64,000 nucleotides of DNA, from IMG/VR virus record IMGVR_UViG_2622736468_000003; one strand, given 5' to 3'. This document shows, piece by piece, positions 1 through 64,000 of the stretch. The first letter of the stretch is position 1. Every line of letters begins with the position of its first letter. The DNA is from a virus. Lineage: Duplodnaviria > Heunggongvirae > Uroviricota > Caudoviricetes. The translations under genes were made by a program, and so were the position numbers. The notes beneath the pieces were generated by a model. That model had not been told where the DNA came from, ran no database searches, and saw nothing but the letters and a program-made list of their open reading frames with translations.

Positions 1-8878: not shown

Positions 8879-9961
8879 ATGCGTAATTACGCAACAATTT
8901 CACCTCAGTTCTGGTTAGGCGATACAGGGCGAAAACTAAGGAAGTCTGGTCCGGAATGTATGGTAGTGGCGTTGTATATGATGACCTCGCCTCATTCCAA
9001 TATGCTGGGCCTTTATTACCTGCCTGTTTTGTACATTGCTCACGAAACCGGACTTGCTCCTGAAGGGGCTTCTAAGGGGCTTCAAATGGCTTGCGAGGCT
9101 GGTTTTTGCAGCTATGACCATGATTCTGAGGTTGTATGGGTGCATGAAATGGCAGCATGGCAGGTTGGTGAATCGCTGAAACCTGGCGATAACCGTTGTG
9201 CTGGGGTAAGAAATGAATATTCCGCGTTGCTGGAAAATCCTTTTTTATCATCCTTTTATGATAGATATAAGGATGATTTCCACCTGGATGTCAGACGTGA
9301 ATCATGTCGGAAAATTGAAGCCCCTTCAGAGCCCCTTTCAAGCCAAGAACAGGAACAGGAACAAGAACAGGAAAGGGATAAAACCCTTCTGGTCCATGGC
9401 GAAAAAATCGCCACGGACCCGCAGGGGGATTTTTGTCCTGTTCTGACTGAACCTCCAGGACCAGCTGGCACGACACCGGAAGCAGATTCCGGGCGTTGTG
9501 TGCAGCAGGTGCTGATCGTCGAACCGGAGCAACAACGCCAACCGCAGCAGCCTGAAGCCGATTCCGCGATGAGCGGGAAGCCGATTGGGTTAACCCGGGC
9601 GATGCCGGGACCGTCTGCGGGACGAGTTGATTATCCTGACGTGTTCGAACGGGTATGGCGTGAATATCCGCATCGGGCAGGGTCAAACCCGAAGAAATCC
9701 GCGTTCAATGCCTGGAGGGCCAGATTACGCGAAGGGGTGTCACCGGATGTCGTGCTGGATGGCGTGAGGCGTTACGCAAGATACCTGGAGGCTACCGGGA
9801 AAGCGGGAACTGAATTTGTTCAGCAGGCATCGACGTTTTTTGGCCCGAACAGGAATTTCGAAAATCCGTGGTCGCTGCCGAAGGCTGGCGCAGTCAGCCT
9901 GCGTTGCGTGAATCACATTTCTGAACCGGACACCGAAATTCCGCCGGGTTTCAGGGGGTAA
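8879..9961 (+). CDS. replication initiation protein (O-like)
   Basis: 360 aa; position after cII; contains a third copy of the upstream repeat and an (EQ)n linker encoded by GAACAG repeats. Confidence 0.6.
   Translation: MRNYATISPQFWLGDTGRKLRKSGPECMVVALYMMTSPHSNMLGLYYLPVLYIAHETGLAPEGASKGLQMACEAGFCSYDHDSEVVWVHEMAAWQVGESLKPGDNRCAGVRNEYSALLENPFLSSFYDRYKDDFHLDVRRESCRKIEAPSEPLSSQEQEQEQEQERDKTLLVHGEKIATDPQGDFCPVLTEPPGPAGTTPEADSGRCVQQVLIVEPEQQRQPQQPEADSAMSGKPIGLTRAMPGPSAGRVDYPDVFERVWREYPHRAGSNPKKSAFNAWRARLREGVSPDVVLDGVRRYARYLEATGKAGTEFVQQASTFFGPNRNFENPWSLPKAGAVSLRCVNHISEPDTEIPPGFRG
9531..9617. repeat. third copy of the iteron-like repeat, inside the O-like gene
   Basis: shares CCAACCGCAGCAGCCTGAAGCCGATT and GCCGATTGGGTTAACCCGGG..CCGGGACCGTCTG with 8691..8845. 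Confidence 0.75.
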
Positions 9962-9967
9962 TCAGCC

Positions 9968-10708
9968 ATGAAAAACATTTCGACAGGAGGGATTCTTGAA
10001 CGGGTGCGCCGTCTGGCACCACCGCACGTGGCAGCACCGTTCCGGACGACCGACGAATGGCGGGAATGGCAACTGGCTGAGGGCCGTAAGCGCAGCGAGG
10101 AAATTAACCGCCTGAATCATCAGGCGCGGGTTGAAAAAATCCTGAACCGTGCGGGCATCCAGCCGCTTCACAGGAAGTGCTCATTCGGGAACTACCGGGT
10201 GCAGAACGACGGTCAGCGCCATGCTCTGAGCCAGGCGAAATCCATTGCCGATGAATTGATGACCGGGTGTACAAACTTCGTGTTCAGCGGGAATCCGGGA
10301 ACCGGAAAAAATCATCTGGCGGCGGCTGTGGGTAATCGTCTGCTGAAGGCCGGTAAATCCGTGATAGTGGTCACCGTGGCGGATGTGATGAGCGCGTTAC
10401 ATGCCAGCTATGACGACGGACTGTCAGGGGAAAAATTTTTGCGTGAACTGTGCGAAGTGGACCTCCTGGTTCTTGACGAAATTGGCATCCAGCGTGAGAC
10501 GAAAAACGAGCAGGTGGTACTGCACCAGATTGTTGACCGCCGGACGGCATCACTGCGCAGTGTCGGGATGCTGACAAACCTGAATCATGCCGCAATGAGC
10601 ACGCTTCTTGGTGAGAGGATTATGGACCGGATGACCATGAACGGTGGTCGTTGGGTGAATTTTAACTGGGAGAGCTGGCGGTCAAACGTTGGACGTCAGG
10701 GTATGTGA
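9968..10708 (+). CDS. DnaC/IstB-like AAA+ helicase loader (P-position replication protein)
   Basis: Walker A GNPGTGKNHLAAA and Walker B LLVLDEIG. Confidence 0.8.
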   Translation: MKNISTGGILERVRRLAPPHVAAPFRTTDEWREWQLAEGRKRSEEINRLNHQARVEKILNRAGIQPLHRKCSFGNYRVQNDGQRHALSQAKSIADELMTGCTNFVFSGNPGTGKNHLAAAVGNRLLKAGKSVIVVTVADVMSALHASYDDGLSGEKFLRELCEVDLLVLDEIGIQRETKNEQVVLHQIVDRRTASLRSVGMLTNLNHAAMSTLLGERIMDRMTMNGGRWVNFNWESWRSNVGRQGM

Positions 10709-10733
10709 GAATTTTTGACGAGGTAAATTTTCG

Positions 10734-11504
10734 ATGGAAACCGTATTGCATGCACTGAAAGCGATGGGAAAAGCCAATTCTGTTGAACTGGCGGCGCGGC
10801 TTGATATCAGCCGTGAAGAAGTTCTCAACGAACTGTGGGAGCTCAAAAAAAATGGCGTTGTTGATAAAACGGGTCACACCTGGTTTCTGGCTGTCGAAGG
10901 TGAATCCCGGGTAACCGAAGAGCGGCCAGTAAAATCTGAAACACAGGATATGCTGACCGAAGAGGTCGCTCCAAAAGTTACCGCAGACATGATGATTGAG
11001 TTTATCGATCAGGATGGGGCTAAAACGTGTGAGGAACTGGCGGGGAAGTTCGGTGTCAGCACTCGTAAGGTTGCTTCCACGTTGGCGGTGGTAACAGCAA
11101 CGAGACGCCTGGTACGCGAGATCAGCAACGGAAAATTCCGTTACAAAATGCCTGATGTCGAAAACGGCGATTTGAGCGCTTTATCATCGCAGAATAAGCA
11201 ATCACACCATGACGCAGAAAACAGCGCGGCAGGCGATGAAATGAATCGTTTTCCGTTGGCATCAGAGAGCACGGCAAAGGCCAGTACAGATGAGTTTATC
11301 CGAGAAGTTCCATCATTCACCGAAAAATCTGCCAGTTCGGTGATGCTTCCATCGCTGCATGCTGCCAGTCGAGAACTTCGTCGCGCCAAAAAACAGGTCC
11401 AGAAGTGGGAGCGAGTCTGCGCCGCGCTGCGGGAGCTGAACAAGCACCGGGATATTGTTCGACAGATTGTCGATTCATCCGGTCGTATTGTGTCGGAAAA
11501 GTGA
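10734..11504 (+). CDS. hypothetical protein
   Basis: 256-aa ORF in track. Confidence 0.45.
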   Translation: METVLHALKAMGKANSVELAARLDISREEVLNELWELKKNGVVDKTGHTWFLAVEGESRVTEERPVKSETQDMLTEEVAPKVTADMMIEFIDQDGAKTCEELAGKFGVSTRKVASTLAVVTATRRLVREISNGKFRYKMPDVENGDLSALSSQNKQSHHDAENSAAGDEMNRFPLASESTAKASTDEFIREVPSFTEKSASSVMLPSLHAASRELRRAKKQVQKWERVCAALRELNKHRDIVRQIVDSSGRIVSEK

Positions 11505-11519
11505 TTGCCGGAGGCGCTT

Positions 11520-11918
11520 ATGGCGAAACCTTTTACACACGAACAGCGGGAAGAACTGAAGGCACGAATTATCGGATTGGTACGCAAAAATGAACGCATG
11601 ACGATATCGCAACTGGAGAGAGCGACGGGAGCAGGCTGGCATTCAGTCAGACGTTGCCTTGTGGATGTACTGGCTTGTGGCGATTTATACATGTCCGGTA
11701 AATACGGTGTTTTTGCATCAGAACAGGTGTATCGCGTATGGCGTAAGACACCGGAGAAAACAACTGACCAGACATTGATTCGAAAGTTACCAGACGGAGA
11801 AATTCGCCGCTACGATAGACGCCTGAACATAATTTGTCGTGAGTGCCCCAGAGCGAAGTTATGCAGCGTGTGCTGGCTTTCTATCAGGGGAATTTTCAGG
11901 AGGCGGTACTGTGAGTGA
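11520..11918 (+). CDS. hypothetical protein
   Basis: ATG at 11520 with GGAGG RBS (track ORF starts 11505). Confidence 0.45.
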   Translation: MAKPFTHEQREELKARIIGLVRKNERMTISQLERATGAGWHSVRRCLVDVLACGDLYMSGKYGVFASEQVYRVWRKTPEKTTDQTLIRKLPDGEIRRYDRRLNIICRECPRAKLCSVCWLSIRGIFRRRYCE

Positions 11919-11970
11919 ATTAGCTATCAGGCTTCAATTGTCGCTGGCATTCGCATCAAAGGAGAATGAG

Positions 11971-12555
11971 ATGACCACTTTTACAAAAGAGCAGTTAATC
12001 AGTCATGTTAGTGAAAATGTAAAGGCGATGAAATTTGCAGTAAAACAGACAGCATTCAAAAATTCTCTCGAGGCAATTGAGTTGGATTTAGCACTGGCCC
12101 TTGTTGCTCAGGCTTCGCTGGAAGCAGAGCCCGTGCTTTATATGAATCGATTTACCGGAAAGACATTCTCACTGGAAGAGCAACCTGGTGCTGATAAGGA
12201 ACCGGAAATATACGTGCCGCTATATGCTGCCCCGCCAGACAGCGCCGCCATGCTTCAGGCTGGAAACTTTCGGGAAAAGAAGGGTTCGTCAACCAATAAT
12301 TTTCGGGAAATCTCGGAAACGTCAACCAACCATCCGGTAACTCTGGATGGTTGGATAAGCTGTAGTGAGCGAATGCCGGATGACGGTCAGCACGTAATTA
12401 TTTTATGTGATGGCGCATTCGTTCTTTATGCGCAATATCGAGACGGTGAGTTTTTTGATGTAGTCCGTGATGGTGATGAATTTTTCGAAACACAGAGCCG
12501 CAATGTAACCGACTGGATGCCGCTACCAGAACCGCCGCAGGAGGTGCGCCAATGA
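11971..12555 (+). CDS. DUF551-like phage protein
   Basis: AAGGAG RBS; C-terminal module GNFREKKGSSTNNFREI...DGWISCSERMP...WMPLPEPP shared with ORF 57263..58207. Confidence 0.55.
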   Translation: MTTFTKEQLISHVSENVKAMKFAVKQTAFKNSLEAIELDLALALVAQASLEAEPVLYMNRFTGKTFSLEEQPGADKEPEIYVPLYAAPPDSAAMLQAGNFREKKGSSTNNFREISETSTNHPVTLDGWISCSERMPDDGQHVIILCDGAFVLYAQYRDGEFFDVVRDGDEFFETQSRNVTDWMPLPEPPQEVRQ

Positions 12556-12635
12556 TCTGGCCTGAAGCCTTTGCAATTACAGGCGTTGCTATAGCTATTG
12601 ATTTTTTAGTATATGTTATTTGTCGGTGGGGGTAA
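12552..12635 (+). CDS. putative 27-aa hydrophobic peptide
   Basis: ATG overlaps preceding stop (ATGA); MIWPEAFAITGVAIAIDFLVYVICRWG; below track size cut-off. Confidence 0.3.
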   Translation: MIWPEAFAITGVAIAIDFLVYVICRWG

Positions 12636-12670
12636 AAACGTTCGCCGGGATTAACACCAAAGGAGGGAAT

Positions 12671-12775
12671 ATGTCGGATGATATATCACTGGCAATGGAA
12701 GGTGCGCTGGCTGTTATTGCTGTTGTGGGCGTTTACTGCCTGGTTGTGTTTTTGATGGATCGACTAGGGAACTGA
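12671..12775 (+). CDS. putative 34-aa hydrophobic peptide
   Basis: AGGAGGG RBS 3 nt upstream of ATG; MSDDISLAMEGALAVIAVVGVYCLVVFLMDRLGN. Confidence 0.35.
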   Translation: MSDDISLAMEGALAVIAVVGVYCLVVFLMDRLGN

Positions 12776-13020
12776 ATTCATTACGATATGGGAATTCCCA
12801 TATCGGGTAAAAACGGTTTGCGGTAAAGCGAGAGTTAAGCAGAATTGCTGCGGGTGCTTGAGGCTGTCTGCCTCGGGCATGCCACCGTAAGGCAGACAGA
12901 GAAAAGCCCCAGTTAACATTACGCGTCCTGCAAGACGCCTAACATTAATCTGAGGCCAATTTCATGCTAGACACATGTAGGTTAGCCTCTTACGCGCCGA
13001 AAGGCAAGGAGAAGCAGGCT

Positions 13021-13176
13021 ATGAAGCAGCAAAAGGCGATGTTAGTCGCCCTGATCGTCATCTGTATTACCGTCGTAGTGACGGCACTGGTAACGAGGAA
13101 AGACCTCTGCGAGGTACGAATCCGAACCGGTCAGACGGAGGTTGCTGTCTTCACAGCTTACAAACCTGAGGAGTAA
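13021..13176 (+). CDS. hok: Hok/Gef-family type I toxin
   Basis: MKQQKAMLVALIVICITVVVTALVTRKDLCEVRIRTGQTEVAVFTAYKPEE; in-frame upstream extension from 12964 (mok-like). Confidence 0.8.
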   Translation: MKQQKAMLVALIVICITVVVTALVTRKDLCEVRIRTGQTEVAVFTAYKPEE

Positions 13177-13246
13177 GAGACCAGGCGAGGGAGAAATCCC
13201 TCGCCACCTCTGATGTGTCAGGCATCCTCAACGCACCCGCACTTAA

Positions 13247-13267
13247 CCCGCTTCGGCGGGTTTTTTC
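13247..13267 (+). terminator. rho-independent terminator after hok
   Basis: CCCGCTTCGGCGGG followed by TTTTTT. Confidence 0.6.
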
Positions 13268-13385
13268 ACGTACTGTGGTTGTGAATACGATTGGTATTAG
13301 GCTATGCTAACAACATTAGCCTGACTAATTTTGTATTGACTTGATTTTTGTTAAAGAACAGGACGGAGAAGTAAGGGTACACCCA

Positions 13386-13565
13386 ATGAGCTACGCACTA
13401 AAAAAACACCCGCGATTGACTATTCCCCCTCGCGATAAAAGCGTTGTGGCAGCTCCGCGCCCGGCTATCGATGAAAATTGCACTCATCGTGAGCAGGTGA
13501 AAAATGCTTTCGATTTCGGTTTTTCTCGTTACGAGAAGGCAATGGAAGAACTTTCAAAAGTGTAA
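13386..13565 (+). CDS. putative antitoxin (Phd position) for the downstream Doc-like toxin
   Basis: 59-aa ORF 10 nt upstream of the Doc-like gene; assignment by position only. Confidence 0.35.
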   Translation: MSYALKKHPRLTIPPRDKSVVAAPRPAIDENCTHREQVKNAFDFGFSRYEKAMEELSKV

Positions 13566-13583
13566 TGATGGGTATTGTGCTCT

Positions 13584-14069
13584 ATGGCTGAGATTGTTGA
13601 AGGAGTGCACTACCTTTCGTTTGATGATCTTACCGAAATTAATCGCCTTTTAATTGAGCTTCAAACACCAGATGAACCTGTTAGTGTGCTGAGTGTTGAT
13701 AATTTAAGTTCTTCTCAGTCTCGTCCCAGCATGGTTCGATGGTATGAACAGACTAATGACATGTTTGTACTGGCATCAGTATTGATTGAAAGTCTGATTC
13801 AGAATCATCCATTTGCTAATGCAAACAAACGAACAGCTATGATGGCTGGTTATGTCTTCTTGTTGTTGAATGGCTATGAGTTAACAGCACCAGGCGATGA
13901 AATCGTGGAAATGGCAGAGGGACTGGCCTGCAAAACCTATACTCGAGAAGATCTCGAGAACTGGTTGTGTTATTGGTCTCGTGCGTATGACAGCCGGGAA
14001 TTATGTAAAACAGGCGCAACTATTGTTTTGTATGAAACTATCAAGCTTAAAATAGAACAGCAAAACTAA
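13584..14069 (+). CDS. Doc/Fic-family toxin
   Basis: motif HPFANANKRTAMMA (Doc-type HxFxxxNKR). Confidence 0.7.
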   Translation: MAEIVEGVHYLSFDDLTEINRLLIELQTPDEPVSVLSVDNLSSSQSRPSMVRWYEQTNDMFVLASVLIESLIQNHPFANANKRTAMMAGYVFLLLNGYELTAPGDEIVEMAEGLACKTYTREDLENWLCYWSRAYDSRELCKTGATIVLYETIKLKIEQQN

Positions 14070-14088
14070 AGGTGCTTCTAATGAAAAT

Positions 14089-14110
14089 CCGCTTCGGCGG
14101 GTTTTGTTGT
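14089..14110 (+). terminator. rho-independent terminator after the Doc-like gene
   Basis: CCGCTTCGGCGG followed by GTTTTGTTG. Confidence 0.5.
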
Positions 14111-14119
14111 ATTGGAGTA

Positions 14120-14437
14120 TCATGATATTACTTGGATCCCGTTTTTCTCTACGACTGAAAGAAGGCGAAGAGCGGCACCTCCCGGCCGTTTTACACCACG
14201 TTCCCAGTCTGATATCAGGTTTTTACTGACGTTGAGGTATCTGGCAAAAACAGGTTGAGACAGATGCTCTCGTTCGCGCAGTGCACGGATCCTTTCCGGA
14301 GACATTACCGGCGCTGGCTGGAGACAAGTTTCATCGAATTCTCGCATAGTCTGTTTCGTTACTGCGCCGATATCATGAAGCGATTCCATCATTTCATGTA
14401 CGGATGCAAGCGCATCACTGCGGTAATTTTTACTCAT
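14120..14437 (-). CDS. HTH (XRE-type) antitoxin, HigA-like
   Basis: 105 aa; HTH segment LSQPVFARYLNVSKNLISDWERG; directly downstream of the toxin gene. Confidence 0.65.
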   Translation of the reverse strand: MSKNYRSDALASVHEMMESLHDIGAVTKQTMREFDETCLQPAPVMSPERIRALREREHLSQPVFARYLNVSKNLISDWERGVKRPGGAALRLLSVVEKNGIQVIS

Positions 14438-14491
14438 TGGGTACCTCCGTAAACTGACCCTGTAGAATCAGTTGTGCCAGTTGTTCATCTG

Positions 14492-14800
14492 TTAGATTGA
14501 GTACGTGAGGAGCCCCTTCCGAAATGCACTTTCCTCAGTAGCGGTTATATTTTCACGTTCATTTTTTGCGTATGCATATACGAAAAAGGCCCTTGTGCCG
14601 ACGCGATAGAAAATGATTGTGCGATAACCGCCAGATTTGCCGCCACCGACTCGTGGCAGACGTTGCTTGATAACGCCGTTACCCAGGTTTGCTGAGATAA
14701 GCCCGTTATCAGCCTGTTTAACAATTTCGCGCAGTGACTGGTCGGATATTTTGTTTTTGTGTGCAAATCGCTCAAACCAGGCGTTTTTAAAAATGCGCAT
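14492..14800 (-). CDS. RelE/ParE-superfamily toxin, HigB-like
   Basis: 102 aa; pattern DNGLISANLGNGVIKQRLPRVGGGKSGGYRTIIFYR...FFVYAYAKNERENI; toxin-first gene order. Confidence 0.65.
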   Translation of the reverse strand: MRIFKNAWFERFAHKNKISDQSLREIVKQADNGLISANLGNGVIKQRLPRVGGGKSGGYRTIIFYRVGTRAFFVYAYAKNERENITATEESAFRKGLLTYSI

Positions 14801-15145
14801 TTTTTTGTTCCGTTATTAATGTATAACACATAGTATTACATTGCGTAGGGATCTGCAATGCCATCAGTTTGACAACGTCGCGTATCCGGGATTATATTCA
14901 TCGCACGCCAGCAAAATCTGGCGTCGGGATTAGGAACCCCGGATAGAAACCGCGACAGAGACACGCCGCGAGCGTGTTTTTTATTGTCGTATGCACACGC
15001 ACATCTGAATTATGGTGGGGCGTATAGGGGAGCTGAAAAGCTCGCCGGTTGGTTTCCCGGTAGTTCCTAACCCTGTACGTCTCGCCACCCGATGATTAGG
15101 AACCTGACGGTGGTGATAGTTTAGAAACCACTCGAGGGCGTCATT

Positions 15146-15817
15146 ATGACAACTCAAGTTTCTGTTGAAACACTCTCCACGATTACTTACAAGCAGATCC
15201 CCGTTATCACTACCGAACTTTTGGCGCACCTTTACGGCACAGAAGCTATTCGTATTCGCCAGAATCACCACGAAAACAAAGGTCGTTTCATTGAGGAAAA
15301 ACACTTCTTCAAACTTGAAGGTGAAACTTTACGTGAGTTCAAGCACAGAGTAGCTTTTAACTACTCTGTGAAAATTGCCCGTAACGTTCGCTCCCTCATC
15401 CTATGGACAGAACGCGGCGCAGCCCGTCACGCAAAAATGCTCGAAACTGATCAGGCGTGGGAGGTATTCGAAAAACTGGAAGACTGCTATTTCAGCCAGG
15501 GAAAAACAGCACCAACCGAACAGCAGCCGCAGATTCAGCCACAATTCACAGCCGAAGAAATCATCCTCCTTTGCTACATGCAGCTCTGGATGGAAAAAGC
15601 CCAGGACCTCAGCAAACACCTGTATCCCATTATGAAAGAGCTGAACTCCTCATACACGAACAAGCTGTATGACATTGCGTTTGAGACCATCTACATGGTG
15701 ACGAAGAACAGAGACGCGCTACTAAGGGAGGTAACACGTCTCGACATGTCAAGTTCCATTATCCAGCGGGCCATGCCAATGCTGAAAAGCCTGCGGGCAA
15801 GACAATTTGAATTCTGA
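15146..15817 (+). CDS. antirepressor-like regulatory protein (ORF6N-type N-domain + shared KilA-C-like C-domain)
   Basis: 223 aa; C-terminal ~95 aa near-identical to the C-terminus of ORF 59898..60527. Confidence 0.55.
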   Translation: MTTQVSVETLSTITYKQIPVITTELLAHLYGTEAIRIRQNHHENKGRFIEEKHFFKLEGETLREFKHRVAFNYSVKIARNVRSLILWTERGAARHAKMLETDQAWEVFEKLEDCYFSQGKTAPTEQQPQIQPQFTAEEIILLCYMQLWMEKAQDLSKHLYPIMKELNSSYTNKLYDIAFETIYMVTKNRDALLREVTRLDMSSSIIQRAMPMLKSLRARQFEF

Positions 15818-15821
15818 AACT

Positions 15822-15847
15822 AAAGGAGCTTCGGCTCCTTTTTTGTT
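15822..15847 (+). terminator. rho-independent terminator
   Basis: GGAGCttcgGCTCC followed by TTTTTT; same hairpin in inverted orientation at ~59872..59895. Confidence 0.6.
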
Positions 15848-15871
15848 GGGAAAATCCAGTGAGAGGGAATA

Positions 15872-16282
15872 ATGAACCAGACTATCTTCCTCCGAAGTAA
15901 GCAGCAGCAACAATTTGCCATTAACGCCATCCTTGCAACAACTCTCGATAAAGACAAACCCGTTACGATCCGCATCACCGATTACAAGCGGAATCTCGAT
16001 CAAAATGCCAAATTTCACGCGATGGTCGCTGATATCTCCCGACAGGTTCAGTGGTGCGGCAGATGGCTAAAACCAGAACAGTGGAAAGTTTGGTTAATCA
16101 GCGGTCATGCCGTGGCTACAAAACAGGAAGCTGATGTTTTGCCAGGTCTTGAAGGTGAATACGTCAATATCCGCGAAAGCAGTGCGCAGATGAGCGTGAA
16201 GCGTATGGCAAGCCTGATTGAGTACACAACTTCCTGGGCTGTGGAGCAGGGTGTCAGATTTACCGACAGGAGGTATGAATGA
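15872..16282 (+). CDS. ninB: NinB (Orf-family recombination protein)
   Basis: 136 aa; recalled similarity to lambda NinB; nin-region synteny. Confidence 0.7.
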
Positions 16283-16470
16283 GACGACAGCGACGAAGCA
16301 TTACCGATATAGTCTGTGAAAACTGCAATTACCTTCCAACGAAACGCTCCCGAAATAAACCCAGGCCAATCCCCAACGAATCTGATGTAAAAACCTTCAA
16401 TTATACGTCTCACCTGTGGGATGTCCGGTGGCTCAGACGTCGTGCAAGATTTAATAGTCACTCCGGATAG
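16279..16470 (+). CDS. ninE: NinE
   Basis: [27 protein letters not shown]... close to lambda NinE as recalled. Confidence 0.7.
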
Positions 16471-16490
16471 TTCAATGTACGAGGAATAAG

Positions 16491-16784
16491 ATGATGGCAA
16501 ACCTACGCAAAGAAGCGCGTGGCAGAGAATGTCAGGTACGGATTTACGGCGTATGCAATGGCAATCCTGAAACTACAGTTTTGGCGCATTACCGAATAGC
16601 TGGAATTTGCGGAACGGGAATGAAGCCAGATGACCTGTTGGCTGCATGGGCCTGTAGTGACTGCCATAATGAAATCGATCGCCGTACTCGCATTCTCGAC
16701 AACAACGACGCCAGACTTTACCACCTGGAAGGCGTGATCAGGACGCAGGCGATATTGCTGAAGGAGGGGAAGATTAAGTCATGA
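16491..16784 (+). CDS. DUF1364 (YbcO-like) protein
   Basis: RGRECQVRIYGVCNGNPETTVLAH...CSDCHNEIDRRT pattern. Confidence 0.6.
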   Translation: MMANLRKEARGRECQVRIYGVCNGNPETTVLAHYRIAGICGTGMKPDDLLAAWACSDCHNEIDRRTRILDNNDARLYHLEGVIRTQAILLKEGKIKS

Positions 16785-17143
16785 ATGAATATGAGTTTGT
16801 GCTTCCCTGGCCGCCGACGGTGAATACCTACTGGCGAAGACGGGGAAGCCAGTACTACATCAGCGATAAAGGCCAGAAATACCGAAAAGACGTACAGCAA
16901 ATCATCCGGCAACTCAGATTAGACATTTTCACTAAATCACGACTTCGCATCACAATTATTGCTGAACCACCAGATTCCCGCCGTCGCGACCTCGATAACA
17001 TCCTGAAAGGTTTACTCGACTCTCTTATCCACGCCGGATTTGCGGAAGACGACGAGCAATTCGATGACATTCGCGTAATTCGTGGCGTGAAAGTACCAGG
17101 CGGAAGGCTTGGAATAAAAATCACCGAACTGGAGAACATTTGA
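16781..17143 (+). CDS. rusA: RusA Holliday-junction resolvase
   Basis: LPWPP...RRRDLDN...GGRLGIKI pattern. Confidence 0.75.
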   Translation: MNEYEFVLPWPPTVNTYWRRRGSQYYISDKGQKYRKDVQQIIRQLRLDIFTKSRLRITIIAEPPDSRRRDLDNILKGLLDSLIHAGFAEDDEQFDDIRVIRGVKVPGGRLGIKITELENI

Positions 17144-17337
17144 TGAATGCTAAAATTCAAACGATACCTGAATTACTGATCTGCACCAGGGGAAATCAGA
17201 CAGAAGTCGCCAGAATACTGAACTGCAATCGTGCCACAGTCAGAAAATACATTGATGATAAAGATGCGAAAAAGCACGCCGTCGTCAATGGCGTCCTTAT
17301 GGTTCATCGCGGATGGGGTAAAGATACTGATGCGTGA
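17140..17337 (+). CDS. ninH: NinH
   Basis: [25 protein letters not shown]...VLMVHRGW. Confidence 0.7.
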
Positions 17338-17710
17338 TATCCGGCAGGTTCTTGAGCGCTGGGGGGCATGGGCGGCAAATAACTATGAGGATGTTACATG
17401 GTCGCCCATTGCTGCCGGATTTAAGAGGCTGATCCCCGAAAAAGTAAAATCACGTCCACAGTGTTGTGACGATGACGCGATGATTATATGCGGGTGCATG
17501 GCTCGCCTTAACAGGAACAACAGCGATCTGCATGACTTGCTGGTGGATTACTACGTGTTGGGGGAGACGTTCATGGCGCTGGCCCGTAAGCATGGATGCT
17601 CTGATGGAACTATCGGTAAAAAATTACAGAAAGCGGAGGGCGTGGTTGAAGGGATGTTAATGTTACTTGGTGTCAGACTGGAAATGGACCGATATGCGCA
17701 ACGCCTCTGA
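17330..17710 (+). CDS. Q: Q late-gene antiterminator
   Basis: ATG overlaps ninH stop; 126 aa with [16 protein letters not shown] zinc-binding segment; last gene of the nin region. Confidence 0.7.
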
Positions 17711-17841
17711 CAGGAGGCGTTTGCCGTTCACTATGTGAAGTGTGTCAATTTGTGAGCGTTATGCTGTTTACTTTATAGTACAGGGACGTAAGAGTTATCT
17801 ACCTGTTAATAACATATATACAACAATGAACAGGGGGCAAA

Positions 17842-18435
17842 ATGGACATTGAAGATTTTCTGGAGGCGGAAGACAATGATCTGTCTCTGTGGAATGATGA
17901 TATTTTAAGCATTGACTGGTTCGTTATCCTCAAAGAGCTTTTGAAATACCAGAACAGGTTAAAGTTAAACTATTCAGAATTACTTCTGCTGGCTAATTTT
18001 GTTTCATTTCACCAGGACGTAGATTCGCAAACATTACCATCAATATCTCTTTTTGCCACCAGAATGCGTGCATCTCGTGCCATTATAGAAGAAGGCTTTC
18101 AACGCCTGGAGGAGAAAGGGATGTTGCAGAAGATAAGTTATGCTCAAATCGGTCATGATTATGATTTGCGGAACGTTTATGACATCAAGCCATTAATTCG
18201 TAAGTTAATTGAGGTGCTGAAAACCGAGTATGATAAAAAGCACACTTGCCCCCTCTGCGGCAAAATAGCTGTCTCTGATGAGGAAATTGAGAAAAAATTC
18301 GGATTCAGAATTTGCGGGAATAAGAAAAGGCCGCAAAGCTGGTGCCGTTCATGCAGAAGCACGAAACAACGCAGACTGAATTCATCGCTAATTGGCAAAA
18401 AAAAGCCCCGAAAATCTCCGCCCGAGGTGGTGTGA
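17842..18435 (+). CDS. hypothetical protein with winged-helix-like N-part and C-terminal CxxC...CxxC zinc ribbon, in the stx/moron slot
   Basis: 197 aa; visibly AT-rich; CPLCGK...CRSCRS. Confidence 0.55.
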   Translation: MDIEDFLEAEDNDLSLWNDDILSIDWFVILKELLKYQNRLKLNYSELLLLANFVSFHQDVDSQTLPSISLFATRMRASRAIIEEGFQRLEEKGMLQKISYAQIGHDYDLRNVYDIKPLIRKLIEVLKTEYDKKHTCPLCGKIAVSDEEIEKKFGFRICGNKKRPQSWCRSCRSTKQRRLNSSLIGKKKPRKSPPEVV

Positions 18436-18548
18436 AGCGTCGCGGAACCCCGGATTCCACTCACGATTGAACGAGGTGCTAAAAAGTATTTTACGTACGT
18501 AAAAATCTGCATATCATGATAAGAGTGGTTACATTGCCACGCTGCTTA

Positions 18549-18572
18549 ACCCGCCGATGCGCGGGTTTTTTT
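18549..18572 (+). terminator. rho-independent terminator (tR'-like position)
   Basis: CCCGCcgatgcGCGGG followed by TTTTTTT. Confidence 0.55.
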
Positions 18573-18752
18573 GTACCCAGAATCCTGTGAGCTATACGGA
18601 AAGTACACAGAAAGGAAGGTACGACCGCAATTAATAACAAAATCTTAAAAATCTCATATGGCACTATTAGTTTTCTAAATATTGTATATTTTAAGTATTG
18701 CAGGATAACCCTGTAACGAAGTTTGCGTAACAGCATTTTGCTCTACGAGTTT

Positions 18753-18782
18753 GCCAGCCTCCCCTGGTGGCTGGCTTTTTTT
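18753..18782 (+). terminator. rho-independent terminator
   Basis: GCCAGCCtcccctggtGGCTGGC followed by TTTTTTT. Confidence 0.6.
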
Positions 18783-19267
18783 GTATCCGTTCAACGGGAA
18801 TGTTACATACCTCACAATTAAGTCAGTTGAATGTTGTCTGCCCGGATGAGAATTTGTTAGAAAAAACTGCATGGTGAATCCCCCTGAGCGGAGGGGCGAC
18901 TGGTGACGGTATAATCTCTGATTATCAAAACGAGAATGACGCGGGTTTAGTGGCACCGGGCTGAACTCACCGGGAGGCACCCGGCACCATGCAATGGCAC
19001 ATAGCGCCACTCTCCAGCCCCTCTCCGGAGGGGCTTTCTTATGGACAAAAAAGCCCGCGCTGGGAGACGCGGGCGGCAAGGAATAAACAATGAAACGTGA
19101 AGTAATATTTCAGCTGGCGAATAATACCCCATAGTAATCACTCTGCGCAACTGCGCGACCTTTTTCGAATTGCGGGCTGTAGTCTCCCTTCTGCCATTGT
19201 CCTGTAACTTCCGGACTTCAGCCCGCTCCTTATTTTACTCACAATATTATCCCGGCCGGGAGGATTC

Positions 19268-20831
19268 ATGGCATTTAAACACTATGATGTTGTCAGGGCG
19301 GCGTCGCCGTCAGACCTTGCGAAACGAATAACTCAAAAACTGAAGGAAGGGTGGCAGCCTTATGGTAGTGCGCTGATTTCGACAGCTGGTTATGGTGCGG
19401 AGTTCATCCAGCCAGTTGTGAGTGAGGGGAGCATCTCATCACCAGAGGAGCCAGGCAACCGTCCGACGACCTCAGCGCCTTCTGTTGCGCCAGAATATTA
19501 CTATGTGATCGCGCTTGCTGGTCAGTCCAATGGTATGTCATACGGTGAGGGACTGCCATTACCGGATACATTCGACAGCCCTGATCCACGTATTAAACAG
19601 TTAGCGCGTCGCAGTACGGTGACACCGGGCGGTGCAGCATGCAAATATAACGACATCATTCCGGCGGACCATTGTCTGCATGATGTGCAGGACATGAGCC
19701 GTCTTAACCATCCGAAAGCGGACCTGTCAAAGGGGCAGTACGGAACCGTGGGGCAGGGGCTGCATATCGCCAAAAAACTGCTGCCGTTTATACCGGCGAA
19801 TGCGGGCATTCTGCTGGTTCCGTGCTGTCGTGGTGGTTCAGCGTTCACCACCGGAGCTGATGGCACATACAGTGACGCGAGTGGCGCCTCGGAGAATTCA
19901 ACCCGCTGGGGTGTGGACAAGCCGCTGTATAAGGACCTTATCGGTCGAACAAAAGCGGCACTGGAGAAGAACCCGAAAAATGTGCTGTTTGCCGTGGTGT
20001 GGATGCAGGGGGAATTTGATTTTGGCGGTACGCCGGCAAATCATGCCGCACAGTTTGGTGCGCTGGTTGATAAATTCCGTGCAGACCTGGCGGATATGGC
20101 AGGCCAGTGCGTCGGTGGCTCTGCTGGCGGTGTTCCCTGGATATGCGGGGACACGACGTATTTCTGGAAGCAGAAGAACGAATCCACGTACCAGACGGTG
20201 TACGGCAGCTATAAAAATAAAACGGAAAAGAATATCCATTTCGTACCGTTCATGACCGATGAGAACGGGGTGAATGTGCCGACGAACAAACCGGAAGAAG
20301 ACCCGGACATTCCGGGTATCGGTTATTACGGTTCGAAATGGCGTGACAGCTCAGCCACCTGGACGTCACAGGACAGGGCGAGCCATTTCAGTTCATGGGC
20401 TCGCCGTGGGATTATTTCCGACCGTCTGGCAACGGCGATTCTGAGCTGCGCGGGTAAGTCTTCTGCGTTTGTTAATGGTACTGCCGGGGTGGTTGTTCCA
20501 GACAGACCGGTTACCACCTCAGAGTCTGTAATTTTTTACGATGCCAAAAAAGCTACAGACAATCAGCTGAAACCCTATGGCTGGGACGGTGTGTATGGCA
20601 GGCGCACACTGGTTGATGACAGCGGCAATAAAGCTCTGCGAATTGAGAAAAATAACAGCGCGAAATCCTGGTCAATGTACTGTGATATTGCTGCAGACAA
20701 GGCAAAACTTTTACTGGAAAAAGGCGGGGAAATTGCTGTCCGGTTTAAAATCCCCGAAAACGTCAATCTTGAGACAACCAGAAACAAGTATGCCTTTGGT
20801 TTGTACTGGCGAATAGCGGAATGGCCGGGTG
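19268..20831 (+). pseudogene. nanS-p: prophage sialate O-acetylesterase (NanS-p-like), 5' part interrupted by IS629
   Basis: GQSNGMSYGEG motif of the SGNH/DUF303 family; reading frame runs into the IS629 terminal repeat. Confidence 0.6.
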
Positions 20832-20885
20832 TGAACCGCCCCGGGAATCCTGGAGACTAAACTTCCTGAGAAAGAGGTAAACAGG

Positions 20886-21212
20886 ATGACTAAAAATACT
20901 CGTTTTTCCCCCGAAGTCCGTCAACGGGCAGTCCGTATGGTTCTGGAAAGTCAGAGCGAATATGACTCACAATGGGCGACAATTTGTTCCATTGCTCCAA
21001 AGATTGGCTGTACGCCGGAGACTCTGCGTGTCTGGGTTCGCCAGCATGAGCGGGATACCGGGGGCGGTGATGGAGGGCTCACCACCGCTGAACGTCAGCG
21101 TCTGAAAGAGCTGGAGCGTGAAAATCGTGAACTGCGCCGCAGTAACGATATCCTTCGCCAGGCTTCCGCTTATTTTGCGAAGGCGGAGTTCGACCGCCTC
21201 TGGAAAAAATGA
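20886..21212 (+). CDS. IS629 OrfA
   Basis: 108-aa HTH/leucine-zipper ORF typical of IS3-family orfA. Confidence 0.8.
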
Positions 21213-22099
21213 TGCCACTGCTGGATAAGCTGCGTGAGCAGTACGGGGTCGGACCGCTATGCAGCGAACTGCATATTGCCCCGTCAACGTATTACCACTG
21301 TCAGCAACAGCGACATCATCCGGATAAACGCAGTGCCCGTGCGCAGCGCGATGACTGGCTGAAGAAAGAGATACAGCGCGTATACGATGAAAATCACAAG
21401 GTATACGGTGTGCGTAAAGTCTGGCGTCAGTTGTTACGGGAAGGTATCAGAGTGGCCAGATGCACTGTGGCACGTCTCATGGCGGTTATGGGACTTGCCG
21501 GTGTTCTCCGGGGTAAAAAGGTCCGTACGACCATCAGCCGGAAAGCCGTTGCCGCAGGCGACCGCGTAAACCGTCAGTTCGTGGCAGAACGACCTGACCA
21601 GCTGTGGGTGGCTGATTTTACTTACGTCAGCACATGGCAGGGCTTCGTCTATGTGGCGTTCATCATTGATGTGTTTGCCGGATACATCGTGGGGTGGCGG
21701 GTCTCATCGTCCATGGAAACGACATTCGTGCTGGATGCACTGGAGCAGGCGTTATGGGCCCGTCGACCGTCCGGCACGGTCCATCACAGTGATAAAGGTT
21801 CTCAGTATGTATCGCTGGCCTACACACAGCGGCTTAAGGAAGCCGGATTACTGGCATCAACAGGAAGTACAGGCGACTCGTATGACAACGCGATGGCGGA
21901 GAGCATCAATGGTCTTTACAAAGCGGAGGTAATACACCGTAAGAGCTGGAAAAACCGGACAGAAGTGGAGCTGGCCACACTCACGTGGGTGGACTGGTAT
22001 AACAATCGACGATTGCTGGAAAGGCTGGGCCATACTCCTCCGGCAGAAGCAGAAAAAGCTTATTATGCTTCCATCGGAAACGATGATCTGGCAGCCTGA
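21209..22099 (+). CDS. IS629 OrfB (DDE transposase)
   Basis: 296 aa; overlaps orfA as in IS3-family elements. Confidence 0.8.
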
Positions 22100-22141
22100 G
22101 TTCACAGATAAAACACTCTCCAGGAAACCCGGGGCGGTTCA

Positions 22142-22492
22142 GGTGAGGGTGGTGAAGGCCATCTGAGTTCTTTCTTTGTCCAGACAGATAAAGCCAGTAT
22201 TAATGTTGCATACCATCATACAGTTAATCAACAAAAAGAACTTGGCACGTTTGGCGCATTCGACCATGACTGGCATACGCTTGCATTTAAATTTAAGGGC
22301 AGTAACAGCATTAATGTTACTCCGGTGCTCGATGGTGTGGATGGACAGGCGTTTGACCTGGTGAAATGGGCCAATACTGCTAATGGACTCAACAGGTTTG
22401 TCATTACGGATATTACAGGTAGTGCAGAAACCTACCCTGTACTTATTGATACGGTGGAAGTTAAAGCAAACAAAGCTGGAGCAGCCGCATAA
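22142..22492 (+). pseudogene. nanS-p: NanS-p-like esterase, 3' part
   Basis: in frame with 19268..20831 once IS629 and one GGTG copy are removed (~636-aa reconstructed ORF). Confidence 0.55.
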
Positions 22493-22630
22493 TTGCTAAA
22501 AAAAGCCGCCAGCGGCAGGAATGGAAGCTGGCGGAGGTAATCCCAATGGAGAATGTAAAGAAAAGATGCTTTCGTACATTGGTTTTTAAATGAAAACAAT
22601 TCTCATTGTCAACCATAACGGTAAGAAATT

Positions 22631-22813
22631 ATGACATTTATTCATCAGGTGATGCTGTACTTCTGTACGGCGGTCTGTGTGCTGTATCTTCTTTCGGGTG
22701 GGTACAGGGCTGTGCGCGATTTCTGGTGCAGGCAGATTGATAAAAGGGCCGCTGAGAAAATCAGCGCCAGTCAGTCAGCCGGAAGCAAGCCCGAAGAACC
22801 CGTTACTCCTTAA
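22631..22813 (+). CDS. hypothetical small membrane protein
   Basis: 60-aa ORF with hydrophobic N-terminus. Confidence 0.4.
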   Translation: MTFIHQVMLYFCTAVCVLYLLSGGYRAVRDFWCRQIDKRAAEKISASQSAGSKPEEPVTP

Positions 22814-22838
22814 CAACCCCTTTCAGCGAGAAAATCCC

Positions 22839-23084
22839 ATGTCAGAAATCACATCCCTGGTCACTGCTGAGGCAGTGAAGGAAGTCCTGCGCTCTGAAGA
22901 AGTCCGGAGCGCACTGAAACAGAAACTCCGCCAGAACCTTGAGTCGCGTCTTGATGCAGAAGTGGATGCCATTCTGGATGAGCTGCTGGGCGTACCAGCG
23001 GTTCCTGAGCCGGAAGGTATCGCGGGTGACGGGAGTGCTTCAGATGGCGGTGAACCTACACCTGACAGCGACATGATGATGTAA
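22839..23084 (+). CDS. hypothetical acidic protein
   Basis: internal ATG of track ORF 22677..23084. Confidence 0.4.
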
Positions 23085-23160
23085 GCATGCGCAAGGGACC
23101 ATCGGTGTGTGCCGGTGGTCTTTATATTGTTGTGAGCTTCCGGATTGCGGGAGACGGGGT

Positions 23161-23376
23161 ATGTACCAGATGGAAAAAATCACAACAGGTGTGTCATACA
23201 CCACGTCAGCGGTGGGAACGGGCTACTGGTTCCTGCAGTTGCTGGACAGGGTTTCCCCGTCTCAGTGGGCGGCAATAGGCGTGCTGGGGAGTCTGCTGTT
23301 TGGGCTGCTGACGTACCTGACTAACCTGTATTTCAAAATCAAAGAGGACCGGCGTAAGGCGGCGCGGGGAGAGTAA
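23161..23376 (+). CDS. S: holin, phage-21 S-type (pinholin-like), dual start
   Basis: [71 protein letters not shown]. Confidence 0.75.
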
Positions 23377-23380
23377 GCTG

Positions 23381-23914
23381 ATGAGCAGGAAATTCCGCTA
23401 TGGTTTATCAGCGGTCGTTCTGGCGCTGATTGCTGCGGGCGCTTCTGCGCCTGAAATCCTCGACCAGTTTCTTGACGAAAAAGAAGGTAACCACACCACG
23501 GCATACCGTGATGGTGCGGGTATCTGGACTATCTGCCGCGGTGCCATCCTGGTGGATGGCAAACCTGTCGTTCCGGGCATGAAGTTGTCGAAGGAAAAAT
23601 GCGACCGGGTTAACGCCATTGAGCGTGATAAGGCGCTGGCATGGGTGGAGAAAAACATCAGAGTGCCACTGACCGAACCGCAGAAAGCGGGCATCGCGTC
23701 ATTCTGTCCGTACAACATCGGGCCTTCGAAATGCTTCACCTCAACGTTTTACCGGAAACTGAACGCAGGAGACCGGAAAGGTGCATGTGCTGAAATCCGC
23801 CGATGGATATATGACGGCGGCAGGGACTGTCGGAACCGCTCAAATAACTGTTACGGGCAGGTATCGCGGCGTGACCAGGAGAGCGCGCTGGCGTGCTGGA
23901 GTATCGACAGATAA
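23381..23914 (+). CDS. R: SAR endolysin (T4-lysozyme-like)
   Basis: N-terminal signal-anchor-release segment, EG...D...T catalytic pattern, RRWIYDGG. Confidence 0.75.
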   Translation: MSRKFRYGLSAVVLALIAAGASAPEILDQFLDEKEGNHTTAYRDGAGIWTICRGAILVDGKPVVPGMKLSKEKCDRVNAIERDKALAWVEKNIRVPLTEPQKAGIASFCPYNIGPSKCFTSTFYRKLNAGDRKGACAEIRRWIYDGGRDCRNRSNNCYGQVSRRDQESALACWSIDR

Positions 23915-24008
23915 GCAGAATATTCTGCTGAAAAATGCCGTTGACCAACGCGAACGGATAACACGAAATCCTGCGAACTGGCAAAATTTAAGTGAGTAAA
24001 AGTAAAAA

Positions 24009-24045
24009 CCCCGTTTGTTGGCAGCAAGCGGGGTTTTGTGTTTCT
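24009..24045 (+). terminator. rho-independent terminator after the endolysin gene
   Basis: CCCCG...CGGGG hairpin followed by TTTTGTGTTT. Confidence 0.45.
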
Positions 24046-24134
24046 GACCTTGAATAAGGCAAGGGAGAAATTATGGGTAGGGAGGTTCTTTCCCTGTGAG
24101 GAAGTATAAAAGATTCTTTCTGAGGTTGTCCATT

Positions 24135-24248
24135 ATGAAAGGCATTGAGGTGGAGACGCCAGCAAGTCTGGATTTAACAAGAGCGGCAGCTTTTGCCATT
24201 CGTATTGTGGCAATTGCTGTTCTGGTCTGGGCAATCCGTTGGTGGTGA
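24135..24248 (+). CDS. putative 37-aa membrane peptide upstream of Rz
   Basis: stop 1 nt before Rz ATG; hydrophobic AAAFAIRIVAIAVLVWAIRWW; below track cut-off. Confidence 0.3.
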   Translation: MKGIEVETPASLDLTRAAAFAIRIVAIAVLVWAIRWW

Positions 24249-24249
24249 T

Positions 24250-24708
24250 ATGAATCGTGTGCTGTATGGCGTGCTTATTGTCCTGCTGCTTGGTTGTGGA
24301 TCGCTGTGGCTGGCAACAGACCATTACCGTGATAACGCCATCACCTACAAAGAGCAGCGAGATGATGCGAAGACAAAACTCAGCCAGGCGAACGCCACCA
24401 TTGCTGACATACAGCAGCGCCAGCGTGATGTTGCTGCACTCGATGCCAGATACACCAGGGAGCTTGCTGATGCTAACGCGACTATTGAAAGTCTCCGTGC
24501 TGATGTTTCTGCTGGGCGTAAGCGCCTGCAAGTCGCCGCCACCTGTGCAAAGTCAACGACCGGAGCCAGCGGCATGGGCGATGGAGAAAGCTCAGGACTT
24601 ACAGCAGATGCTGAACTCAATTATTACCGTCTCCGAAGTGGAATCGACAAGATAACCGCGCAGGTTAACTACCTGCAGGAGTACATCAGGATGCAATGCC
24701 TCGATTAA
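24250..24708 (+). CDS. Rz: Rz (i-spanin)
   Basis: N-terminal TM segment, coiled-coil; position after endolysin. Confidence 0.7.
   Translation: MNRVLYGVLIVLLLGCGSLWLATDHYRDNAITYKEQRDDAKTKLSQANATIADIQQRQRDVAALDARYTRELADANATIESLRADVSAGRKRLQVAATCAKSTTGASGMGDGESSGLTADAELNYYRLRSGIDKITAQVNYLQEYIRMQCLD
24503..24655 (+). CDS. Rz1: Rz1 (o-spanin lipoprotein) embedded in Rz in the +1 frame
   Basis: lipobox LLGVSAC followed by proline-rich KSPPPVQSQRPEP. Confidence 0.65.
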   Translation: MFLLGVSACKSPPPVQSQRPEPAAWAMEKAQDLQQMLNSIITVSEVESTR

Positions 24709-24788
24709 CAGAGCCAGCTCAATCGCTGGCCTTTTTTATGAGGAGAGATATAACCTGAATCAATGCCAGTGCATTATCAACAAATGGA

Positions 24789-25370
24789 TCACTGGGTAAG
24801 CTCGTTTGGTTTTAAATGTCCGTCGAGAATCAGATTGTGATTTTCCCGATGCAGAACCAGTGTGCCCATATAATCAGGTTTAAATCTCCATCCATTCATT
24901 TTTTTTGCAATTCTGGACAGACAGTGATTATGTGTGAAAATCACAGTAACATGATCTGATTTTGATATTTTAAGGATATTATTTACTGCGTTATCATCAC
25001 ATGTCGATATGTCCGGAATAGTTGCTGTCTTACCTCCCGAAAAAAAAGTGGCTGTCTGCATTGTTCGGAGTGTGTCTGTAGAATAGAGACTGTAGTATGG
25101 AAACATTCTTCTGAATTTATCTCCATATTGTTGAGCTTTGTTAGCTCCGTTTACTGTGATTCCCTCATGTGCTGAAAGACATATTCTTTGGGAGCGATCG
25201 CATCTTTCCCCATGCCGGATGAGAAAAATAATGGGATGTTTCTGGTTAATCTCAGTGACATCGTTCACATCAAGTCTGACTGGAGTTCTTACAATGTATA
25301 TGATAGATACAGAAACGATTATGACAAGTAAAAATATAAGAAGAGATTTTGTTAGCGTTTGATTTAACAT
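24789..25370 (-). CDS. Ais/PmrG-like histidine phosphatase (lipopolysaccharide core heptose(II)-phosphate phosphatase family)
   Basis: motifs LIRHGERCDRS, LYSTDTLRTMQTATFFSGGK, VIFTHNHCL, FKPDY matching recalled E. coli Ais; start taken at the internal ATG with AAGGGA RBS; AT-rich. Confidence 0.7.
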   Translation of the reverse strand: MLNQTLTKSLLIFLLVIIVSVSIIYIVRTPVRLDVNDVTEINQKHPIIFLIRHGERCDRSQRICLSAHEGITVNGANKAQQYGDKFRRMFPYYSLYSTDTLRTMQTATFFSGGKTATIPDISTCDDNAVNNILKISKSDHVTVIFTHNHCLSRIAKKMNGWRFKPDYMGTLVLHRENHNLILDGHLKPNELTQ

Positions 25371-25424
25371 ATAAATTCCCTTGTCTGTGTTGAAAATGGG
25401 CATTATTATGCGTAAATCTTATGT

Positions 25425-25438
25425 AATCCTTAAGGATT
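25425..25438. promoter_or_regulatory. 14-bp perfect palindrome AATCCTTAAGGATT upstream of the Ais-like gene
   Basis: contains CTTAAG, the PmrA/BasR half-site-like hexamer, with CATAAG 5 bp further on and CATAAT just beyond. Confidence 0.3.
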
Positions 25439-25973
25439 GTCTGACGTGGTGATATGACGCGAAATACAGTGGGTACACAGAATGCTGTGAACAACGACGA
25501 AATGGGCACTGGTAGCGGTACTGGTGCTTTTTTTTATTGGTTGGTTGCTCAAGTCTTGATAAAGCGCGTTAGCTTTTTGGTATTGCCTCTTAGGTCTGTA
25601 AAATTGCCGACGGTGTCCGGCAGTGCATGCAGGGCTGATCGTCTATGAGAACAGAATATATTGCTAAAAATGAAGTGTACGTCAATGCTTATAAAGCATG
25701 CAATTCTGTATTTCTAACTATTCAATAAAATAAATTCTTTCTGTCGCAGTGAATATACAAATGTTGATCAGCGCTCGATGTGGCGACGGGTTTCTATATC
25801 AGGAGACTTTGGCATTTATCCGCGAGGCAGCCTATCTGGTGCTGTAGTGGAATGAAGCGGATATAACCTAAATAAGGTTAAACATTAATCAGACATGGCT
25901 CTGCTGTGTGAAATCTGAAAATTTACAGCAGTCATTGTGCATCAGTTTTTAACAGAGAACGTCAGAAGGTGAC

Positions 25974-26070
25974 ATGGCAAAGCTGGACTGGAAAAAGCTG
26001 GAGCAGGCATTTCGACGCGAACATGTCAAAACCGGCATAAAGCTTCAGGACTGGTGCCGTCAGAACAATA
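25974..26070 (+). pseudogene. terminase small subunit, N-terminal 32 codons only
   Basis: MAKLDWKKLEQAFRREHVKTGIKLQDWCRQNN then IS66 terminal repeat. Confidence 0.5.
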
Positions 26071-26107
26071 GTAAGCGTGCAGCAAGAACCGTATTGACGG
26101 GGATGTG

Positions 26108-27646
26108 TTATTCAGTCGGCAGTGCTACGCGCCAGGGGAGCAGTTCGCCGACCCGGTTTATCGGCCAGTCGGCTATGACGTCAAGGACATAGCGGAGGTA
26201 GCTTTCTGGCTCCACTCCGTTCAGTTTGCACGTCCCGATCAGGCTGTACAGCAGCGCTCCCCGCTCTCCTCCATGATCCGAACCGAAGAACAGGTAGTTT
26301 TTGCGGCCCAGACTGACCATCCGCAACGCATTTTCAGCGATGTTATTGTCCGCCTCAGCCCAGCCATCATCTGCATAGTACGTCAGCGCCGGCCACTGGT
26401 TCAGGGCGTATGCGAACGCTTTCGCCAGTTCTGAGTGTCGCGACAGGGTTTTCATCTTTTCACGCAGCCAGCTTTCCAGGGATTTCAGCAGCGGTTTCGT
26501 TTTCAACTGACGTTCGGCAAGGCGCTGTTCCGCCGTCATTCCCCTTATCTCTGCCTCGATGGCGTACAGTTCGCCGATCCGTTTCAGCGCTTCCTCCGTC
26601 AGGGCTGACGGGGTGCGAACGTGCACATCGTGGATTTTACGGCGGGCGTGAGCCCAACAGGCGGCTTCCGTTATCCGGCCATCCCGGTACAGCTCGTTGA
26701 ACCCGGCGTATGCATCCGCCTGCAGTACACCACTGAACCCCGCAAGATGGGTCTGCGGATGGATGCCTTTTCTGTCCGGGCTGTAAGCGAACCACACCGC
26801 CGGCGCCAGCGTTGACCCGGCGTTACGGTCGTCACGAACATACGCCCACAACCGCCCGGTCTTCGTTTTCTTATTGCCTGGCAACAGCACCGGGACAGGC
26901 GTGTCATCAACATGGAGCTTACCGTCAGTCAGCACATAGCCATGAAGCGCCTCTTCCAGCGGAGACAGCAGCCGGCAGCATGCATCCACCCAGCCCGACA
27001 GCAGTGAACGGCTCAGCTCCACACCTTGCCGGCCGTATATTTCTGACTGGCGATACAGCGGGGTGTGCTCTGCATACTTCGAGGTCAGCACGCGGGCCAG
27101 CAGCCCCGGTCCGGCGATACCCCGCTCGATGGGCCGCGAAGGTGCAGGTGCCTGCACGATGGCATCGCACTGAGTACAGGCATGTTTTTCCCGTACCGTC
27201 CGGATAACCCGGAAGGCGCTACGCATCAACTCCAGCTGTTCGGCGGTATCCTCGCCCAGATAACTCAGTGAACCGCCGCAGTTCGGGCAGCACGGCGCCG
27301 CAGGCAACAGTCGCTTTTCGTCACGGGGTAGTGATTCAGGGAACGGCTTACGGGTGCGGGTCTGACGCAACGGACGCTGTACTGCCGGGTCATACACCCT
27401 ACCAGTCAGCGTATCGCTCTCTTTCTGAAGCCGGTTCAGATCGGCTTCCATTTGTGCGATACGGCGGGAGACTTTTTCGGAACGACTGCCGAAGTTCATC
27501 CGGCGGAGTTTATCCAGCTGCGCCTGCAGATGGTCTATTTCGCGCTCCCGGTTGCTCAGCTTTTCCTGCAGGGCGTGGATCAGCGCTTCCTGTTCGGCCA
27601 GGCGCTGTTTCAGCAGGAAGATGTCGTCAGAAGAGATGTCGTTCAT
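26108..27646 (-). CDS. IS66 transposase TnpC (intact, 512 aa)
   Basis: single ORF spanning both frames of the copy-1 fragments. Confidence 0.8.
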
Positions 27647-27695
27647 AAGCCCGTATTTTACCGGGCTTATTCTGTGACAACCAGGATAAAGAGAT

Positions 27696-28043
27696 TTACA
27701 GCATGGTCAGGGAGGTCAGCAGCCGCTTAGGCTGTCGCCAGTCGATACCTTCCAGCAGCATCGCCAGCTGCGCCTGTGTAAGGAACACTTTGCCATCACG
27801 GGCTGACGGCCAGGCGAAGCGCCCACGCTCCAGCCGTTTGGTCAGGAGGCACAGTCCGTCACCGGTGGACCACAGCAGTTTAACCTGACTGCCGCTGCGG
27901 CCCCGGAAAATGAAAACATGGCCGGACATGGGATCGTCTTTCAGCGCCGTCTGTACTTTCGCAGCCAGGCCGTTGAAGCCATTTCTCATATCGGTGATAC
28001 CGGCAACCAGCCAAATTTTGGTCCCGGAAGGTAACGGGATCAT
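27696..28043 (-). CDS. IS66 Orf2 (TnpB-like)
   Basis: identical to 3545..3892. Confidence 0.8.
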
Positions 28044-36888: not shown

Positions 36889-38978
36889 GTGTTGTTGTTT
36901 CGGGGACGCTGAAATCTCCTGATGGTGAGGCGATATCAGGAGCAAATATTACCCTGACGGCGCTGACAGTTTCACCGGATGCGCTCAGCGGCACCAGTGC
37001 GTCGGCAGTGACCCGTGAAGGTGGATATTACGGAATGACGATGGATCCGGGGGAGTATGCGGTTTCGGTGACGGTGAAAGGGAAGACTGCTGTCTACGGA
37101 CGTGTGCGTATTGAGGGGACCGAAAGTACGGTGACGCTCAATATGCTGTTACGCCGCAGTCTTGTTGAGGTGAGCATACCCGGAGAACTGCTGACAGATT
37201 TCCGGCAGATACAGAATAATGTGGCTGATGACCTTGCCACTATTCGTCGCCTGAATGAAGACACGGCGACAAAAAACACTCAGGCCACACAGTCAAAAGA
37301 CAGTGCAGCAGCCAGTGCGAAGAGTGCATCTGACAGTGCAAAGACGGCAACCAGCAGGGCGGCTGAAGCCGGACAAAAAGCCAGTGAAGCTGCAGAAGCA
37401 GCGACCCGGGCATGCGAGTCTGAAAAGGCCGCGGCAGCAGACGCGAATGATGCCAGACAACATGCTGAAACCGCCAGAGTGGCTCATGAGGCCGCCGGAG
37501 ACGTTCTTAAACGTGCTGAGGCTGCTACGGTTAGTGCTGAAGAGGCCAGGCGTATGGCAGAGAATGCCAGAGGCCCTAAAGGTGATACCGGACCGAAAGG
37601 TGATGCAGGCCCTCGTGGAGAAACAGGTCCACAAGGCGCACAAGGACCACGCGGTGAAACAGGACCGGTGGGGCCGCAAGGAGAGCGGGGGATTCAGGGG
37701 CCTGCTGGTCCACGAGGTGAAACCGGGGCCAGAGGTGAAAAAGGAGACCCCGGAGACCCGGGGGACCACCCGGGCCGAAAGGTGATGCGGGACCTAAAGG
37801 TGACACCGGACCAGCCGGTCCCGCAGGTGAAAAAGGTGAGCCGGGAGAACGAGGGTCTCAGGGAGAGCAGGGGCTACGCGGACCTGCAGGAGAGAGAGGC
37901 CCGGCGGGGCCGCAGGGACCGAAAGGAGATGCCGGTGCGACAGGTCCGGCAGGTCCGAAAGGTGAACGAGGCGAAGCTGGGCCTCAGGGCCCCCGCGGGG
38001 AGCCTGGTCCGGCGGGCAGCGCAGCAAATGTGGTGGACGCGACGACGGCACAGAAGGGAATTGTGCAGCTAAGTAGTGATACTGCCAGTAATGACGAAAC
38101 AAAGGCTGCCACGTCGAAGGCTGTGAAGGCGGCAATGGATGAGGCCAAGGCGGCGAGACAGAAGGCAGAAGAGGTTGCTGCAGGTGGTGGCGTTCCCAGC
38201 CCGAAGGGAGACAAGGGCGATACGGGTCCGGCAGGCCCACAGGGACCGAAAGGGGATACGGGAGCCGCAGGCCCGGCAGGCGCACAGGGGCCAAAAGGTG
38301 ACAAAGGCGATCCGGGGGTGGCTGGACCAGCAGGCCCGGCAGGCGCACAGGGGCCAAAAGGTGACAAAGGCGATCCGGGGGTGGCTGGACCAGCAGGCCC
38401 GGCAGGCGCACAGGGGCCAAAAGGTGACAAAGGCGATCCGGGGGTGGCTGGACCAGCAGGTCCGGCAGGTGCGCCGGGGCGAAAGGCGATAAAGGTGATC
38501 CGGGAGTAGCTGGACCAGCAGGTCCGGCGGGGCCACAGGGACCGAAGGGAGACACTGGAGCCCCGGGCAAGGAACAGAACTGCTTACTACTGCCAATACA
38601 TGGACTCAGGCACAAACTTTTAATGGTGGTATTAATGGCAATTTGACGGTGACCGGAAACGGCTCATTTAACGATGTTCAGATCCGTTCGGATAAACGCA
38701 ACAAGCGAAATCTGGTAAAACTGGATAATGCGTTAGATCGTCTGGAGGCACTTACTGGTTATCTTTACGAGATACAGTACTCTGCCGACGGTTGGCAAAC
38801 GTCGGTTGGTTTAATTGCTCAGGATGCACAAAAAGCATTGCCTGAACTGGTAACTGAAGACGCAGACGTTATATCTGGTGAAAAACGTCTGCGTCTTAAC
38901 TACAACGGCATAATTGCATTGTTAGTCGAGGGCTTTAAAACACTTCGTCATGAGATTAAAGAACTCCGGGAGAAGTAA
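36885..38978 (+). pseudogene. tail fibre with collagen-like Gly-X-Y repeats and C-terminal S74-type intramolecular chaperone domain; three -1 frame disruptions
   Basis: frames 36885..~37765, ~37765..38509 and ~38565..38978 each carry part of one protein; breaks at G5 (37760..37764), G4 (38474..38477) and C4 (38561..38564) runs; C-terminus SDKRNKRNLVKLDNALDRLEALTGY. Confidence 0.6.
38268..38456 (+). repeat. 63-bp perfect tandem repeat x3 inside the collagen-like region
   Basis: GGCCCGGCAGGCGCACAGGGGCCAAAAGGTGACAAAGGCGATCCGGGGGTGGCTGGACCAGCA repeated three times, encoding [21 protein letters not shown]. Confidence 0.85.
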
Positions 38979-39018
38979 ACGACAGCTGTTGTAGTTTCTG
39001 GTTTCTACTGAATTTAAA

Positions 39019-39576
39019 TTGTGGGGTGACACTCACCCCACGCATTCAGAAGGGGGAGATGAGATGGGGGTAACATCGGGATGGGTAGGCTCTTCGGCTA
39101 AGAGCGAAACAGGTGAGCAGTGGATGGGAGCCGCCGGAACCAAACTGGGACTGAGTAAACCTTTTATGATGAGCCAAATGGTTGGGCGAACTATGGGCTG
39201 TAAAATTGCAACTGAGTACTATAAATGGAAATCCTCTGACAAGGTTGATAACTGGGGCGCAGTTGGCGCTGACTGGCCTTTAGAAGAAAAAAGTAAAGGT
39301 ACAATTACAAACGCCGCAAGCTGCGGATCAGGGAGGCTGGTAGGGGCTGTCGTTACACTTTCTCACTTTTTGACGAACTCTACACCGACAGCTGCTGTTT
39401 ATTTAGCCGGTGGTAAAGCAGGTAACATCACCGTAAACGTAGGTGGTGCTACACAAACCATGATTTATCAGGGCGTTGTTAGTGGGTTCCAGTATTACTG
39501 GTCAGGTTCTGTTAGTTCCGCTTTCGTGGAGGCAATGAAAAAGACGGGAGTACCCCAGGATCTAAAAATTAGTTAA
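39019..39576 (+). CDS. hypothetical tail-module protein
   Basis: track ORF; true start uncertain. Confidence 0.35.
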   Translation: MWGDTHPTHSEGGDEMGVTSGWVGSSAKSETGEQWMGAAGTKLGLSKPFMMSQMVGRTMGCKIATEYYKWKSSDKVDNWGAVGADWPLEEKSKGTITNAASCGSGRLVGAVVTLSHFLTNSTPTAAVYLAGGKAGNITVNVGGATQTMIYQGVVSGFQYYWSGSVSSAFVEAMKKTGVPQDLKIS

Positions 39577-39651
39577 ATGGTAAATGAATAATTTTAAAAA
39601 CTTCACGTTCTACATACCGGAGACGCCGGATATATAGGATATTGTTTTAAG

Positions 39652-39864
39652 TTGCCAGAGAAATTTTTCCGGACGGATGCTGATAATAATGATGTGCCAA
39701 TGACGGCAGCATCATTGATGGCACTGAGTGAAGCGACAGAGCTAGCGATGTTTGCGAAGGGAGTGGAGATTAATACACGGCTGTTGCAGATGAAAGCCGA
39801 GGTTGAGGCGCTGACAGACCTGAAGGCGATCCGCAGTTATGTTGTCGGATGGCCTGCTGGCTGA
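39652..39864 (+). CDS. hypothetical small protein
   Basis: track ORF, 70 aa; followed by an A-run / GGGAC...GTCCC hairpin. Confidence 0.3.
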   Translation: MPEKFFRTDADNNDVPMTAASLMALSEATELAMFAKGVEINTRLLQMKAEVEALTDLKAIRSYVVGWPAG

Positions 39865-40206
39865 ATAAAAAAAAACGGGACCACGGCCAGTCCCGATGTA
39901 ATGAGTTTTAGGGTATTAGTTTGTTATCATAGTTAGCGTGCTAAGTATGCCATATCAGGCTGATTAGTGAAGTGATGTTGTTCGCATTTTTGCACGGCGG
40001 AGAATATTCAGATTTTTGGAAATCCATATTTTTCCCGTGCGCGATTACATGCTTCATTTACGATGCCATTTTCGCCGGACATTGCGAATTCCCTGCATGT
40101 GGACGGGCGGTAAGAGCGACTCCTGTACGGGTTGACGTCGTGAAATTGTGCCGGGATTAATTATTCCACCTCGTCTGCCATTCAAATTTTCGGATACCAG
40201 ATAACC

Positions 40207-41831
40207 ATGCCTTATATCGATATAACCACTATGCGCGGGATGATGCCAGGCGTTATTGCATCTATGCTTCCTGATAATGCTGCTGTACTGGCAGAAAACT
40301 GTCATTTTCGCTATGGCGTGATCACGCCTGAACACGAGATGTCAGAGGTTGAGAAAACATTCACAATTAAGCCAAAAACAATTTTTCATTACCGTGACGA
40401 TTTTTGGTTTGCATGGCCGGATGTGGTGGATGTGATCCGCAGTCCGATCGCTCAGGACCCCCACGGGCGTATTTACTACACTGACGGGCGTTTTCCTAAA
40501 GTGACGGATGCGACCATTGCCACAAAAGGGGACGGGAATCACCCGACATCATCGTATCGTCTTGGGATCCCCGCGCCGACGACAGCTCCTGTCTGTACTG
40601 TTCAGCAGGGCGGTGATGTTTCTGACGATAACCCGAATGATGATGAAACCCGGTTTTATACGGAAACCTTTGTCTCAGATTATGGTGAAGAAGGTCCGCC
40701 AGGTCCGGCGTCTCTGGAGGTAACACTCCGTACTCCGGGAACTGCGGTACAACTGACGCTGGCTCCGGTGCCATTGCAGAATGCCAGTATTAAACGTCGC
40801 CGGATTTATCGCTCTGCATCAGGTGGAGGGGAGGCGGATTTTTTACTTGTGGCTGAACTGGATGCATCCGTGCTCAGTTACACGGACAAAATACCGGCGA
40901 AAAACCTTGGGCCTTCCCTGGCGACATGGGATTACCTGCCGCCGCCAGAGAATATGACAGGCCTTTGCCTGATGGCTAACGGTATTGCCGCCGGGTTTGC
41001 CGGTAATGAAGTGATGTTTTCGGAAGCGTATCTGCCGTATGCATGGCCGGAAGTGAATCGTCACACGACGGCAGAAGATATTGTAGCTATCTGTCCGCTG
41101 GGAACGTCACTGGTGGTGGCGACAAAGGGGAGCCTTATTTGTTCAGTGGGGTATCACCGTCCACAATTTCTGGTTCCAAAATCCCTTCCATGCAGGCATG
41201 CCTGAGCCGAAGAAGTATGGTGGCGATGGAGGGATTCGTGCTGTATGCAGGAACAAATGGCCTGGTATCGGTTGATGCAGGCGGCAGTACAGCCGTGGTA
41301 ACGGAAAAAATCATTTCACCAGAACAGTGGCAGAGTCAGTTTAATCCGTCGTCCATTGTGGCTTACTCATGGCGTGGTGAGTACATTGCCTGTTACACGA
41401 AACCTGATGGTAAGCAGGATGTGTTTGTCTTCAACCCGGTGAACATGGATATCCGCTATCTCAGTACACCGTTTGACTGCGCATGGGTTGATCTCGCAAA
41501 AGATATGATGCGCGTGGTGACAGGAGACAAAATGTCAGTGCTTGCCGGGGGCTCTCTGCCGTCCACGATAAGGTGGCATTCAAAAATTTTTTCATTGCCT
41601 GAAAGAACCTCTTTTTCCTGTATCAGGGTGAAATCTCCAGCACCTGAGCGGGTGGGGATCACCGTTATGGCTGATGATGTTCCTGTTATTCATTTTGCGC
41701 CGGGTACGTTTAAGGGAAGTGTGGTGAGACTTCCGGCAGCAACCGGGCAAAACTGGCAGGTGATGGTATCCGGATTTGGGCAGGTGGAACGAATAACCCT
41801 GAGTACATCGATGTCGGAGTTACCGATATGA
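40207..41831 (+). pseudogene. tail-associated protein with one -1 frame disruption
   Basis: track ORFs 40207..41205 and 41043..41831 are continuous if the G4 run at 41127..41130 is read as G5. Confidence 0.5.
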
Positions 41832-43096
41832 GCAAAAAACCGTGGCGGGCGGGGAAGGATTTATCCGCTGTTGTGGAAAATATGGAAATTGGCACCGGGC
41901 AGCGTGGCGACGGTCGTCATGCTTTTGTGACCCGTGAAGAGCTGGTTGGCCTTAAACTTGCCCGACGTCGTACACAGGGTGGTGCCTCATATGCACTGAA
42001 TCCGGGTATTGAGATTGACAGTACTTTAATGACTGTTGATTTTCCCACAAAACCGCTGAATTTTAAGGCGACAGGTGGATTTGGCTCGGTTCTTCTTGAA
42101 TGGGATATGCCTAATTATCGCGGACATTCACTGACTGAAATCTGGCGGGGTACGGAGGATGACCTTGCTGATGCAGTGCTGGTTGCCACGACGCCGGGGC
42201 AGGTTTACGGCGATCCGGTTGACCCTGGCTGGTCGGGATTTTACTGGATACGTTTTGTTAACGCGGCAGGAGTGAAAGGTCCATGGAATGCTGAAAAAGG
42301 CACTCAGGCACAAACACAGATCGGCGTGAAGGCCATCATTGACCAGATCCGCGATGAGGCTGCAAAGTCGCCGGTTGTGTCCGAGCTGCGTAAAGAAATA
42401 AAAAACGCGCAGGGGCAGGCTGTAAAGGATGCTGCAATTAAGACAACCGAAGTTGTAGGGACTCTCAGGGAAGAAACGACAAGAATGGTTGTTGGTATTG
42501 AAACCCGGATTAGCACACTGGATTCGTCAACCAGTGAATCGCTTAATGAGGTCGACAAGCGCATCACTAAACTGGATAAAGAAGGCGGTGAGGCCTTCCT
42601 TGCGATGTGGTCAAAAAAAGCGGGAGTTGATGGTATCACTGCGGGGATCGGGATTGTCGCCGGAAAAGACAGTGAAGGCAGGCCTGTAAGTCAGGTTGCA
42701 ATTTCTGCGTCGCAGTTGTTTGTCTTTGACCCGAATAATCCGGATAACACAGCCTATCCGTTTGCGGTATCAGGTGGCAAGGTAGTGATCCCGAAAGCGA
42801 TGATTTATGACGCGGTGATTGAAACACTGGTGTCGCGGAAGGTTGTGGCGGATGAGGTAAAAGCTGGGGTAAGTATCACTTCGCCAGTTATCCGGAGTGC
42901 CGTTATTCAGAACGGAAACTTTCAGGTTGATTCTCAGGGTAACCTGAATATTGGAGGCCTTTTCAGTGTTACGTCACAAGGGCAACTGACAATTCGTTAC
43001 TCTAATCAGAATGTAGGACTGGTGATCCGCAATGATAAAATTGAGGTTTATGATCAGAATGGACGACTGGCTGTTCGCATAGGCAGATTACGCTGA
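41828..43096 (+). CDS. tail protein (host-specificity / fibre-like)
   Basis: 422 aa, ATGA overlap with preceding ORF; beta-rich repetitive C-terminus. Confidence 0.45.
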   Translation: MSKKPWRAGKDLSAVVENMEIGTGQRGDGRHAFVTREELVGLKLARRRTQGGASYALNPGIEIDSTLMTVDFPTKPLNFKATGGFGSVLLEWDMPNYRGHSLTEIWRGTEDDLADAVLVATTPGQVYGDPVDPGWSGFYWIRFVNAAGVKGPWNAEKGTQAQTQIGVKAIIDQIRDEAAKSPVVSELRKEIKNAQGQAVKDAAIKTTEVVGTLREETTRMVVGIETRISTLDSSTSESLNEVDKRITKLDKEGGEAFLAMWSKKAGVDGITAGIGIVAGKDSEGRPVSQVAISASQLFVFDPNNPDNTAYPFAVSGGKVVIPKAMIYDAVIETLVSRKVVADEVKAGVSITSPVIRSAVIQNGNFQVDSQGNLNIGGLFSVTSQGQLTIRYSNQNVGLVIRNDKIEVYDQNGRLAVRIGRLR

Positions 43097-43110
43097 TCAG
43101 GAGGTGAGTA

Positions 43111-43389
43111 TTGGAATACGGTTTTGCCATTTATAACAGAAATAACGTTAATGTTACGGGCGTGCTTACTCCCATATTTTTCCTGGACAGGTTTACGGCG
43201 GAGTCGGGATCAAAAACGTATACGAATAAACCAGAAGGGAAAACATTGCAGGCAGTCTGTTCATTATTTCCGTGGAATAATGTATTTAAGGACCGGAAAG
43301 TACCGAAGATAACCATTAATGGCAATACGGTGACGTGGTCAAATCTTGAGCAGGGGATGGGGTCATATATTTATACATTCTGGGGGTGA
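43111..43389 (+). CDS. hypothetical protein
   Basis: track ORF. Confidence 0.35.
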   Translation: MEYGFAIYNRNNVNVTGVLTPIFFLDRFTAESGSKTYTNKPEGKTLQAVCSLFPWNNVFKDRKVPKITINGNTVTWSNLEQGMGSYIYTFWG

Positions 43390-44012
43390 GTTGTATGTAT
43401 GGTTTAAGCATTACGAAACCAGATGGCAGCTTGTGGATAAGCCCGGGGTTTACGCCTCAGTGTCTGATCAATAAGGGAACTATTCCGGCGACTGAGAAGG
43501 CTTTTTTTAAAACGTCAATTCCGTCAGGAAAAAGTTGTTTTTTCTTTATCAGAACAGAGAAGAAGGCCGATGTCATGTACACGCATGAACAGATTGATGG
43601 ATATCATGCCTTAAGGCTTCATCAAATTGTCAGGGGAACGAATCCTGGTGTTACGACTGTTTATGCTTTTGCGAATATGGTTACTCAACCTTCTGAGTAT
43701 GGTATCGCCATGTATAATCCGTTGGGTGAGATGATTTACCATGGCGAAATGATGCTGCTTGACGCGAAGTTAATACCTGTTGATATCAAATTTGAAAAGG
43801 ACCTTGGATATCCATGCGCAATTATGCCTGCACTGGTCGGGTATTATAACTGGAAAAGAACTCCTTATGACCGACCGATTTATACCACATCCACTGGCGC
43901 TACAGGAAATAAAATATATTCCTGTGAGCATTATTCAGGTGGTGCAACATGGGATATTCGAAAGCCTTATGTAGACAAAGTTCTTGTTATTAATACTTCA
44001 ATGTATGATTAG
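43386..44012 (+). CDS. hypothetical protein
   Basis: track ORF overlapping preceding stop. Confidence 0.4.
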   Translation: MSCMYGLSITKPDGSLWISPGFTPQCLINKGTIPATEKAFFKTSIPSGKSCFFFIRTEKKADVMYTHEQIDGYHALRLHQIVRGTNPGVTTVYAFANMVTQPSEYGIAMYNPLGEMIYHGEMMLLDAKLIPVDIKFEKDLGYPCAIMPALVGYYNWKRTPYDRPIYTTSTGATGNKIYSCEHYSGGATWDIRKPYVDKVLVINTSMYD

Positions 44013-44138
44013 CACAATAAAATTTATCAATCATTTTAAGAAAAATTTTTATTTTTTATTTCCAGGCAGGATGGTAAATAATCAAAAATGTGGAAAGGAC
44101 AGAGAGAACAATGTTTTTAATATAGGAAGATTCTTAAA

Positions 44139-44876
44139 ATGAAAAGTATCACAAAATTTCTTGTGTGCGCAACTCTGGGCTTAGGTGGATTAACTGCACA
44201 GGCACATGCTGCATCTGGTGATAGTACCGTATCCCTTGGATTCGCTCACCTTCAGCTATCCGGGCTGAATAATTTTGTTAAGGATTTAAGTCTTCATAAC
44301 CTTGATACCTTTAACAATTTTGTGAATGAAAACTATTTCAATTCACCTGGAGAATATGACGATGCGTTTGTCCGGGGCCATGATGGTAAAGAGAAAAGTC
44401 CCTTGGGAATGAACATTAAGTATCGTTATGAGATTACGGATGAGATCGGTGTTATAACCTCTTTTGCATGGGCTCGATCCATGACTAATGCACAGGCATT
44501 CATTGATGTTAAGCCTTCCGATCCATCACGAGAGGTAAAAAAACCGGCAGCTTCAGCGAGAACTGATATCAGGGCTAATTACTGGAGTCTACTATCCGGT
44601 CCTTCGTGGCGGTTTAATGAATACCTCAGTGTGTATTCAATGGCAGGTGTTGCGGTTGCAAAAGTAACTTATGATTTGAAAGTTAACGACAATCTTAATG
44701 GTGGTGTAGGTAGTTTTTCTGAAAGTAACAGCACCAAAAAAACGTCTATTGCATGGTCTGTCGGCGCGCAATTTAACTTCAATGAAAGTGTTACTATGGA
44801 CGTCACTTATGAAAGCTCAGGCTCTGGCGACTGGAAAACTGATGGTTTATTTGCAGGCATTGGCCTGAAATTCTGA
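44139..44876 (+). CDS. Lom/Ail/PagC-family outer-membrane beta-barrel protein
   Basis: signal peptide MKSITKFLVCATLGLGGLTAQAHA; C-terminal ...GLFAGIGLKF; AT-rich upstream region; moron-like. Confidence 0.65.
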   Translation: MKSITKFLVCATLGLGGLTAQAHAASGDSTVSLGFAHLQLSGLNNFVKDLSLHNLDTFNNFVNENYFNSPGEYDDAFVRGHDGKEKSPLGMNIKYRYEITDEIGVITSFAWARSMTNAQAFIDVKPSDPSREVKKPAASARTDIRANYWSLLSGPSWRFNEYLSVYSMAGVAVAKVTYDLKVNDNLNGGVGSFSESNSTKKTSIAWSVGAQFNFNESVTMDVTYESSGSGDWKTDGLFAGIGLKF

Positions 44877-44902
44877 GTAATACCCGACAACATGTCATAA
44901 CC

Positions 44903-44926
44903 CGCTGTGATGGCGGGTTTTTTGTT
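44903..44926 (+). terminator. rho-independent terminator after the lom-like gene
   Basis: CCCGCtgtgatgGCGGG followed by TTTTTT. Confidence 0.65.
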
Positions 44927-45108
44927 GCCCGTGCAGGGCAAAAATCGTAGATTATGCGCGGGTGCCTTTCGGCTGATGGCTGGAAGGTGAACCTGAAGGC
45001 CTGATGTGGAAAGGCCCCGAGTCAAACATTTTGTTTAACCCGAGGCCCTAACCATCATACCTTAAGCAAGTAGAAGGTTAGCGCCTCTCCACTCAGGAGG
45101 CAAGCGCT

Positions 45109-45249
45109 ATGTCGCAAAAATCGCTCATCACCGTCACAATTTGTATGACGGTAATCTTCACCATCTGGATGTTACACGGCTCGTTGTGTGAGTTCCGGCT
45201 GAATTTGTGGGGAGCGGAGTTTGCGGCGTTCTTACAGTGTAAGCAGTAG
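45109..45249 (+). CDS. Hok/Gef-family type I toxin (second copy, 46 aa)
   Basis: GGAGG RBS; MSQKSLITVTICMTVIFTIWMLHGSLCEFRLNLWGAEFAAFLQCKQ (TM segment followed by LCE motif as in HokA/HokE-type peptides). Confidence 0.55.
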   Translation: MSQKSLITVTICMTVIFTIWMLHGSLCEFRLNLWGAEFAAFLQCKQ

Positions 45250-45329
45250 GAAAACCGCGACGGGGACGAAAGTCCCCGTCAACTGGTTGCTGAGGTTCAG
45301 CCGATATGGCACCCGTTTCTGGTGAGAGA

Positions 45330-45707
45330 ATGGACGACAAAATTCTCCGGTATATGCAGCGTGTTGTGAGAAATTCCCGCAACCCTGAATTTATGAATGA
45401 AGTTAAAGACGCCTGCCTTAAAAAGCAGGCGTTTTGCTTTGAGGCACCGGATGGTTTTCTGGTGCTGCGTTCTGTGCTCAGTGACGACGGTATCCCTTAT
45501 GTTCTGGTGTTGCTGGGCGTGTGTACGGGGAGTAACAGCGTTGAGCGTTATCTGCCGGAGGTGAAGACATTAACCCGTCTGGCTGGCGGACGCTGGGCTG
45601 AATTCCATACGGCAAGACGGGGATTTATCCGGCTGGGAAAACGTCTGGGCTTTGAGCGAATGCCGGATGATGAGGATGGCTTCATGGTGTTCAGGATAGC
45701 GGTCTGA
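45330..45707 (+). CDS. hypothetical protein
   Basis: internal ATG of track ORF 45306..45707. Confidence 0.4.
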   Translation: MDDKILRYMQRVVRNSRNPEFMNEVKDACLKKQAFCFEAPDGFLVLRSVLSDDGIPYVLVLLGVCTGSNSVERYLPEVKTLTRLAGGRWAEFHTARRGFIRLGKRLGFERMPDDEDGFMVFRIAV

Positions 45708-45798
45708 CTGCCACTGTATTCATTATCGTGTGTAAACCAATTGCAATTCACATTCTGACCCTGCCCCGGCAGGGTTTTTTGTTATCCAGGGGGCCATA

Positions 45799-46455
45799 AT
45801 GGGCGGAAAAAAAGGCGGTGGTGATACCAAAGTAAAACCAACAGCAGCGCAAATAGCACAGGAAGAAGTGGCCTGGAAAGGGTGGCAGGATTATCAAAAA
45901 ATCCTCCGCCCGGCTGAAGATAACTTCATGGAAAAGGTCGATGACCTGAACAGTGAGCAGCAGTACGACAATATTGCTGGCACCACAAATCTGGGGTATC
46001 AGAAACAGTTTGGCGAAGCACGGAAGGAGCTGGCGGGTAATCTTGCTCAGTCCGGTGTTGACCCGTCCAGTGGTCGCTTTAACGCGGTAATGAATGCGAA
46101 CCAGAGTGATCAGGTAACCGGGCAGATTGACACAACCACACGGGGGCAGGTATCGCAGGCAGATAAGTATGTTGCCGGGCTACAGGATGTTGCTGCTCTC
46201 GGTTCTGGTCAAAAGGCGGATGCGTTACAGAGTTTTAACTCGCTGGCAGACAGCAGTCTGGCAAAAGCTAAATCGGACGCACAGGCTGCGTTTACGAAAC
46301 AGCAGGGGCGAGCCTCTCTTGTTGGCGCTGGTTTGGGTGCGGTAGGTGCATATGCGATGTATAAGGCTGGCGGTAGCGGAGGAAGTGGCGGTGCTAAAAC
46401 ACCAGGCACCGGCGCTAATGCCATTCAGCATCAGGCTCAGAACTGGAGACTGTGA
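45799..46455 (+). CDS. putative internal virion protein
   Basis: track ORF; Gly/Ala/Gln-rich; part of co-oriented block ending in the giant gene. Confidence 0.4.
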   Translation: MGGKKGGGDTKVKPTAAQIAQEEVAWKGWQDYQKILRPAEDNFMEKVDDLNSEQQYDNIAGTTNLGYQKQFGEARKELAGNLAQSGVDPSSGRFNAVMNANQSDQVTGQIDTTTRGQVSQADKYVAGLQDVAALGSGQKADALQSFNSLADSSLAKAKSDAQAAFTKQQGRASLVGAGLGAVGAYAMYKAGGSGGSGGAKTPGTGANAIQHQAQNWRL

Positions 46456-46904
46456 TTATGGAGTACGGTAAATACGAAACACTTGCGAGATACGGTTATA
46501 CCGGAGCTGCCCGTCCACAGGGTGACTGGCAGACGTCAGCAGCGCTGACACGCCAACAATACGACGACTGGCGAACCAGATATTTGCCCCGCGTGGCAAG
46601 GCTGGCTGACCTTGGCGAGAACAACAGCCTGATGAATGCACAGCTTGCCCGGGTGGGCGGCCTTGCCACTTCCAGTCTCCGTACAGCGCAGATGGCGCAG
46701 GATAACCAGATGGCGAGATACGGGGTAAGCCGCCCGGATAATCCCAACAGTAACACACTGGGTTTGCGTAATGCTCTGGCAATTGCTGGCGCGAAAAATG
46801 GTATCCGTGAAGCAGAGCAGGATCGCCAGATGAACATACTGACGGGGGCTTCTGCACCTGCAAGACAACAACTGAGTGTTGGCGGAAAACTGGTGTCAGC
46901 GTAA
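46452..46904 (+). CDS. putative internal virion protein
   Basis: track ORF overlapping preceding stop. Confidence 0.4.
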   Translation: MIMEYGKYETLARYGYTGAARPQGDWQTSAALTRQQYDDWRTRYLPRVARLADLGENNSLMNAQLARVGGLATSSLRTAQMAQDNQMARYGVSRPDNPNSNTLGLRNALAIAGAKNGIREAEQDRQMNILTGASAPARQQLSVGGKLVSA

Positions 46905-46913
46905 GGGGGCAAT

Positions 46914-47165
46914 ATGGGATACGGTTTACTGGATATTGCGAATCAGTCGCGGCGTGAGGCATTACAGGGAATAAGTGATGCCGACAGACGACGTGAAGAA
47001 ATTGAGGCCGCGAACAAACAGATGGCGGCGCAACAGAAAGCGCAGAACAAACAGAATATCGGCACGGGAATTGGTACGGGTGCAGCTATGGGCGCTGCTG
47101 TTGGTGGTCTCCCCGGTGCGGCTATTGGTGCTGTCATAGGTGGTATTGCTGGTTCTTTGTTTTAA
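46914..47165 (+). CDS. small protein with C-terminal glycine-zipper membrane segment
   Basis: GTGIGTGAAMGAAVGGLPGAAIGAVIGGIAGSLF. Confidence 0.45.
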   Translation: MGYGLLDIANQSRREALQGISDADRRREEIEAANKQMAAQQKAQNKQNIGTGIGTGAAMGAAVGGLPGAAIGAVIGGIAGSLF

Positions 47166-47175
47166 GGAGTGGTGA

Positions 47176-48441
47176 ATGAGCGGATTTGCACAGGGTTTAC
47201 TTGCCGGATTCAGCACGGTTGACCAGGCAATGACCCGTCGTAAGGAACTTGGTTTGCGAGAAGCACAGCTTGCTCAACAACAGAAAAATAACGAGCGCGA
47301 TTTTGAATTTGCACAGTCGCAGTTTGAACATAATAAAGACGTTGATCAGCGGAACTTTGATTACAGAGCCAAAGTCGACGACCGTAATTATGCACTGCAG
47401 GAAAGGGAGTTTAACGCCAACCAGAATTACCGGAATGCGTCGCTGGGTATGGAGCAGCAGCGACTCCGGATGCAGAAATACAACCAGCGACGGCTTGAGT
47501 ATAACGATATGCTGGCGCGCGATCAGCCTGTGATGGCGGCGCTTGGAAAGGCTGTGGATGCTGGCGATCGGGATGCAGCAATGCGTCTTTACGGCCAGTT
47601 GTCAGAGGGTAATCCGCTGAGGCTGATGGCGAATGATGGCTATGTAGCGAAAGCGGGTCAGGCCGTGAACAACCTGCAAAAAATCTTTGATGACAAGCCA
47701 GACAGGGCTATCGCTTCACTTAATACGCCGGAGAATCTTGATGTCCTTTCCGGGGTGTTTGGCCCGGAACTGCAACAGCGTATTGGCATGCCCGATTCAA
47801 CCGGGAAAAAGACGATAAAAGAGGCCAGGATTGGCAGTATAGTACCGGCACAGCAGGAAGGGTACATACTTATCGGCCTTGATCTCACATACAGTGATGG
47901 CTCTACAGCACATAAACCCGTTACGGAATACGGCAGTGCACATCCTGATGATCAAACCGTGCTGGCGGTGCCTGTTGATAAGGCTGTTGAGCTTGTCAGG
48001 GATCGCAGTAAATTCGCGGAAATTTCGAAAAATTTCGGCTATTTCACGCCGAAGCAGCAGGGACTTTCTGCGGATCAACTTCAGAAAGGAGCCAGCCAGG
48101 TAGCGATAAAGGTTGCACAGGACGGCGGTGATGCGCAGGGAGCAGTGACGCAATATTATGCTTCGATGGGACTGCCGCAGTATCAGCAGCAAATTCAGCA
48201 GCAAAAAATTCAACAAGGGATTACCAGTTGGGCGGGTGATGATCCGGATAAGCAGGCATTTGCCAGAGAAGTGGCCTCCCGTCAGCCAGAAATGCTGGAG
48301 CCTCAGAATCAGAAATTGCTGGAACACGGGTATGCGAATTTTCTCCGTATTCAAAAGGCCAGGGGGGAACAGGCCAGGGATGATAGCGCGGCCTCTGCAT
48401 CTGAGTTTATCCGTGGTCTGAAACAGAATTACGCGCAGTAA
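47176..48441 (+). CDS. putative internal virion protein
   Basis: 421 aa, Gln-rich. Confidence 0.4.
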   Translation: MSGFAQGLLAGFSTVDQAMTRRKELGLREAQLAQQQKNNERDFEFAQSQFEHNKDVDQRNFDYRAKVDDRNYALQEREFNANQNYRNASLGMEQQRLRMQKYNQRRLEYNDMLARDQPVMAALGKAVDAGDRDAAMRLYGQLSEGNPLRLMANDGYVAKAGQAVNNLQKIFDDKPDRAIASLNTPENLDVLSGVFGPELQQRIGMPDSTGKKTIKEARIGSIVPAQQEGYILIGLDLTYSDGSTAHKPVTEYGSAHPDDQTVLAVPVDKAVELVRDRSKFAEISKNFGYFTPKQQGLSADQLQKGASQVAIKVAQDGGDAQGAVTQYYASMGLPQYQQQIQQQKIQQGITSWAGDDPDKQAFAREVASRQPEMLEPQNQKLLEHGYANFLRIQKARGEQARDDSAASASEFIRGLKQNYAQ

Positions 48442-48509
48442 TTCACCATTCCCGTTAATACTATTTCCTGATACCCGGTCATTGTGCCGGGTTTTTTTAT
48501 GGAGTCTGT

Positions 48510-51500
48510 ATGGCTTATTCCGATGAACAGCGCCCTGAAGCGCAATTTGGCAACCAGAGCCGCAACAGCCTGAACATTCAGCAGCCGGGAGAGACTGACA
48601 GCTATGATGTGTTTTTCTCCGATCCCAATCGCTGGAAGGACAACAGCACGTCGTTCAGCCTGGGCGATGTATTGCCAACTATGGGGAAAGGTGTCGCCCA
48701 GTCCGTCCGGGGGACAGGGGAAATGGCCCGTGGACTCGGTGATGCGATGATTCAGAGCCCGGTAAAAACAGGGGCACGTATTTTAAATGAGTTCAGCCGT
48801 ATGGGGCTGCCGGGAGTCGCAACTGTTCAGGATATTTTTGTCGGTGGCAGCAAGGGGGCGGATGAGGTCATCGACACTCTGCCTGATGGAAAAAATGCGG
48901 TTACTGATACTGTCGGTAAAGGTCTGAAGGTCACAGGCAAGGCAGTCAGTGGCGGCGCTAAAGCCTCGGATGAATGGCTGACTGGCAAGATGTCGCCGGG
49001 GGCGCAGCGGGCGCTGAATACACCGATGACTGAAGGATATGATGATTCAGCGGTCTGGGTAGCGAAAGGGGTTAACCTGATTGGTGCGCTTGTACCGGAT
49101 ATGGTTGCAGGCGGTGTGACTAAAAAGCTGGGTGATGTCACTCTGCGAAAAGTGCTGACCGCCGGGCTGGAGAAAAAATACATCGCGGCAGGGATGCAGC
49201 CGGAAAGAGCCACAGCACTGGCAGCCGAAGCTGTCGATAAAAAAATGCCGGATTTTTTCCAGGCAGGCCTGATCACCCATTCCACTGTCAGTGCGCAAGG
49301 GCGGAGTGCAATGGCAGCGGCAGATGCTGTTCTTAACGCGGATTATTCTGAGCTGGCGAAGTCACCGAAATTTCAGCAGACCTTTTTGTCAATTGATGCA
49401 GATCCGCAGCACGCGCAGCTTACTGACCGCCAGAAAATGGACCTGGCAAAAGAGCGTGTTGCCGATGAGGTGCGTGCGCAACTGGCAACCGATCCTGAAT
49501 TGCTGGCTGTGAATGCCATGGCGGCAAAACTGGGCGATGCTCAGTTGCTTAATCTGGCGATGCGGGGCACGGCGAAGACCGTTAAAAGCGGCATTGTCAG
49601 AAATGCCACGGAACAGGGGACGATTAATGCGGCGCAGGGTGGCTATTTACGCTATCAGGAAAACACGGCATTGCGTGAGACCGCCGGAATGGATGTGTCA
49701 CCGTGGGAGGGCGTGGCTGACGCAACGATCGAAGGTGCAGCCCTTGGTGCTGCAATGGGGGCACCATTCGGTGCGGCTGCCGGATATCGTGGAAAACGTC
49801 AGGCGGCAGATGAAGCAGCCATGCGTGAGGCTGAAAGCGTTCCTCAGGACGAATCGGCTCCGCAACCCGAACCGGTTGATCCGGTGGCACAGCATCGTGA
49901 ATCTATGCAGGGGATGAATCGCGAGCAGCTTCTGGAACAGTATGCTGATGCGGATATGGCACATGAGGGAGACACGTCTGCCGTTCATCGCCGGGAAGCC
50001 GCCAGCCAGCTGTTGAATGAACTGGATGAACAGGCGAAGCGACAGGCGGTGATGGATGAGCTGAAGGCGAAGCCGCGCCCTGAACTGCTTGAGGAATACC
50101 GAAAACTCAGCCAGAAGGAAGGGCGTACTGATACTGAAGAGCAGCAGTTACAGGCAATACGTGATGTGCTTCGCCCTCAGCGGGAGGCCAGACCGGAGGC
50201 ACAGCCACAGCCGGAAAATGCGGATGATGGCGACGGGAGTATTTACCCGACGGTGCGGTTCCGCGATCCGGATGAAGTTCGTATTGAAATTAACGAGAGT
50301 GGTGCGTCCAGACCAGCAGAACGCATTGAAAAGGTGCGTCCGGACAACCGTTATTTCACGGATGAAAAAAGTGCTCTGGGGAGCGACGTTTTCCGCAATG
50401 CCAGCGCCACCGGCCTGAAACCGTCCGTAGTGAAGAAAGGCGAGAATCAGTATGCCGTTGAAATGGATAATCCTGCGTTCTCTGAAGATGTGGCAACGGA
50501 GACCATTAACACTCTGGCTGACGGAGAGCGTATTACTGATGCTGATCCGATGGAACAGCCCGCGTTCATGCGTGACCCGCGATTCCGTGGTTTTACGGGG
50601 GATGATACAGAAGTGCAGGCCCGTCTTGCCCGTGGCAACGCGCCGACGGCGGAAGAACTGGTGCGTTCCCAGATGGCTGAAGGTGATGCCGGTCCGACAG
50701 CACAGGAGTTAACTGAGCGTCCACGCCTTCCCGCTCCCGGCGATATTCATCCCGGACAGGGATATCCGTTACCAGGAGAAGTAGCGCGTACGCCGGATGA
50801 AAATCAGGCCGGACGTGGTGGTCGTTTTACCACAACCGGTGAGGTGAAGGGCCAGAGTTTCCAGAAAGGACGTGCGCAGGCACCGGAAAATGCCGCTGGT
50901 CGCCAGGGGGAAATACTGGAGGGCGAAACAGTTCGTCGTGGTCTGCCGTCACCGGATGAGCAGAACGCCACAGCACCAGTGCGTGAAGGACTTCCTGCAC
51001 CTGAAAGTCAGCGTGGGGTTGATATGCCACAGCCTGAATCACTCCCTCGTATGGTTCGTGACTCCCTTCCGGAACTGGCACAGCAGGCAGAAGCACGCAG
51101 ACAGACCGGGGATAATCGCCAGACCATAACCGATGTTCCGGATACTGAGGTGCCGGTGCCGGTAGATAAACCGAGCACTCACCAGCAGGCGCGTGGTGCG
51201 AAAATTGAAGACTTTGGCGAGGAGATTAAGGGCGCGGCAAAACACCGTTATGCGCAGCTTGCTGAAGCTATGGGTAAAACGCTGGAGGATGGGGAGTACG
51301 CGACACAACCACTGAGCAAACTGTTTCCAAAGCCGGATTATGCCCGTCTGGAAAAAGAAGGTGTGGATAGTGACACGCTGGCAATGATGGCGTTGTATCG
51401 CAGTGAAATTCCCACCAGAACAAGCCGTAACATGCAGAAATGGATCAGCATTGTTAAAAGCGGTCGCGAAGCTACTGCCGGTATGCTGGAGGGGAAAATT

Positions 51501-54500
51501 CCGGCAGCGAAACTGGCTGATATGATGGACAGTAAGCCGGGGTTACGGAGCATGTCGGATACCTGGAAACTGCTCCGTACGCTTTCTGCATTGCAGATTG
51601 ATAAAGCATCCGGCTATCGTGTCAGGTCCGGTGTTTATTCGTTTGTCGGGGGAAAACGTTACGATCCGCCGCAAATGATGTATTCGCTTCGTGATAGCAA
51701 GGGGCGCGACCTCTTTTTCTCGGAAAGCCGGGATGAGTTACTGAAAAAGGCGAAAGCATATTTCGATGAACAAGGCTCCAGAGAAAGGGAAACGCCAGCA
51801 ACCTCTGCTGATGACAGAATAACCTTTGACGTGTACCGGCATAAGGCCAGTGGCGACATTTTTATCGGTTATGGCAAAAACAGGCAGAAACTGAAGGGCG
51901 GTTTTGAGTCTGCCCGTGATGCACATGATTATGTGCGCACACATCGTGATGAGCTGGTTAATCAGGTGAAGGCGCTGCGTGAAGTCTCGCGTGAGGAGCA
52001 GCGTAACGCCACCAACCGCGATCGTACCGGACCAGAACGCCGCAAGGGGGATGTTTCGCCGGAGCAGTTCAGTGATGCGTTTGGTTTTCGTGGTGTGCAG
52101 TTTGGTAATTATGTGGAAAGTCCGCGTCGTCAGGCTGATTTGAACCGGGCTTATGACTCGCTGCATGACCTGGCTGACGTGCTGAACGTGCCGACAAAAG
52201 CGCTTTCTCTGAACGGTCGTCTTGGGCTTGCTTTTGGTGCCCGTGGTAAGGGTAAGGCGGCGGCACACTATGAGCCGGGTGAGGTGGCAATCAACCTGAC
52301 AAAAGGTAACGGACCGGGGGCGCTGGCCCACGAATGGTTCCATTCACTGGATAATTATTTTGGTCGTTATGATGTTTCCACTGACGGGAAGATCACGTCA
52401 GGTGGCGACTATATGACGGAAGCACAGCGTGCCGGGCGCGTATTTAAAGACGGCAGGTATGTTGATGCGGAATATCCGGTACGTCAGGAGGTTTACGACG
52501 CGTTTAAAGGCGTGATGAAAGCCATTAACAGCAGTGACATGTTGCGTCGTTCTGAACGCCTGGATGGCGTTCGTTCAAAACCGTACTGGTCAACGGATGT
52601 TGAAATGGCGGCGCGAGCCTTTGAGCGTTATGTTCAGGATAAAGCGCGTATGGCTGGCGTGGAGAATGATTATCTGGTCAATATCCGTAAGGCGGATGAC
52701 CATGGACAGCCGGACACCTACGCTTATCCGACGAATGCAGAACTGGATGGCGGTATTCGTGAGGCATTCGATCACTTGTTCCGAACACTGAAAACCCGTG
52801 AGACGGACAAGGGAGTTGCGTTTTATTCCCGTAAGGGCGTGACCCGCACACCTGAAGGCAATCTGATTTCGGATGTTAACCGCAGTGCGGAAGCCAAAGG
52901 CAGTCCGGTCCCGCAGGTTGAAGCTGTTGCCCGTGGCGTGATTAGTGGCATTAAGGACAGTGACCTGAAGGTCCGCGTGGTGAAGTCACAGAAAGAGGCT
53001 GAAGCACTGGCGGGTGAATCATTCGACGGTTACGGCAAGGTGCACGCGTTCTATCGTCCGGATAAACGTGAAATTGTCCTGGTGGCGGATAACATCCCTG
53101 ACGGGCGGACCGTTCGCGAGAAGTTACGTCACGAGATTATTCACCATGCAATGGAGCATGTAGTCACGCCAGCGGAATATCAGACGATTATTAAGACCGT
53201 GCTGAAAACCCGTGACAGTGATAACGCCACCATCCGTGAAGCCTGGCGTAAGGTTGATGCGTCTTATGGTAAGGAATCACCGGAAGTGCAGGCGGGTGAA
53301 TTTCTGGCGCATATGGCAGAGAAGCAGCCGATTAAATTCGTGGCGGCATGGGAGCGTGTTGTTGCCCTGGTCAAAGGGGTACTGCGTCGTACGGGGTTAC
53401 TGAAGCCGACGGAACTGAACGATATCAGACTTGTTCGCGAAACTATTCGCACGTTAGGCCAGCGTGTGCGGGAAGGTTACACGCCGCGTGAGGATGGCGC
53501 GGACGCATCGTCTCAGTACTCCCGTAGCGGTAAGCCTGATCCGTTCAAAGTGCCGGAAGGTGAGGGCGAGCGTTATCGTGATGACCTTGCCAGAATGATG
53601 AAGTCTCTGCGCTCAACGGATTTAACGGTAAACATCGGGCGTACGCCGCCGGTATTGCGTCACCTTGGCGCACCAGATTTGCCGCTGGTTATCTCCCGCG
53701 ACACTGTGCGTAAGGCCACCAATGGTGTGAAACATGTGGTGCCGATGGATGTTATCGAGAGACTACCGGAACTGATGCACGATCCGGATGCAATTTACCG
53801 TTCCGCGACAGAAAGAAACGCGGTTGTGATGCTGCTTGATGCCGTGGATAAAAATGGTGATCCGGTGGTGTCAGCGGTACACATGAAGGCTGTCCGGTCG
53901 CGCCTGGAAATCAACAAGGTGGCATCTGTTTACGGTACGGAAAACGGGAAAAAACTGAAGAGTATGGAAATGACCGGTTTAACGTTGTACCGGAGAGAAA
54001 AATTAAGCCGCGATAACCTTCTGCACAGAGGGCTCCAATTGCCCAAAGGGGAACATTCTTATCGCGGCTCTGTTGATAAAATACTCTATCCTGAAGATAT
54101 TCGCAAGGGGCCGTATTACTCCCGCACCAGCAGTCTGACGCCGGAGGAGACAATTGCATCCCGTTTTGTTCGCCAGATGCAGGATAAATTCCAGGTGCTG
54201 AAGGCGGTGCAGGAGAATATCCGTAAAACTGGCGGAAAAATAGATGACAGCAATAACGCCTATATGGCTGAAGAACTCTTCCACGGGAAGGCGGAAAACG
54301 ACCTGAACGTAATGAAGGAGCGCTACGTTCAGCCGCTGGCCAAATTGCTGGCGGACTACAAAATTGCGCAGGCCGATCTGGATGAGTACCTCTACGCCCG
54401 TCACGCGCCGGAACGTAACGCGCATATTGCGAAAATCAACCCGAAAATGCCGGACGGCGGTTCGGGGATGACCAACGCGGAAGCGGCGGAAATCATGCAG

Positions 54501-56861
54501 CGTGTGCGTAACAGCGGCAAACAGGCACAGTATGACCGTCTGGCAGGGATTATTGACGATATGCTGGCCCGTCGCCGTGAGATTATCCGTGAGGCAGGAC
54601 TGGAAGAGAGCGGCGTGGTGGATGCCTGGCAGAAAGCCTACCGTTACTACGTCCCCCTGAAAGGGCAGGATGTTGACGGTGTGGTGTCACAGCCACGTAC
54701 AGGCAAGGGATTCACCATCGGCGGGCGTGAAAGTAAGCAGGCCATGGGGCGTGCATCCCGCGCACAGTCTCCTTCCACTCAGGCGATACAGGATTTGAGT
54801 GAATCGCTGATCCGCAATCGCAAAAATGAAGTGGGTAACGCCTTCCTGAAACTGGTACAGGATAATCCCGACAAGGATTACTGGCAGGTATTCACTGATG
54901 ACAGACCGGATACAATGCGTGTGATTGCAGAGCGCAAGGACCAGGAAACTGGTGAAACCATTCGCGAAGTTGTCGAGCGCCCTGTGCCGATGGCAATGAT
55001 GGCGGATCGCTACTTCACCACCAAAAAGGACGGCAAAACTTACTACATTAAACTTCATGATCCGCGCCTGATGCGTGCGATGAAGAACATGGGGCCGGAA
55101 ACCAGTAACGCCGTAATCCGTACGCTGGGGAAAGTTAACCGCTTCCTGGCAACGGTGAACACGTCGTATAACCCGGAATTTCTGGTCAGTAACTTCATCC
55201 GTGACGTGCAGACTGCGGTGATGAACCTGAAGGCTGAGCAGGGAAGAAGCGACGGCAAACTGAAAGGGCTGGATAACTTATCCGCGCTGGCTGTGGTGAA
55301 AGACAGCCGTTCCGCCATGTCAGCCGTATACGCAAGTCTGCGGGGTAAAACCCTCACGGGCAAAGGCGCACAGTGGCAGAAAGTGTGGAAAGAGTTTGTT
55401 GAGGACGGAGGTAAAACCGGCTGGTTTAACATGGGGGACCTTGAAGGCCAGCAGAAGGAAATGGATCGCCTTGTGTCGCTGGCGAAGGGCGGATGGAAAG
55501 GCCAGAGTATCGGTGCATGGCATTCGTTCCTGAACCTGGTCGAGGATGCCAACGGCGCGGTTGAAAACGCTCTGCGTCTTTCTGCCTATAAACACGCCCG
55601 TGATGCCGGTTTGTCACGCCAGCAGGCGGCATCTCTTGCCAAAAACATGACGGTGAACTTTAACCGTCGTGGTGAGCAGGGAGCGCTGATGAACTCGCTG
55701 TATATGTTTGCCAACGCCAGCATTCAGGGGACCGCAAACCTGGTGAGAACGCTCGGACATCTTAATGGCGACGGGCCGTTACTGGAGCGCCTTCGCTGGA
55801 AGAATCTCAATGTACCGCAGAAAATCGCGCTTGCAGCTGTGGGAGCGGGTTATCTGCTTGGCTCGCTTAACCGCAGTGTGGCGGGTGAGGATGATGACGG
55901 GGTTAACTGGTACGACAAGGTGCCGTATCATGTGAAAGAGCGTAACCTCGTCATTATGAAATCGATGTTCGGGGGCAGGGCCGGAGAGTACTGGAGTATT
56001 CCTCTGCCTTACGGGTACAACGTTTTCTTCCTGCTCGGGCATACCTCTGAAGGTGTGGCTGCTGGTGACCTGACGGCGTCCCGTGCTGCCGGTAATGTTG
56101 TCGGTGGTATCCTGGGGGCATTCAGCCCGATTGGCAGTGAGACGTCGGAAACGCTGTCCGGGGCATTGCTGAAAAATGCAGCACCGACAATTCTGCGTCC
56201 GTTTGCGAATCTTGCCATGAACGAAAACTTCATGGGGGCGCAGATTTACCAGGAGAACATGCCGTTTGGTACACCAAAACCTGACAGCCAGCTGGGAAGA
56301 CGTTCAACGCCAGAAGCGTACAAGGCGTTTGCATTCTGGCTGAATGCGTTCTCAGGTGGCAGCCAGTATCGTCCCGGCGCGGTGGATATCACACCGGAAT
56401 CGCTGAAATTCTGGATTGACTATATCTCCGGAGGGACAGGGCGCTTCATTTCCAAAACCACGGATGCGGCGGTGAAATCGCTGAATGGTATTGATATACC
56501 GGAACAGCAGGTGCCCTTCCTGGGGAAAATTTCGGGTGAGGTGATGCCGTATGCAGACCAGCAGAAGATGTACGACCGGATGACAGAGGTTGCGCAGTAT
56601 CACGCAGAGCTGAAGAGTCTGACCGGTGCAGAAAGAACGGCGTTCATTGACGAGAACAACGGAAAATTGTTGATGAACGGGCTTATGCAGGATACCCGGA
56701 AGAGACTGAAGGATTTGCGCAAACAGCGCGATGCCATTTATGCCGACAGTTCTCTCAGTCTGGCGCAGCAGGCGGCGATGGTGAAATCGGTAGAGCGGGA
56801 TATGAAGGTTGCCGTGGATCGCTTTAACCGCGAGTACAACAAAAAAGTGGGAGTGGATTAA
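48510..56861 (+). CDS. giant (2783-aa) putative virion/ejection protein with two HExxH metallopeptidase-like motifs
   Basis: single uninterrupted ORF of 8.35 kb; motifs ALAHEWFHSLD and LRHEIIHHAMEH; last gene of the late block. Confidence 0.6.
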   Translation: MAYSDEQRPEAQFGNQSRNSLNIQQPGETDSYDVFFSDPNRWKDNSTSFSLGDVLPTMGKGVAQSVRGTGEMARGLGDAMIQSPVKTGARILNEFSRMGLPGVATVQDIFVGGSKGADEVIDTLPDGKNAVTDTVGKGLKVTGKAVSGGAKASDEWLTGKMSPGAQRALNTPMTEGYDDSAVWVAKGVNLIGALVPDMVAGGVTKKLGDVTLRKVLTAGLEKKYIAAGMQPERATALAAEAVDKKMPDFFQAGLITHSTVSAQGRSAMAAADAVLNADYSELAKSPKFQQTFLSIDADPQHAQLTDRQKMDLAKERVADEVRAQLATDPELLAVNAMAAKLGDAQLLNLAMRGTAKTVKSGIVRNATEQGTINAAQGGYLRYQENTALRETAGMDVSPWEGVADATIEGAALGAAMGAPFGAAAGYRGKRQAADEAAMREAESVPQDESAPQPEPVDPVAQHRESMQGMNREQLLEQYADADMAHEGDTSAVHRREAASQLLNELDEQAKRQAVMDELKAKPRPELLEEYRKLSQKEGRTDTEEQQLQAIRDVLRPQREARPEAQPQPENADDGDGSIYPTVRFRDPDEVRIEINESGASRPAERIEKVRPDNRYFTDEKSALGSDVFRNASATGLKPSVVKKGENQYAVEMDNPAFSEDVATETINTLADGERITDADPMEQPAFMRDPRFRGFTGDDTEVQARLARGNAPTAEELVRSQMAEGDAGPTAQELTERPRLPAPGDIHPGQGYPLPGEVARTPDENQAGRGGRFTTTGEVKGQSFQKGRAQAPENAAGRQGEILEGETVRRGLPSPDEQNATAPVREGLPAPESQRGVDMPQPESLPRMVRDSLPELAQQAEARRQTGDNRQTITDVPDTEVPVPVDKPSTHQQARGAKIEDFGEEIKGAAKHRYAQLAEAMGKTLEDGEYATQPLSKLFPKPDYARLEKEGVDSDTLAMMALYRSEIPTRTSRNMQKWISIVKSGREATAGMLEGKIPAAKLADMMDSKPGLRSMSDTWKLLRTLSALQIDKASGYRVRSGVYSFVGGKRYDPPQMMYSLRDSKGRDLFFSESRDELLKKAKAYFDEQGSRERETPATSADDRITFDVYRHKASGDIFIGYGKNRQKLKGGFESARDAHDYVRTHRDELVNQVKALREVSREEQRNATNRDRTGPERRKGDVSPEQFSDAFGFRGVQFGNYVESPRRQADLNRAYDSLHDLADVLNVPTKALSLNGRLGLAFGARGKGKAAAHYEPGEVAINLTKGNGPGALAHEWFHSLDNYFGRYDVSTDGKITSGGDYMTEAQRAGRVFKDGRYVDAEYPVRQEVYDAFKGVMKAINSSDMLRRSERLDGVRSKPYWSTDVEMAARAFERYVQDKARMAGVENDYLVNIRKADDHGQPDTYAYPTNAELDGGIREAFDHLFRTLKTRETDKGVAFYSRKGVTRTPEGNLISDVNRSAEAKGSPVPQVEAVARGVISGIKDSDLKVRVVKSQKEAEALAGESFDGYGKVHAFYRPDKREIVLVADNIPDGRTVREKLRHEIIHHAMEHVVTPAEYQTIIKTVLKTRDSDNATIREAWRKVDASYGKESPEVQAGEFLAHMAEKQPIKFVAAWERVVALVKGVLRRTGLLKPTELNDIRLVRETIRTLGQRVREGYTPREDGADASSQYSRSGKPDPFKVPEGEGERYRDDLARMMKSLRSTDLTVNIGRTPPVLRHLGAPDLPLVISRDTVRKATNGVKHVVPMDVIERLPELMHDPDAIYRSATERNAVVMLLDAVDKNGDPVVSAVHMKAVRSRLEINKVASVYGTENGKKLKSMEMTGLTLYRREKLSRDNLLHRGLQLPKGEHSYRGSVDKILYPEDIRKGPYYSRTSSLTPEETIASRFVRQMQDKFQVLKAVQENIRKTGGKIDDSNNAYMAEELFHGKAENDLNVMKERYVQPLAKLLADYKIAQADLDEYLYARHAPERNAHIAKINPKMPDGGSGMTNAEAAEIMQRVRNSGKQAQYDRLAGIIDDMLARRREIIREAGLEESGVVDAWQKAYRYYVPLKGQDVDGVVSQPRTGKGFTIGGRESKQAMGRASRAQSPSTQAIQDLSESLIRNRKNEVGNAFLKLVQDNPDKDYWQVFTDDRPDTMRVIAERKDQETGETIREVVERPVPMAMMADRYFTTKKDGKTYYIKLHDPRLMRAMKNMGPETSNAVIRTLGKVNRFLATVNTSYNPEFLVSNFIRDVQTAVMNLKAEQGRSDGKLKGLDNLSALAVVKDSRSAMSAVYASLRGKTLTGKGAQWQKVWKEFVEDGGKTGWFNMGDLEGQQKEMDRLVSLAKGGWKGQSIGAWHSFLNLVEDANGAVENALRLSAYKHARDAGLSRQQAASLAKNMTVNFNRRGEQGALMNSLYMFANASIQGTANLVRTLGHLNGDGPLLERLRWKNLNVPQKIALAAVGAGYLLGSLNRSVAGEDDDGVNWYDKVPYHVKERNLVIMKSMFGGRAGEYWSIPLPYGYNVFFLLGHTSEGVAAGDLTASRAAGNVVGGILGAFSPIGSETSETLSGALLKNAAPTILRPFANLAMNENFMGAQIYQENMPFGTPKPDSQLGRRSTPEAYKAFAFWLNAFSGGSQYRPGAVDITPESLKFWIDYISGGTGRFISKTTDAAVKSLNGIDIPEQQVPFLGKISGEVMPYADQQKMYDRMTEVAQYHAELKSLTGAERTAFIDENNGKLLMNGLMQDTRKRLKDLRKQRDAIYADSSLSLAQQAAMVKSVERDMKVAVDRFNREYNKKVGVD

Positions 56862-56984
56862 CAGAAATGGCCCCGTACGGAAGTGCGGGGCTGATTAAGA
56901 GATAAACACACATTAACCTGTAATAACCGGAGCTATTAACATATAGTCAGAAAGAGTATTTCATGTGAGACAGAGAGCCGATTT

Positions 56985-57176
56985 ATGTTTAATGAAGAAA
57001 AAGTTGCGCAAATGGCAGCGTATTTGCTGAAAAAGCATGGCGGATCTATGCGTTTCATTAAGCTGATGAAGCTGATGTATCTCTCTGACCGCAAAGCAAT
57101 GGAGTCTTTAACCGGGAAGGGGAGAGGTTTGAATGCTCCCCCACAATTCCCCGGCATCAAATCTCCATGCAGGTGA
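56985..57176 (+). pseudogene. N-terminal remnant of a DUF4065 (Panacea-domain)-like gene
   Basis: MFNEEKVAQMAAYLLKKHGGSMRFIKLMKLMYLSDR resembles the N-terminus of that family as recalled; truncated at 63 codons. Confidence 0.3.
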
Positions 57177-57262
57177 ACTATTTTACCCCCAGCGGCAAAT
57201 CGCAAAAACAATCAGTGCGATCGAAATGGCAGCCACTACAATTGCAAATGCTTCAGGCTAGG

Positions 57263-58207
57263 TCATTGGCGTACCTCCTTCGGCGGTTCTGGTAGCGGCA
57301 TCCAGTGGGTTACTTCTTTGAGATGCAGGTCTTCGCCATCACCGTCATCCCAAGTGGGATTGCCATCATTAAACCAGTCGCCATATACGCCGACCTGAGT
57401 GTTGGGGATGCTTGGTGGGTAGTTGTTTTTAAAGTCAGCTGCTAACACATAGTATTGTCGCTCTCCCATTTCTGGCATTCGATCACTACAGCTTATCCAA
57501 CCATCCGGAGTTACCGGAACTGGCGGAACGGCTGTTTGCTCTCGAACGTCATTAGTCGCTATCGGTTCTGCTGCCAACTGACTGGCATATTTGTTAATGG
57601 TAACGATAAGCTCTTGCTCAGCCTCATCCAGACAATCACCGATACCTCGCCTGTCACCGTCAAAATCATCGAAATCGGCACGAATCCTGGCAACCTTCAG
57701 GATTGCGGACAACACCTCACTAGGAATTGCCGGATAGTTGGTTGACGTTTCCGCGATTTCCCGAAAATTATTGGTTGACGAATTCTTGTTTTCCCGAAAG
57801 TTTCCGGACTGAAGCATGGCGGCGCGGCAGGCGTTCCATATTTCGGCAGCAATATCGCGCTCGCTATCGGTTAATTTGTACGTGGAAACATAGCCAGAGA
57901 GCATTTCTACGTTTTCCGGAGTTGCTTCTTCCGGCACTACCGGCGCTGGAGGGGCGGCGTAAATGCCCTCTATCACTAAATGTTTGCGCTCAAAATCATC
58001 TGGCTCTCGATGATATACGTAACTCCAATCACCAAGGTTATCATTGCGCCTGCAACGGAAACCTATCGGCTCGGCTTCCAGCGCTGCCAGAGCAATTCGT
58101 GCCAGTTCTTCCGCTTCTTCTGCTGGCAGTACAACGTTGCTACCAGGTCCGTATGTTTCGCGCCACTGCTGGATTGTCAGCAGGCGTTCTTTGGTAATAG
58201 TGGTCAT
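57263..58207 (-). CDS. DUF551-like phage protein (paralog of 11971..12555)
   Basis: shares GNFRENKNSSTNNFREIAETSTN and DGWISCSDRMP...WMPLPEPPKEVRQ modules. Confidence 0.55.
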   Translation of the reverse strand: MTTITKERLLTIQQWRETYGPGSNVVLPAEEAEELARIALAALEAEPIGFRCRRNDNLGDWSYVYHREPDDFERKHLVIEGIYAAPPAPVVPEEATPENVEMLSGYVSTYKLTDSERDIAAEIWNACRAAMLQSGNFRENKNSSTNNFREIAETSTNYPAIPSEVLSAILKVARIRADFDDFDGDRRGIGDCLDEAEQELIVTINKYASQLAAEPIATNDVREQTAVPPVPVTPDGWISCSDRMPEMGERQYYVLAADFKNNYPPSIPNTQVGVYGDWFNDGNPTWDDGDGEDLHLKEVTHWMPLPEPPKEVRQ

Positions 58208-58209
58208 AG

Positions 58210-58401
58210 CTATTTCACCTTAATCTCAACATTTCGCAGCTTTAGCTCTACTGGCAGGTCTGACTTTCCGGTTAATGCTAATGCGAGATTTTCTGGAGTA
58301 ATGAGAGCAGTTATTGTTTTCCCCCTCGCCAGACGAATAATCATTCGTATCTCGCAATCGTCACATGCTCCCGGTCGAACAATTGAGATTTGTCCGTCCA
58401 T
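58210..58401 (-). CDS. hypothetical protein
   Basis: track ORF, 63 aa, tightly packed in the leftward operon. Confidence 0.4.
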   Translation of the reverse strand: MDGQISIVRPGACDDCEIRMIIRLARGKTITALITPENLALALTGKSDLPVELKLRNVEIKVK

Positions 58402-58402
58402 C

Positions 58403-59011
58403 TCACTCTCCTTTGATGCGAATGCCAGCGTCAGACATCATATGCAGATACTCAACTGCATCCTGAACCCATTGACCGCCAATCCCGTAATAGCGATGCG
58501 TAATGATGTCGATAGTTACTAACGGGTCTTGTTCGATTAACTTCCGCAGAAACTCTTCCAGGTCACCAGTGCAGTGCTTGATGACAGGAGTTTTCCCAGG
58601 ATGGCGAACAACAAGAAACTGATTTCCGACTTCACGGACTTCGTTGCTTTCCAGTTCTGCAATGCGCTTCTCTGCGGCTTCCAGCTCAACTCTCAGCTTC
58701 CCTACTGTTAGCGCAATATCCTCGTTCTCCTGGTCGCGTGATTTGATGTATTGCTGGTTTCTTTCCCGTTCATCCAGCAGTTTCTGCACTAATTTAGGGT
58801 TGAAAGCTGCGATAAATTCTGCGTTGTTCTCTGCATTTTTCTGGTCGTCAAAGCCAGGCCATTTGATAATGTCTCCGCAACGTTCATCCCCCGGCGTATG
58901 CACCGCATATGTACCAGTGTCCGGCGAGATGAATGCACGCCATTCGCCCTGTGTTGCCTGTTGCGCTATCTTACGTAAGGTAGCTAATTGTTCGCTGGTA
59001 AAAGTCATCAT
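58403..59011 (-). CDS. Ea22/Ead-like protein
   Basis: ATQGEW...NAEFIAAFNP...LLDERERN pattern; start taken at the ATG overlapping the upstream stop. Confidence 0.45.
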   Translation of the reverse strand: MMTFTSEQLATLRKIAQQATQGEWRAFISPDTGTYAVHTPGDERCGDIIKWPGFDDQKNAENNAEFIAAFNPKLVQKLLDERERNQQYIKSRDQENEDIALTVGKLRVELEAAEKRIAELESNEVREVGNQFLVVRHPGKTPVIKHCTGDLEEFLRKLIEQDPLVTIDIITHRYYGIGGQWVQDAVEYLHMMSDAGIRIKGE

Positions 59012-59361
59012 GGTTGCATCTCCCGTTCTTCTGCCCACTTCCGAAGCCCTTCAATCTCACCATTACGAGCTATCAGCTCGCGACACAGTCTTTCGTTTTC
59101 ATCCAGTAGTGCCAGCACAGTAGCCGGATTGGCTGCGGCGATGAATTCAGCATTGGCCTGCTGTTCCATTTGGAAATCTTCATCGAAACCGCTTTCAGGA
59201 TGTGCTCCTTCAATTCTGCAAATGGGAATATATCCAGCAGCCTCGCGATGAATTAGTGCATCATCACCATCAAATCGGTTCTCTCCATATTCGAGCGACC
59301 ACTCACCACGCGTTGCTTTTTCTGCCTTTTCACGCAGTACCTGATAGTTAATCTCGCTCAT
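59008..59361 (-). CDS. Ea22/Ead-like protein (paralog)
   Basis: ATRGEW...NAEFIAAANP...LLDENERL pattern. Confidence 0.45.
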   Translation of the reverse strand: MSEINYQVLREKAEKATRGEWSLEYGENRFDGDDALIHREAAGYIPICRIEGAHPESGFDEDFQMEQQANAEFIAAANPATVLALLDENERLCRELIARNGEIEGLRKWAEEREMQP

Positions 59362-59632
59362 TTTTCTCTTCGCTCCGGTATACAAGAATTACAACGTCAC
59401 CTCTGCTAATTACGCGAGCTGGACCTCCTGGCTCCATGCTGTCAATCCCGAAGGCTTCGGAAAACGCATTCATTGCCTTCTGGCGTTGATCCTGCTTACG
59501 GCATTTATTCCATTTTTTCAGTAACAACAGCGATAGCCACCGCCCGGCGCAGAACATAATGTAAAAATAACCAAGAAGCGCCAGACCTGTGTTGAGGGCC
59601 GTATCGATCGTTATAGTGGTGTCTATGCTCAC
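59348..59632 (-). CDS. hypothetical membrane protein
   Basis: track ORF with hydrophobic N-terminal half. Confidence 0.4.
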   Translation of the reverse strand: MSIDTTITIDTALNTGLALLGYFYIMFCAGRWLSLLLLKKWNKCRKQDQRQKAMNAFSEAFGIDSMEPGGPARVISRGDVVILVYRSEEKNERD

Positions 59633-59850
59633 TTCACACCTCTCTGTTTGTTGATAAGTTCAATATCCTGCTGGCAACTGGCGCAAGCTCGGCATCCACG
59701 AACAGCCAGGCGTCGCCGCTCATCTATCGGATCGCCACACTCGCAACAATGAGTAGCAGATGGGGCATTACTATCGGATTTGTATTTTTGCAGGGAGAGA
59801 TTGCGCTGCAATTCTTCGATTTCAGCGGCATTGTCGATGATATCTGCCAT
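59629..59850 (-). CDS. TraR/DksA-family C4 zinc-finger protein
   Basis: CCECG...x17...CRACASC. Confidence 0.6.
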   Translation of the reverse strand: MADIIDNAAEIEELQRNLSLQKYKSDSNAPSATHCCECGDPIDERRRLAVRGCRACASCQQDIELINKQRGVK

Positions 59851-59871
59851 TTTCCTTTCCTTCAGGCATGA

Positions 59872-59895
59872 AAAAAGGAGCCGAAGCTCCTTTAG
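59872..59895 (-). terminator. rho-independent terminator (inverted copy of the 15822..15847 hairpin)
   Basis: GGAGCttcgGCTCC with T-run on the minus strand. Confidence 0.55.
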
Positions 59896-59897
59896 TT

Positions 59898-60527
59898 TCA
59901 GAATTCGAATTGCCTTGCCCGCAGGCTTTTCAGCATTGGCATGGCTCGTTGGATAACGGAACTTGACATGTCGAGACGTGTTACTTCCCTCAGTAACGCA
60001 TCTCTGTTCTTCGTCACCATGTAGATGGTCTCAAACGCAATGTCATACAGCTTGTTCGTGTATGAGGAGTTCAGCTCTTTCATGATGGGATACAGGTGTT
60101 TGCTGAGGTCCTGGGCTTTTTCCATCCAGAGCTGCATGTAGCAAAGGAGGATGATTTCCTCGGCTGTGAATTGCGGCTGTGGTTCTGCTTGTACTGGCTG
60201 AATGTTGCGAAGTTTCTTTTCGCACTCGATGAAGTAGCGGCGGATCTGGCGACCTTTTTCGTTACGTTCAACCATCGCAAGCTCTTTGGCTGTGTCGAGG
60301 GTGAGGTGGTATTCCTTGCGGCGGCGGCCTGGAGTTTTCGCCAAATTTGGCGAAAATAGAATGTAGTCTAAATTTTCTACGAATCCATACTCGTTTAGCC
60401 TGGCCCGTATCCAGTTAGAAAAATCTTTACCTACCTCTAAAAATCCATGCAAATCACGCGCGTTCACCAGAAGCGTAGGTTCATTTGAGATTGTACCTTC
60501 AAACACAGGGATGAGTTGAGTGGTCAT
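59898..60527 (-). CDS. antirepressor (AntA-type N-domain + KilA-C-like C-domain)
   Basis: GGAGG RBS; N-domain ...LVNARDLHGFLEV...YHLTLDTAKELAMVERNEKGRQIRRYFIECE; C-terminal ~95 aa shared with 15146..15817. Confidence 0.6.
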   Translation of the reverse strand: MTTQLIPVFEGTISNEPTLLVNARDLHGFLEVGKDFSNWIRARLNEYGFVENLDYILFSPNLAKTPGRRRKEYHLTLDTAKELAMVERNEKGRQIRRYFIECEKKLRNIQPVQAEPQPQFTAEEIILLCYMQLWMEKAQDLSKHLYPIMKELNSSYTNKLYDIAFETIYMVTKNRDALLREVTRLDMSSSVIQRAMPMLKSLRARQFEF

Positions 60528-60776
60528 GATGACCTCCTTTGGCTTTTTTCGAGAAATGCCACCACAAGATGTGGTGCCGGGAGGCTCGAAACGGCCCAAA
60601 AGATACCGCGGACTTATTCCCCTTGCGGGTGTTGTATTCGTCGCCCTCCCGACATTGATCGGGGATGTGACCGCACACTGTGCTATCACTGAATAACAGG
60701 CATAAAAAATCCAACACTGACGGGGTTGGTTTAATCCGCTTTTGGGAGGTTTTCGAGGCCTCGGCGCGGAGTATAG

Positions 60777-61064
60777 TCAGTATTGGACGCAGTCGTCAAC
60801 CATCGCAAGCTCTTTGGCTGTGTCGAGAGTTAGGTGGTAGTCCTTGCGGCGGCGATCACCTCCTCGACCTTTGGTTTGCCCATTTTGGCAAATCAAAATA
60901 TAGTCCAGGCTTTCAACGAATCCATATTCAGCAATGCGCTCTTTAACCCAGTGCGCGAACATTCTGCCCACACCAAGAAAAGAGTGTAGATCACGAGCGT
61001 TAACTAGAAGAGTTGTTTCGTTGTCGATAGTGCCGTTGAATACGGGGATGAGTTGACTGGTCAT
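60777..61064 (-). pseudogene. truncated duplicate of the AntA-type antirepressor N-domain
   Basis: 95-codon ORF with the same RBS/start context; ends ...LTLDTAKELAMVDDCVQY where it runs into the upstream region of the full copy. Confidence 0.5.
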
Positions 61065-61479
61065 GATGACCTCCTTATTTGTTTAGTTTATAACCGCCAG
61101 TTAGTAGCTGGCGGTCGGGTGTCAACTGAGCCAAATAAGAAGCTCTGGGCATATTCCCCTTGCGGGTGTTGTATTACGCCTCTCCACCCGACCTTTGTAC
61201 GGATGTAACTATGCCAAATTGCAGGCATAAAAAAGCCGCAAAGCTATCGGGTGCGGAGACCGCTTATTTGTTCAGTGCGATCAGTATGCGATAGCTCTGG
61301 CGGATTTGTCAAATCGTGCAGTAACATCCTTTTCTTCCTTGCCATTTCTCAATGATGACAAAGGGTGGATTCGGATTGGTATTGGGACAAAAGTGAGACA
61401 CACAAAGCTTTGCATCGGCTTACAAAGCTTTGCATGTTTTTCAATGTTGGGACGTGTGAGCGCAGAAATGACGGGCTAT

Positions 61480-61593
61480 CTAATTGATTTTAAACGATAC
61501 GTAACCAACTTTAAAATCTTTGCACGCCAGTTCGCAGGTTTTACAGCCAGTACAGCGGCTGGAATCGATAAAAAATCCATATTGTGTGGTCAT
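61480..61593 (-). pseudogene. ynfG: ynfG (DMSO-reductase-family Fe-S subunit), 5' remnant truncated at the prophage junction
   Basis: MTTQYGFFIDSSRCTGCKTCELACKDFK then divergent sequence and stop after 37 codons; intact YnfG is ~205 aa. Confidence 0.7.
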
Positions 61594-61603
61594 GGGCTAC
61601 TCC

Positions 61604-64000
61604 TTAAACCTTTTCGATCTGGACAAGATTGCTGTGCGACGGGTTTCCCTTTGCCAGCGGTGAAGGGCGGTGCGAGGTCAGAATATTGATACTGCCGCCG
61701 TGATCGACCCGGTCACCAAACATATCCGCTTTAAGCCAAGCACCTTGCCCGATGGCGGTAACGCCAGGCAGAATACGCGGAGTCACTTTTGCGGCAATCA
61801 GCATTTCTCCATTATTGTTAAATACCCGCACGGTATCGCCATGACGGATACCGCGTGCCTGAGCATCAATGGGGTTGATCCACACCTCTTGTGGGCAGGC
61901 CTGCTGTAACACATCAATATTGCCGTAGCTGGAGTGGGTACGCGCTTTGTAGTGGAAGCCCGTTAACTGCAGTGGATAGGTTTTCCGCAGGGGATCGTCC
62001 CAGCCATCAAAACCTGGGGTATACGCAGGAAGGGGATGAATAATTTCATCTTTTTTCAATTCCCAGGTATCTGCAATCTTCGCCAGTCGTTCAGAATAAA
62101 TTTCGATTTTCCCCGAAGGTGTTTTCAACGGGTTTGCCTGTGGATCTTCACGGAATGCGCGGAAAGCGACGTAGTGTTCTTCCGGGCATTTTTTCTTAAA
62201 GATCCCGGTCGTTTTCATCTCCTCGTAGTCGGGCATCTCAGGGTTACGTTCCTTCGTTTTCGCATGGAGATATTTGATCCATTCATGCTGACTGCGACCT
62301 TCAGTAAAGGTTTGATAAACGTCCGGTCCTAAGCGTTTGGCGACTTCACTCAGCATCCAGTAGATGGGTTTGCGTTCAAATTTTGCTGAGGTTGCGGGTT
62401 GGGCGAGGATCACATAGCCCATATTCCCGGCAGATTCATGAGAGATAAGGTCTTCTTGCTCTGTTGGCATCAGGTCGGGCAACAGGATATCGCAATACTT
62501 AGCCGAGGCCGTCATGAAGTGGTCAATGCCAACAATCATCTCGCACTTGCTGTCATCCTGAAGCACCTCATGGGTGTGATTGATGTCGCCATGTTGATTG
62601 ATCAATGTGTTACTGGCGTAGCACCATAAAAACTTGATGGGGACATCCAGTTTTTCTTTTCCACGAACACCATCACGGGTCGCGGTCATTTTCGTACCAT
62701 GGTCGATGGCATCTGTCCATGTAAAAACGGAAATCTGCGTTTTAACAGGATTCTCGAGCATCGGGAACCATTCTACCCCCAGATCCCAGCTACCTTCGCG
62801 TACACCTGAGTTGCCGCCGTTTATGCCGACGTTACCGGTAAGAACGGAAAGCATGGCAATAGCGCGGGACGTTTGTTCGCCGTTGGAGTGTCGTTGTGGC
62901 CCCCAACCCTGACAAATATAAGCAGGTTTTGCTGAACCGATCTCTCGTGCCAACTGGATAATTTTTTCTGCCGGGATGCTGGTGATTTTTGCTGCCCATT
63001 CCGGCGTTTTAGCTATGCCGTCAGGCCCTTCGCCCAGAATATAGGCTTTATAATGCGCGTTACGTGGTGCGTTGGCGGGCAGCGTTTTTTCATCGTAACC
63101 AACACAATATTTGTCGAGAAATGGCTGATCGACCATGTTTTCAGTAATCAGTACCCAGGCAATCGCACAGGCCAGTGCGCCATCGGTGCCAGGGCGAATG
63201 GGCAGCCATTCATCTTCACGCCCGGCAGCTGTGTCGTTATAACGTGGATCGATGACGATCATGCGTGCGTTTGAACGTTCGCGGGCTTGCTCGACGTAGT
63301 AAGTGACACCACCGCCGCTCATCCGTGTTTCTGCCGGGTTATTTCCGAACATAACGACCAGTTTCGTATTGGCGATATCATCCGGGCTGTTGCCATCATT
63401 GGCACCGAACATATAACTCATTGCGGCACTGATCTGTGCGGTACTGTAGCTGCCATAGCGACTGAGAAAACCACCACATGAGTTCATCAGACGGTACGGG
63501 ACGTTTGAGTTGGTGATGTTTCCGCCATCTACGCCTGTTCCGTACAGGACATGTACAGCCTCATTGCCGTAATCTTTAAGGATCCGCCGAAGATTATCAC
63601 TGATGGTATCCAGGGCTTCGTCCCAACTTATCCGTTCAAATTTACCTTCACCGCGCTTGCCGACGCGCTTCATGGGATATTTCAACCTATCAGGATGATT
63701 CATCCGTCGGCGGATAGAGCGCCCGCGTAAACACGCTCGAACCTGATGATTACCGTAGACGTCGTCACCTGTCGTATCAGATTCCACCCAGTACACGGTG
63801 TCATCTTTCACATGCAAACGTAACAGACAGCGGCTCCCGCAGTTAACGGTGCAGGAACTCCAGACCGCTTTCTCTTCTACCGGAGCCTGTGCCGCCCGGA
63901 CCATTTGGGAAAATGGCAGAGTGAAAGCACTGCTTGCCAGCGCAAGACTGCCAAGTGCGGAGGTTTTCATCAGACTTCTACGGCTGATTTCAGCCTTCAT
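61604..64000 (-). CDS. ynfF: YnfF, DMSO-reductase-family molybdopterin catalytic subunit (5' end beyond the window)
   Basis: 798-aa ORF with twin-arginine signal SRRSLMKTSALGSLALA and CTVNCGSRC cluster; ynfG start follows 10 nt downstream. Confidence 0.8.
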   Translation of the reverse strand: MKAEISRRSLMKTSALGSLALASSAFTLPFSQMVRAAQAPVEEKAVWSSCTVNCGSRCLLRLHVKDDTVYWVESDTTGDDVYGNHQVRACLRGRSIRRRMNHPDRLKYPMKRVGKRGEGKFERISWDEALDTISDNLRRILKDYGNEAVHVLYGTGVDGGNITNSNVPYRLMNSCGGFLSRYGSYSTAQISAAMSYMFGANDGNSPDDIANTKLVVMFGNNPAETRMSGGGVTYYVEQARERSNARMIVIDPRYNDTAAGREDEWLPIRPGTDGALACAIAWVLITENMVDQPFLDKYCVGYDEKTLPANAPRNAHYKAYILGEGPDGIAKTPEWAAKITSIPAEKIIQLAREIGSAKPAYICQGWGPQRHSNGEQTSRAIAMLSVLTGNVGINGGNSGVREGSWDLGVEWFPMLENPVKTQISVFTWTDAIDHGTKMTATRDGVRGKEKLDVPIKFLWCYASNTLINQHGDINHTHEVLQDDSKCEMIVGIDHFMTASAKYCDILLPDLMPTEQEDLISHESAGNMGYVILAQPATSAKFERKPIYWMLSEVAKRLGPDVYQTFTEGRSQHEWIKYLHAKTKERNPEMPDYEEMKTTGIFKKKCPEEHYVAFRAFREDPQANPLKTPSGKIEIYSERLAKIADTWELKKDEIIHPLPAYTPGFDGWDDPLRKTYPLQLTGFHYKARTHSSYGNIDVLQQACPQEVWINPIDAQARGIRHGDTVRVFNNNGEMLIAAKVTPRILPGVTAIGQGAWLKADMFGDRVDHGGSINILTSHRPSPLAKGNPSHSNLVQIEKV

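Follow-up and report, generated by a model that had tools for sequence, protein, structure and literature searches.

Sequence analysis of a hok/mok/sok locus and two upstream small hydrophobic open reading frames in a lambdoid, Stx-phage-like prophage

Introduction

The closest described relative of the locus analysed here is hokW-sokW of the Stx2 phage Sp5/933W (GenBank AF125520; mokW, hokW and sokW), which has been shown to act as toxin and antitoxin, to require RNase III and Hfq and to promote the release of Sp5 (Takada et al. 2021, PMC8621323). The archetype of the family is hok/sok of plasmid R1, and toxins of the HokW type share only about 44% identity with R1 Hok (PMC8621323). The R1 locus serves plasmid maintenance, whereas the present locus is prophage-borne; the regulatory logic is the same in both and was reproduced here by folding.

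The present locus lies in a 64,000-nucleotide stretch of viral DNA (IMG/VR record IMGVR_UViG_2622736468_000003), the whole of which is referred to as the window. The window is very probably an Escherichia coli lambdoid, Stx-phage-like prophage in which positions 12852-13266 form a complete, canonical hok/mok/sok module of the hokW/hokD type and the open reading frames (ORFs) just upstream are separate, genuine early-region microprotein genes. All features described by an initial annotation of this sequence were found where it had placed them.

The locus has the same architecture as hokW-sokW and parts of the same size, with a 70-aa mok in frame with a 51-aa hok and a Sok of 71 nt that covers the start of mok, and the promoter, leader and 3′ fold-back sequences of the two align throughout. 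Phage 933W is likewise a lambdoid prophage, and there, too, a 27-codon ORF, belonging to the same family as the one found here, lies upstream of hokW. However, hokW-sokW is located near attR in 933W, whereas the present locus, which is oriented in the direction of pR, has the replication genes on one side and the nin region on the other. The two also differ in the 5′ tail of Sok, in the first mok codons and in the hok terminator, whose CCCGC/GCGGG stem is kept in the window and replaced in 933W; unlike in hokW-sokW, a 34-codon ORF and a palindrome are interposed in the present locus.

Results

The hok gene, the mok frame and the terminator

The hok toxin gene (13021..13176, plus strand; RefSeq WP_201795222.1) comprises 51 codons and a stop, and its product is accordingly 51 aa long and not 52 aa as first given. 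The product matched Pfam HOK_GEF (PF01848; E=5.6e-24, 83.9 bits, cut-off 22) and PHROG 251 (E=3e-32) and is 84% identical to HokW. The Pfam match, the Rfam RF01794 match and the tac-fbi fold described below all agree with the original assignment to the hok/sok-type type I loci.

The in-frame, mok-like extension that had been proposed corresponds to a mok frame of 70 aa (12964..13176, plus strand), which ends at the stop codon of hok and has a homologue in mokW, as annotated in phage 933W. Its ATG is conserved in five aligned loci, and it carries a Shine-Dalgarno (SD) sequence of its own (GAGG, 12952-12955). In R1, mok lies in a different frame from hok; in the present locus the two are in frame, and translation of hok is probably coupled to that of mok.

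Reading of the sequence and folding gave the hok mRNA an intrinsic terminator, CCCGC-TTCG-GCGGG with T6 after it, at 13247..13266 on the plus strand, in agreement with the initial annotation; CCCGCTTCGGCGGG occupies 13247-13260 and the T6 run 13261-13266. The terminator was missed by a simple terminator scan, probably because its stem extends into the T run. Similarity among the aligned loci stops just past this point. Five hok-like places were counted in the strain.

Folding of the hok mRNA and delimitation of Sok

A covariance-model search, one of the checks that the initial annotation had proposed, matched Rfam RF01794 to 12852-13026 on the plus strand over the full model length; the match scored 116.9 bits, where the gathering score is 59. 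From this match and minimum free energy (MFE) folding, the predicted full-length hok mRNA was delimited at 12852..13266 (plus strand, 415 nt). The fold-back elements, whose lack had been named as the mark of a degenerate locus, are all present on the plus strand, with tac at 12852-12863, ucb at 12904-12910, dcb at 12985-12989 and fbi at 13226-13238, and in the predicted folds they pair as in R1 hok; the hok SD lies at 13006-13011. In the predicted MFE structure of the full-length mRNA (z = -7.3), tac is paired with fbi through a long-range interaction of 12 pairs (12852-12863 with 13226-13238), and ucb is paired with the mok SD. When the 3′ 44 nt were removed (leaving 12852-13222), the predicted MFE structure switched to one stem joining tac with ucb and another between the mok SD and dcb. 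The same refolding after 3′ truncation has been described for R1 hok (PMC9841398).

The antisense Sok RNA, which had been expected across the leader with its ends left open, could now be delimited. Alignment with sokW and folding placed a 71-nt RNA on the minus strand at 12902..12972 (12972->12902), single-stranded in its 5′ tail, folded into a long hairpin and carrying a U tail, and it spans the SD and the start codon of mok. It shares 63 of 71 positions with sokW as annotated in 933W, and its fold has an energy of -32.9 kcal/mol (z = -6.2). The Sok promoter (12979..13007, minus strand) consists of a -35 hexamer TTGCCT (13007->13002), a 17-nt spacer and a -10 hexamer TAACCT (12984->12979). 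It fell below the threshold of a consensus promoter scan; its hexamers are identical in 121 of 129 related loci and represent the majority form. At the level of sequence, the locus is predicted to possess its Sok RNA.

The hok promoter carries a rare -10 change

The putative hok promoter (12818..12845, plus strand) was placed by its conserved alignment with hokW and other loci, and comprises a -35 hexamer TTGCGG (12818-12823), a 16-nt spacer and a -10 hexamer CAGAAT (12840-12845); transcription would start at 12852. The -10 hexamer is TAGAAT in 933W and in 134 of the 146 related loci, whereas CAGAAT, a T-to-C change at the first position, occurs in only four including the present one. This promoter was too weak to be reported by the consensus scan. 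Because its -10 hexamer is the rare CAGAAT, this promoter may drive only poor transcription of hok in the present strain.

The same -10 change, and the fact that one copy among five hok-like places in the strain may be redundant, would fit a locus that is decaying and has fallen silent, as is the case for most hok loci on the E. coli K-12 chromosome. We consider this unlikely, since hok, mok and both of their SD sequences are intact, as are tac, fbi, ucb, dcb and the terminator, the Sok promoter has the majority form and no insertion sequence interrupts the hok locus. In addition, the locus is oriented sense to the early rightward operon, and read-through on induction could still supply hok mRNA.

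A box and a palindrome upstream of hok

The box GGGTAAAAACG(G)TT(C/T)GC(C/G)GG has a left copy, which is degenerate, at 12630..12649 on the plus strand, where it overlaps the stop codon of the 27-codon ORF and matches 12805-12815 at 11 of 11 positions. In 933W-type loci the box continues directly into the hok promoter. A perfect 22-bp palindrome, CGATATGGGAATTCCCATATCG (12784..12805, assigned to neither strand), could form a 9-bp RNA hairpin, after which no U tract is found. As the palindrome also occurs upstream of hok in PPompW prophages that do not have the 34-codon ORF, it is part of one version of the hok upstream region. A small mobile cassette made up of the 34-codon ORF and the palindrome, with a target duplication on its flanks, was rejected, given that PPompW prophages have the palindrome and the box upstream of hok while the ORF is absent, and that the exact repeat in common is no longer than 11 nt. 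The arrangement requires nothing beyond ordinary mosaic recombination.

The 27-codon ORF is conserved as a coding sequence

The 27-codon ORF (MIWPEAFAITGVAIAIDFLVYVICRWG; 12552..12635, plus strand) was characterized through its homologues, pN/pS and hydropathy, and has one predicted transmembrane helix (residues 6-24). In keeping with the ATGA coupling that had been seen at 12552, its ATG overlaps the TGA of the upstream gene, and its SD sequence, AGGAGG (12539-12544), lies 7 nt before the ORF, inside the last codons of that gene. The upstream gene (11971..12555, plus strand) encodes an Ea22-like protein according to RefSeq on identical sequence and has a C-terminal DUF551 (Pfam, E=1.4e-20).

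The initial annotation had called both small ORFs unannotated and had suggested that they were missed by size cut-offs. For the 27-codon ORF both statements are supported: it is unannotated in RefSeq at the present locus, in 933W, in an Stx1 phage and in POCJ13, appears only sporadically in GenBank as 'hypothetical protein', and was excluded from coverage by the ribosome-profiling study of strain Sakai through the 30-aa lower limit of that study. The 34-codon ORF, in contrast, is annotated (WP_001278450.1) and has been reported as translated (XECs145).

Relatives of the 27-codon ORF were sought by tblastn and DNA patterns, and homologues were found in 92 phage records and at 469 IMG/VR loci, the family occurring in Escherichia/Shigella phages. 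The stop is at codon 28 in all 120 of 120 arbitrarily sampled loci, the search pattern having ended at codon 26, before the conserved stop, and the ATGA is kept in every one. pN/pS was 0.32 in frame compared to 1.05 and 1.62 in the other sense frames; for codons not fixed by the search pattern it was 0.45, and 0.72-1.32 in the other sense frames. Half of the loci have unrelated sequence downstream of the ORF, and among phage loci with enough flank, taken as an arbitrary sample, 56 of 112 have no adjacent hok. The ORF moves together with the 3′ end of the upstream gene. Some copies carry nonsense codons (TAG at codon 3 in 4 of 120; TGA at codon 26 in 7 loci), and the gene is therefore dispensable.

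These nonsense variants would also be compatible with the possibility that the 27-codon ORF is no gene and that its conservation reflects a constraint on DNA or RNA, such as a recombination linker or upstream promoter DNA of hok, with the reading frame incidental. The ORF is missing from RefSeq annotation, at its 3′ end it overlaps with the box that supplies the upstream portion of the hok promoter in loci of the 933W type, and one antisense frame has an equally low pN/pS (0.37). However, this antisense frame lacks a start codon in the window and stays open for anything from 9 to 164 codons among variants, and a mirrored low pN/pS is to be expected where wobble positions are shared. Moreover, the half of the copies without a downstream hok have the same length and stop position; third-position changes dominate (3222, compared to 1512 and 1251); the motif M-x-W-P-[ED]-A ... 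Y-x-I-C-R-W-G and the hydrophobic character are retained down to about 74% nucleotide identity; and the one indel observed, a 6-nt deletion in one variant, is a multiple of three and in frame. The start codon, the ATGA overlap and an SD-like sequence are likewise retained where the upstream proteins differ and across unrelated upstream genes, DUF551 being found in only five of nine proteins upstream of the ORF. A non-coding origin of the conservation is thus quite improbable, and by comparison of sequences the 27-codon ORF is a real, conserved microprotein gene that standard annotation skips. About half of its copies adjoin hok while the others have no hok as a neighbour, and it is therefore an independent microprotein gene of the early region, outside the toxin/antitoxin system; a functional tie of the small ORFs to hok is unsupported.

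Several links with neighbouring genes were also considered and rejected. The idea that DUF551 and the 27-aa peptide occur fused in one 'Rosetta-stone' protein was dismissed because the peptide is absent from the 121-aa DUF551 proteins, and the apparent clustering of the two is an artefact of partial or frameshifted entries. A strict partnership with DUF551 is contradicted by the four of nine upstream proteins that do not carry this domain. A programmed frameshift joining the ORF to the upstream gene, or the two small ORFs to each other, was rejected in the absence of a slippery site. The fusion proteins of 70-74 aa found in databases (P0003, P0007, P0008 and P0009) each go back to a different single-base indel within a homopolymer run, which suggests errors of sequencing or sporadic mutants.

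The 34-codon ORF overlaps a gene reported as translated

The 34-codon ORF (MSDDISLAMEGALAVIAVVGVYCLVVFLMDRLGN; 12671..12775, plus strand; RefSeq WP_001278450.1) is preceded by the SD sequence AAGGAGGG at 12660-12667, which agrees with the credible start described for it, and has one predicted transmembrane helix (residues 11-29). Homologues were searched for with a 47-aa in-frame extension as the query, and the family is confined to E. coli. Distinct changes comprised 14 synonymous and 13 non-synonymous ones (p=0.0046), compared to 4:22 and 5:22 in the other frames; conservation of the coding type is thus seen in the 27-codon and 34-codon ORFs alike.

The ORF lies inside XECs145, a 54-residue 'novel intergenic gene' from E. 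coli O157:H7 Sakai that was reported as translated and predicted to encode an inner-membrane protein (Hücker et al. 2017, PMC5597208), and whose C-terminal part is identical to the 34-aa product at 34 of 34 residues. In LB, XECs145 showed an RNA RPKM of 79.1, a ribosome RPKM of 346.1, a ribosome coverage value (RCV) of 4.35 and a coverage of 0.99 (PMC5597208). As O157 genomes carry several near-identical copies, this ribosome signal could have been inflated by multi-copy mapping. For XECs145 the start was set at the rare start codon lying farthest upstream, ATA, and the product is accordingly 20 residues longer than the 34-aa form; the shorter form, rather than the 54 residues of XECs145, is favoured by the RefSeq annotation and by the conserved AAGGAGGG-ATG.

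The two peptides compared

Each of the two peptides contains a 19-residue window with a mean Kyte-Doolittle hydropathy above 2.3, as expected from the single hydrophobic helix originally ascribed to it. Of the 193 ATG-initiated ORFs of 25-40 aa in the window, no more than 5 reach this hydrophobicity, and among the 5 an SD sequence precedes the 27-codon and 34-codon ORFs alone. Searches of Pfam, NCBIfam, PADLOC and PDB with both peptides returned nothing significant and PHROGs gave weak matches only; neither peptide is found in the supplements of a survey of the Enterobacteriaceae microproteome. The 34-codon ORF was also considered as a diverged tandem duplicate of the 27-codon ORF, which was rejected because 375 of 500 shuffles scored as well.

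It had been suggested that the two are additional membrane-active peptides, and as short, hydrophobic, single-helix products encoded next to a type I toxin, with two minus-strand sigma-70-like sites (12695->12668 and 12636->12608) that could drive antisense RNAs, they might be further type I toxins, each held by its own antisense RNA; this is very improbable, however, since such sites occur at chance level (2, compared to 1.3 +/- 1.2 in shuffles), no partner antisense RNA was found, an Rfam family and a terminator-like site both being absent opposite the small ORFs, PADLOC, Pfam and NCBIfam gave no match, ATGA coupling within an operon is the layout of a co-translated gene and not of a separately repressed toxin, and the very high ribosome occupancy of the 34-codon ORF in growing, uninduced lysogens (the RCV given above) argues against a potent toxin. 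Most likely, both peptides would act as single-pass inner-membrane accessory proteins of the phage. They resemble the small single-pass inner-membrane proteins of E. coli and its phages, such as those found by ribosome profiling, in their length of 27-34 aa, their one hydrophobic helix with a charged residue on either flank and their omission from annotation, whereas they have no sequence similarity to entries of Pfam, NCBIfam, PADLOC or PDB.

Discussion

The mechanism of the module has been established for R1 hok and hokW, and for the present locus it is deduced from sequence and folding. The stable hok mRNA would be kept silent by pairing of the 5′ tac with the 3′ fbi, while ucb sequesters the ribosome-binding site of mok. 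Slow 3′ trimming would strip off fbi, allow tac to pair with ucb and open the mok start region. The short-lived, 71-nt Sok would then bind the opened region and block translation of mok and thus of the coupled hok, and its binding would lead to cleavage by RNase III. If Sok is lost, for example on prophage induction, Hok would be made and would enter and damage the inner membrane, which may aid host killing and phage release.

The 27-codon gene would be expressed by termination-reinitiation coupling at the ATGA from whichever gene precedes it, and its product would be a single-pass membrane peptide, probably oriented N-out/C-in. From its own strong SD, the 34-codon gene would give a second single-pass peptide, translated even in uninduced lysogens.

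As a tentative reading that may well prove wrong, the 27-aa peptides could be an unnamed, conserved family of early-region membrane microproteins in temperate phages of Escherichia/Shigella, the Stx phages 933W and Sp5 among them, that is always translated by ATGA coupling from a preceding Ea22-like gene and may have a specific inner-membrane role in early lytic development. Such a family may modulate host membrane proteins, take part in superinfection exclusion or act together with the often-adjacent Hok.

The hok/sok module is already known, being annotated in RefSeq and having close relatives that were tested experimentally, and is one more copy that adds nothing new. Its rare -10 change, though, offers a small natural experiment on whether a prophage hok needs its own promoter. 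It is the 27-codon gene that gives the findings a modest value, as it shows cleanly how a conserved microprotein gene of phages is dropped by current pipelines. It occurs in medically relevant Stx phages, of which the Sp5/933W system is genetically tractable, and lies directly upstream of hokW there, so that deletions or clones of 'hokW-sokW' could remove or include it unnoticed.

The hok/sok module of the window

The features named in the initial annotation, which described a hok/sok-type locus at 12552–13270 with two small hydrophobic ORFs upstream of the toxin gene, were all found at the positions assigned to them, and the hok/sok reading was right, with Pfam, Rfam, folding and the placement of Sok in agreement. 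The product of hok (13021–13176, + strand) was 51 aa long and not 52 aa as had been reported, the latter figure including the stop codon. It matched HOK_GEF in Pfam (E = 5.6e-24) and PHROG 251 ('MokW-like host killing'), and HokW of phage 933W was 84% identical to it. The covariance-model search that had been proposed yielded Rfam RF01794 at 12852–13026 (+ strand) with 116.9 bits against a gathering score of 59. A 1-kb query gave matches in 4774 of 5426 complete E. coli genomes, mostly via its hok part, with a median of 2 and a maximum of 11 matching places per genome, again mostly through hok. The related hokW-sokW is an experimentally proven toxin/antitoxin pair that requires RNase III and Hfq; its Sok is lost upon prophage induction, and the system accelerates host killing and doubles the release of phage Sp5 (PMC8621323). 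The module is thus canonical, and the hok/sok locus of the window is ordinary and already known.

The predicted Sok, an antisense RNA over the start region of mok (12964–13176, + strand, in frame with hok), could not be delimited by eye in the initial annotation and was placed at 12972–12902 (71 nt, minus strand). Of its 71 positions, 63 are identical in the sokW annotated in 933W, and the mismatches cluster in the 5′ tail. In its predicted fold (−32.9 kcal/mol, z = −6.2) the 5′ tail is unpaired and is followed by a long hairpin and then a U tail. Upstream of it stands TTGCCT-17-TAACCT, with hexamers that 121 of 129 related loci share. The hok locus is otherwise highly conserved, and it varies most in the first five mok codons (12964–12978; columns 190–215 of the alignment of hok loci), the complement of the Sok 5′ tail. 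This variation could keep Sok–hok pairs from cross-talk.

Whether the locus is degenerate, having lost its fold-back elements, was examined by folding, and the tac–fbi, ucb–mok Shine-Dalgarno (SD), tac–ucb and SD–dcb pairings all formed. In the minimum free energy (MFE) structure of the full-length hok mRNA (12852–13266; −178.3 kcal/mol, z = −7.3), the 5′ end (tac, 12852–12863) pairs with fbi (13226–13238) and the mok SD GAGG (12952–12955) pairs with CCCC of ucb (12907–12910). Deletion of the 3′ 44 nt switched the MFE structure, tac now pairing with AAGCCCC (12904–12910) and the mok SD with GCCUC of dcb (12985–12989). This predicted change from a closed to an open form is the one described for R1 hok (PMC9841398). 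The terminator CCCGCTTCGGCGGG+T6 (13247–13266) noted earlier is real; the consensus scan missed it, but it forms in the fold. The inferred hok −10 hexamer (12840–12845) is CAGAAT, an allele present in only 4 of 146 collected related loci, TAGAAT being present in 134. In sigma-70 promoters a change at that −10 position should weaken the promoter, and the rare CAGAAT allele may weaken hok transcription in this strain, in which case read-through from the early operon might supply hok.

Genomic setting

The region is part of a lambdoid prophage, and the chromosome of E. coli strain 23CRST047 was 100% identical to the window across the queried 1 kb. The RefSeq gene order on that sequence is cI-like repressor, cII, replication genes, DUF1627, DUF977, DUF551, 34-aa hypothetical protein, Hok/Gef toxin, 59-aa protein, Doc toxin, HTH/RelE pair and antirepressor, followed by NinB, NinE and onward to Q, which places the small ORFs and hok between the replication genes and the nin region, in the sense of the early rightward operon. 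Two further toxin–antitoxin (TA) pairs lie directly 3′ of hok (13386–14800), namely a 59-aa protein (PHROG 2208) with a Doc/Fic toxin (13386–14069, + strand; TIGR01550, E = 1.3e-35) and an HTH protein (14120–14437, minus strand) with a RelE/ParE toxin (about 14485–14800, minus strand), so that, with hok, three TA systems are clustered between the replication genes and the nin genes. Rfam matches to isrK (69.2 bits) and C4 antisense RNA (66 bits) adjoin each other at 14905–15092, just 5′ of an antirepressor-like gene (P22AR C-terminal domain), and the hok 3′-UTR (13185–13266) holds a sub-threshold isrK match (31 bits). Elsewhere in the window, matches above the gathering score were STnc100 sRNA (18841–19046, 165 bits), two copies of sRNA-Xcc1 (60568–60653 and 61105–61193, minus strand) and an ALIL pseudoknot (21167–21283, 120 bits); the last is an IS3-family frameshift element, and an insertion sequence is therefore probably present.

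The 34-aa ORF is a reported gene

Both small ORFs had been taken as unannotated. This holds for the 27-aa ORF (12552–12635, + strand), which is absent from RefSeq at this locus, but the 34-aa ORF (12671–12775, + strand) is RefSeq WP_001278450.1. A strong SD, AAGGAGGG, lies 3 nt 5′ of its ATG. A database search with an extended query returned 48 clusters, all named ones being from E. coli, with identities of at least 86% in 47 and 79% in one; the 34-aa form is present on about a thousand contigs. Fourteen distinct nucleotide versions showed 14 synonymous and 13 non-synonymous distinct changes (expected synonymous share 27%; binomial p = 0.0046), compared with 4:22 and 5:22 in the other two frames, and the amino acid replacements were conservative. 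The ORF is part of XECs145 of O157:H7 Sakai, an inner-membrane protein by prediction, for which RNA RPKM of 79.1, ribosome-footprint RPKM of 346.1, a ribosome coverage value of 4.35 and a coverage of 0.99 were reported in LB (Hücker et al., 2017; PMC5597208). XECs145 has 54 codons because the rule of that study picks the farthest-upstream start codon, rare ones included. The 34-aa ORF is thus real and annotated, and its translation has already been reported. The initial annotation had also suggested that the small peptides might be further membrane-active peptides, or nin-region small proteins missed by size cut-offs. Nothing supports a role for either as a toxin or TA component, and the high translation of the 34-aa ORF in growing cells argues against its being a potent toxin.

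The 27-aa ORF belongs to a conserved phage microprotein family

No annotation of the 27-aa ORF was found in the 933W, Stx1-phage and POCJ13 records, and GenBank has scattered entries for identical peptides, named 'hypothetical' or 'bacteriophage' protein. It was found in 92 phage records by tblastn, and a peptide-pattern scan of IMG/VR gave 469 relatives. When one genome per species was scanned with a degenerate DNA pattern, the ORF was detected in Escherichia and Shigella; the other matches were three chance matches and two tiny contigs carrying E. coli phage sequence, labelled Xanthomonas pisi (L097, 431 nt) and Acinetobacter idrijaensis (L102, 369 nt), whose peptides are identical to E. coli phage variants. 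These two and Actinobacillus phage vB_Apl-pPE4 (L010) are assigned to non-enterobacterial organisms, yet carry hok and 27-aa ORF sequences of E. coli-phage type; contamination of the contigs or a wrong host assignment is the probable cause.

In an arbitrary sample of 120 IMG/VR loci, a hydrophobic peptide was encoded in all 120 (33 distinct peptides), and the stop stood at codon 28 in all 120, beyond the end of the search pattern at codon 26. The ATG invariably overlaps the stop of the preceding gene (ATGA), within whose last codons an SD-like sequence sits, and both are kept despite differing upstream proteins (DUF551 domain in 5 of 9 examined). On the 3′ side, hok follows in 56 of 112 loci, 13 of these with the 34-aa ORF between, and unrelated DNA such as xis-int in the other 56. 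The varied flanks thus delimit a conserved block from about 20 nt before the ATG to the stop, which marks it as an independent gene module within a mosaic phage genome.

Among 64 distinct nucleotide versions, the coding frame had a pN/pS of 0.32, and the other two sense frames had 1.05 and 1.62; over codons 7–23, which the search pattern left free, the values were 0.45 compared with 0.72 and 1.32. One variant carries a 6-nt in-frame deletion. One antisense frame also had a low pN/pS (0.37), the expected mirror effect of shared wobble positions; within the window it has no start codon, and it stays open for anything from 9 to 164 codons among variants, so it is no conserved gene. A Stx1 phage record (L106, NC_004913.3) annotates on the minus strand at 201–950 a 249-aa ORF, B39, antisense to an Ea-like gene, the 27-codon ORF and the hok upstream region; given this unconserved open length, the annotation is probably spurious.

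The peptide has one hydrophobic stretch (residues 6–24), flanked by an acidic residue on its N-terminal side and Arg25 on its C-terminal side, which under the positive-inside rule suggests a single-pass N-out/C-in topology. Some copies carry nonsense codons (4 of 120 loci have TAG at codon 3, and 7 loci have TGA at codon 26), implying that the gene is dispensable. A second family member lies at 57186–57269 (minus strand), 3′ of another DUF551 gene (58207–57263, minus strand) and again with the ATGA overlap. In this copy, the allele of Shigella phage POCJ13, codon 3 is TAG and the conserved Gly11 is replaced by Val (MT*PEAFAIVVAAISIALIVFAICRWG); it is probably a pseudogene.

Relation of the small ORFs to hok and to each other

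Loci of the 933W type have a box, TAAAAACGGTTTGCGG, directly after the stop of the 27-codon ORF; the box holds the hok −35, and hok transcription starts 41 nt past that stop codon. The window, in contrast, has the box twice, as a degenerate copy (12630–12649) and a promoter copy (12805–12823), between which lie the 34-aa ORF and a perfect 22-bp palindrome (12784–12805). In PPompW prophages, where the palindrome and box also precede hok, 3′ of the paa adhesin gene, the 34-aa ORF is represented by its final few bases only. The 27-aa and 34-aa ORFs showed no detectable relatedness on comparison. The shared palindrome and box contexts, together with the unrelated ORFs, indicate that the arrangement arose by ordinary mosaic recombination at short shared sequences. 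A mobile cassette made of the 34-aa ORF and palindrome was rejected, since in PPompW the palindrome and box precede hok without the ORF, and an origin of the two ORFs by duplication was rejected because they are not detectably related. Four database proteins of 70–74 aa (P0003, P0007, P0008 and P0009) fuse the two ORFs through single-base indels at different homopolymer runs around 12605–12640 (T6, 12602–12607; G5, 12628–12632), and are most likely explained by sequencing errors or sporadic mutation rather than by programmed frameshifting.

Both small ORFs are real genes encoding single-pass membrane microproteins. The 34-aa ORF has been reported before, and the 27-aa ORF represents a conserved family of phage microproteins that is passed over by annotation pipelines and is essentially uncharacterised. 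The locus as a whole is of low to modest interest, and its least-known element is the 27-aa ORF.

Follow-up and report, generated by a model that had tools for sequence, protein, structure and literature searches.

The Doc toxin is a well-studied translation-blocking kinase that has been tied to persistence, and its neutralization by the C-terminus of the antitoxin Phd has been used in the design of peptide inhibitors. In the prophage-borne phd-doc modules of bacteriophage P1 and Salmonella, as at the locus described here, the antitoxin gene is located directly upstream of a doc gene whose product harbors the motif HxFx[D/N][A/G]NKR. Prophage-borne antitoxins of about 60 aa without a DNA-binding domain, comparable in this respect to the candidate antitoxin orf59 of the present study, occur in the paaR-paaA-parE type modules of Escherichia coli O157:H7 prophages, which differ from orf59-doc in having a toxin of the ParE family and paaR as a separate regulator gene. 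Modules of this type are named in PMC3141249. The Doc-binding hot spots of Phd are residues 56, 60, 63, 67, and 70 (F56, F/M60, L/H63, N/L67, and L70), F56 and L70 being referred to as ‘gatekeepers’ (PMC9207808). The C-terminal element of Phd, Phd-C, neutralizes Doc on its own, and antitoxins made up of a neutralization domain only do exist (PMC10440598).

A second relevant system is HigB2-HigA2 of Vibrio cholerae (PDB 5JAA, 8A0X; PMC5416850), which has the toxin gene in first position, a toxin of the RelE fold, and an antitoxin with an N-terminal neutralizing region and a C-terminal lambda-repressor-like HTH. The catalytic residues of this toxin, VcHigB2, are R51, R64, Y82, and K84 (PMC5416850).

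Organization of the accessory island

The window, i.e., the whole stretch of 64,000 nucleotides that was analyzed, belongs to a prophage of the lambdoid type from E. coli, and its replication-to-nin region contains two gene pairs, orf59 and doc on the plus strand and an HTH gene and a RelE-type ORF on the minus strand. The four ORFs have strong family matches and are not chance ORFs. The left border of the island is formed by a hok/sok type I toxin-antitoxin (TA) locus (12852..13176, plus strand), which was identified by matches to HOK_GEF (1.4e-23) and to Rfam sok (116.9 bits) and in which the hok coding sequence (13021-13176, plus strand) is annotated as hokD in RefSeq. The two pairs are transcribed convergently, and a terminator scan revealed a hairpin terminator, not assigned to either strand, at positions 14084..14105 between them. 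The RNA fold of the region 14070-14119 has an energy of -16.4 kcal/mol (z = -3.27), and the succession of A-run, stem, and T-run suggests that the terminator is plausibly bidirectional.

Comparison with related prophages identified the region as a variable accessory slot flanked by hok/sok and by antirepressor/ninB genes. The slot is occupied by Doc alone in two related prophages (L022 and L023), by a HigBA2-like pair together with a second HTH gene in others (L012-L019), and by Doc, ParDE, and VapBC in a Salmonella prophage (L006). The two pairs may be regarded as independent type II TA cassettes that were inserted into this slot of the lambdoid prophage as accessory genes (‘morons’). A preliminary description of this DNA, made from the letters alone, had proposed two type II TA modules within 1.5 kb next to hok, forming an accessory island between the replication genes and ninB. 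The ORFs, their families, and the HOK_GEF and sok matches bear out the first part and the variable filling of the slot the second; Pfam analysis of the four proteins, which it had suggested, returned Fic, HTH_3, and PF06296 and no match for the 59-aa ORF. The modules are indeed separate cassettes, but the HigB-like one is not an intact pair as its toxin gene is frameshifted.

Taken jointly, it is likely that orf59-doc is intact with orf59 acting as the antitoxin, and that the HigBA2-type module is decaying through the frameshift in its toxin gene. The kinds of systems are already known, and the new parts are the unannotated family of putative minimal Doc antitoxins and the decaying toxin. With respect to a putative role in phage defense or prophage stabilization, a search of the four proteins against the PADLOC defense models gave no significant match (only weak ones, of Doc to the candidate system PDC-S23 at 0.002 and of a generic HTH kind). 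No paper was found when the literature was searched for the RefSeq accessions of the whole set of proteins.

Doc and its conserved partner orf59

The doc gene (13584-14069, plus strand) encodes a protein of 161 aa of the Doc family (Fic fold), and its ATG start is confirmed by MAEIVEG N-termini that are kept in other genera. The protein matched Pfam Fic (PF02661; 2.9e-11, 44.5 bits, cut-off 24), TIGR01550 DOC_P1 (1.3e-35, 122.2 bits, cut-off 38.65) over profile positions 2-122 of 122, and phrog_577, ‘Doc-like toxin’ (1e-50). The nearest solved structures were 9vzc, a ‘death-on-curing family protein’ (1e-12), and P1 Doc (1e-4). The sequence HPFANANKR at residues 75-83, together with the family matches above their cut-offs, agrees with the Doc-type toxin proposed earlier; it is of the Doc type H-x-F-x-[D/N]-[A/G]-N-K-R, not the HxFx[D/E]GNGRxxR of Fic AMPylases, and H[PA]FANANKR is kept in the Doc proteins of 15 homologous loci. 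Because of its family membership and the intact motif, this putative Fic-fold kinase most likely halts translation by phosphorylation of EF-Tu, as does P1 Doc. Compared to the latter (126 aa), the protein is longer, and some 30 extra C-terminal residues lie outside the TIGR01550 model.

Upstream of doc, orf59 (13386..13565, plus strand) encodes 59 aa and is represented in RefSeq by WP_000119356.1, a ‘hypothetical protein’; position 13341, the start given in the preliminary description, is the TTG codon of a 74-aa version in the same frame. A GAGG-type ribosome-binding site precedes the ATG of orf59 and is kept across genera. The protein had no match in Pfam or NCBIfam at E ≤ 0.1, and its full-length match was to phrog_2208, a PHROG of unknown function. 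When 1.84 billion representatives were searched exhaustively, only 39 proteins were recovered, nearly all of 47-66 aa. Comparison of the family members yielded 0.7-0.9 synonymous differences per site (pS) against 0.11-0.26 non-synonymous ones (pN), with pN falling to 0.08 and synonymous sites saturated in the C-terminal half. Judged by these substitution patterns, orf59 is a real gene that is under purifying selection on its protein, and selection is strongest at the predicted C-terminal helix.

To determine the neighborhood of orf59, homologous loci were retrieved using the closer family alignment (A2) as query. In 15 of 16 loci, a doc gene encoding H[PA]FANANKR started 3-18 nt downstream of the orf59-family ORF, the exception being an orf59 homolog (L011) without Doc downstream. 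A relative with only about 47% identity also has Doc downstream, and the count from the orf59 side is 16/17. Approached from the other side, four diverged Doc homologs, from Providencia, Morganella, Pantoea, and Salmonella, all had an orf59-family ORF ending 3-10 nt upstream (4/4). The pairing with a Doc of about 160 aa spans more than ten genera and contexts as different as the nin region, a baseplate cluster, a tail region, a chromosomal topA-sodC site, and a position beside dinI/umuDC. No other candidate antitoxin and no third gene accompanies orf59-doc. The assignment of the 59-aa ORF as partner of Doc, previously made by position in one genome, has thus been extended to strict synteny (16/17 and 4/4 loci). 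On the basis of this synteny, orf59 is a conserved partner of Doc, and it is very probably the Doc antidote.

Alternatively, orf59 might be a small co-transcribed protein that serves as a regulator, as an adaptor of Doc, or as a leader ORF that couples translation, with Doc being otherwise controlled or non-toxic. Our searches found no homology of orf59 to any known antitoxin, the protein is devoid of a DNA-binding domain, and one homolog (L011) occurs without Doc, all of which would fit such a role. We nevertheless consider it improbable, as orf59 occupies the canonical antitoxin position upstream of Doc near-obligately, with gaps of 3-18 nt, in more than ten genera and many contexts, as selection acts on the protein sequence beyond the mere presence of an ORF, as no alternative antitoxin candidate accompanies Doc, and as the pattern of the C-terminal helix is in keeping with the hot spots by which Phd binds Doc. 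The preferred reading is that orf59-doc forms an intact two-gene operon, in which orf59 would be the cognate antitoxin cut down to its neutralization element.

Comparison of orf59 with Phd

An AF2 model of orf59 based on the family alignment predicted residues 1-33 to be unstructured and a single helix at residues 34-57 (pLDDT 84-93), and no DNA-binding domain was present in the model. Within the helix, L56 is invariant and Y49 is found in 29 of 31 family members, and the N-terminal part contains the conserved motif [RK]LxIPxRDK. When anchored at the C-terminus, F42, F46, Y49, M53, and L56 of orf59 fall on the Phd hot spots 56, 60, 63, 67, and 70, respectively, so that hydrophobic residues occur at equal spacing and equal distance from the C-terminus, a post hoc match that any amphipathic helix would partly give. 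The conserved amphipathic helix of orf59 would probably bind Doc in the manner of the Phd-C segment, and the N-terminal half would be disordered.

The similarity does not extend to detectable homology. The preliminary description had stated that the 59-aa ORF does not obviously resemble Phd, and at the sequence level this holds, as searches of Pfam, NCBIfam, and PDB gave no Phd match; also the family profile of orf59, run against all PDB sequences, did not find Phd at E ≤ 10. An alignment to the Phd C-terminus contained 4 identities in 23 positions, and its substitution score was reached by 3.8% of anchored and 27% of unanchored shuffles. With the PDB profile search empty and the BLOSUM-based shuffles not significant, we rejected homology to Phd and retained an analogy of position only. 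The concept that a short linear helical element suffices to neutralize Doc and can stand apart from globular antitoxin domains or be exchanged between them is shared with the Phd-C element described by Ernits et al. (2023; PMC10440598). There, however, Phd-C is fused to a Panacea domain (experimentally to SUMO), whereas orf59 is a free-standing protein of 59 aa with the [RK]LxIPxRDK motif, and its similarity to the Phd C-terminus was not significant.

In contrast to Phd, orf59 lacks the N-terminal Phd/YefM DNA-binding and dimerization domain in the AF2 model, and the absence of a DNA-binding domain makes autoregulation of the operon in the style of phd-doc improbable. In particular, autoregulation by conditional cooperativity is not expected because of the differences of orf59 and Doc from their phd-doc counterparts outlined above. 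A sigma-70-like promoter was not found upstream of orf59 in the window. We also considered a conserved autoregulatory promoter or operator traveling with orf59-doc, which was dismissed since 13 upstream regions share only the ribosome-binding site.

The HigBA2-type module and its frameshifted toxin gene

The second cassette consists of a RelE-type toxin gene, in first position, and an HTH antitoxin gene on the minus strand. The toxin matched PF06296 (7.2e-38), and its best match among solved sequences was HigB-2 of V. cholerae. When an AF2 model of an intact homolog (P0018) was compared to PDB, only VcHigB2 appeared in the top 10 chains (probability 0.97-1.0). The toxin had been described as HigB-like, of which the RelE-fold family stands, but the protein is V. 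cholerae HigB2-like (PF06296) and not a HigB of the Proteus/Rts1 type; the latter was rejected as Pfam gave only PF06296 and as both sequence and fold matches in PDB were to HigB2 and not to Proteus vulgaris HigB. Alignment to VcHigB2 placed the catalytic equivalents at R47, R60, Y77, and K79. In the PF06296 family (123-124 aa), a helix and a strand are added at the C-terminus in comparison with VcHigB2.

The antitoxin gene (14120-14437, minus strand) is intact and encodes 105 aa with an N-terminal toxin-neutralizing region and a C-terminal XRE-type HTH at residues ~45-99. It matched HTH_3 (1e-07) and also HTH_31 in Pfam, residues 39-93 of V. cholerae HigA-2 as the best PDB match (7.9e-08), and phrog_2104 (3e-43), in agreement with the XRE-HTH antitoxin initially assigned to this pair. 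An identical RefSeq protein, WP_000042397.1, is annotated in the 12 close-lineage E. coli records that were examined. Identity to the HigB2-HigA2 system of V. cholerae is only some 21-25%. We infer that the cassette represents a module of the V. cholerae HigBA2 type, whose toxin would be a ribosome-dependent mRNase of the RelE fold that is neutralized by the disordered N-terminus of the HTH antitoxin.

The toxin gene of the window (14430..14800, minus strand) is frameshifted: its open frame (14492-14800) encodes 102 aa, and three-frame translations located the former C-terminal coding region as a remnant in another frame (14430-14514, minus strand), the stop of which overlaps the antitoxin ATG. 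DNA alignments assigned the lesion to a 1-nt deletion at toxin codon 96 (14513..14516, between 14514 and 14515), where intact toxin genes read AAG-GCx-GCx-CC and the minus strand of the window has AAGGGGCTCC. The Pfam profile was covered from 1 to 95 of 120 as found, and from 1 to 120 of 120 (155.5 bits) when one base was restored. The intact 123-aa form was present on 654 contigs and the exact 102-aa allele on 85 contigs.

The lesion produces a GGGG run on the coding strand, and homopolymers are error-prone and permit slippage in principle, so an assembly or sequencing error, or a bypass by programmed -1 ribosomal frameshifting that yields full-length toxin, may be envisaged. Both are highly improbable, since the same deletion occurs in many independently sequenced genomes, including O104:H4 outbreak strains, the site CGG AAG GGG CUC does not conform to the canonical slippery heptamer X-XXY-YYZ, and extra downstream lesions in relatives argue against preservation of the frame. 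A sequencing error in particular was rejected, given that the allele recurs in many assemblies and on the 85 contigs.

The loss of one base at codon 96 would shorten helix alpha3 and remove alpha4 and the last strand, as in the model residues 96-123 comprise one half of alpha3, the whole of alpha4, and the terminal strand. This region is conserved in the family, including A96, A97, H99, L101, L103, and E119. In all 13 representatives of the approximately 99%-identical Doc-linked lineage, the toxin gene was frameshifted or interrupted by IS66, with four different lesions, and the antitoxin gene was intact. These data suggest that the HigBA2-type module is most likely a decaying remnant, from which the antitoxin/repressor would still be made and a working toxin would not.

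It is conceivable that both cassettes are functional and that the C-terminally truncated 102-aa protein is still active as a toxin and is restrained by the HTH antitoxin. The four catalytic equivalents (cf. PMC5416850) all lie upstream of the lesion and are retained, no catalytic residue is known from helix alpha3 of VcHigB2, the codon-96 lesion is the only one in the window with the N-terminus and the antitoxin being intact, and PGAP calls such ORFs toxins and not pseudogenes. However, the lost residues are conserved in the family and structural, and sister lineages with the same codon-96 lesion have acquired additional frameshifts or been interrupted by IS66, which is expected of a gene that is already dead. 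The integrity of the antitoxin is uninformative on toxin activity because it is no less intact when the toxin is unquestionably destroyed, either by a frameshift at codon 15 or by IS66. An active truncated toxin is, on balance, unlikely, and we favor a decaying module.

Possible roles and annotation of the two cassettes

We tentatively regard it as possible that orf59 is the founder of an undescribed, Enterobacterales-restricted family of minimal Doc antitoxins, which forms a two-gene moron with the Doc subfamily of about 160 aa and travels with it at many positions of phage genomes, and that the higA2-like gene, strictly kept while the neighboring toxin gene was destroyed repeatedly and independently, may have been retained as a selected orphan antitoxin (for anti-addiction or as a repressor) as opposed to neutral decay. 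If true, orf59-doc would constitute a Doc switch that is unregulated or regulated in a different way and possibly a phage-triggered device for abortive infection or superinfection exclusion. A naturally free-standing Doc partner of 59 residues whose sequence is not related to that of Phd would represent a second, compact way of inhibiting Doc, and orf59 would provide a handle to annotate hundreds of ‘hypothetical’ genes that neighbor Doc in Enterobacterales, the O104:H4 and O157:H7 lineages among them.

The second cassette offers a clean natural example of a toxin that decays and an antitoxin that is retained. RefSeq tags toxin remnants of 68-112 aa as ‘RelE/ParE family toxin’ with no pseudogene flag, and TA censuses of these pathogens therefore over-count active toxins.

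Organization of the toxin-antitoxin block

The four open reading frames of the preliminary description were all recovered in the window. On the plus strand, orf59 (13386-13565, 59 aa) precedes the Doc-type gene (13584-14069; Pfam Fic, TIGR01550, HPFANANKR), while the minus strand carries an HTH gene (14120-14437; HTH_3, HTH_31) and a RelE-type ORF (14492-14800; PF06296, 102 aa); a hairpin terminator (14084-14105) lies between the two convergent operons. Family scans gave unambiguous assignments for all of these but orf59. Position 13341, from which the region had originally been counted, is a TTG from which the orf59 frame would read as 74 aa. The adjoining hok locus was confirmed by a HOK_GEF match and an Rfam sok match of 116.9 bits. 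RefSeq contains records whose DNA is 99.4-99.8% identical, and these show the block to be part of a lambdoid prophage; in them the proposed location of the accessory genes between the replication genes and ninB holds, with the order replication genes, DUF1627, DUF977, DUF551, hokD, orf59, doc, HTH, RelE, ORF6N/P22AR antirepressor-like, ninB, ninE, rusA, ninH and Q. Toxin-antitoxin (TA) genes in a lambdoid accessory slot are ordinary, and RefSeq already annotates Doc and the RelE/HTH pair. Of 5,426 complete E. coli genomes, only 34 contain the whole block, the O104:H4 outbreak lineage among them. The cassettes may serve in prophage stabilisation, superinfection exclusion or abortive infection; PADLOC returned no significant match.

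The two cassettes are independent of each other, as Doc occurs alone after hokD in two loci (L022, L023), the HigBA2-like pair is present without Doc in others (L012-L019), and in a Salmonella prophage (L006) the same slot contains Doc, ParDE and VapBC. In the latter (Salmonella enterica GCA_011585245.1, 3496-6009), hok, orf59-doc, parDE and vapBC are arranged back to back; the slot thus holds one type I and three type II modules, marking this position as a general TA hot spot. In E. coli prophages with an intact HigB2-like toxin (L012-L018, at about 4196-4501), the 106-aa antitoxin is followed not by the Doc cassette but by another HTH gene, about 101 aa long (90 aa in L015, and called as 154 aa in L018), which could make this a three-gene arrangement.

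orf59 is a conserved partner of a Doc subfamily

The Doc-type toxin of the preliminary description carries its HPFANANKR motif at residues 75-83, and its identity is borne out by matches to Pfam Fic (2.9e-11) and to NCBIfam TIGR01550 'death-on-curing family toxin' (1.3e-35; 122 bits at a cut-off of 38.65 bits). The TIGR01550 model matches residues 11-130, leaving some 30 C-terminal residues (about 131-161) past its end. P1 Doc has only 126 aa, whereas the subfamily in the window extends about 30 residues beyond; this tail is the least conserved part among the homologs.

The 59-aa ORF had been assigned as the partner of Doc by position only. In 15 of 16 loci with an orf59 homolog, a Doc gene (154-164 aa, H[PA]FANANKR) begins 3-18 nt downstream, the hosts being E. 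coli, Salmonella, Ewingella, Serratia, Kluyvera, Citrobacter, Hafnia, Rosenbergiella, Yersinia pestis, Xenorhabdus and Orbaceae. A Fic/Doc gene also follows a relative at about 47% identity. Reciprocally, all four diverged Doc homologs inspected (Providencia, Morganella, Pantoea, Salmonella) have an orf59-family ORF ending 3-10 nt upstream, so that the assignment no longer depends on position in a single genome. Judged from these gene neighbourhoods, the linkage is near-obligate. Its sole exception among the loci examined is a JGI metagenome contig (L011, Ga0157366_1006901, 859-1286), where an unrelated 76-aa ORF lacking the Doc motif comes after an orf59 homolog of 64% identity; this homolog is possibly an orphan antitoxin or else a remnant. 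The settings of the pair comprise the lambdoid nin region, myovirus baseplate clusters, a tail-gene region, a chromosomal topA-sodC site and a position beside dinI/umuDC, which indicates that orf59-doc moves as a two-gene unit. In Morganella morganii (L035/L036, 2318-2497), gene calling passed over the orf59 homolog directly before Doc; protein databases are therefore likely to miss members of the family.

No relative of orf59 was found in Pfam, NCBIfam, PADLOC or PDB. The protein, named 'hypothetical protein' in RefSeq, belongs over its full length to phrog_2208, which has no assigned function. A word-indexed search yielded 17 clusters of relatives, all from Enterobacterales, and with the family profile as HMMER query, an exhaustive search of 1.84 billion representatives gave only 39 proteins at E <= 0.001, nearly all of 47-66 aa. 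By this measure of sequence the family is small and self-contained, rather than an offshoot of a known antitoxin family. Its members share an N-terminal signature, [RK]-L-x-I-P-x-R-D-K, and a nearly invariant C-terminal one, QV-x-NAF-xxx-F-x-RYEKA-x-EELSKV. Synonymous differences per site are saturated (pS = 0.7-0.9) compared to pN = 0.11-0.26 for non-synonymous differences, with pN of 0.08 in the C-terminal versus 0.26 in the N-terminal half, demonstrating that orf59 is under selection as a protein. Taken as sequence evidence, these data newly identify the 'hypothetical' 59-aa protein as a conserved partner of a Doc subfamily.

A putative minimal antitoxin

In an AF2 model from the family alignment, residues 1-33 of orf59 have no regular structure and residues 34-57 form a confident helix (pLDDT 84-93); a folded DNA-binding domain is absent from the model. 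Between genera, only a GAGG-type ribosome-binding site is conserved in the upstream DNA, and the window has no sigma-70 consensus there. The earlier impression that the ORF does not obviously resemble Phd, the antitoxin of Doc in phd-doc, was upheld at the sequence level, as a search of PDB sequences with the family profile did not recover Phd. Between the C-terminal 23 residues and Phd 51-73 there are four identities, a score met by 3.8% of anchored and 27% of unanchored shuffles.

In Salmonella Phd, alanine scanning mapped the hot spots to positions 56, 59, 60, 63, 67 and 70; of these, Phe56 and Leu70 are the essential 'gatekeepers' (PMC9207808). When both proteins are anchored at the C-terminus, F42, F46, Y49, M53 and L56 of orf59 correspond to Phd 56, 60, 63, 67 and 70; the two gatekeeper positions hold F and L in orf59 too, and each protein ends three residues after its last hot spot. 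Within the orf59 family, L56 is conserved in 31/31, Y49 in 29/31, and F42 and F46 each in 22/31 sequences. Hydrophobic residues at all five positions occurred in 0.16% of composition-preserving shuffles, and orf59 has a single such register, but as this test was post hoc and amphipathic helices share a similar periodicity, the match is suggestive only. The neutralising element 'Phd-C' alone, fused to SUMO or a Panacea domain, neutralises a Doc toxin, and TA operons exist with a neutralisation domain alone as antitoxin (Ernits et al., PMC10440598). Doc toxins have also been found with unclassified partners (Leplae et al., PMC3141249). The proposed mechanism thus has precedent. We suggest that orf59 is probably a minimal Doc antitoxin without a DNA-binding domain, whose C-terminal helix would neutralise Doc, and that the operon would lack Phd-type autoregulation. 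P1 Doc is known to phosphorylate EF-Tu, the site being TufA-T383 (as cited in PMC13645617), and the Doc of the window probably does likewise.

The HigB2-like toxin gene is disrupted

The minus-strand toxin, FRAMESHIFTED in the window, matches PF06296 'RelE' (7.2e-38), with V. cholerae HigB-2 as best solved relative (E = 0.004); that of the antitoxin is HigA-2 (E = 7.9e-08). The HTH protein matches Pfam HTH_3 and HTH_31 and shares the HigA2 layout, its XRE-type HTH (residues 45-99) coming after an N-terminal segment. The family identities given in the preliminary description were thus real, and its label 'HigB-like' is appropriate in the HigB2 sense but not for the Proteus/Rts1 HigB family, to which there was no match. 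The toxin gene itself, however, is frameshifted at codon 96.

The Pfam match of the 102-aa ORF ends at profile position 95 of 120, and the missing C-terminus, ...APHVLNLTDEQLAQLILQGQFTEVPNE*, is readable in another frame (translations of 14430-14560), its stop overlapping the antitoxin start (ATGAGTAA). Where three intact genes read AAG-GCx-GCx-CC in the DNA alignment, the window has AAGGGGCTCC, one base being absent between 14514 and 14515. Restoring it gives a 123-aa protein covering PF06296 positions 1-120 of 120 (155.5 versus 129.9 bits) and 98% identical to P0018, an intact 123-aa homolog present in E. coli on 654 contigs; the family as a whole has a uniform length of 123-124 aa. A sequencing artefact was excluded, since the deletion recurs in many assemblies made independently and the 102-aa product is recorded, in exactly this form, on 85 contigs.

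The AF2 model of P0018 (mean pLDDT 74) has a RelE-type arrangement, with strands at 2-6, 37-40, 43-48, 59-67, 70-77 and 117-120 and helices at 7-15, 20-31, 87-101 and 105-113, and its best ten PDB matches are all HigB2 chains. The active-site residues of VcHigB2, Arg51, Arg64, Tyr82 and Lys84 (PMC5416850), all have equivalents in the window's toxin by alignment to HigB-2 (R47, R60, Y77, K79), and all four precede the lesion, so that the catalytic residues are retained despite the frameshift. The lesion splits helix alpha3 mid-way and removes alpha4 and the terminal strand, a region conserved across the family.

Lesions were surveyed in 13 Doc-linked copies of about 99% identity, the window included, with one representative per score group. 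The toxin was disrupted in all 13: seven have only a deletion at codon 15, the window only that at codon 96, three both of these, one deletions at codons 90 and 96, and one an IS66 insertion with the codon-96 deletion. The sole intact toxin seen was a diverged allele with 95 substitutions (strain MFDS1022581). The antitoxin is an identical protein in close-lineage records (WP_000042397.1). Lengths in the toxin 90% cluster span 68-144 aa, the 123-aa forms being on about 900 contigs and those of aberrant length on about 670, whereas the orf59, Doc and antitoxin clusters are essentially uniform. The survey newly shows that the second toxin gene is recurrently disrupted, and it is probably an inactivated pseudogene. 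The 102-aa product is quite likely non-functional, mainly because lineages with the same lesion gained further frameshifts or an IS element, and such accumulated lesions are the pattern expected of a dead gene; it may retain residual activity. With the toxin inactive, cassette 2 of the window would yield only the HTH antitoxin/repressor.

The IS66-family element (tnpA/tnpB/tnpC) lies in the 5' part of the toxin gene of E. coli O10:H32 NMBU-W12E19 (L021, 3895-6333), which also has the codon-96 deletion. PGAP calls toxin remnants of 68, 85, 89, 98, 104 and 112 aa with varying start choices and labels them 'type II toxin-antitoxin system RelE/ParE family toxin', never pseudogene (L001-L003, L042-L049). 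TA censuses that rest on such annotations will count too many toxins.

The right border of the island

Right next to the toxin gene, on the plus strand, a sigma-70-like promoter (14869-14898, TTGACA-18-TATATT, 11/12 matches) is followed by Rfam matches to C4 antisense targets a1/b1 (14892-14945; 44 bits, just below the gathering score), isrK (14905-14982; 69 bits) and C4 antisense RNA (15008-15092; 66 bits), all upstream of the ORF6N/P22AR gene (15146-15817). By these matches, the region 14869-15145 resembles an antirepressor module controlled by antisense RNA, of the P1 immI-like or Gifsy IsrK-like kind, and it is this module that forms the right border of the TA island.

Follow-up and report, generated by a model that had tools for sequence, protein, structure and literature searches.

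How does a single prophage come to carry, about 44 kb apart and in opposite orientation, two nearly identical copies of the end of an antirepressor-type gene? We addressed this question in a stretch of 64,000 nucleotides of virus DNA (Caudoviricetes; IMG/VR record IMGVR_UViG_2622736468_000003), hereafter the window. A preliminary description of this DNA had offered two readings, domain shuffling between two antirepressor lineages and a homology substrate that allows inversion of the intervening 44 kb. In our analysis, the repeat is best explained, with a probability of roughly 80%, as a 3' module shared by two independent cassettes of antirepressor type ('Bro network') in one 933W-like prophage and exchanged by recombination.

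A repeat search recovered an ungapped inverted repeat of 309 nt, whose arms are 96% complementary and spaced by 44,026 nt, and base-by-base comparison gave 297/309 identical positions. The near-identical antirepressor C-terminal module plus terminator, first judged by eye, was thereby confirmed, with ends that had been drawn slightly generously (~15847 and ~60190, against the measured 15844 and 60179). The BLASTN E-value of the match was ~1e-145, which excludes chance. All 12 mismatches are transitions: 11 are silent at the protein level, and the remaining one replaces I by V. The two longest stretches of unbroken identity measure 83 and 74 nt, and the 27 non-coding bases past the stop codon, hairpin included, do not differ between the arms. 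The repeat comprises the last 93 codons (the P22AR_C domain), the stop codon and a UUCG-hairpin/T6 terminator. Similarity stops abruptly on one side at a Q/P-rich linker ahead of the P22AR_C domain and on the other right after the terminator T-tract, that is, at a domain boundary and at a terminator end. At the protein level, the last 101 residues of the two antirepressor-type proteins are 93% identical, and P22_AR_C (PF10548) was recognized in both (31.4 bits on the left and 29.5 on the right; gathering cut-off 22.4). The N-domains, already described as unrelated, belong to different Pfam families, ORF6N (71 bits, left) and AntA (92.3 bits, right). The coordinates are collected in Table 1; the right hairpin was found by folding both arms, as the pattern scan missed it when the maximal stem took in part of the T-tract.

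Table 1 Features of the two antirepressor-type cassettes and of the repeat that they share, in window coordinates.
Feature	Position	Strand	Basis
Sigma-70-like promoter, left cassette (TTGACA-18-TATATT)	14869..14898	+	Consensus scan 11/12; pattern match only
c4-a1b1 target element, overlapping the isrK-type leader	14892-14945	+	RF03163, 44 bits, just under the gathering score of 46.7
isrK-type leader RNA	14905..14982	+	Rfam RF01394, 69.2 bits (gathering score 50)
C4-type antisense/immunity RNA	15008..15092	+	Rfam RF01695, 66 bits (gathering score 45)
Left antirepressor-type gene (ORF6N + P22AR_C, 223 aa), followed by ninB	15146..15817	+	Pfam
Left arm of inverted repeat (93 codons, stop codon, terminator)	15536..15844	+	Repeat search and base comparison
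Intrinsic terminator, left (GGAGC-UUCG-GCUCC hairpin + T6)	15822..15847	+	Terminator scan; fold -13.7 kcal/mol, z-score -2.9
Intrinsic terminator, right (sequence as left copy)	59868..59893	-	Fold -14.2 kcal/mol, z-score -3.6
Right arm of inverted repeat	59871..60179	-	Repeat search and base comparison
Right antirepressor-type gene (AntA + P22AR_C, 209 aa)	59898..60527	-	Pfam
sRNA-Xcc1-type leader RNA of AntA cassette	60568..60653	-	Rfam RF02221, 73.4 bits (gathering score 53)
Sigma-70-like promoter of AntA cassette (TTGACG-18-TATACT)	60770..60799	-	Consensus scan 10/12
Truncated antA' (AntA domain only, 95 aa)	60777..61064	-	Pfam AntA, 92.6 bits
Second sRNA-Xcc1-type leader RNA, for antA'	61105..61193	-	Rfam RF02221, 69.1 bits (gathering score 53)
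Promoter-like site, antA' leader	61283-61312	-	Promoter scan 10/12

The left gene lies in the nin region, upstream of ninB-Q, and is 100% identical to the O104:H4 gene WP_000211990.1. Its C4 RNA is flanked by a repeated target motif: GATTAGGAACC occurs exactly twice in the window (0.03 expected), upstream of the RNA at 14928 and downstream at 15094-15104, the latter ~40 nt ahead of the left ant start codon, and the complement GUUCCUAA is present within the C4 RNA sequence. In the immI operon of P1/P7, a c4 antisense RNA controls icd-ant. A search of small plus-strand ORFs upstream of the left ant found no icd-type coupled ORF, the sole two (14984-15070 and 15012-15095) stopping at least 50 nt before the ATG at 15146, and the ORF search of the same region found no orf45-like ORF with a stop overlapping the ant start (AUGA). 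The right gene is organized along similar lines with other parts. Its terminator is followed by a traR/dksA-like gene (59629-59850), the two sRNA-Xcc1 matches lie directly upstream of the AntA and antA' ORFs, and the AntA cassette promoter overlaps the 3' end of antA', which is annotated as a partial pseudogene in relatives and is the remnant of an upstream cassette in an array. The leader and N-domain of the right gene are 98.5-99.6% identical to those of strain S19-651, whose C-module is a different allele.

Both genes reside in one 933W-like lambdoid E. coli prophage inserted in ynfG. The right gene occupies the equivalent of the lambda 'b-region': it lies between the tail genes and attP, and in the circular phage it comes next downstream of int, on the far side of attP, and is transcribed in the same direction. 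The circular record AP005153.1 presents int, an annotated att site and AntB-like, TraR-like, DUF4752 and Ea22 genes all on the same strand, and phage PhiR5_2 has a matching layout together with the same 309-nt repeat at 90.9% identity. The inverted orientation of the shared module in the prophage, with 44 kb between the copies, follows from this placement of the nin and b cassettes on opposite strands. One could instead suppose that a second, decayed prophage adjoining the first carries the right arm, and that the repeat arises from the juxtaposition of two related phages; the block reading leftward (DUF551, ead, DUF4752, traR, ant, antA') does meet a truncated ynfG with no integrase beside it. 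However, the two ynfG halves enclose the entire element, from intD to the Ant gene, and the complete phages PhiR5_2, 933W, VT2-Sakai, the PA series and AP005153.1 carry this block at the genome end, next to att/int. These two observations rule out a tandem or adjacent second prophage and leave that origin a negligible probability. A single large mirrored duplication was also discarded. The DUF551 paralogs, noted earlier as similarly arranged, are real (Pfam; patchy 78-94% nucleotide similarity), but they do not form one mirrored arrangement with ant, since along the plus strand DUF551 precedes ant at both places.

In related prophages, the nin and b loci hold variable tandem arrays of one to three cassettes with ORF6N, AntA or BRO N-domains. 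The terminator always closes the last cassette of the array, the next gene being ninB or traR. In the window, each cassette is preceded by a leader RNA scoring above its Rfam gathering threshold. Across the related prophages, one and the same 309-nt module, with unchanged edges on both sides, follows N-domains of the ORF6N, AntA and BRO types at the two loci, as expected of the module-exchange boundary proposed in the preliminary description. The module is carried by roughly 190 genomes, and we surveyed its alleles in ~19 copies from 11 genomes or phages. Two allele families, A and B, were both found at the nin and b loci, and the sub-clades A1 and A2 each include copies from both, indicating that the module moved repeatedly between nin and b. 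Domain shuffling between two antirepressor lineages was therefore upheld, by a module with three N-domain types and by sub-alleles that are not sorted by locus. Alignment revealed a central allelic patch of ~210 nt between flanks common to all alleles. Outside this patch the window's right gene matches the right genes of O104:H4 and S19-651, and inside it matches its own left gene. The right arm also has ~6 private substitutions, about half of the arm differences; as a result, neither an A1/A2 mosaic nor a fresh conversion from the left arm was supported as its origin.

The arms might also be kept alike by ongoing gene conversion within the genome (concerted evolution), for instance if the two proteins needed an identical C-domain to form mixed oligomers or to meet one partner. 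The nin and b copies of JNE120442 agree with each other at 97-98%, compared with only about 91-92% against the window's copies at the corresponding loci, in S19-651 the B-type modules at nin (in a BRO gene) and b are 97% identical, and the presence of both loci within A1 and within A2 points the same way. On the other hand, within-genome arm identity across relatives ranges from about 70% to 98%, and the alleles at the two loci differ in O104:H4 (about 70%) and 2013C-3033 (86-87%), so that matching alleles are not required. In addition, the window's right arm, with its private substitutions, is 96% identical both to its own left arm and to the b copies of other strains, and exchange between different co-resident prophages would yield the same pattern. 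Taken together, we consider concerted evolution a rather doubtful account of the likeness.

The other half of the original proposal was that the repeat serves as a working homology substrate, at which RecA or phage Red would occasionally or regularly invert the 44-kb ninB-Q-lysis-morphogenesis-b segment to give two isomers. Several features make this conceivable. The repeat measures 309 nt, and its arms agree at 96% and share unbroken stretches of 83 and 74 nt, which is above the minimal efficient processing segment of E. coli recombination; exo, bet and gam adjoin int in the relatives viewed, and both proteins would stay intact after a crossover inside the repeat. We built the recombinant junctions in silico (J1, ORF6N-N + repeat + traR; J2, AntA-N + repeat + ninB) and searched for them at a minimum of 80% query coverage at one place. 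Neither was contiguous in any of 5,426 complete E. coli genomes or 50,697 phage records. Matches to J2 at 76% coverage did not represent inversions; they stem from ORF6N genes that share the Xcc1-type leader and continue into the module and ninB. At least five genomes or phages inspected directly (the window, 23CRST047, JNE120442, 2013C-3033 and PhiR5_2) have both arms in the parental arrangement. The gene order implies that inversion would separate ninB...Q from pR and thereby close the usual path to late-gene activation in an induced prophage. With active mismatch repair, the 4% divergence between the arms would lower the recombination rate further. Moreover, the same prophage holds an inverted IS66 pair of 2.44 kb and ~100% identity, a far better substrate, and yet the segment between its copies is in canonical order. 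Thus the inversion part of the proposal was not supported, and a regularly or occasionally flipping segment is very improbable, though rare, transient inversion within a cell population might occur.

A rare flip isomer would nevertheless have consequences. It would place ninB...Q and the late operon downstream of int-attP-AntA, Q would be reached only via the N-antiterminated leftward (pL) transcript of the excised, circular genome, and late-gene expression, including the toxin in Stx relatives, would need prior excision. In a milder version, a two-input, one-output induction device, the differently regulated cassettes would keep matching C-domains and their products would act through one common, immunity-independent partner. 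We judge the two jointly, and give them only a very slim chance.

We also asked whether the C-module tracks immunity. The left arm recurs without change, in O104:H4 together with the rest of the gene, alongside three essentially unrelated cI repressors, and no co-variation of the C-module with cI was seen, which makes it unlikely that the C-domain is an immunity-specific repressor-binding surface. Judging from these sequences, the name 'antirepressor' may mislead for both genes; in phi24B, deletion of an ant gene had no effect on superinfection (PMC3064807). A sequence search for relatives of known structure gave no relevant match (best E-value 0.81).

In the cassette-exchange explanation that we prefer, each cassette is a compact, self-contained unit of a predicted promoter, a leader/immunity RNA, a variable N-domain and a P22AR_C C-domain, with a strong intrinsic terminator predicted to close the last one of an array. 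The left cassette belongs to the early transcript that runs rightward from pR, and it lies shortly before ninB...Q. Short segments that are universally conserved, namely the ~70 nt that open the C-domain, the terminal ~50 nt including the terminator, and the leaders, may serve as sites of homologous recombination or gene conversion, which would account for the near-identity of the DNA. In repeated exchanges of this kind, the module or an entire cassette would pass from one locus to the other and from phage to phage; the exchange could have occurred between co-resident phages and not within one genome. Purifying selection would hold the protein unchanged, and we count the 11/12 synonymous differences between the arms as support for a shared module. 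The same C-terminal output domain may be fed by two inputs under separate control, a C4/isrK leader of the P1-immI type and leaders of the Xcc1 type, and the repeat would have no programmed role in DNA inversion.

The locus offers a clean DNA-level case of lambdoid and Stx-type phages rebuilding regulators from interchangeable parts (leader RNA, N-domain, and C-domain with terminator), with cassettes traded between two sites, one in the nin region and one in the b region near att. For annotation, two such 'antirepressors' are to be read as paralogous cassettes of one phage, not as two prophages or an invertible segment, and the occurrence of the same module with unrelated repressors calls for caution in assigning function by name. 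Its importance is modest, and it opens no new mechanism.

Several known systems resemble parts of this arrangement. The Gin/Hin/Cin invertible segments and shufflons share its geometry only, inverted repeats bracketing DNA; here the repeats are ~300-nt coding modules, not short crossover sites, a single orientation occurs in databases, and no invertase is annotated in the stretches of related prophages viewed, which lie to either side of the middle ~18 kb (terminase to tail). The right-end 'antirepressor' genes of Stx phages (933W L0142, VT2-Sakai, Min27, the PA series), with which the phi24B ant gene (PMC3064807) is grouped, are counterparts of the right-arm gene: each is a single minus-strand copy close to the end of its genome and matches the 309-nt module at 90.3% identity. 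Unlike the window, most of these phages have a single A-type copy and hence no inverted repeat. The P1/P7 immI operon (PMC7313666) resembles the left cassette, in which a C4-family RNA is flanked by two target motifs that sit upstream in a1b1/isrK and just before the ant ribosome-binding region. The left cassette differs in lacking an icd-like coupled ORF, in its ant architecture, and in belonging to a lambdoid nin region, not a plasmid prophage. The Gifsy-1 module isrK-orf45-anrP, next to antQ (PMC4825925), shares with the left cassette an isrK-family RNA that carries its own terminator and immediately precedes an antirepressor-like gene, in the region ahead of Q. In the left cassette, however, the place of an orf45-like ORF between isrK and ant is taken by a C4-family RNA. 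The closest parallel is the 'Bro network' of domain-swapping phage regulators, a known kind to which the shared C-module belongs and not a new mechanism: P22AR_C is common to two proteins with different N-domains (ORF6N and AntA), BRO-type versions occupy the same loci in relatives, and C4/isrK-type RNAs are encoded alongside. What distinguishes the present case is that the shuffling is seen at the DNA level (91-98% identity) within a single phage genome, with sharp edges, a terminator within the module, and inverted copies at two defined loci, nin and b.

A genuine inverted repeat is present, and its limits are sharp. When the two arms were compared base by base, 297 of 309 positions were identical without a gap, the longest perfect runs were 83 and 74 nt, and in a wider alignment the similarity ended abruptly on both sides; a BLASTN E-value of ~1e-145 excludes a chance match. 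All 12 differences are transitions, ten at third positions, one a synonymous first-position change in Leu and one replacing Ile with Val, and the 27 non-coding bases 3' of the stop codon do not differ at all. The arms form the 3' ends of the ORF6N gene (left) and the AntA gene (right), and the two proteins are 93% identical over their last 101 residues and unrelated N-terminal to that, with different N-domains in Pfam. The near-identical C-termini and unrelated N-domains noted in the preliminary description are therefore confirmed, and we conclude that the repeat represents a module of C-domain and terminator that two antirepressor-type cassettes of one phage have in common.

Coordinates of the repeat arms and other features of the window
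Feature	Position (strand)	Remarks
Ser/Thr protein kinase gene, eukaryote-like	2175-3011 (-)	Pfam Pkinase, 118 bits
IS66-family, left copy	3076-6098	inverted pair with right copy, 2.44 kb, ~100% identical
cI	7177-7884 (-)	LexA-like (S24) repressor
sok antitoxin RNA	12852-13026	beside a hok gene; Rfam, above gathering score
isrK	14905-14982	5' of ORF6N gene; Rfam
C4 antisense RNA	15008-15092	5' of ORF6N gene; Rfam
ORF6N gene	15146-15817 (+)	Pfam ORF6N + P22_AR_C
Left arm	15536-15844 (+)	repeat finder: 309 nt, 96% complementary to right arm (opposite strand), 44,026 nt between
Q	17231-17710	
STnc100 sRNA	18841-19046	downstream of Q; Rfam, above gathering score
ALIL pseudoknot	21167-21283	Rfam, above gathering score
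IS66-family, right copy	26071-28512	flanks 26070/28513
Collagen-like (Gly-X-Y) array, long	37570-38576	in tail-fibre-region ORF (36885-38072 and following); periodicities 63 nt and 9 nt (repeat finder, families D1-D5)
Right arm	59871-60179 (-)	
AntA gene	59898-60527 (-)	Pfam AntA + P22_AR_C
sRNA-Xcc1	60568-60653	5' of AntA gene; Rfam
antA' (truncated, AntA only)	60777-61064 (-)	upstream of AntA gene
sRNA-Xcc1, second	61105-61193	5' of antA'; Rfam
17-pair hairpin	61437-61398 (-)	between host genes and antirepressor cassettes

Every cassette in the window has phage regulatory RNAs on its 5' side, all above the Rfam gathering score, and a sigma-70-like promoter match lies ahead of each leader. 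Both arms are closed by an identical GGAGC-UUCG-GCUCC hairpin with T6, a predicted terminator (-13.7 and -14.2 kcal/mol). Taken together, these elements indicate that each gene is a compact cassette of promoter, leader RNA, variable N-domain, P22AR_C and terminator. The junction of the truncated antA' with the next cassette, ...ATGGTTGA|CG..., coincides exactly with the start of the -35 hexamer (TTGACG) in the AntA cassette promoter (window 60268-61076). Other strains (L005, L006, L011, L012) have the same succession of truncated N-domain, leader and full gene with ORF6N in their nin regions, which suggests that cassettes are repeatedly stacked or deleted in this way.

The entire stretch is a single prophage inserted in ynfG, as follows from the fully annotated copy of the same element in E. 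coli O104:H4 2011C-3493, which has parts of ynfG at both sides. There, dmsD, ynfH, a reconstituted ynfG and intD(-) are followed by exo/bet/gam, cI, cro, cII, O and P, then by DUF551, hok, doc, the ORF6N gene, ninB...Q and the late genes. After a giant LPD38 protein comes a leftward block (DUF551, ead/Ea22, DUF4752, TraR/DksA and Ant), and beyond Ant an 84-bp ynfG fragment and ynfF, the chromosomal gene with which the window ends on the right. That the leftward block is part of the phage is borne out by complete phage genomes: PhiR5_2 has int at its start and two antirepressor genes at its end, and the circular record AP005153.1 carries int, an annotated attachment site, AntB-like, TraR-like, DUF4752 and Ea22 genes on one strand. 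By this gene order the right arm lies directly downstream of int across attP, in what corresponds to the b region of lambda (b locus). The left arm belongs to the nin region and is carried on the rightward early transcript, just ahead of ninB and Q. The b-locus cassettes are directly downstream of ynfF and the ynfG fragment on the same strand (window 61065-61700 (-)), so transcripts of the host ynfEFGH operon could extend into them; the hairpin in between may be att-related or a barrier.

Related prophages carry one to three cassettes at both loci, for example ORF6N' + ORF6N (+ BRO) ahead of ninB, and antA' + Ant (+ BRO) or AntA + BRO ahead of traR. The hairpin terminator is always on the last cassette of an array, with ninB (nin locus) or traR (b locus) after it, and internal cassettes lead straight into the promoter and leader of the next one. 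We compared ~19 module copies from 11 genomes or phages. The module falls into two allele families, A and B, which are ~67% identical to each other and have the first ~70 nt and last ~50 nt in common. Both families, and likewise the A1 and A2 sub-clades (90-92% identical), are found at both loci, and identity between the arms within one genome varies from ~70% (O104:H4) through 86-87% (2013C-3033), 90.9% over the same 309-nt extent (phage PhiR5_2) and 96% (window) to 97% (23CRST047) and 97-98% (JNE120442). We infer from this distribution that the module has been transferred between the nin and b loci more than once, presumably by recombination in the conserved flanking segments. The right gene of the window is practically identical to those of O104:H4 and S19-651 in leader, N-domain and the segments shared by A and B, whereas its central ~210 nt are the A allele, as in its own left gene, against B in the other two. 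As the right arm has about six private transitions, no very recent conversion is visible in this genome. Both the domain shuffling and the module-exchange boundary proposed earlier are thus supported by the comparison with related prophages: the module occurs with different N-domains, its alleles have been exchanged between loci, and the sharply edged repeat is a genuine module boundary. Homologous exchange at conserved cassette segments would maintain and redistribute the module, a well-documented kind of phage mosaicism that appears here in a tidy two-locus version. Among 5,426 complete E. coli genomes, 193 carry the A-type module, at 279 places in all. It is also found in 49 phage records, 933W (L0142), VT2-Sakai, Min27 and the PA series among them, and most of these have the b-locus copy only.

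The preliminary description alternatively regarded the arms as a substrate for inversion of the intervening 44 kb, a reading that is unlikely here, though inversion may occur as a rare, transient event. We built both inversion junctions in silico (1,581 nt each), J1 joining the ORF6N N-part and repeat to the traR side and J2 the AntA N-part and repeat to the ninB side. Neither the 5,426 genomes nor 50,697 phage records had a place that covered at least 80% of J1 or of J2, and the top matches covered 60%, as parental loci should. Thirteen J2 matches at 76% coverage were rejected as inversions: they consist of an Xcc1-type leader and ORF6N gene, then the module and ninB, which shows that different cassette types have leaders in common. 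Judged from gene order, inversion would uncouple ninB...Q from pR and leave an induced prophage without normal late-gene switch-on, so inverted isomers would not persist. As a substrate for inversion, the IS66 pair in the same prophage is far superior to the 309-nt repeat, and the DNA between its copies is still in canonical order. Hence the sequences searched give no evidence that the repeat is an inversion switch, and exchange of a shared module remains the preferred reading.

The IS66 pair encloses cI...Q...lysis and the left arm. In its left copy a 1-bp deletion near 4481 shifts the tnpC frame; this copy is directly followed by a 582-nt inverted partial copy, giving this composite IRL-type ends on both sides, with the 8-bp direct repeat GGTTAGTG at the flanks. 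The adjoining kinase gene, which we take to be a relative of 933W stk, is without its N-terminal part, which the insertion seems to have cut off. The right copy lacks a target-site duplication and lies ~97 nt into a gene of 816 nt that is annotated as 'terminase' in NMBU-W12E19 and presumably encodes the small subunit. The remaining ~720 nt are missing and the large terminase gene begins 16 nt past the IS, so that this prophage can probably not package DNA. ALIL is an IS3-family frameshift element, so the pseudoknot would point to a third insertion sequence within ORFs 20886-22099.

Since an identical or 99.7% identical left arm stands alongside three essentially unrelated cI genes (window, O104:H4 and NMBU-W12E19), the C-domain is unlikely to be an immunity-specific repressor-binding surface, and a putative role in general output or in oligomerisation is more plausible. 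A sequence search found no match to the protein among solved structures. The three prophages share the ynfG site and near-identical nin and late regions, and the essentially unrelated LexA-like (S24) repressors in them are a clear case of immunity-region replacement.

Domain-swapping regulators of this kind form a 'Bro network', often alongside C4/isrK immunity RNAs (PMC10111431), and in APSE phages sRNA-Xcc1 lies upstream of an ORF6N gene (PMC7313666). The Gifsy-1 relative AnrP increases antQ expression (PMC4825925), and deletion of an ant gene of phi24B left superinfection unaffected, the authors of that study proposing promotion of efficient induction instead (PMC3064807). Upstream of the left ant gene we found neither an icd-type (P1) nor an orf45-type (Gifsy-1, PMC4825925) small coupled ORF. 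The left-leader motif GATTAGGAACC is present at just two places in the entire window (0.03 expected), within isrK/a1b1 and 40 nt ahead of the ant start codon, and its complement is present within the C4 sequence. A target motif present twice with its complement in C4 is the same logic as that of the P1 immI c4-ant system.

Follow-up and report, generated by a model that had tools for sequence, protein, structure and literature searches.

In Stx phages, the stretch from the antiterminator gene Q through the late promoter pR′ and tR′ to stx decides the amount of Shiga toxin. In the window analysed here (the whole 64,000-nt stretch of a Caudoviricetes virus, IMG/VR record IMGVR_UViG_2622736468_000003), Q is directly followed by a 197-aa open reading frame (ORF), which the first-pass annotation had described as an uncharacterised winged-helix and zinc-ribbon protein, horizontally acquired in appearance and lying in the Q-downstream slot of stx. 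The locus thus raises the questions of whether this ORF is a gene, where it sits relative to pR′, tR′ and the toxin slot, and what its product could do.

The 197-aa gene and the module at the 3′ end of Q

17330..17710, + strand: antiterminator Q, short 126-aa allele (Pfam Phage_antitermQ, E 3e-51)
17697..18477, + strand: inserted 781-nt module, comprising a new Q 3′ end, a spacer, the 197-aa gene and a 42-nt tail
17700..17721, + strand: 8-bp hairpin over the Q stop codon (inverted repeat AACGCCTC-6 nt-GAGGCGTT; no clear T-run)
17842..18435, + strand: 197-aa protein gene (ORF1 of Shigella phage 7888; WP_032207288; PHROG 34160)
18478..18502, + strand: Q-gene relic, the last 25 nt, including the stop codon, of a 144-aa 933W-type Q

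Chance does not explain this reading frame, because dN/dS among its alleles is 0.18–0.34 (and <1 in each segment tested), its product matches the Pfam family DnaD_N (PF21984) with 34.8 bits against a cut-off of 27, and full-length homologues were found; on these sequence grounds the gene is real. It begins at the first start codon past a stop, 131 nt after the end of Q (17710), and is preceded by a ribosome-binding site (AGGGGG, 17832..17837). Its coordinates, plus strand and AT-rich composition (GC 0.36–0.41 vs 0.50 in Q) were upheld. The protein alleles are mosaic, with variability in the helix-3 region. No literature on this ORF was found.

The Q protein is of the 933W/Sakai type over its first ~122 aa and is 88–89% identical to the 144-aa Q of Sakai Sp5 and of the O104:H4 prophage, but its C-terminus is replaced: the last ~19 residues of those proteins are absent and, with 126 aa instead of 144, it is 18 residues shorter. 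DNA homology to the Sakai Sp5 and O104:H4 Q genes ends at 17696, and in pairwise BLASTN against both prophages 17200..17696 and the sequence from 18478 onwards align around a 43-nt stretch at the 3′ end of the 933W-type Q gene, in place of which the 781-nt module stands here. In both prophages, the annotated Q gene ends in a stretch to which the relic at 18478..18502 aligns. The module is missing from these otherwise collinear prophages, its junctions are clean, and its GC content drops to 0.36–0.41, so that it shows two of the traits of a moron, deviant composition and presence or absence among collinear phages; the acquired look noted earlier is borne out. The Q product retains the Phage_antitermQ domain of its type, and its cognate pR′ is present, displaced by 781 nt through the module. 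Judged from these alignments, recombination brought the 197-aa gene, as cargo, into the 3′ end of a Q gene of the 933W type, where it now stands between Q and pR′. The module reveals, within the Q 3′ end and upstream of pR′, a second cargo slot that is seldom used.

In every locus read here, the short Q allele is followed by the 197-aa ORF; among phages, the whole of Q plus spacer was found in POCJ13 and 75/02 only. The hairpin over the Q stop codon was not called by the terminator scan. A 13-nt direct repeat at the right junction (18211/18473) was considered and dropped, one such match being about the chance expectation in 1.8 kb.

Late promoter, leader RNA and cargo slot

18490..18524, + strand: late promoter pR′ (−35 TTTACG, 18490–95; −10 TATCAT, 18512–17; start ~A18524)
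18524..18781, + strand: StxS-like pR′ leader RNA of ~258 nt (homology to Sakai StxS), ending at tR′
18548..18574, + strand: first hairpin plus T7 (terminator scan), at +25..+51 of the pR′ leader
18753..18781, + strand: tR′, the second terminator (hairpin 18753..18774 and T-run 18775..18781)
18785..18798: empty cargo slot of 14 nt (the gap relative to Sakai Sp5 is 18785..18811)
18841..19046, + strand: STnc100-family prophage small RNA (Rfam RF02076, full length, 165 bits vs a gathering score of 47)
19268..20860: nanS-p-like gene (DUF1737 and SASA domains)

Positions 18478..18784 of the window are ~95% identical to the Sakai Sp5 stretch that contains the Q 3′ end, pR′, StxS and tR′, and a promoter scan recovered pR′ (18490..18517) with the same ~95% identity. 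In E. coli O157 Sakai, the pR′ start site and the tR′ 3′ end have been mapped 258 nt apart (Sy et al. 2020, PMC7547250). The same distance, taken backwards in the window from the last T of the run, leads to A18524, 7 nt after TATCAT, with the 3′ end inside the T-run; the transfer of the published start-site coordinates uses an inferred 142-nt offset between genome versions. The leader 18524..18781 has a fold z-score of −2.5. Both hairpin-plus-T-run sites that had been noticed after the ORF are present (18548..18574 and 18751/18753..18781), and both belong to this leader: the first, a GC-type hairpin conserved in Sakai Sp5, the O104:H4 prophage and POCJ13, is the first terminator-like site 3′ of the ORF and part of the resident leader rather than of the module, and the site equivalent to the second is annotated as a terminator in phage 7888.

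Homology to mapped sites thereby shows the order of the elements: with its end at 18435, the ORF precedes both pR′ and tR′, so that a location of this cargo downstream of either does not hold. The first-pass annotation had reasoned that, if pR′ lay between Q and the ORF, the gene would be on the constitutive pR′–tR′ transcript in lysogens; that condition fails and, since pR′ is downstream of the ORF by ~95% identity to Sakai, the ORF is outside this transcript.

The stx slot proper is at 18785..18798, after tR′, and is empty here. The same position holds ~1.49 kb in POCJ13 and E. coli 2013C-4282 and ~1.79 kb in Sakai Sp5, against 14 nt in the window; the content after tR′ is stx1AB in POCJ13 and 2013C-4282, stx2AB with tRNAs in Sakai Sp5, and tRNAs with TerB in E. 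coli 06-00048. In POCJ13, 7888, 75/02 and several STEC genomes, the 197-aa ORF occurs together with stx1 and upstream of it. The earlier reading was right that the region lacks stx and other toxin genes and that it lacks tRNA genes, of which ARAGORN finds none in the whole 64 kb. It was also right about the next gene, whose DUF1737 and SASA domains identify it as nanS-p-like. Between slot and gene, as neighbouring context outside the ORF module, lies the small RNA of the STnc100 family, which has been described as a prophage small RNA linked to esterase genes. For annotation, these results correct the positions of pR′, the StxS-like leader and the empty toxin slot in stx-negative relatives.

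Domains of the 197-aa protein

17911..18234, + strand: N-terminal DnaD-NTD-type winged-helix domain, about residues 24–131
18241..18357, + strand: C4 zinc ribbon, about residues 134–172 (CPLCGK...QSWCRSCR; cysteines conserved)
18358..18432, + strand: basic lysine/arginine-rich tail directly after the zinc ribbon
418..1134, − strand: 238-aa ORF downstream of N

The description as an uncharacterised winged-helix and zinc-ribbon protein is supported. The N-terminal part corresponds to the winged-helix oligomerisation domain of DnaD; past residue 131, no Pfam match to the C-terminal DnaD/DnaB-type DNA-binding domain was obtained, and residues 134–197 consist of the C4 zinc ribbon and the tail. Apart from DnaD, fold searches gave matches to generic winged helices only; Foldseek with the structure model returned nothing at E <= 0.001 from PDB and BFVD, and the NCBIfam library gave no usable match. 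The CPLCGK...CRSCRS ending pointed out at first reading is present. Every full-length homologue retains its cysteines (C136, C139, C168 and C171), and their conservation extends far outside this set. In the model, the zinc ribbon has a pLDDT of 78–87. It belongs to a mini-domain that is widespread in bacteria and archaea and has no Pfam or PDB entry, which makes it a reasonable target for family curation. In archaea, ResIII (helicase) and PD-(D/E)xK (nuclease) proteins carry this domain as a fusion, which suits a role as a nucleic-acid-binding module.

A resemblance between this ribbon and that of the 238-aa protein had also been proposed. The CxxCG...CxxC patterns do stand in register in a profile comparison, but the E values are weak (0.054 with a probability of 1% in that comparison; 0.36 over 11 residues in BLASTP) and a relationship is not demonstrated; as far as these comparisons go, the common pattern is generic C4 spacing without demonstrable homology.

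Distribution and relatives on plasmids and before fimbrial operons

This is a rare module: among 5,426 complete E. coli genomes, 19 carry it, and about 50,000 phage records yielded 3, all of them Shigella Stx1 phages. Outside the phage and E. coli module, the closest relatives of the protein are encoded by accessory genes on small ColE1-type plasmids (~41% identity, full length, E 1e-42); they occur on about 100 plasmids, and nearly all of those listed are 2.4–7 kb in size. Sequence relationships suggest that the 197-aa gene is probably of small-plasmid origin. Two more distant relatives (P0027 and P0031) have the same two-domain layout and are the first gene before chaperone-usher fimbrial operons.

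All seven of the tiny plasmids examined (2.4–4.4 kb) carry a perfect palindrome with 21–24-bp arms 10–60 nt before the start codon. By sequence, these palindromes form two classes, which correspond to the two protein subfamilies, and their position 5′ of the gene is a signature of an autoregulating DNA-binding dimer. At the phage copy, this long type of palindrome is absent, with only a weak inverted repeat at 17802-10/17826-34. An operator common to the phage and plasmid palindromes was considered and rejected, as the match is just 9 nt, AT-rich (TTAATAACA) and not conserved among phage alleles. Likewise, the variable helix-3 (recognition-helix) alleles do not covary with the variable sequence upstream of the start codon.

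Three plasmid relatives (L011, L014 and L015) have tandem arrays of 11-, 12- or 33-bp units ~410–540 bp downstream of the gene, between it and the ColE1-type origin region; no such arrays are present in plasmid records L012 and L016, and none were found near the phage copy. ColE1 RNAI was detected in eight of the nine plasmid records scanned, whose replicon clusters differ, so the gene is not the initiator of these plasmids; a role as sole plasmid Rep or iteron-type initiator was rejected on the same evidence. The 2,959-bp plasmid annotates the 197-aa-type gene alone, yet carries ColE1 RNAI. Papers on the pHW126/pIGRK Rep family, another candidate assignment, describe a coiled coil beside a winged helix in the centre of the protein, and no zinc motif.

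Expression and proposed function

17750..17779, + strand: candidate sigma-70 promoter for the ORF (TTGTGA-18 nt-TATAGT; modest, 9/12 consensus positions)

The terminator scan found no terminator-like sites on the plus strand from 17295 to 18547, and without a terminator between Q and the ORF, the latter should be made together with Q. After induction, the gene would thus be transcribed with Q from the N-antiterminated pR transcript, and low-level expression in the lysogen may come from its own weak candidate promoter, in which TTGTGA is invariant in the six loci compared and the last base or bases of TATAGT differ in two of the six. Either tR′ or the hairpin at 18548 would terminate these transcripts. 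In the protein, the winged helix is proposed to be a dimer- or tetramer-forming scaffold, joined to the zinc ribbon and basic tail.

As the most likely function, we propose sequence-specific DNA binding by an oligomeric regulator that is made along with Q and encoded by cargo of probable small-plasmid origin in the Q 3′ end; this reading is about as likely to be wrong as right. The position of P0027 and P0031 before fimbrial operons, the plasmid palindromes and the fusion partners of the zinc ribbon argue for it. On the other side, the long palindrome is absent from the phage copy, helix 3 does not covary with the upstream sequence, the fold matches beyond DnaD are generic winged helices and the gene's own promoter is weak (9/12); moreover, the N-terminal domain of DnaD serves mainly in oligomerisation and DnaA contact and is not the main DNA binder. 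DNA binding, regulatory role and timing of expression are deduced from the sequence context, and the putative target could be a phage site, such as the pR′/stx region, or host genes.

Alternatively, the protein could be a replication or primosome accessory. As a DnaD-like adaptor, it would recruit host DnaA, DnaB or PriA to origins of the phage or of plasmids, or modulate their action there, and could, for example, help replication restart or a switch of replication mode when Q is made. Such a role would suit an N-domain that is specifically DnaD-NTD-like rather than any winged helix, the PHROG matches to helicase loaders of the DnaD type and to replication initiators, which concern the N-termini of these proteins (E 1e-5 to 1e-4), and the arrays downstream of the gene in three plasmids. 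It is unlikely, however, given that the zinc ribbon replaces the C-terminal DNA-binding domain of DnaD, that the gene is not an initiator in the RNAI-bearing plasmids, that arrays are missing from two plasmid records and the phage copy, that the protein shows no similarity to the phage's own replication protein, and that the relatives before fimbrial operons do not fit.

A counter-defence or defence function, for example restriction alleviation by means of a zinc ribbon like that of Lar, or the exclusion of small plasmids or phages that enter the cell, is improbable. Weak Lar_restr_allev matches of 14–24 bits occur in the 197-aa protein and several stand-alone zinc-ribbon relatives, the ribbon is fused to restriction-type enzymes in archaea, the gene is common to two kinds of mobile element that both face restriction, and the alleles are mosaic with a variable helix-3 region. 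However, the Lar scores (PF14354; 14.4–16.9 bits for the 197-aa protein and <=23.8 in relatives) stay below the cut-off of 28.6, PADLOC gave no match for the protein at E up to 0.1, dN/dS is <1 in each segment tested, and a place after Q is late for an anti-restriction function.

A more specific proposal, that the protein is a plasmid-captured regulator of the early-to-late switch, which would tune Q-dependent late transcription from a site in or close to pR′ or through contact with RNA polymerase, is very doubtful; a winged helix plus a zinc ribbon is also the domain pairing of archaeal TFE/TFIIE-alpha. If true, such a regulator would tune Shiga toxin 1 output and lysis timing in the Stx1 phages that carry it, and would stand for a regulator family, built on an unclassified zinc-ribbon domain, that is common to ColE1 plasmids, Stx phages and fimbrial operons. 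Scarcely credible is the first-pass model of lysogen-benefit cargo in the stx slot, between pR′ and tR′ and constitutively expressed in lysogens via the late leader: the interval from Q to the ORF does contain a consensus-like promoter (17750..17779), and the ORF is followed by hairpin terminators, but the homologue of the experimentally mapped pR′ downstream of the ORF largely refutes the model, no similarity that could supply a Q-binding site links the Q–ORF spacer to the pR′ region (local alignment score 14 vs a shuffle mean of 15.4), Q is 89% identical to Sakai Q, which uses the downstream promoter, and stx in relatives lies after tR′, coexisting with the ORF.

The module shortens Q by 18 residues and puts it 781 nt from its promoter, and the same module lies directly upstream of stx1 in Shigella Stx1 phages and several clinical STEC strains. 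If the 197-aa protein or the altered Q changes late transcription, toxin output in stx1 strains with the module would be affected.

Comparison with known systems

The closest counterpart is ORF1 of the Shigella sonnei Stx1 phage 7888 (CAC12886, AJ279086), which, like the copies in POCJ13 and 75/02 Stx, represents the same gene (83–87% protein identity). In these three phages, the homologue likewise follows a 126-aa Q and precedes pR′/tR′, and is without a described function; they carry stx1AB after tR′, whereas the slot of the window is empty. The ‘helix-turn-helix domain-containing protein’ of Enterobacterales ColE1-type plasmids (e.g., WP_123906182 on the 2,959-bp p3_005237) has the same two-domain layout at ~41% identity and is uncharacterised too. 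The plasmid genes have a perfect 42–48-bp palindrome just upstream and often tandem arrays downstream, neither of which accompanies the phage copy.

The likeness to DnaD, a primosome protein of Bacillota, concerns the N-terminal domain (PF21984; PDB 2vn2 and 8ojj, the latter being the tetramer). DnaD has a C-terminal DNA-binding domain, in place of which the 197-aa protein has the C4 zinc ribbon and basic tail, and the 197-aa protein occurs in Enterobacterales mobile elements, which to our knowledge do not use DnaD.

StxS, the lambda 6S-type pR′ leader RNA (Sy et al. 2020, PMC7547250), has its homologue at 18524..18781 of the window, with both hairpins included, but no toxin genes follow it here. 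Like lambdoid morons and the stx–tRNA cargo, the 197-aa gene is of foreign composition, present or absent, and placed in the lambdoid late regulatory region. The stx and tRNA cargo sits downstream of tR′, whereas the 197-aa module lies inside the Q 3′ end, upstream of pR′, and, unlike that cargo, its insertion remodelled the C-terminus of Q.

A module within the 3′ end of Q

The 197-aa ORF lies in a mosaic region, which was resolved by pairwise comparison of the window with Sakai Sp5 and the stx-negative prophage of O104:H4 C227-11.

Features of the window
418..1134, minus strand: 238-aa ORF downstream of N, with a C4 pattern (CTRCG...YCKKCES)
1135..1518, minus strand: N (Pfam N_peptide)
17330..17710: Q, 126 aa (Pfam Phage_antitermQ, E 3e-51)
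17842..18435, plus strand: 197-aa ORF, from the first start codon following a stop; preceded by AGGGGG
18478..18502: Q relic, 25 nt including the stop codon, the former 3′ end of a 933W-type Q gene (144 aa), left by module insertion
18490-95: putative pR′ −35 element, TTTACG (homology to Sakai Sp5; the promoter scan chose the same −35/−10 pair)
18512-17: putative pR′ −10 element, TATCAT (same basis)
~A18524: putative pR′ transcription start, transferred from the Sakai mapping by homology
18548..18574, plus strand: canonical-looking intrinsic terminator, 7-bp GC-rich stem and T7
18753..18781: putative tR′, hairpin and T-run, transferred from the Sakai mapping by homology
18841..19046, plus strand: STnc100-family prophage small RNA (Rfam RF02076, 165 bits, full length)
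19268..20860: nanS-p-like gene (DUF1737 and SASA domains)
20886..22099, plus strand: IS3-family element 3′ of the nanS-p-like gene, with an HTH_Tnp_1 ORF and then an rve transposase ORF

Homology to both relatives ends at 17696 and restarts at 18478, and between the same two points they have just 43 nt, within the 3′ end of a 144-aa Q gene. A 781-nt module (17697..18477) thus took the place of 43 nt of Q, which is here 126 aa long with divergent last residues. The ORF accompanies the 126-aa Q at every locus read, and among phages a complete match to Q plus spacer was found only in POCJ13 and 75/02. The 1,557-nt stretch from 17711 to 19267 has a 100% identical counterpart in E. coli O10:H32 NMBU-W12E19, whose annotation lists the gene as a hypothetical protein. 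The module is rare: it occurs in 19 of 5,426 complete E. coli genomes, with one copy in each, and in three distinct phages among 50,697 phage records. Annotated ORFs of 123-152 aa in Shigella dysenteriae genomes are truncated copies, suggesting a decayed module copy in a defective prophage there.

The late promoter and the stx slot

The stretch 18478..18784 shares ~95% identity with the part of Sakai Sp5 containing pR′, the StxS leader RNA and tR′. For both Sakai Stx phages, the mapping by Sy et al. 2020 (PMC7547250) separates the pR′ start from the tR′ 3′ end by 258 nt; its coordinates belong to an older genome version, so a 142-nt offset inferred from gene positions was applied, and is supported by exact agreement at either end. 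A step of 258 nt back from the Sakai terminator's final T leads to an A, 7 nt past TATCAT. The positions of pR′, its start and tR′ in the window are predicted by homology to these mapped sites, and the −35 element overlaps the 25-nt Q relic. The first-pass annotation had raised the possibility that pR′ lies between Q and the ORF, which would make the ORF cargo of the pR′ leader. Instead, the Sakai-homologous pR′ sits downstream of the ORF, and the Q-ORF spacer shows no similarity to the pR′ region, which leaves leader cargo very improbable. Both terminator-like sites noticed 3′ of the ORF were found, each a hairpin with a T-run. Given a start at ~A18524, the first one falls within the pR′ leader (+25..+51). 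POCJ13, the O104:H4 prophage and Sakai Sp5 all keep this hairpin, although the published leader is 258 nt long; it may terminate some pR′ transcripts, end those arriving from Q and the ORF, or serve Q loading.

The ORF had also been assigned to the slot that holds stx, which its place inside the Q end contradicts. Between the equivalents of 18784 and 18799, POCJ13 and E. coli 2013C-4282 carry ~1.49 kb with stx1AB, Sakai Sp5 carries ~1.79 kb with three tRNAs and stx2AB, and E. coli 06-00048 carries tRNAs with TerB, while the window has 14 nt. There are thus two distinct cargo slots, one within the Q end that holds the ORF, and the classical one after tR′, which is empty here. In agreement with the first-pass annotation, the window contains no stx ORF, and ARAGORN found no tRNA across the whole 64 kb. 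The ORF is followed by stx1 in the Shigella Stx1 phages 7888, POCJ13 and 75/02 and in several STEC genomes; the practical interest of the gene lies mainly in clinical Stx1 phages, where it directly precedes pR′ and stx1.

The STnc100-family RNA has the empty stx slot on one side and the esterase gene on the other, and a 2026 preprint ties STnc100 and PasD small RNAs to Stx phages and esterase genes. Opposed terminator-like hairpins, 19016..19035 (+) and 19074..19053 (−), stand at the 3′ end of this region. The next gene is nanS-p-like, as first described; it encodes 530 aa here, where the IS3-family element follows it, versus 636 aa in NMBU-W12E19, and is thus interrupted in the window. The window is therefore not the exact sequence of that strain.

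The gene and its relatives

The ORF starts 131 nt after Q, is AT-rich as reported (GC 0.36-0.41 versus ~0.50 in Q) and ends in CPLCGK...CRSCRS. It is a genuine gene, because eight intact alleles occur at other loci, dN/dS is 0.18-0.34 among the five alleles compared, and the protein matches Pfam DnaD_N with 34.8 bits (cut-off 27). Its first database entry ('ORF1') came from the phage 7888 sequence; literature searches found no paper studying it.

Beyond the E. coli/Shigella alleles, an exhaustive profile search retrieved only a handful of two-domain relatives. One group (~41% identity over the full length, E 1e-42) is encoded on ~100 Enterobacterales plasmids, nearly all of those listed being 2.4-7 kb. 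A 2,959-bp plasmid annotating no other gene suggested a Rep protein, which is ruled out by ColE1-type RNAI. Because RNAI was found in 8 of the 9 scanned records (one also with Rop) and the replicon clusters differ, the homologue is an accessory gene. In each of the seven tiny plasmids examined, a perfect palindrome whose arms measure 21-24 bp precedes the start codon by 10-60 nt; these palindromes form two sequence classes matching the two protein subfamilies, a pattern to be expected of the operator of an autoregulating dimer. Tandem arrays of 11-, 12- or 33-bp units lie 410-540 bp downstream of the homologue in three plasmids and are absent in two.

Perfect palindromes (46-50 bp) and arrays (between the gene and the RNAI/ori region) in three small ColE1-type plasmids
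L011: palindrome 718..763; array 1768..1932
L014: palindrome 676..725; array 1852..1956
L015: palindrome 1735..1780; array 2782..2838

Palindrome, gene and array together form an uncharacterised plasmid module. Near the phage copy neither a long palindrome nor tandem arrays were found, and helix-3 variants in the phage alleles do not covary with the variable upstream sequence. A distant group (P0027 and P0031, 22-25% identity) is encoded by the first gene before chaperone-usher fimbrial operons, and at loci L019, L020, L022 and L023 it is distant relatives with the same winged helix and zinc ribbon layout that hold this position. One example is in Cedecea. An NlpC/P60 gene flanks the relative on its other side.

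Protein architecture

AlphaFold models (pLDDT 65; 73 with a deeper alignment) predict a winged helix with a trailing helix at residues ~24-131 and a two-hairpin zinc ribbon at ~134-172, followed by a basic helix and tail. The ribbon consensus, CPxCGKxA..EIExxFGFR..QSWCRxCR, defines a conserved mini-domain. It may make up a whole protein of 50-90 aa, stand in tandem or form the C-terminal end of a larger protein, and its range covers Clostridia, Myxococcota, Nitrosopumilus and other archaea. In Nitrosopumilus it terminates a 946-aa ResIII helicase-type protein (L034, the scanned one with a Pfam match) and a protein of 521 aa that matches PD-(D/E)xK nuclease below threshold; the loci read from Nitrosopumilus and relatives (L030, L034, L038, L039, L049, L051, L086) comprise proteins of 830-1,025 aa ending in it as well as the 521-aa one. 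A 3,179-aa library protein (P0018) has 34 matching stretches. No Pfam family or solved structure was found for the mini-domain, its hits being confined to sub-threshold ones with the Lar restriction-alleviation family. The likeness first seen to the zinc ribbon of the 238-aa ORF, which has no Pfam match, was not confirmed (BLASTP E 0.36; profile comparison E 0.054, probability 1%).

Proposed function

The domain make-up, the operator-like plasmid palindromes, the fimbrial-operon relatives and the fusions of the zinc ribbon to DNA enzymes point, with about even confidence, to an oligomeric, sequence-specific DNA-binding regulator made with Q; DNA binding, timing and target are all inferred. Since the terminator scan found no plus-strand site between Q and the ORF, induction should lead to their joint transcription, as part of the antiterminated early-right RNA. 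A candidate promoter (TTGTGA-18-TATAGT, 17750..17779; 9 of 12 consensus positions, largely conserved at six loci) could add expression in the lysogen. Unless antiterminated, these transcripts would extend no further than the 18548 hairpin or tR′.

A DnaD-like replication adaptor is unlikely: the protein matches the DnaD N-domain but not the C-domain, and so is not a DnaD, and the iteron-Rep test was negative. A restriction alleviation or exclusion function is somewhat less likely still, with all matches to Lar below threshold and the Lar and PADLOC tests negative.

For the preferred DNA-binding regulator, phage cargo with a gene for a DNA-binding protein is a known kind. As far as these tools show, what is new within these analyses is the second cargo slot inside the Q end, the Q remodelling that goes with the module, the kinship of the ORF with plasmid and fimbrial-operon genes, and the breadth of the zinc ribbon mini-domain.

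Follow-up and report, generated by a model that had tools for sequence, protein, structure and literature searches.

A prophage Ais-like phosphatase gene with a conserved, predicted PmrA/BasR box in its promoter

The stretch of DNA analysed here (64,000 nt, referred to as the window) contains a defective Shiga-toxin-type prophage in which a gene for an Ais-like histidine phosphatase is preceded by a predicted binding site for the response regulator PmrA (BasR), laid out as a direct repeat in place of a −35 element. With moderate confidence, we read this gene as a prophage moron that is expressed in response to the host PmrAB (BasSR) envelope-stress system and whose product acts as an Ais-like periplasmic phosphatase. 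RefSeq already carries the name “LPS core heptose(II)-phosphate phosphatase” on this exact protein, so the protein call is not new. What is new is the promoter result, that is, the predicted PmrA box layout together with the finding that a palindrome overlapping it is not the functional unit.

The gene was located directly in the window sequence on the minus strand between Rz and terS, in agreement with a preliminary description of this DNA. Rz (PF03245) ends at 24708, and terS is present as an N-terminal stub from 25974 that is interrupted by an IS66-type element. Homology to Stx2 phage P13374 ends at 24701 and restarts at 25888, delimiting a discrete, AT-rich cargo insert of 1.2 kb that has no counterpart in this close relative; in P13374, a Rha-like regulator gene occupies the same slot instead of the phosphatase gene. 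GC content in the core of the insert (24732..25503) is 37%, compared with 50% for the window, and the gene lies on the strand opposite to the late genes. Its position in the Rz-terS cargo slot, its orientation and its atypical composition back the earlier designation of the gene as a prophage moron. A promoter of its own is predicted. The terminator-like hairpin 3′ of Rz is doubtful as a moron terminator because its T-run is found only on the plus strand, and no convincing terminator for the moron was found on the gene strand. A further apparent terminator at 25504..25529 was dropped as a part of the moron, as it falls within a decayed gene for a small lipoprotein, in the portion that encodes the signal peptide. 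An Rfam scan of 22000..26200 returned no known RNA element at E ≤ 0.1.

Two start codons are available to this gene: the longer minus-strand open reading frame (24789..25403) encodes 204 aa, and an internal start at 25370 yields 193 aa. The ATG at 25370 is most likely the true start. It is preceded by a Shine-Dalgarno motif whose GGA core is retained at the corresponding position in most alleles. We rejected the 25403 ATG because it overlaps the predicted −10 hexamer, because RefSeq uses the 193-aa start, and because the homologues examined in their loci either lack an in-frame ATG further upstream or have a product of 193–196 aa.

Table 1 Features of the moron locus (positions in the window).
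Feature	Position	Strand	Basis and remarks
Cargo segment between Rz and terS, holding the moron and its surroundings	24702..25887		Comparison with P13374
Terminator-like hairpin and T-run 3′ of Rz	24713..24739 (hairpin 24713..24730)	plus	50 nt from the moron stop codon
Ais-like histidine phosphatase CDS, 193 aa (most likely start)	24789..25370	minus	ORF list, profile matches, 100% identity to WP_000934362.1
THNHC, second catalytic histidine motif, codons 146–150	24921..24935	minus	Read from sequence
RHGERCDRS, catalytic RHG motif, codons 52–60	25191..25217	minus	Read from sequence; presumed nucleophile His53
N-terminal hydrophobic helix, codons 2–26	25293..25367	minus	Hydropathy and AlphaFold2 model
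Shine-Dalgarno motif AAGGGA	25377..25382	minus	Read from sequence; 6 nt upstream of the 25370 ATG
Predicted −10 hexamer AATAAT	25402..25407	minus	Sequence; exactly 10 nt past half-site 2
Predicted PmrA/BasR box CTTAAG-GATTA-CATAAG, direct repeat in place of −35	25418..25434	minus	Published definition, matrix, conservation
Perfect 14-bp palindrome AATCCTTAAGGATT	25425..25438		Half-site 1 plus chance flanks

PmrA boxes have been defined as two XTTAAY-type hexamers placed 5 nt apart that replace the −35 element and are contacted at their TAA bases (PMC3973317, PMC10570014). Upstream of the moron, the gene strand carries CTTAAG at 25434..25429, a GATTA spacer, and CATAAG at 25423..25418, a pair of hexamers 5 bp apart to which the preliminary description had already drawn attention. 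The second half-site departs from XTTAAT at two positions (2 and 6) and retains the TAA bases. When scored with a matrix built from four known boxes, the moron site was the top match in the whole window on either strand (13.8 bits versus 11.7 for the next match), compared with 18–23 bits for the sites from which the matrix was built. The predicted −10 hexamer follows at a set distance of 10 nt, with the box occupying the −35 location, and the gene strand upstream of the coding sequence showed no σ70-type promoter with a −35 element. In our own reading of the K-12 arnB, eptA and pmrR promoters, where the −10 hexamers were assigned, as for the moron, from sequence rather than from mapped start sites, the same succession of box, 10 nt and −10-like hexamer is seen. 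The papers place the box relative to a transcription start only for Klebsiella pbgP (about −37 to −21, by inference), and the 10-nt spacing rule therefore rests on this reading of the K-12 promoters.

The preliminary description had highlighted a perfect 14-bp palindrome in the promoter region. The palindrome is indeed present and perfect, but it is incidental, with the direct repeat as the conserved unit. Ten perfect 14-bp palindromes occur in the window versus 4.2 expected, which makes this one unremarkable, and relatives retain only CCTTAAGG or less; on these two grounds we rejected it as an operator.

Eight diverged alleles (50–100% protein identity), residing in prophages with differing lysis and packaging modules and in one plasmid, keep the box, the N10 spacing and an xAxxxT hexamer, whereas the sequences flanking them diverge. 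In all eight lineages this layout lies 64–71 nt upstream of the ATG. Conservation covers TTAA of half-site 1 and TAA of half-site 2, and at the −10 position xAxxxT occurs at the same spacing in every allele, with a column consensus of AtAaT. Information content averaged 1.37 bits per column within the box versus 0.58 bits in the 30 nt upstream. The chance of finding the layout ranged from 1 × 10−4 to 2.5 × 10−3 per lineage, the eight lineages being of common ancestry and thus not fully independent samples. Regulation by PmrA, which had previously been put forward as speculation, thereby gains comparative support from these alleles and from the layout match to the three K-12 promoters. Such control would not be obligatory, since in one close allele (L004, 83% identity) half-site 1 is gone (CAAAAA) while the gene is still intact. 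No PmrA box was found at the paralogues that adjoin fimbrial operons or lie on virulence plasmids.

The same comparison bears on whether the box and the palindrome might have arisen by chance in an AT-rich intergenic region, leaving the gene constitutive at a low level or silent. For a loose form of the box pattern (TTAAK-N7-TAAK), the window has two occurrences where 1.3 are expected, and a chance origin would sit well with this count, with the ten palindromes, and with the allele that lacks half-site 1. However, eight lineages preserve box, spacing and −10 hexamer at the same distance from the ATG amid diverging flanks, the moron site is the best matrix match in the window, and the gene strand offers no alternative −35/−10 promoter. 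Position, strand, spacing to the −10 hexamer and conservation in relatives exceed chance. The comparative data thus already disfavour a chance origin, which we regard as highly improbable.

If the repeat is functional, a regulator other than PmrA could bind it, instead or in addition, the obvious candidate within the OmpR/PhoB family being QseB, or else silencing by H-NS with counter-silencing could be the main control. QseB is the closest paralogue of PmrA and is cross-phosphorylated by PmrB, and H-NS targets are typically low in GC, as is the 37% GC cassette. Tandem hexamers 11 bp apart over the −35 position are the general binding mode of the family (PMC10570014), and a preprint reports that QseBC and PmrAB cross-talk in E. 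coli (bioRxiv 10.1101/2023.04.06.535820). On the other hand, the bases conserved among the alleles, TTAA in the first half-site and TAA in the second, are those contacted by PmrA (PMC10570014), and half-site 1 is a perfect CTTAAG, as in K-12 arnB, eptA and pmrR. Control through QseB, another family member or H-NS is in our view distinctly improbable, and PmrA remains the preferred candidate for the site.

Turning to the product of the gene, the NCBIfam Ais subfamily model PRK15416 (NF011945) matched the moron protein at 201.9 bits (cutoff 142) over profile positions 14–199 of 201, so that the Ais/PmrG-like assignment made initially held up in this homology check. The PmrG equivalog model NF052369 gave 113.2 bits and did not reach its cutoff of 170, on account of which we treat the protein as a paralogue and not as PmrG itself. 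Pfam His_Phos_1 (PF00300) was matched at 28.7 bits (cutoff 21.7), and K-12 Ais aligned with 43% identity over 158 residues (E = 7 × 10−44). Blocks likened to Ais in the preliminary description do align with the K-12 protein: LYSTDTLRTMQTATFFSGGK falls opposite a 20-residue Ais block, while VIFTHNHCL and FKPDY are identical. The histidine-phosphatase signature of the moron protein, RHGERCDRS, is encoded as described (Table 1). In sets of 25 and 32 homologues, R52, H53, E55, R56, C57, D58, R59 and S60 were invariant, as were H147 and C150, with H149 nearly so and R102 invariant or nearly so. An AlphaFold2 model of the protein (mean pLDDT 93) yielded 217 Foldseek matches in the PDB at E ≤ 1 × 10−3, headed by phosphoserine phosphatases, RosC and SixA, and the modelled fold matches branch 1 of the histidine phosphatases (alpha/beta). 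No PHROGs family was found for the protein, and a search for solved structures gave none of a close relative, the best sequence match being a fructose-2,6-bisphosphatase (E = 0.007).

The N-terminal hydrophobic segment mentioned at the outset is borne out by a Kyte-Doolittle 19-residue maximum of 3.06 at residues 9–27, versus 2.02 for the cleavable Ais signal peptide, and by the AlphaFold2 model, in which a helix spans residues 2–26. This hydrophobic stretch, followed by RTP, is conserved within the mobile-element clade, and no AXA-type cleavage site was seen by eye. The helix is probably an uncleaved signal anchor. Hydropathy, the structural model and the analogy to periplasmic Ais suggest that the protein is likely an inner-membrane-anchored periplasmic phosphatase.

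The family has an uneven distribution. RefSeq lists the exact protein for the Stx1 phage GER2 and for 43 complete genomes of E. coli, most of them O104:H4, and the gene was found in one of 50,697 phage records. Among 5426 E. coli genomes the moron family is rare (83), whereas chromosomal ais is present in 5413. Relatives of 50–85% identity occupy this slot as well, behind three different lysis modules and ahead of at least four different packaging modules. Homologues are also found on 1383 conjugative plasmids, at least one record of which calls the gene traG, and others adjoin fimbrial operons and AraC regulators, one of them bearing the name “transcriptional activator AfrS”. In a scan of species-representative genomes, the matches were for the most part orthologues of chromosomal ais and distant homologues from Pseudomonas, which were uninformative about the promoter. 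Literature searches on phage-borne Ais, AfrS and the BasR consensus gave mostly no matches or off-target ones.

PmrG, a member of the PmrA regulon, dephosphorylates heptose II, an activity cited for the Salmonella protein (PMC8129183), and by homology the substrate of the moron protein is probably an LPS core phosphate. Its score of 113 against 170 bits and an identity to Ais of only 43% mean that the substrate could differ from that of PmrG. The mobile-element clade could instead act on another periplasmic or membrane substrate, such as a different core or lipid A phosphate, a phosphorylated surface polysaccharide or a protein phosphohistidine, with a role in surface exclusion of phages or conjugative pili, or in signalling that alters fimbrial expression. 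Beyond the subthreshold equivalog score, this would be consistent with a clade distinct in sequence and N-terminus, with an anchor and RTP replacing the cleavable Ais signal peptide, and with the plasmid (traG), fimbrial, AraC-associated and AfrS-named homologues; TraG of IncI1 plasmid pESBL was given the same phosphatase annotation in a published table (PMC4288162). The compact phosphohistidine phosphatase SixA also fits the model well (TM-score 0.70 on the target), and a plain duplicate of ais seems redundant because 5413 of the 5426 E. coli genomes already have that gene. Nevertheless, the Ais subfamily is by far the best family match, the catalytic and cysteine pattern is common to Ais, and an LPS substrate fits co-regulation with the LPS-modifying PmrA regulon. 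We consider a different substrate unlikely, and continue with LPS core phosphate as the preferred one. A broader and quite speculative proposal, which strikes us as rather unlikely, would unite the anchored Ais-like phosphatases of the prophage, traG-plasmid and fimbrial or virulence-island branches as one mobile-element family with a task other than the PmrG reaction as such, editing core or surface phosphates and thereby altering docking on the cell; the partners affected might be rival phages, conjugative pilus adhesins or the cell’s own fimbriae, and a PmrA box captured by the prophage branch would time this editing by the host envelope-stress signal.

For the preferred reading, namely an LPS-directed moron under PmrA control, we infer a course that runs from PmrA binding to a benefit for the lysogen. 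Fe3+, Al3+ and mild acid serve as activating signals for PmrB. Within a lysogenic cell, phosphorylated PmrA/BasR would bind CTTAAG-N5-CATAAG at the −35 location, 10 nt upstream of AATAAT, and recruit σ70 RNA polymerase, with transcription running antisense to the phage late operon from a start predicted at about 25391..25397, some 25 nt upstream of the 25370 ATG. Given the conserved predicted PmrA site in its promoter, the host probably switches the moron on together with its own outer-membrane remodelling genes. The 193-aa protein would enter the inner membrane via its uncleaved N-terminal helix so that the phosphatase domain, with nucleophile His53, Arg52, Arg56/59, Arg102, His147/149 and four conserved cysteines, faces the periplasm. 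There, it would remove phosphate most likely from the inner-core heptose region of LPS, as homology to PmrG suggests, and the loss of this phosphate would lower surface negative charge and metal binding, adding to the action of chromosomal ais. Deletion of pmrG did not reduce polymyxin B resistance in PmrA-constitutive E. coli (PMC8129183), and the suggested polymyxin phenotype may therefore be weak.

If this reading is true, the locus shows clearly how phage cargo can be connected directly to a host two-component regulon governing LPS charge, a connection that has survived extensive exchange among unrelated prophage backbones. The PmrA/BasR regulon of pathogenic E. coli would also gain a horizontally mobile member, one that extends to the O104:H4 outbreak lineage and to an Stx1 phage. 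The gene offers a simple test system in which to ask what use a second, anchored phosphatase is to a cell that already has ais, whether in tolerating metals, in fitness in the gut, or in resisting docking by phages or plasmids. Only one member of the protein family has been characterised, and no structure has been solved for it.

Among the closest known systems are chromosomal Ais of E. coli (b2252) and PmrG of Salmonella, which share with the moron protein the PRK15416 family, the RHxERCDRS and THNHC motifs, conserved cysteines, a length of about 200 aa, an N-terminal export or anchor segment and a link to a PmrA box. They differ in that the moron protein is 43% identical to Ais and falls below the PmrG equivalog cutoff, and in that Ais has a cleavable-looking signal peptide (…GTHA/AWSS) where in the moron protein the helix is longer and more hydrophobic, with RTP after it. 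Furthermore, a single box is common to ais and the divergent arnB promoter, about 150–200 nt from the ais start and oriented for arnB, whereas the moron has its own predicted box 64 nt from its ATG in an arnB/eptA-type layout. The two also differ in frequency, ais being a core gene (5413 of 5426 genomes) and the moron family rare (83 of 5426). Among phage genes, the nearest parallel is with lambda bor-type morons, which sit after the lysis genes, opposite to the late operon, with their own promoter, an AT-rich composition and an envelope product; the present moron occupies this same slot right after the lysis genes. Bor, a lipoprotein linked to serum resistance, belongs to an unrelated protein family, and we know of no response-regulator box at bor.

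At the level of the promoter, arnB (pbgP), eptA (pmrC) and pmrR resemble the moron in having CTTAAG, a 5-nt spacer and TAA in half-site 2 (PMC10570014), as well as 10 nt to a −10-like hexamer with no −35 element. The moron departs from them in its second half-site (CATAAG rather than xTTAAT), in its matrix score (13.8 versus 18–23 bits), and in being located on a prophage, where the promoter drives a single gene. Finally, the plasmid-borne traG homologue, represented by IncI1 TraG of pESBL, is likewise a histidine phosphatase on a mobile element (about 45% identity over residues 40–184) and sometimes carries the same annotation as the moron protein (PMC4288162). Unlike the moron, it lies within a conjugative transfer operon, and pESBL TraG proved largely dispensable for transfer in a transposon screen (PMC4288162).

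The region upstream of the moron, the gene for an Ais-like histidine phosphatase, carries a predicted box for PmrA (BasR in E. coli), the response regulator of PmrAB. Read on the gene strand, this direct repeat consists of CTTAAG, the spacer GATTA and CATAAG, and is followed by ATTTACGCAT and the −10-like hexamer AATAAT; a further 19 nt, AAGGGA and 6 nt lead to the ATG. Published PmrA boxes comprise two XTTAAY-type hexamers 5 nt apart, with CTTAAG and xTTAAT in Salmonella or CTTAAT and CCTAAG in Klebsiella pbgP, and they take the place of the −35 element, their TAA bases being contacted by the protein (PMC3973317, PMC10570014). A consensus promoter scan of the gene strand found no −35/−10 promoter upstream of the gene, and the predicted box was the top match of the whole window on both strands (13.8 bits, next 11.7) for a small scoring matrix derived from four known PmrA boxes. 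The preliminary description had also singled out a 14-bp palindrome here. AATCCTTAAGGATT at 25425..25438 is indeed perfect, but ten such palindromes occur in the window where Markov-1 simulations lead one to expect about 4.2 (1 of 60 simulations reached ten), and it is not kept in relatives; we therefore rejected it as a meaningful element, a verdict that does not extend to the direct repeat. Further 14-bp palindromes lie, for example, at 8880, 12788, 14790, 18490, 23915, 30779, 40212, 40315 and 60339; part of the set may serve as operators or as other binding sites in the regulatory region of the phage.

We compared the regions that precede diverged alleles of the gene in prophages and on one plasmid, and read three PmrA/BasR-dependent promoters of K-12 as controls, their −10 elements being assigned by sequence reading rather than from mapped start sites.

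Predicted PmrA boxes of moron alleles (L-numbered loci), boxes of K-12 control promoters, and −10-like hexamers
Locus	Protein identity to window	Half-site 1	Spacer	Half-site 2	Spacing	−10-like hexamer
Window	100%	CTTAAG	GATTA	CATAAG	N10	AATAAT
L105	76%	CTTAAG	GATTA	CATAAG	N10	AATAAT
L006	72%	ATTAAT	TGCCT	CATAAG	N10	TATAAT
L108	67%	CTTAAG	GATTC	CTTAAG	N10	AATAAT
L129 (plasmid)	65%	ATTAAG	CGTTA	TTTAAT	N10	AACAGT
L119	64%	CTTAAG	GATTT	TTTAAG	N10	AATAAT
L111	53%	GTTAAG	ATTTT	CTTAAT	N10	TATATT
L130	50%	GTTAAG	ATTTC	CTTAAT	N10	CATAAT
K-12 arnB		CTTAAG	GTTAA	GTTAAT	N10	TAAAAT
K-12 eptA		CTTAAG	GTTGG	CTTAAT	N10	GAGCAT
K-12 pmrR		CTTAAG	GTTCA	CTTAAT	N10	CATACT

In all eight loci the box starts 64-71 nt ahead of the ATG. 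None departs from TTAA in half-site 1, TAA in half-site 2, spacings of 5 and 10 nt, or xAxxxT at −10. The flanks are mostly unalignable. Mean information content per column is 1.37 bits in the box and 0.58 bits in the preceding 30 nt. When each upstream region of 113 nt was simulated under a Markov-1 model, the chance of a box with N10 and xAxxxT was 1e-4 to 2.5e-3, values that cannot simply be multiplied across eight lineages of shared ancestry. Even so, that precisely the bases contacted by PmrA and their spacings have been selectively kept is a clear footprint.

Two loci are exceptions. L004, the closest diverged allele with 83% of its protein identical, lies in a lambda-like prophage of the Nu1/gpA kind; its coding sequence is intact, but it has CAAAAA instead of half-site 1 and a spacer 1 nt longer before the −10 (5930..5975). 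This natural variant should have lost PmrA control. At L117 an IS element has replaced the upstream region. Of the paralogues located next to fimbrial operons, AraC regulators, EAL genes or a SPATE gene, none with an intact upstream region has a PmrA box there.

The layout of the moron promoter is that of K-12 arnB, eptA and pmrR. Chromosomal ais of Escherichia, Citrobacter and Salmonella (L002 1790..1850; L015-L032) has a single box shared with the divergent arnB promoter, reading ATTAAyTTAACCTTAAG on the ais strand. The phage promoters are closer to the arnB/eptA type than to the promoter of ais itself, because the ais box lies 150-200 nt upstream of its gene and has no −10 hexamer 10 nt away on that side. 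At the level of sequence, the moron promoter has the features of a direct PmrA target, and control by PmrA is quite likely.

Features of the moron and its surroundings in the window
Feature	Coordinates	Strand	Remark
nanS-p-type esterase gene	19268..20860		truncated
IS3-family transposase	21209..22099		follows the esterase gene
P21-type holin	23107..23376
Lysozyme	23381..23914
Rz	end 24708
Moron	24789..25370	−	193 aa; candidate start at 25403 gives 204 aa
Sigma-70-like matches	24910..24938; 24978..25007; 25300..25327	−	9-10 of 12 positions
THNHC	24921..24935	−	encoded motif
RHGERCDRS	25191..25217	−	encoded motif
−10-like hexamer	25407..25402	−
Half-site 2	25423..25418	−	predicted PmrA box
Half-site 1	25434..25429	−	predicted PmrA box
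Lipoprotein gene remnant	25454..25648	+	late-operon strand
Terminator-like hairpin and T-run	25504..25529
terS	starts 25974		first ~30 codons
IS66-family element	26108..28441		three ORFs; interrupts terS ~100 nt past its start
Antirepressor and Ea22-like genes, ynfF	57000..64000		phage genes, then chromosomal ynfF at right end

The neighbours, Rz, then a reverse-strand gene, then terS, are as first described, and terL, a P22-like portal gene and a capsid gene follow beyond the IS66-type element. With terS cut by that element and an IS3 transposase after the truncated nanS-p-type gene, the prophage is defective; the moron and its promoter are nevertheless intact. The prophage is one of the short-tailed Stx phages, in an arrangement common to O104:H4 and the Stx1 phage GER2 (an Oslovirus). 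Homology to the Stx2 phage P13374 of O104:H4 ends at 24701, the end of Rz, and returns at 25888, upstream of terS; a Rha-like regulator occupies this slot in P13374. The insert core has a GC content of 37%, versus 50% for the window, and the phosphatase gene is a moron in a cargo slot. Relatives with 50-85% protein identity keep the position and orientation behind different lysis modules (lambda-type lysozyme with Rz; GH108 endolysin and two holins; M15 peptidase and two holins) and ahead of different packaging modules (Nu1/gpA; DUF1441 and TerL; Terminase_2/Terminase_6; Stx-phage terminase).

The remnant beside the moron derives from a ~60-aa lipoprotein gene (phrog_7528, no assigned function) that accompanies the moron in several prophages. 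In L006, L108 and L119 the gene is intact and encodes the lipobox LLAGC or LLVGC, L119 having it in duplicate. In the window, an additional T at 25528 causes a frameshift, and TAG stands where relatives read CAG. The terminator-like hairpin falls in its signal-peptide coding part. The sigma-70-like matches within the phosphatase gene are probably a by-product of AT-rich composition. To the right end of the window (57000..64000) the closest complete E. coli genomes align piecemeal and at only about 95.6% identity, so the host is none of the complete E. coli genomes in the collection; its load of IS elements would fit a Shigella or an IS-rich E. coli.

The proposed likeness of the protein to Ais held up in BLASTP against K-12 Ais (43% identity over 158 residues, E = 7e-44), and the motifs quoted for it are present in the sequence. 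The protein scored 201.9 bits in the NCBIfam Ais subfamily PRK15416 (cutoff 142) and 113 bits against the PmrG equivalog model, under its cutoff of 170; by its Pfam match, His_Phos_1, it belongs to histidine phosphatase branch 1, and it has no PHROGs family. Alignments of 25 and 32 homologues show no variation at R52, H53, E55, R56, C57, D58, R59, S60, C64, H147 and C150, and none or almost none at R102 and H149. A confident AlphaFold2 model from the homologue alignment (pLDDT 93, pTM 0.85) places a helix at residues 2-26 before an alpha/beta domain, for which Foldseek matched the branch 1 enzymes phosphoserine phosphatase, RosC and SixA; we found no solved structure of a close relative. Compared with the signal peptide of Ais, the N-terminal segment has greater length and hydrophobicity (Kyte-Doolittle 3.06 versus 2.02), and a conserved RTP follows it instead of an AXA-type cleavage site; we therefore infer an uncleaved signal anchor with a periplasmic catalytic domain.

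The exact allele occurs in 43 of 5426 complete E. coli genomes and any DNA-detectable moron allele in 83, versus 5413 for chromosomal ais, so the moron is an extra copy beside ais; among phage records it appears in 1 of 50,697.

In the mechanism we propose, phospho-PmrA/BasR would switch on a −35-less promoter on the prophage, giving a transcript antisense to the late operon, and the product would be held in the inner membrane with its phosphatase domain in the periplasm, most likely taking a phosphate off the LPS inner core. PmrG dephosphorylates heptose II and is part of the LPS programme under PmrA control (PMC8129183, citing Nishino et al. 2006). Since a PmrA-constitutive E. coli was no less resistant to polymyxin B after pmrG deletion (PMC8129183), metal tolerance or altered docking of phages or pili is a more plausible phenotype than polymyxin resistance. 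A substrate in the LPS core has slightly better than even chances, and the overall explanation, a PmrA-controlled, anchored LPS-core phosphatase moron, is moderately likely.

A different reading starts from homologues outside prophages. A histidine phosphatase of ~45% identity is encoded in about 1440 plasmid records (1383 predicted conjugative) from Escherichia, Salmonella, Shigella and Klebsiella, at least one of which calls the gene traG. For pESBL, an IncI1 plasmid of O104:H4, TraG is listed in a published table as LPS core heptose(II)-phosphate phosphatase, and in a transposon screen transfer could largely do without it (PMC4288162). Non-prophage paralogues with 43-70% identity (L117, L122, L124 and L010, with P0066 listed beside them) neighbour CS1-type or chaperone-usher fimbrial operons, an AraC-family regulator pair, EAL-domain genes or a SPATE autotransporter, and one cluster bears the source name "transcriptional activator AfrS". 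The plasmid traG homologues and fimbrial-island paralogues suggest a broader mobile-element family of periplasmic phosphatases. A further reading built on this, in which the anchored Ais-like enzymes of prophages, plasmids and fimbrial islands serve less for the PmrG reaction than to alter surface phosphates and thereby what can attach to the cell, is improbable.

The protein annotation is not new, the 193-aa form being already in RefSeq (WP_000934362.1). Within the limited coverage of the searchable library, neither a phage-borne Ais paralogue nor its PmrA box has been described. Set against known systems, the gene is a moron, its product is an Ais-like phosphatase, and its promoter is a predicted one of the PmrA regulon. 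The anchor sets the clade of this protein apart from Ais, and the clade is spread on mobile elements.

Follow-up and report, generated by a model that had tools for sequence, protein, structure and literature searches.

A second hok/sok-type toxin cassette, probably autonomous and without a mok frame, downstream of lom in a 933W-like prophage

Does the short intergenic stretch behind the lom gene of a 933W-like prophage hold a second toxin locus of the Hok family, and, if it does, how might the expression of that toxin be controlled? The question is raised by a 46-codon open reading frame (ORF) in a 64,000-nucleotide stretch of viral DNA (IMG/VR record IMGVR_UViG_2622736468_000003; hereafter "the window"), which the initial annotation had taken for a second type I toxin gene. 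In this report, we find that the ORF, which we call hok2, is, judged by its sequence, a genuine and intact Hok-family membrane toxin gene. Further, we consider it likely (probability about 0.85) that positions 44925-45314 constitute an autonomous hok/sok-type cassette of the "cluster 72" Hok subfamily, carried as a moron after lom in a 933W-like short-tailed lambdoid prophage. The claim of a second Hok-family type I toxin locus is upheld by a passing Pfam score, by seven conserved residues, by an architecture typical of hok mRNAs and by a predicted, convergent promoter and terminator of the Sok type.

The ORF itself is as first described. Its start codon lies 8 nt downstream of a GGAGG Shine-Dalgarno (SD) sequence at 45096-45100, and the translation read from the window agrees exactly with the one claimed.

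45109..45249, plus strand: hok2 coding sequence, 46 aa, MSQKSLITVTICMTVIFTIWMLHGSLCEFRLNLWGAEFAAFLQCKQ, assigned from profiles, homologues and dN/dS; the peptide is that of LRP157 / 72_1589.

The lack of any Hok-family match in profile searches, together with a lack of toxicity on expression, had been named in advance as grounds for dropping the assignment. Pfam PF01848 (HOK_GEF) scores the peptide at 33.2 bits (E 4e-8; gathering cut-off 22 bits), with residues 8-44 aligned to profile positions 6-42 of 42, and thereby places it in the family. The peptide also matches phrog_251 ("MokW-like host killing", moron category) with an E of 2.8e-24. A protein search returned 56 homologous clusters, nearly all of them exactly 46 aa long; every named one is a Hok/Gef protein, and their sources are E. 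coli, Shigella and Salmonella. The 46-aa subfamily as a whole is kept across E. coli, Shigella, Salmonella, E. albertii and Citrobacter. A recent catalogue of Hok peptides (Escalera-Maurer et al., 2026 preprint, bioRxiv 10.1101/2025.08.07.668861) gives M1, C16, T18, L30, C31, E32 and E41 (R1 numbering) as the conserved residues, that is, those kept in >80% of 1,264 peptides. All seven are found in hok2, as M1, C12, T14, L26, C27, E28 and E37, at an offset of -4. The second cysteine of hok2, C44, aligns with Y48 of R1 Hok. Across 32 members of the subfamily, neither C27 nor C44 varies, and the homologue alignment retains the SLCE and AEFAAFLQCK segments along with them. The best-scoring NCBIfam model is that for HokA (NF007290), with which hok2 shares an M-x-Q-K N-terminus and an AAFL-x-C-K C-terminus. 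The score of 38.4 bits, however, falls well short of the 89 bits set as the equivalog cut-off; orthology to HokA was therefore rejected, and hok2 is a member of the Hok family but not a HokA orthologue. The NCBIfam Hok subfamily model (NF007279) yielded 22.7 bits against a cut-off of 73.

The coding sequence bears the marks of selection. The median pairwise dN/dS among 26 intact distinct coding sequences is 0.24, and the comparison with the 933W copy reveals synonymous differences only (dN = 0, dS = 0.295). The ORF is intact at 46 codons in 26 of the 30 distinct copies and has 47 codons in two more, and among the distinct copies a strong SD has been kept 8 nt from the start. Two phage copies, those of Stx2_EH2011 and Stx2_8243, are frameshifted.

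At the peptide level, hok2 is no novelty. It is identical to 72_1589 of cluster 72 (72_1589 / 72_1621; RefSeq WP_000078907.1). According to the preprint, 72_1589 comes from a high-abundance cluster and was cloned as LRP157, and the text names only 19_179, 60_1482 and 69_1540 as non-toxic among 45 constructs (bioRxiv 10.1101/2025.08.07.668861). From this list of exceptions we infer that the LRP157 peptide, which is that of hok2, is toxic to E. coli on overexpression, in agreement with the toxicity that the initial annotation expected; the result applies to the coding sequence with a synthetic SD on a plasmid. The same preprint text reports that hok genes are about four-fold enriched in prophages and that two hok copies occur in 3.5% of hok-carrying phages (bioRxiv 10.1101/2025.08.07.668861). 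The cassette occurs in 933W and Sp5 and in 198 phage records; of 5,426 complete E. coli genomes, 1,750 carry it. In a scan of species-representative genomes with the hok2 alignment, seven loci were found, three of them from assemblies that look contaminated. The description of the gene as "hidden" holds for RefSeq 933W, in whose annotation, as in that of PA28, it is absent; it does not hold for E. coli, where PGAP has annotated a "Hok/Gef family protein" in every genome among the matches listed. In phage records its names are "small toxic polypeptide", "MokW-like host killing" and "host toxic membrane protein". The gene is already known and catalogued. Because some 1,750 genomes carry it already annotated and the identical peptide is reported as toxic in the preprint, its detection here is correct but ordinary.

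The surroundings of the gene are likewise conventional. The preceding gene (44139..44876) encodes a Lom/Ail outer-membrane protein (phrog_108 Lom, E 1e-69). Because a terminator-like hairpin (44899-44919) with a T-run closes lom, hok2 does lie directly past the lom terminator, as was first proposed. Homology to copies in unrelated contexts extends from about 44940 to 45314 (~375 nt, by BLAST), and the whole cassette measures ~390 bp (44925-45314) once a positionally conserved -35 hexamer is included; its boundaries are alike across four unrelated genomic contexts. In 933W, Sp5 and further Sepvirinae, the copy follows lom; P2-like prophages have it at their end, past ogr, and a lambdoid prophage has it between J and the tail-fibre gene. 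Chromosomal islets carry it too, and other copies adjoin dinI or lie beside an L31 paralogue in the O157 urease island. Such sites are typical moron slots, the one after lom included, and the placement that had been termed unusual is a normal one. Escherichia phage Lyz12581Vzw and many Stx2a phages match this region at 99.5% identity, and 933W and VT2-Sakai (Sp5) do so at 92%. A near-identical prophage of E. coli FORC_069 agrees with the window over its late half, coordinate for coordinate: an N4-gp56-type capsid gene is followed by Lom and then by the "Hok/Gef family protein" WP_000078907.1 at 45109..45249. The early region of that prophage also carries a "HokD" gene.

The window holds another hok locus at ~12852-13240 (locus 1, with hok2 in locus 2), comprising an Rfam sok match (12852-13026, 116.9 bits), mok (12964..13176) and hok (13021..13176). 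Locus 1, not hok2, corresponds to hokW-sokW of Sp5, because the published primers show that hokW encodes the 51-aa peptide of this locus, which begins MKQQKAM (PMC8621323). On the same grounds, we rejected the idea that the published work on hokW covers hok2. All experiments of Takada et al. (2021) concern the MKQQKAM gene, and that article makes no mention of a second hok (PMC8621323). The two loci share a phage lineage, a GGGUGC 5' end and a GCACCC 3' end, a TTGCCT/TAACCT Sok promoter, an SD 8-9 nt before the ATG, and membership in phrog_251. They differ in their peptides, which are 33% identical (46 aa in hok2, 51 aa in hokW), and in mok, which locus 2 lacks and which in locus 1 runs for 70 codons in the frame of hok.

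If hok2 is transcribed from a promoter of its own, its RNA would have the following elements, all on the plus strand.

44925..44953, plus strand: putative hok2 mRNA promoter, placed by sequence, by hexamer positions kept in unrelated flanks and by the layout of locus 1.
44960..45314, plus strand: full-length hok2 mRNA (inferred ends), starting with GGGUGCC and ending with GGCACCC (45308-45314).
44960..44972, plus strand: tac element at the mRNA 5' end, partner of fbi in the full-length and of ucb in the truncated form.
45009..45015, plus strand: ucb-like box GAAAGGC, the alternative tac partner, overlapping the GAGG-sequestering stem 45013-45019.
45013..45047, plus strand: leader hairpin that hides GAGG in the mRNA; read from the minus strand, it forms the stem of the predicted Sok2 terminator.
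45079..45109, plus strand: translation-initiation hairpin that buries the hok2 SD and start.
45110..45228, plus strand: long-range closing helix, in which 45110-45124 pairs with 45214-45228.
45253..45288, plus strand: 3' stem-loop with compensatory changes; its minus strand reads as a terminator, and ~25 nt that include fbi follow it.
45301..45314, plus strand: fbi element at the mRNA 3' end, partner of tac; cross-context conservation stops here.

The putative promoter consists of a -35 hexamer TTGCCC (44925-44930), a 17-nt spacer and a -10 hexamer TAGATT (44948-44953), 6 nt from the G at 44960. Among the homologues, the hexamers read TTGCCx or TTGAAA and TAGATT, TAAATT or TAGAAT, and they stay in register in every context. 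A consensus promoter scanner run on the window called neither this promoter nor that of the predicted antisense RNA (Sok2, below); both were placed by homology and conservation, and both are weak in comparison with the consensus. The mRNA ends derive from the start of the Rfam sok model at 44960 and from the end of cross-context homology at 45314.

The predicted fold of this RNA conforms to much of what is known from plasmid R1. The minimum-free-energy (MFE) fold of the full-length molecule (-158 kcal/mol, z = -7.2) joins its 5' and 3' ends, and an RNAalifold consensus on a 30-sequence alignment gives the same structure. In this consensus, 97.9% of the cells over the 30 homologues are paired, and double changes occur at 17 pairs (109 cells); controls with slid 3' partners reached 38-43% paired and at most 24 double-change cells. 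Positions 44960-44966 pair invariantly with 45308-45314, and the helix extends to 44969-44972 with 45301-45304, where compensatory changes are found at all four pairs. The long-range tac/fbi closure of the R1 paradigm is thus present in the predicted fold and accompanied by covariation. As to the alternative pairing, 96.6% of the cells allow tac (44964-44970) to pair with ucb (45009-45015); double changes occur in 18 cells, where the slid controls had at most 1. Changes of both partners are seen at 44969 and at 44970, each time in 9 sequences, and these two tac positions also covary with fbi at 45303-45304. The alignment therefore points to a tac/ucb pairing of the R1 type whose changes are coupled to those of tac/fbi. 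Such coupled covariation of tac was reportedly described by Gultyaev and colleagues in 1997 as a signature of the hok family. A helix of tac with the initiation stem (45081-86) was always pairable, showed zero double changes in the alignment and is uninformative.

The remaining elements concern access to the start site. In the leader hairpin, the pairs of 45013-19 with 45041-47 change from GC to AU in 5 sequences and from CG to UA in 2; the GAGG that it hides (45042-45045) is the homologue of the mok SD. In the initiation hairpin, UAGCGC (45079-84) pairs with GCGCUA (45104-09), which includes the A of the hok2 AUG, and inside it an anti-SD, UCUCC (45086-90), pairs with the SD, GGAGG (45096-45100). 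When 18 distinct versions from the homologues were folded, 17 gave this hairpin an energy of -10.5 to -15.5 kcal/mol; the outlier, at -5.8 kcal/mol, is the S. diarizonae copy. The sequestration of SD and start codon in secondary structure, a further feature of the R1 paradigm, is thus predicted here. The closing helix has 13 pairs and 98.7% of its cells paired, and its changes are mostly absent or one-sided. Five of the nine inner pairs of the 3' stem-loop show compensatory changes. Its role was assigned after the 3' stem-loop of R1 Tr-hok, by which analogy it would probably serve as a barrier to 3' exonucleases and define the truncated, active mRNA. In silico removal of the 3' end has a weak and inconsistent effect on the opening of SD and AUG: for the copy in the window, their accessibility is 0.24 before and 0.27 after removal, and the hairpin stays closed. 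The Sok target is predicted to become more accessible in 24 of 25 scored homologues, with typical values of ~0.2-0.3 before and 0.4-0.55 after.

Opposite the leader lies a predicted antisense gene.

45075..45103, minus strand: predicted Sok2 promoter, from sequence and from conservation in 30 of 30 homologues.
45008..45068, minus strand: predicted Sok2 antisense RNA of ~60 nt, its ends inferred from promoter and hairpin.

The promoter has a -35 hexamer TTGCCT (45103-45098), which varies among the 30 homologues as TTGCCT, TTGCTC, TTGACT or TTTACT, a 17-nt spacer and a -10 hexamer TAACCT (45080-45075). The initial annotation had pointed out that the leaders of the two loci share AGGTTAGC. This 8-mer occurs in the window at 45075-45082 and 12979-12986 and nowhere else, but as a bare repeat it is without statistical meaning and was rejected as such, with at least two matches in 34 of 100 shuffles. 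It is the complement of the Sok2 -10 box TAACCT, and it acquires its meaning by position, because it falls in the antisense (sok) promoter -10 region of both loci, in leaders that are homologous. The corresponding hexamer of hokW-sokW is probably the one that Takada et al. mutated to silence sokW, as identified from primers YO-421 and YO-422 (PMC8621323). The predicted Sok2 RNA comprises a single-stranded 5' tail of ~10-19 nt, a long hairpin and UUUCC; its fold (-31.5 kcal/mol, z = -6.5) has the same shape as Sok of locus 1. The hexamers, their spacing and the hairpin terminator are conserved, and the promoter is homologous to the verified one of sokW. The tail and its target (45050-45068) are the most variable leader stretch among the homologues and differ from locus 1, which fits pair-specific recognition and makes cross-regulation between the two loci unlikely. 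In the Rfam check that had been suggested for this locus, the sok model (RF01794) aligns end to end with 44960-45120 at a local E of 6e-8, but its 41.9 bits lie under the gathering score of 59, and at gathering thresholds only locus 1 is found in the window.

One component of the R1 system is missing.

45054..45065, plus strand: expected mok start site, ATC ATA CCT TAA, 8 nt after GAGG.

In none of the 30 homologues of the hok2 subfamily alignment does an ATG, GTG or TTG occur 3-14 nt after the GAGG. Locus 1, as a positive control, has an ATG 8 nt after GAGG, followed by 70 codons in frame with hok. When all leader ORFs with ATG, GTG or TTG starts were considered in the 30 homologues, no conserved upstream ORF that reaches the hok2 start region was found. 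Some homologues have sporadic leader ORFs in the +1 frame (ATG at +17 or +45, TTG at about +102), which are not conserved and are absent from the copy in the window. A short leader ORF at 45003-45050 is missing in the Salmonella copies, as seen by eye in the alignment. Locus 2 therefore departs from the R1 paradigm in having no mok frame some 8 nt past GAGG that is coupled to hok. In R1, mutations of the mok start codon abolish Hok translation, and translation of mok opens the hok start site (PMC9841398). The absence of mok thus counts against an R1-like translation of hok2 from its native mRNA. We found no statement on this point in the hok literature cited here. The catalogue preprint treats coding sequences only and explicitly leaves mok, sok and mRNA structure aside (bioRxiv 10.1101/2025.08.07.668861); the RNA structure and the mok/sok side described here are outside its analysis.

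By analogy to R1 and to hokW-sokW, a mechanism can be proposed. The full-length hok2 mRNA would be constitutive, stable and inert. Slow trimming of its 3' end to the stem-loop would remove fbi, let tac switch to ucb and thereby expose the leader segment 45008-45068. The unstable, ~60-nt Sok2 would pair with this segment, and the duplex would be destroyed by RNase III. Should the supply of Sok2 stop, through prophage loss, host shut-off or a read-through of the late operon that collides with the convergent Sok2 promoter, the truncated mRNA would be translated. The Hok2 peptide, with a transmembrane helix at about residues 5-23 and a periplasmic tail bearing Cys27 and Cys44, would then enter the inner membrane and collapse the membrane potential. 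The switch from tac/fbi in the inert full-length RNA to tac/ucb in the processed RNA is that of R1, as reviewed by Le Rhun et al. (2022; PMC9841398). For R1, and in part for hokW-sokW, it is known that the Sok/hok duplex decays through RNase III and that killing is post-segregational or set off by induction (PMC9841398, PMC8621323). With R1 hok/mok/sok, locus 2 has in common the pairing of the ends through tac and fbi, the tac/ucb alternative, a GAGG hidden by ucb, the 3' stem-loop, a (predicted) Sok antisense to the leader and two tac positions that covary with both partners. It differs from R1 in a peptide identity of 30%, in the lack of a mok start after GAGG, and in its home in the late region of a phage rather than on a plasmid. 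For the phage, the candidate benefits are addiction, exclusion of other phages or, as for hokW, help with lysis. The "stabilisation module" of the initial annotation is an assumption: among the hok loci of these phages, experiments have characterised only hokW-sokW of Sp5, which on induction promoted the release of phage and whose removal cut that release only by half (PMC8621323).

The missing mok gives rise to the most serious of the rival explanations, namely that the locus has become a translationally silent relic from whose own mRNA no Hok is made, kept by hitch-hiking or for a role at the RNA level, for example with Sok2 or hok RNA counteracting related hok loci as a decoy or in anti-addiction. 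Not one of the 30 homologues has the mok that R1 requires (PMC9841398), the initiation hairpin remains closed even in the predicted truncated fold, and the copies in Stx2_EH2011 and Stx2_8243 are frameshifted; the preprint's authors cite earlier reports that the chromosomal hok loci of K-12 are mostly inactive (bioRxiv 10.1101/2025.08.07.668861). Against this, the coding sequence has been under purifying selection across genera (dN/dS 0.24; dN 0 and dS 0.295 against 933W), both cysteines and all seven catalogue-conserved residues have been retained, and 26 of 30 distinct copies are intact at 46 codons and two more at 47, with the SD at 8 nt. A silent ORF would not be expected to stay intact in E. 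coli, Salmonella and Citrobacter alike, and we regard this explanation as unlikely.

Still less probable, in our judgement, is an orphan toxin that has no working antisense RNA and is restrained by the folding of its mRNA alone, what looks like a Sok2 promoter being kept by its overlap with the SD and hairpin. Since the -35 hexamer overlaps the hok2 SD and the -10 hexamer adjoins the initiation stem, constraint on the sense strand could explain their conservation; TAACCT agrees with TATAAT at three of six positions, the scanner made no call, and the Rfam sok match is sub-threshold. Yet TAACCT also drives the experimentally verified sokW (PMC8621323), the 17-nt spacing is preserved while the length of the sense-side spacer varies, and on the minus strand a hairpin followed by a U-stretch stands in the right place. 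Further, no part of the leader varies more than the presumed target of the Sok tail (45050-45068), as would suit a specificity determinant. The reading of hok2 as a chance ORF in an intergenic spacer, with no gene at all, can appeal to its 46 codons and to its omission from the RefSeq 933W and PA28 records. Above-threshold profiles, occurrence in ~1,750 genomes, a dN/dS well under 1 and the toxicity reported in the preprint refute it; the ORF lies, on the evidence of its sequence, far beyond chance, and we assign this reading a negligible probability.

That hok2 is under selection in spite of the missing mok suggests direct initiation at its own SD, a standby role of GAGG or some other trigger. 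We tentatively propose, as a possibility well short of an even chance, that the 46-aa "cluster 72" cassettes form a mok-independent branch of the hok/sok family, which would have kept the R1-type switch and Sok, would do without the leader ORF, and would rely on GAGG standby or on direct initiation. In the standby version, the unmasked GAGG (45042-45045) might let ribosomes stand by or load, with Sok2 covering the site in a manner likened to the action of IstR-1 on tisB. In the other version, Sok2 would act purely through RNase III decay, and hok2 translation would initiate at its own strong SD. A further trigger, and perhaps the natural one, might be read-through from the Q-dependent late operon, which runs in the direction of hok2 and against the Sok2 promoter.

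The identification of this cassette means that 933W-type Shiga-toxin phages bear two different hok cassettes, of which the reference records of 933W and PA28 omit hok2; the value of the correction for annotation is small. The absence of mok, for its part, is a modest refinement of a well-studied system rather than a new kind of system. When hokW-sokW was deleted, the Sp5 prophage still contained another, uncharacterised Hok toxin, which affects the reading of the published deletion phenotype. Lastly, a subfamily that lacks mok and retains a conserved, covarying switch of the R1 type represents a natural test of the need for leader-peptide coupling in the control of hok.

The hok2 gene, a 46-codon Hok/Gef frame, is not annotated in the RefSeq records of the reference Stx phages 933W (NC_000924.1) and PA28 (NC_041935.1), despite the presence of its sequence, with the reading frame intact, in both.

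NC_000924.1 45491-45881: unannotated hok2 region of 933W

In two Stx2a phages, the frame is shifted, leaving 24 amino acids in Stx2_EH2011 (L021) and 44 in Stx2_8243 (L022); the flanking RNA elements are intact in both. Salmonella enterica contigs (L028-L031) carry tandem pairs of cassettes of the same 46-residue Hok subfamily (cluster 72), spaced by about 490 nt, each cassette having its own tac and fbi ends. Three genome-contig matches (L002, L003 and L005) look like assembly contamination. They comprise an 857-bp contig labelled "Xanthomonas pisi DSM 18956", which is about 99% identical to the hok2 phage region, and an enterobacterial P2-like version of the cassette found in a MAG labelled "Planococcaceae" and an assembly labelled "Vagococcus sp."

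The other hok cassette of the window is of the hokW/HokD type.

12852-13240, plus strand: locus 1

Its Rfam sok match is strong (116.9 bits), and its 70-codon mok lies in the same frame as hok. The locus 1 product ends in VAVFTAYKPEE, unlike the HokW of Sp5 implied by the primers in PMC8621323.

Further structured RNAs in the window were matched in Rfam at gathering thresholds.

14905-15092, plus strand: isrK, adjoining C4 antisense RNA
18841-19046, plus strand: STnc100
21167-21283, plus strand: ALIL pseudoknot
60568-60653 and 61105-61193, minus strand: two copies of sRNA-Xcc1

The ALIL pseudoknot is the IS3-family frameshift signal; thus, an IS element probably resides within the prophage.

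The 3' end of the hok2 mRNA bears on two neighboring features.

45306-45707, plus strand: downstream gene as usually annotated
45258-45281, minus strand: intrinsic-terminator-like hairpin, complement of the hok2 mRNA 3' stem-loop

The usual ATG of the downstream gene (45306-45308) falls within the fbi element. Because the phrog_610 alignment to the gene product begins only at residue 9, the true start is probably the ATG at 45330 (MDDKILRY...). Read on the minus strand, the 3' stem-loop forms a hairpin followed by CGGTTTTCCT, an intrinsic terminator by score. This predicted terminator could block antisense transcription arriving from the downstream side.
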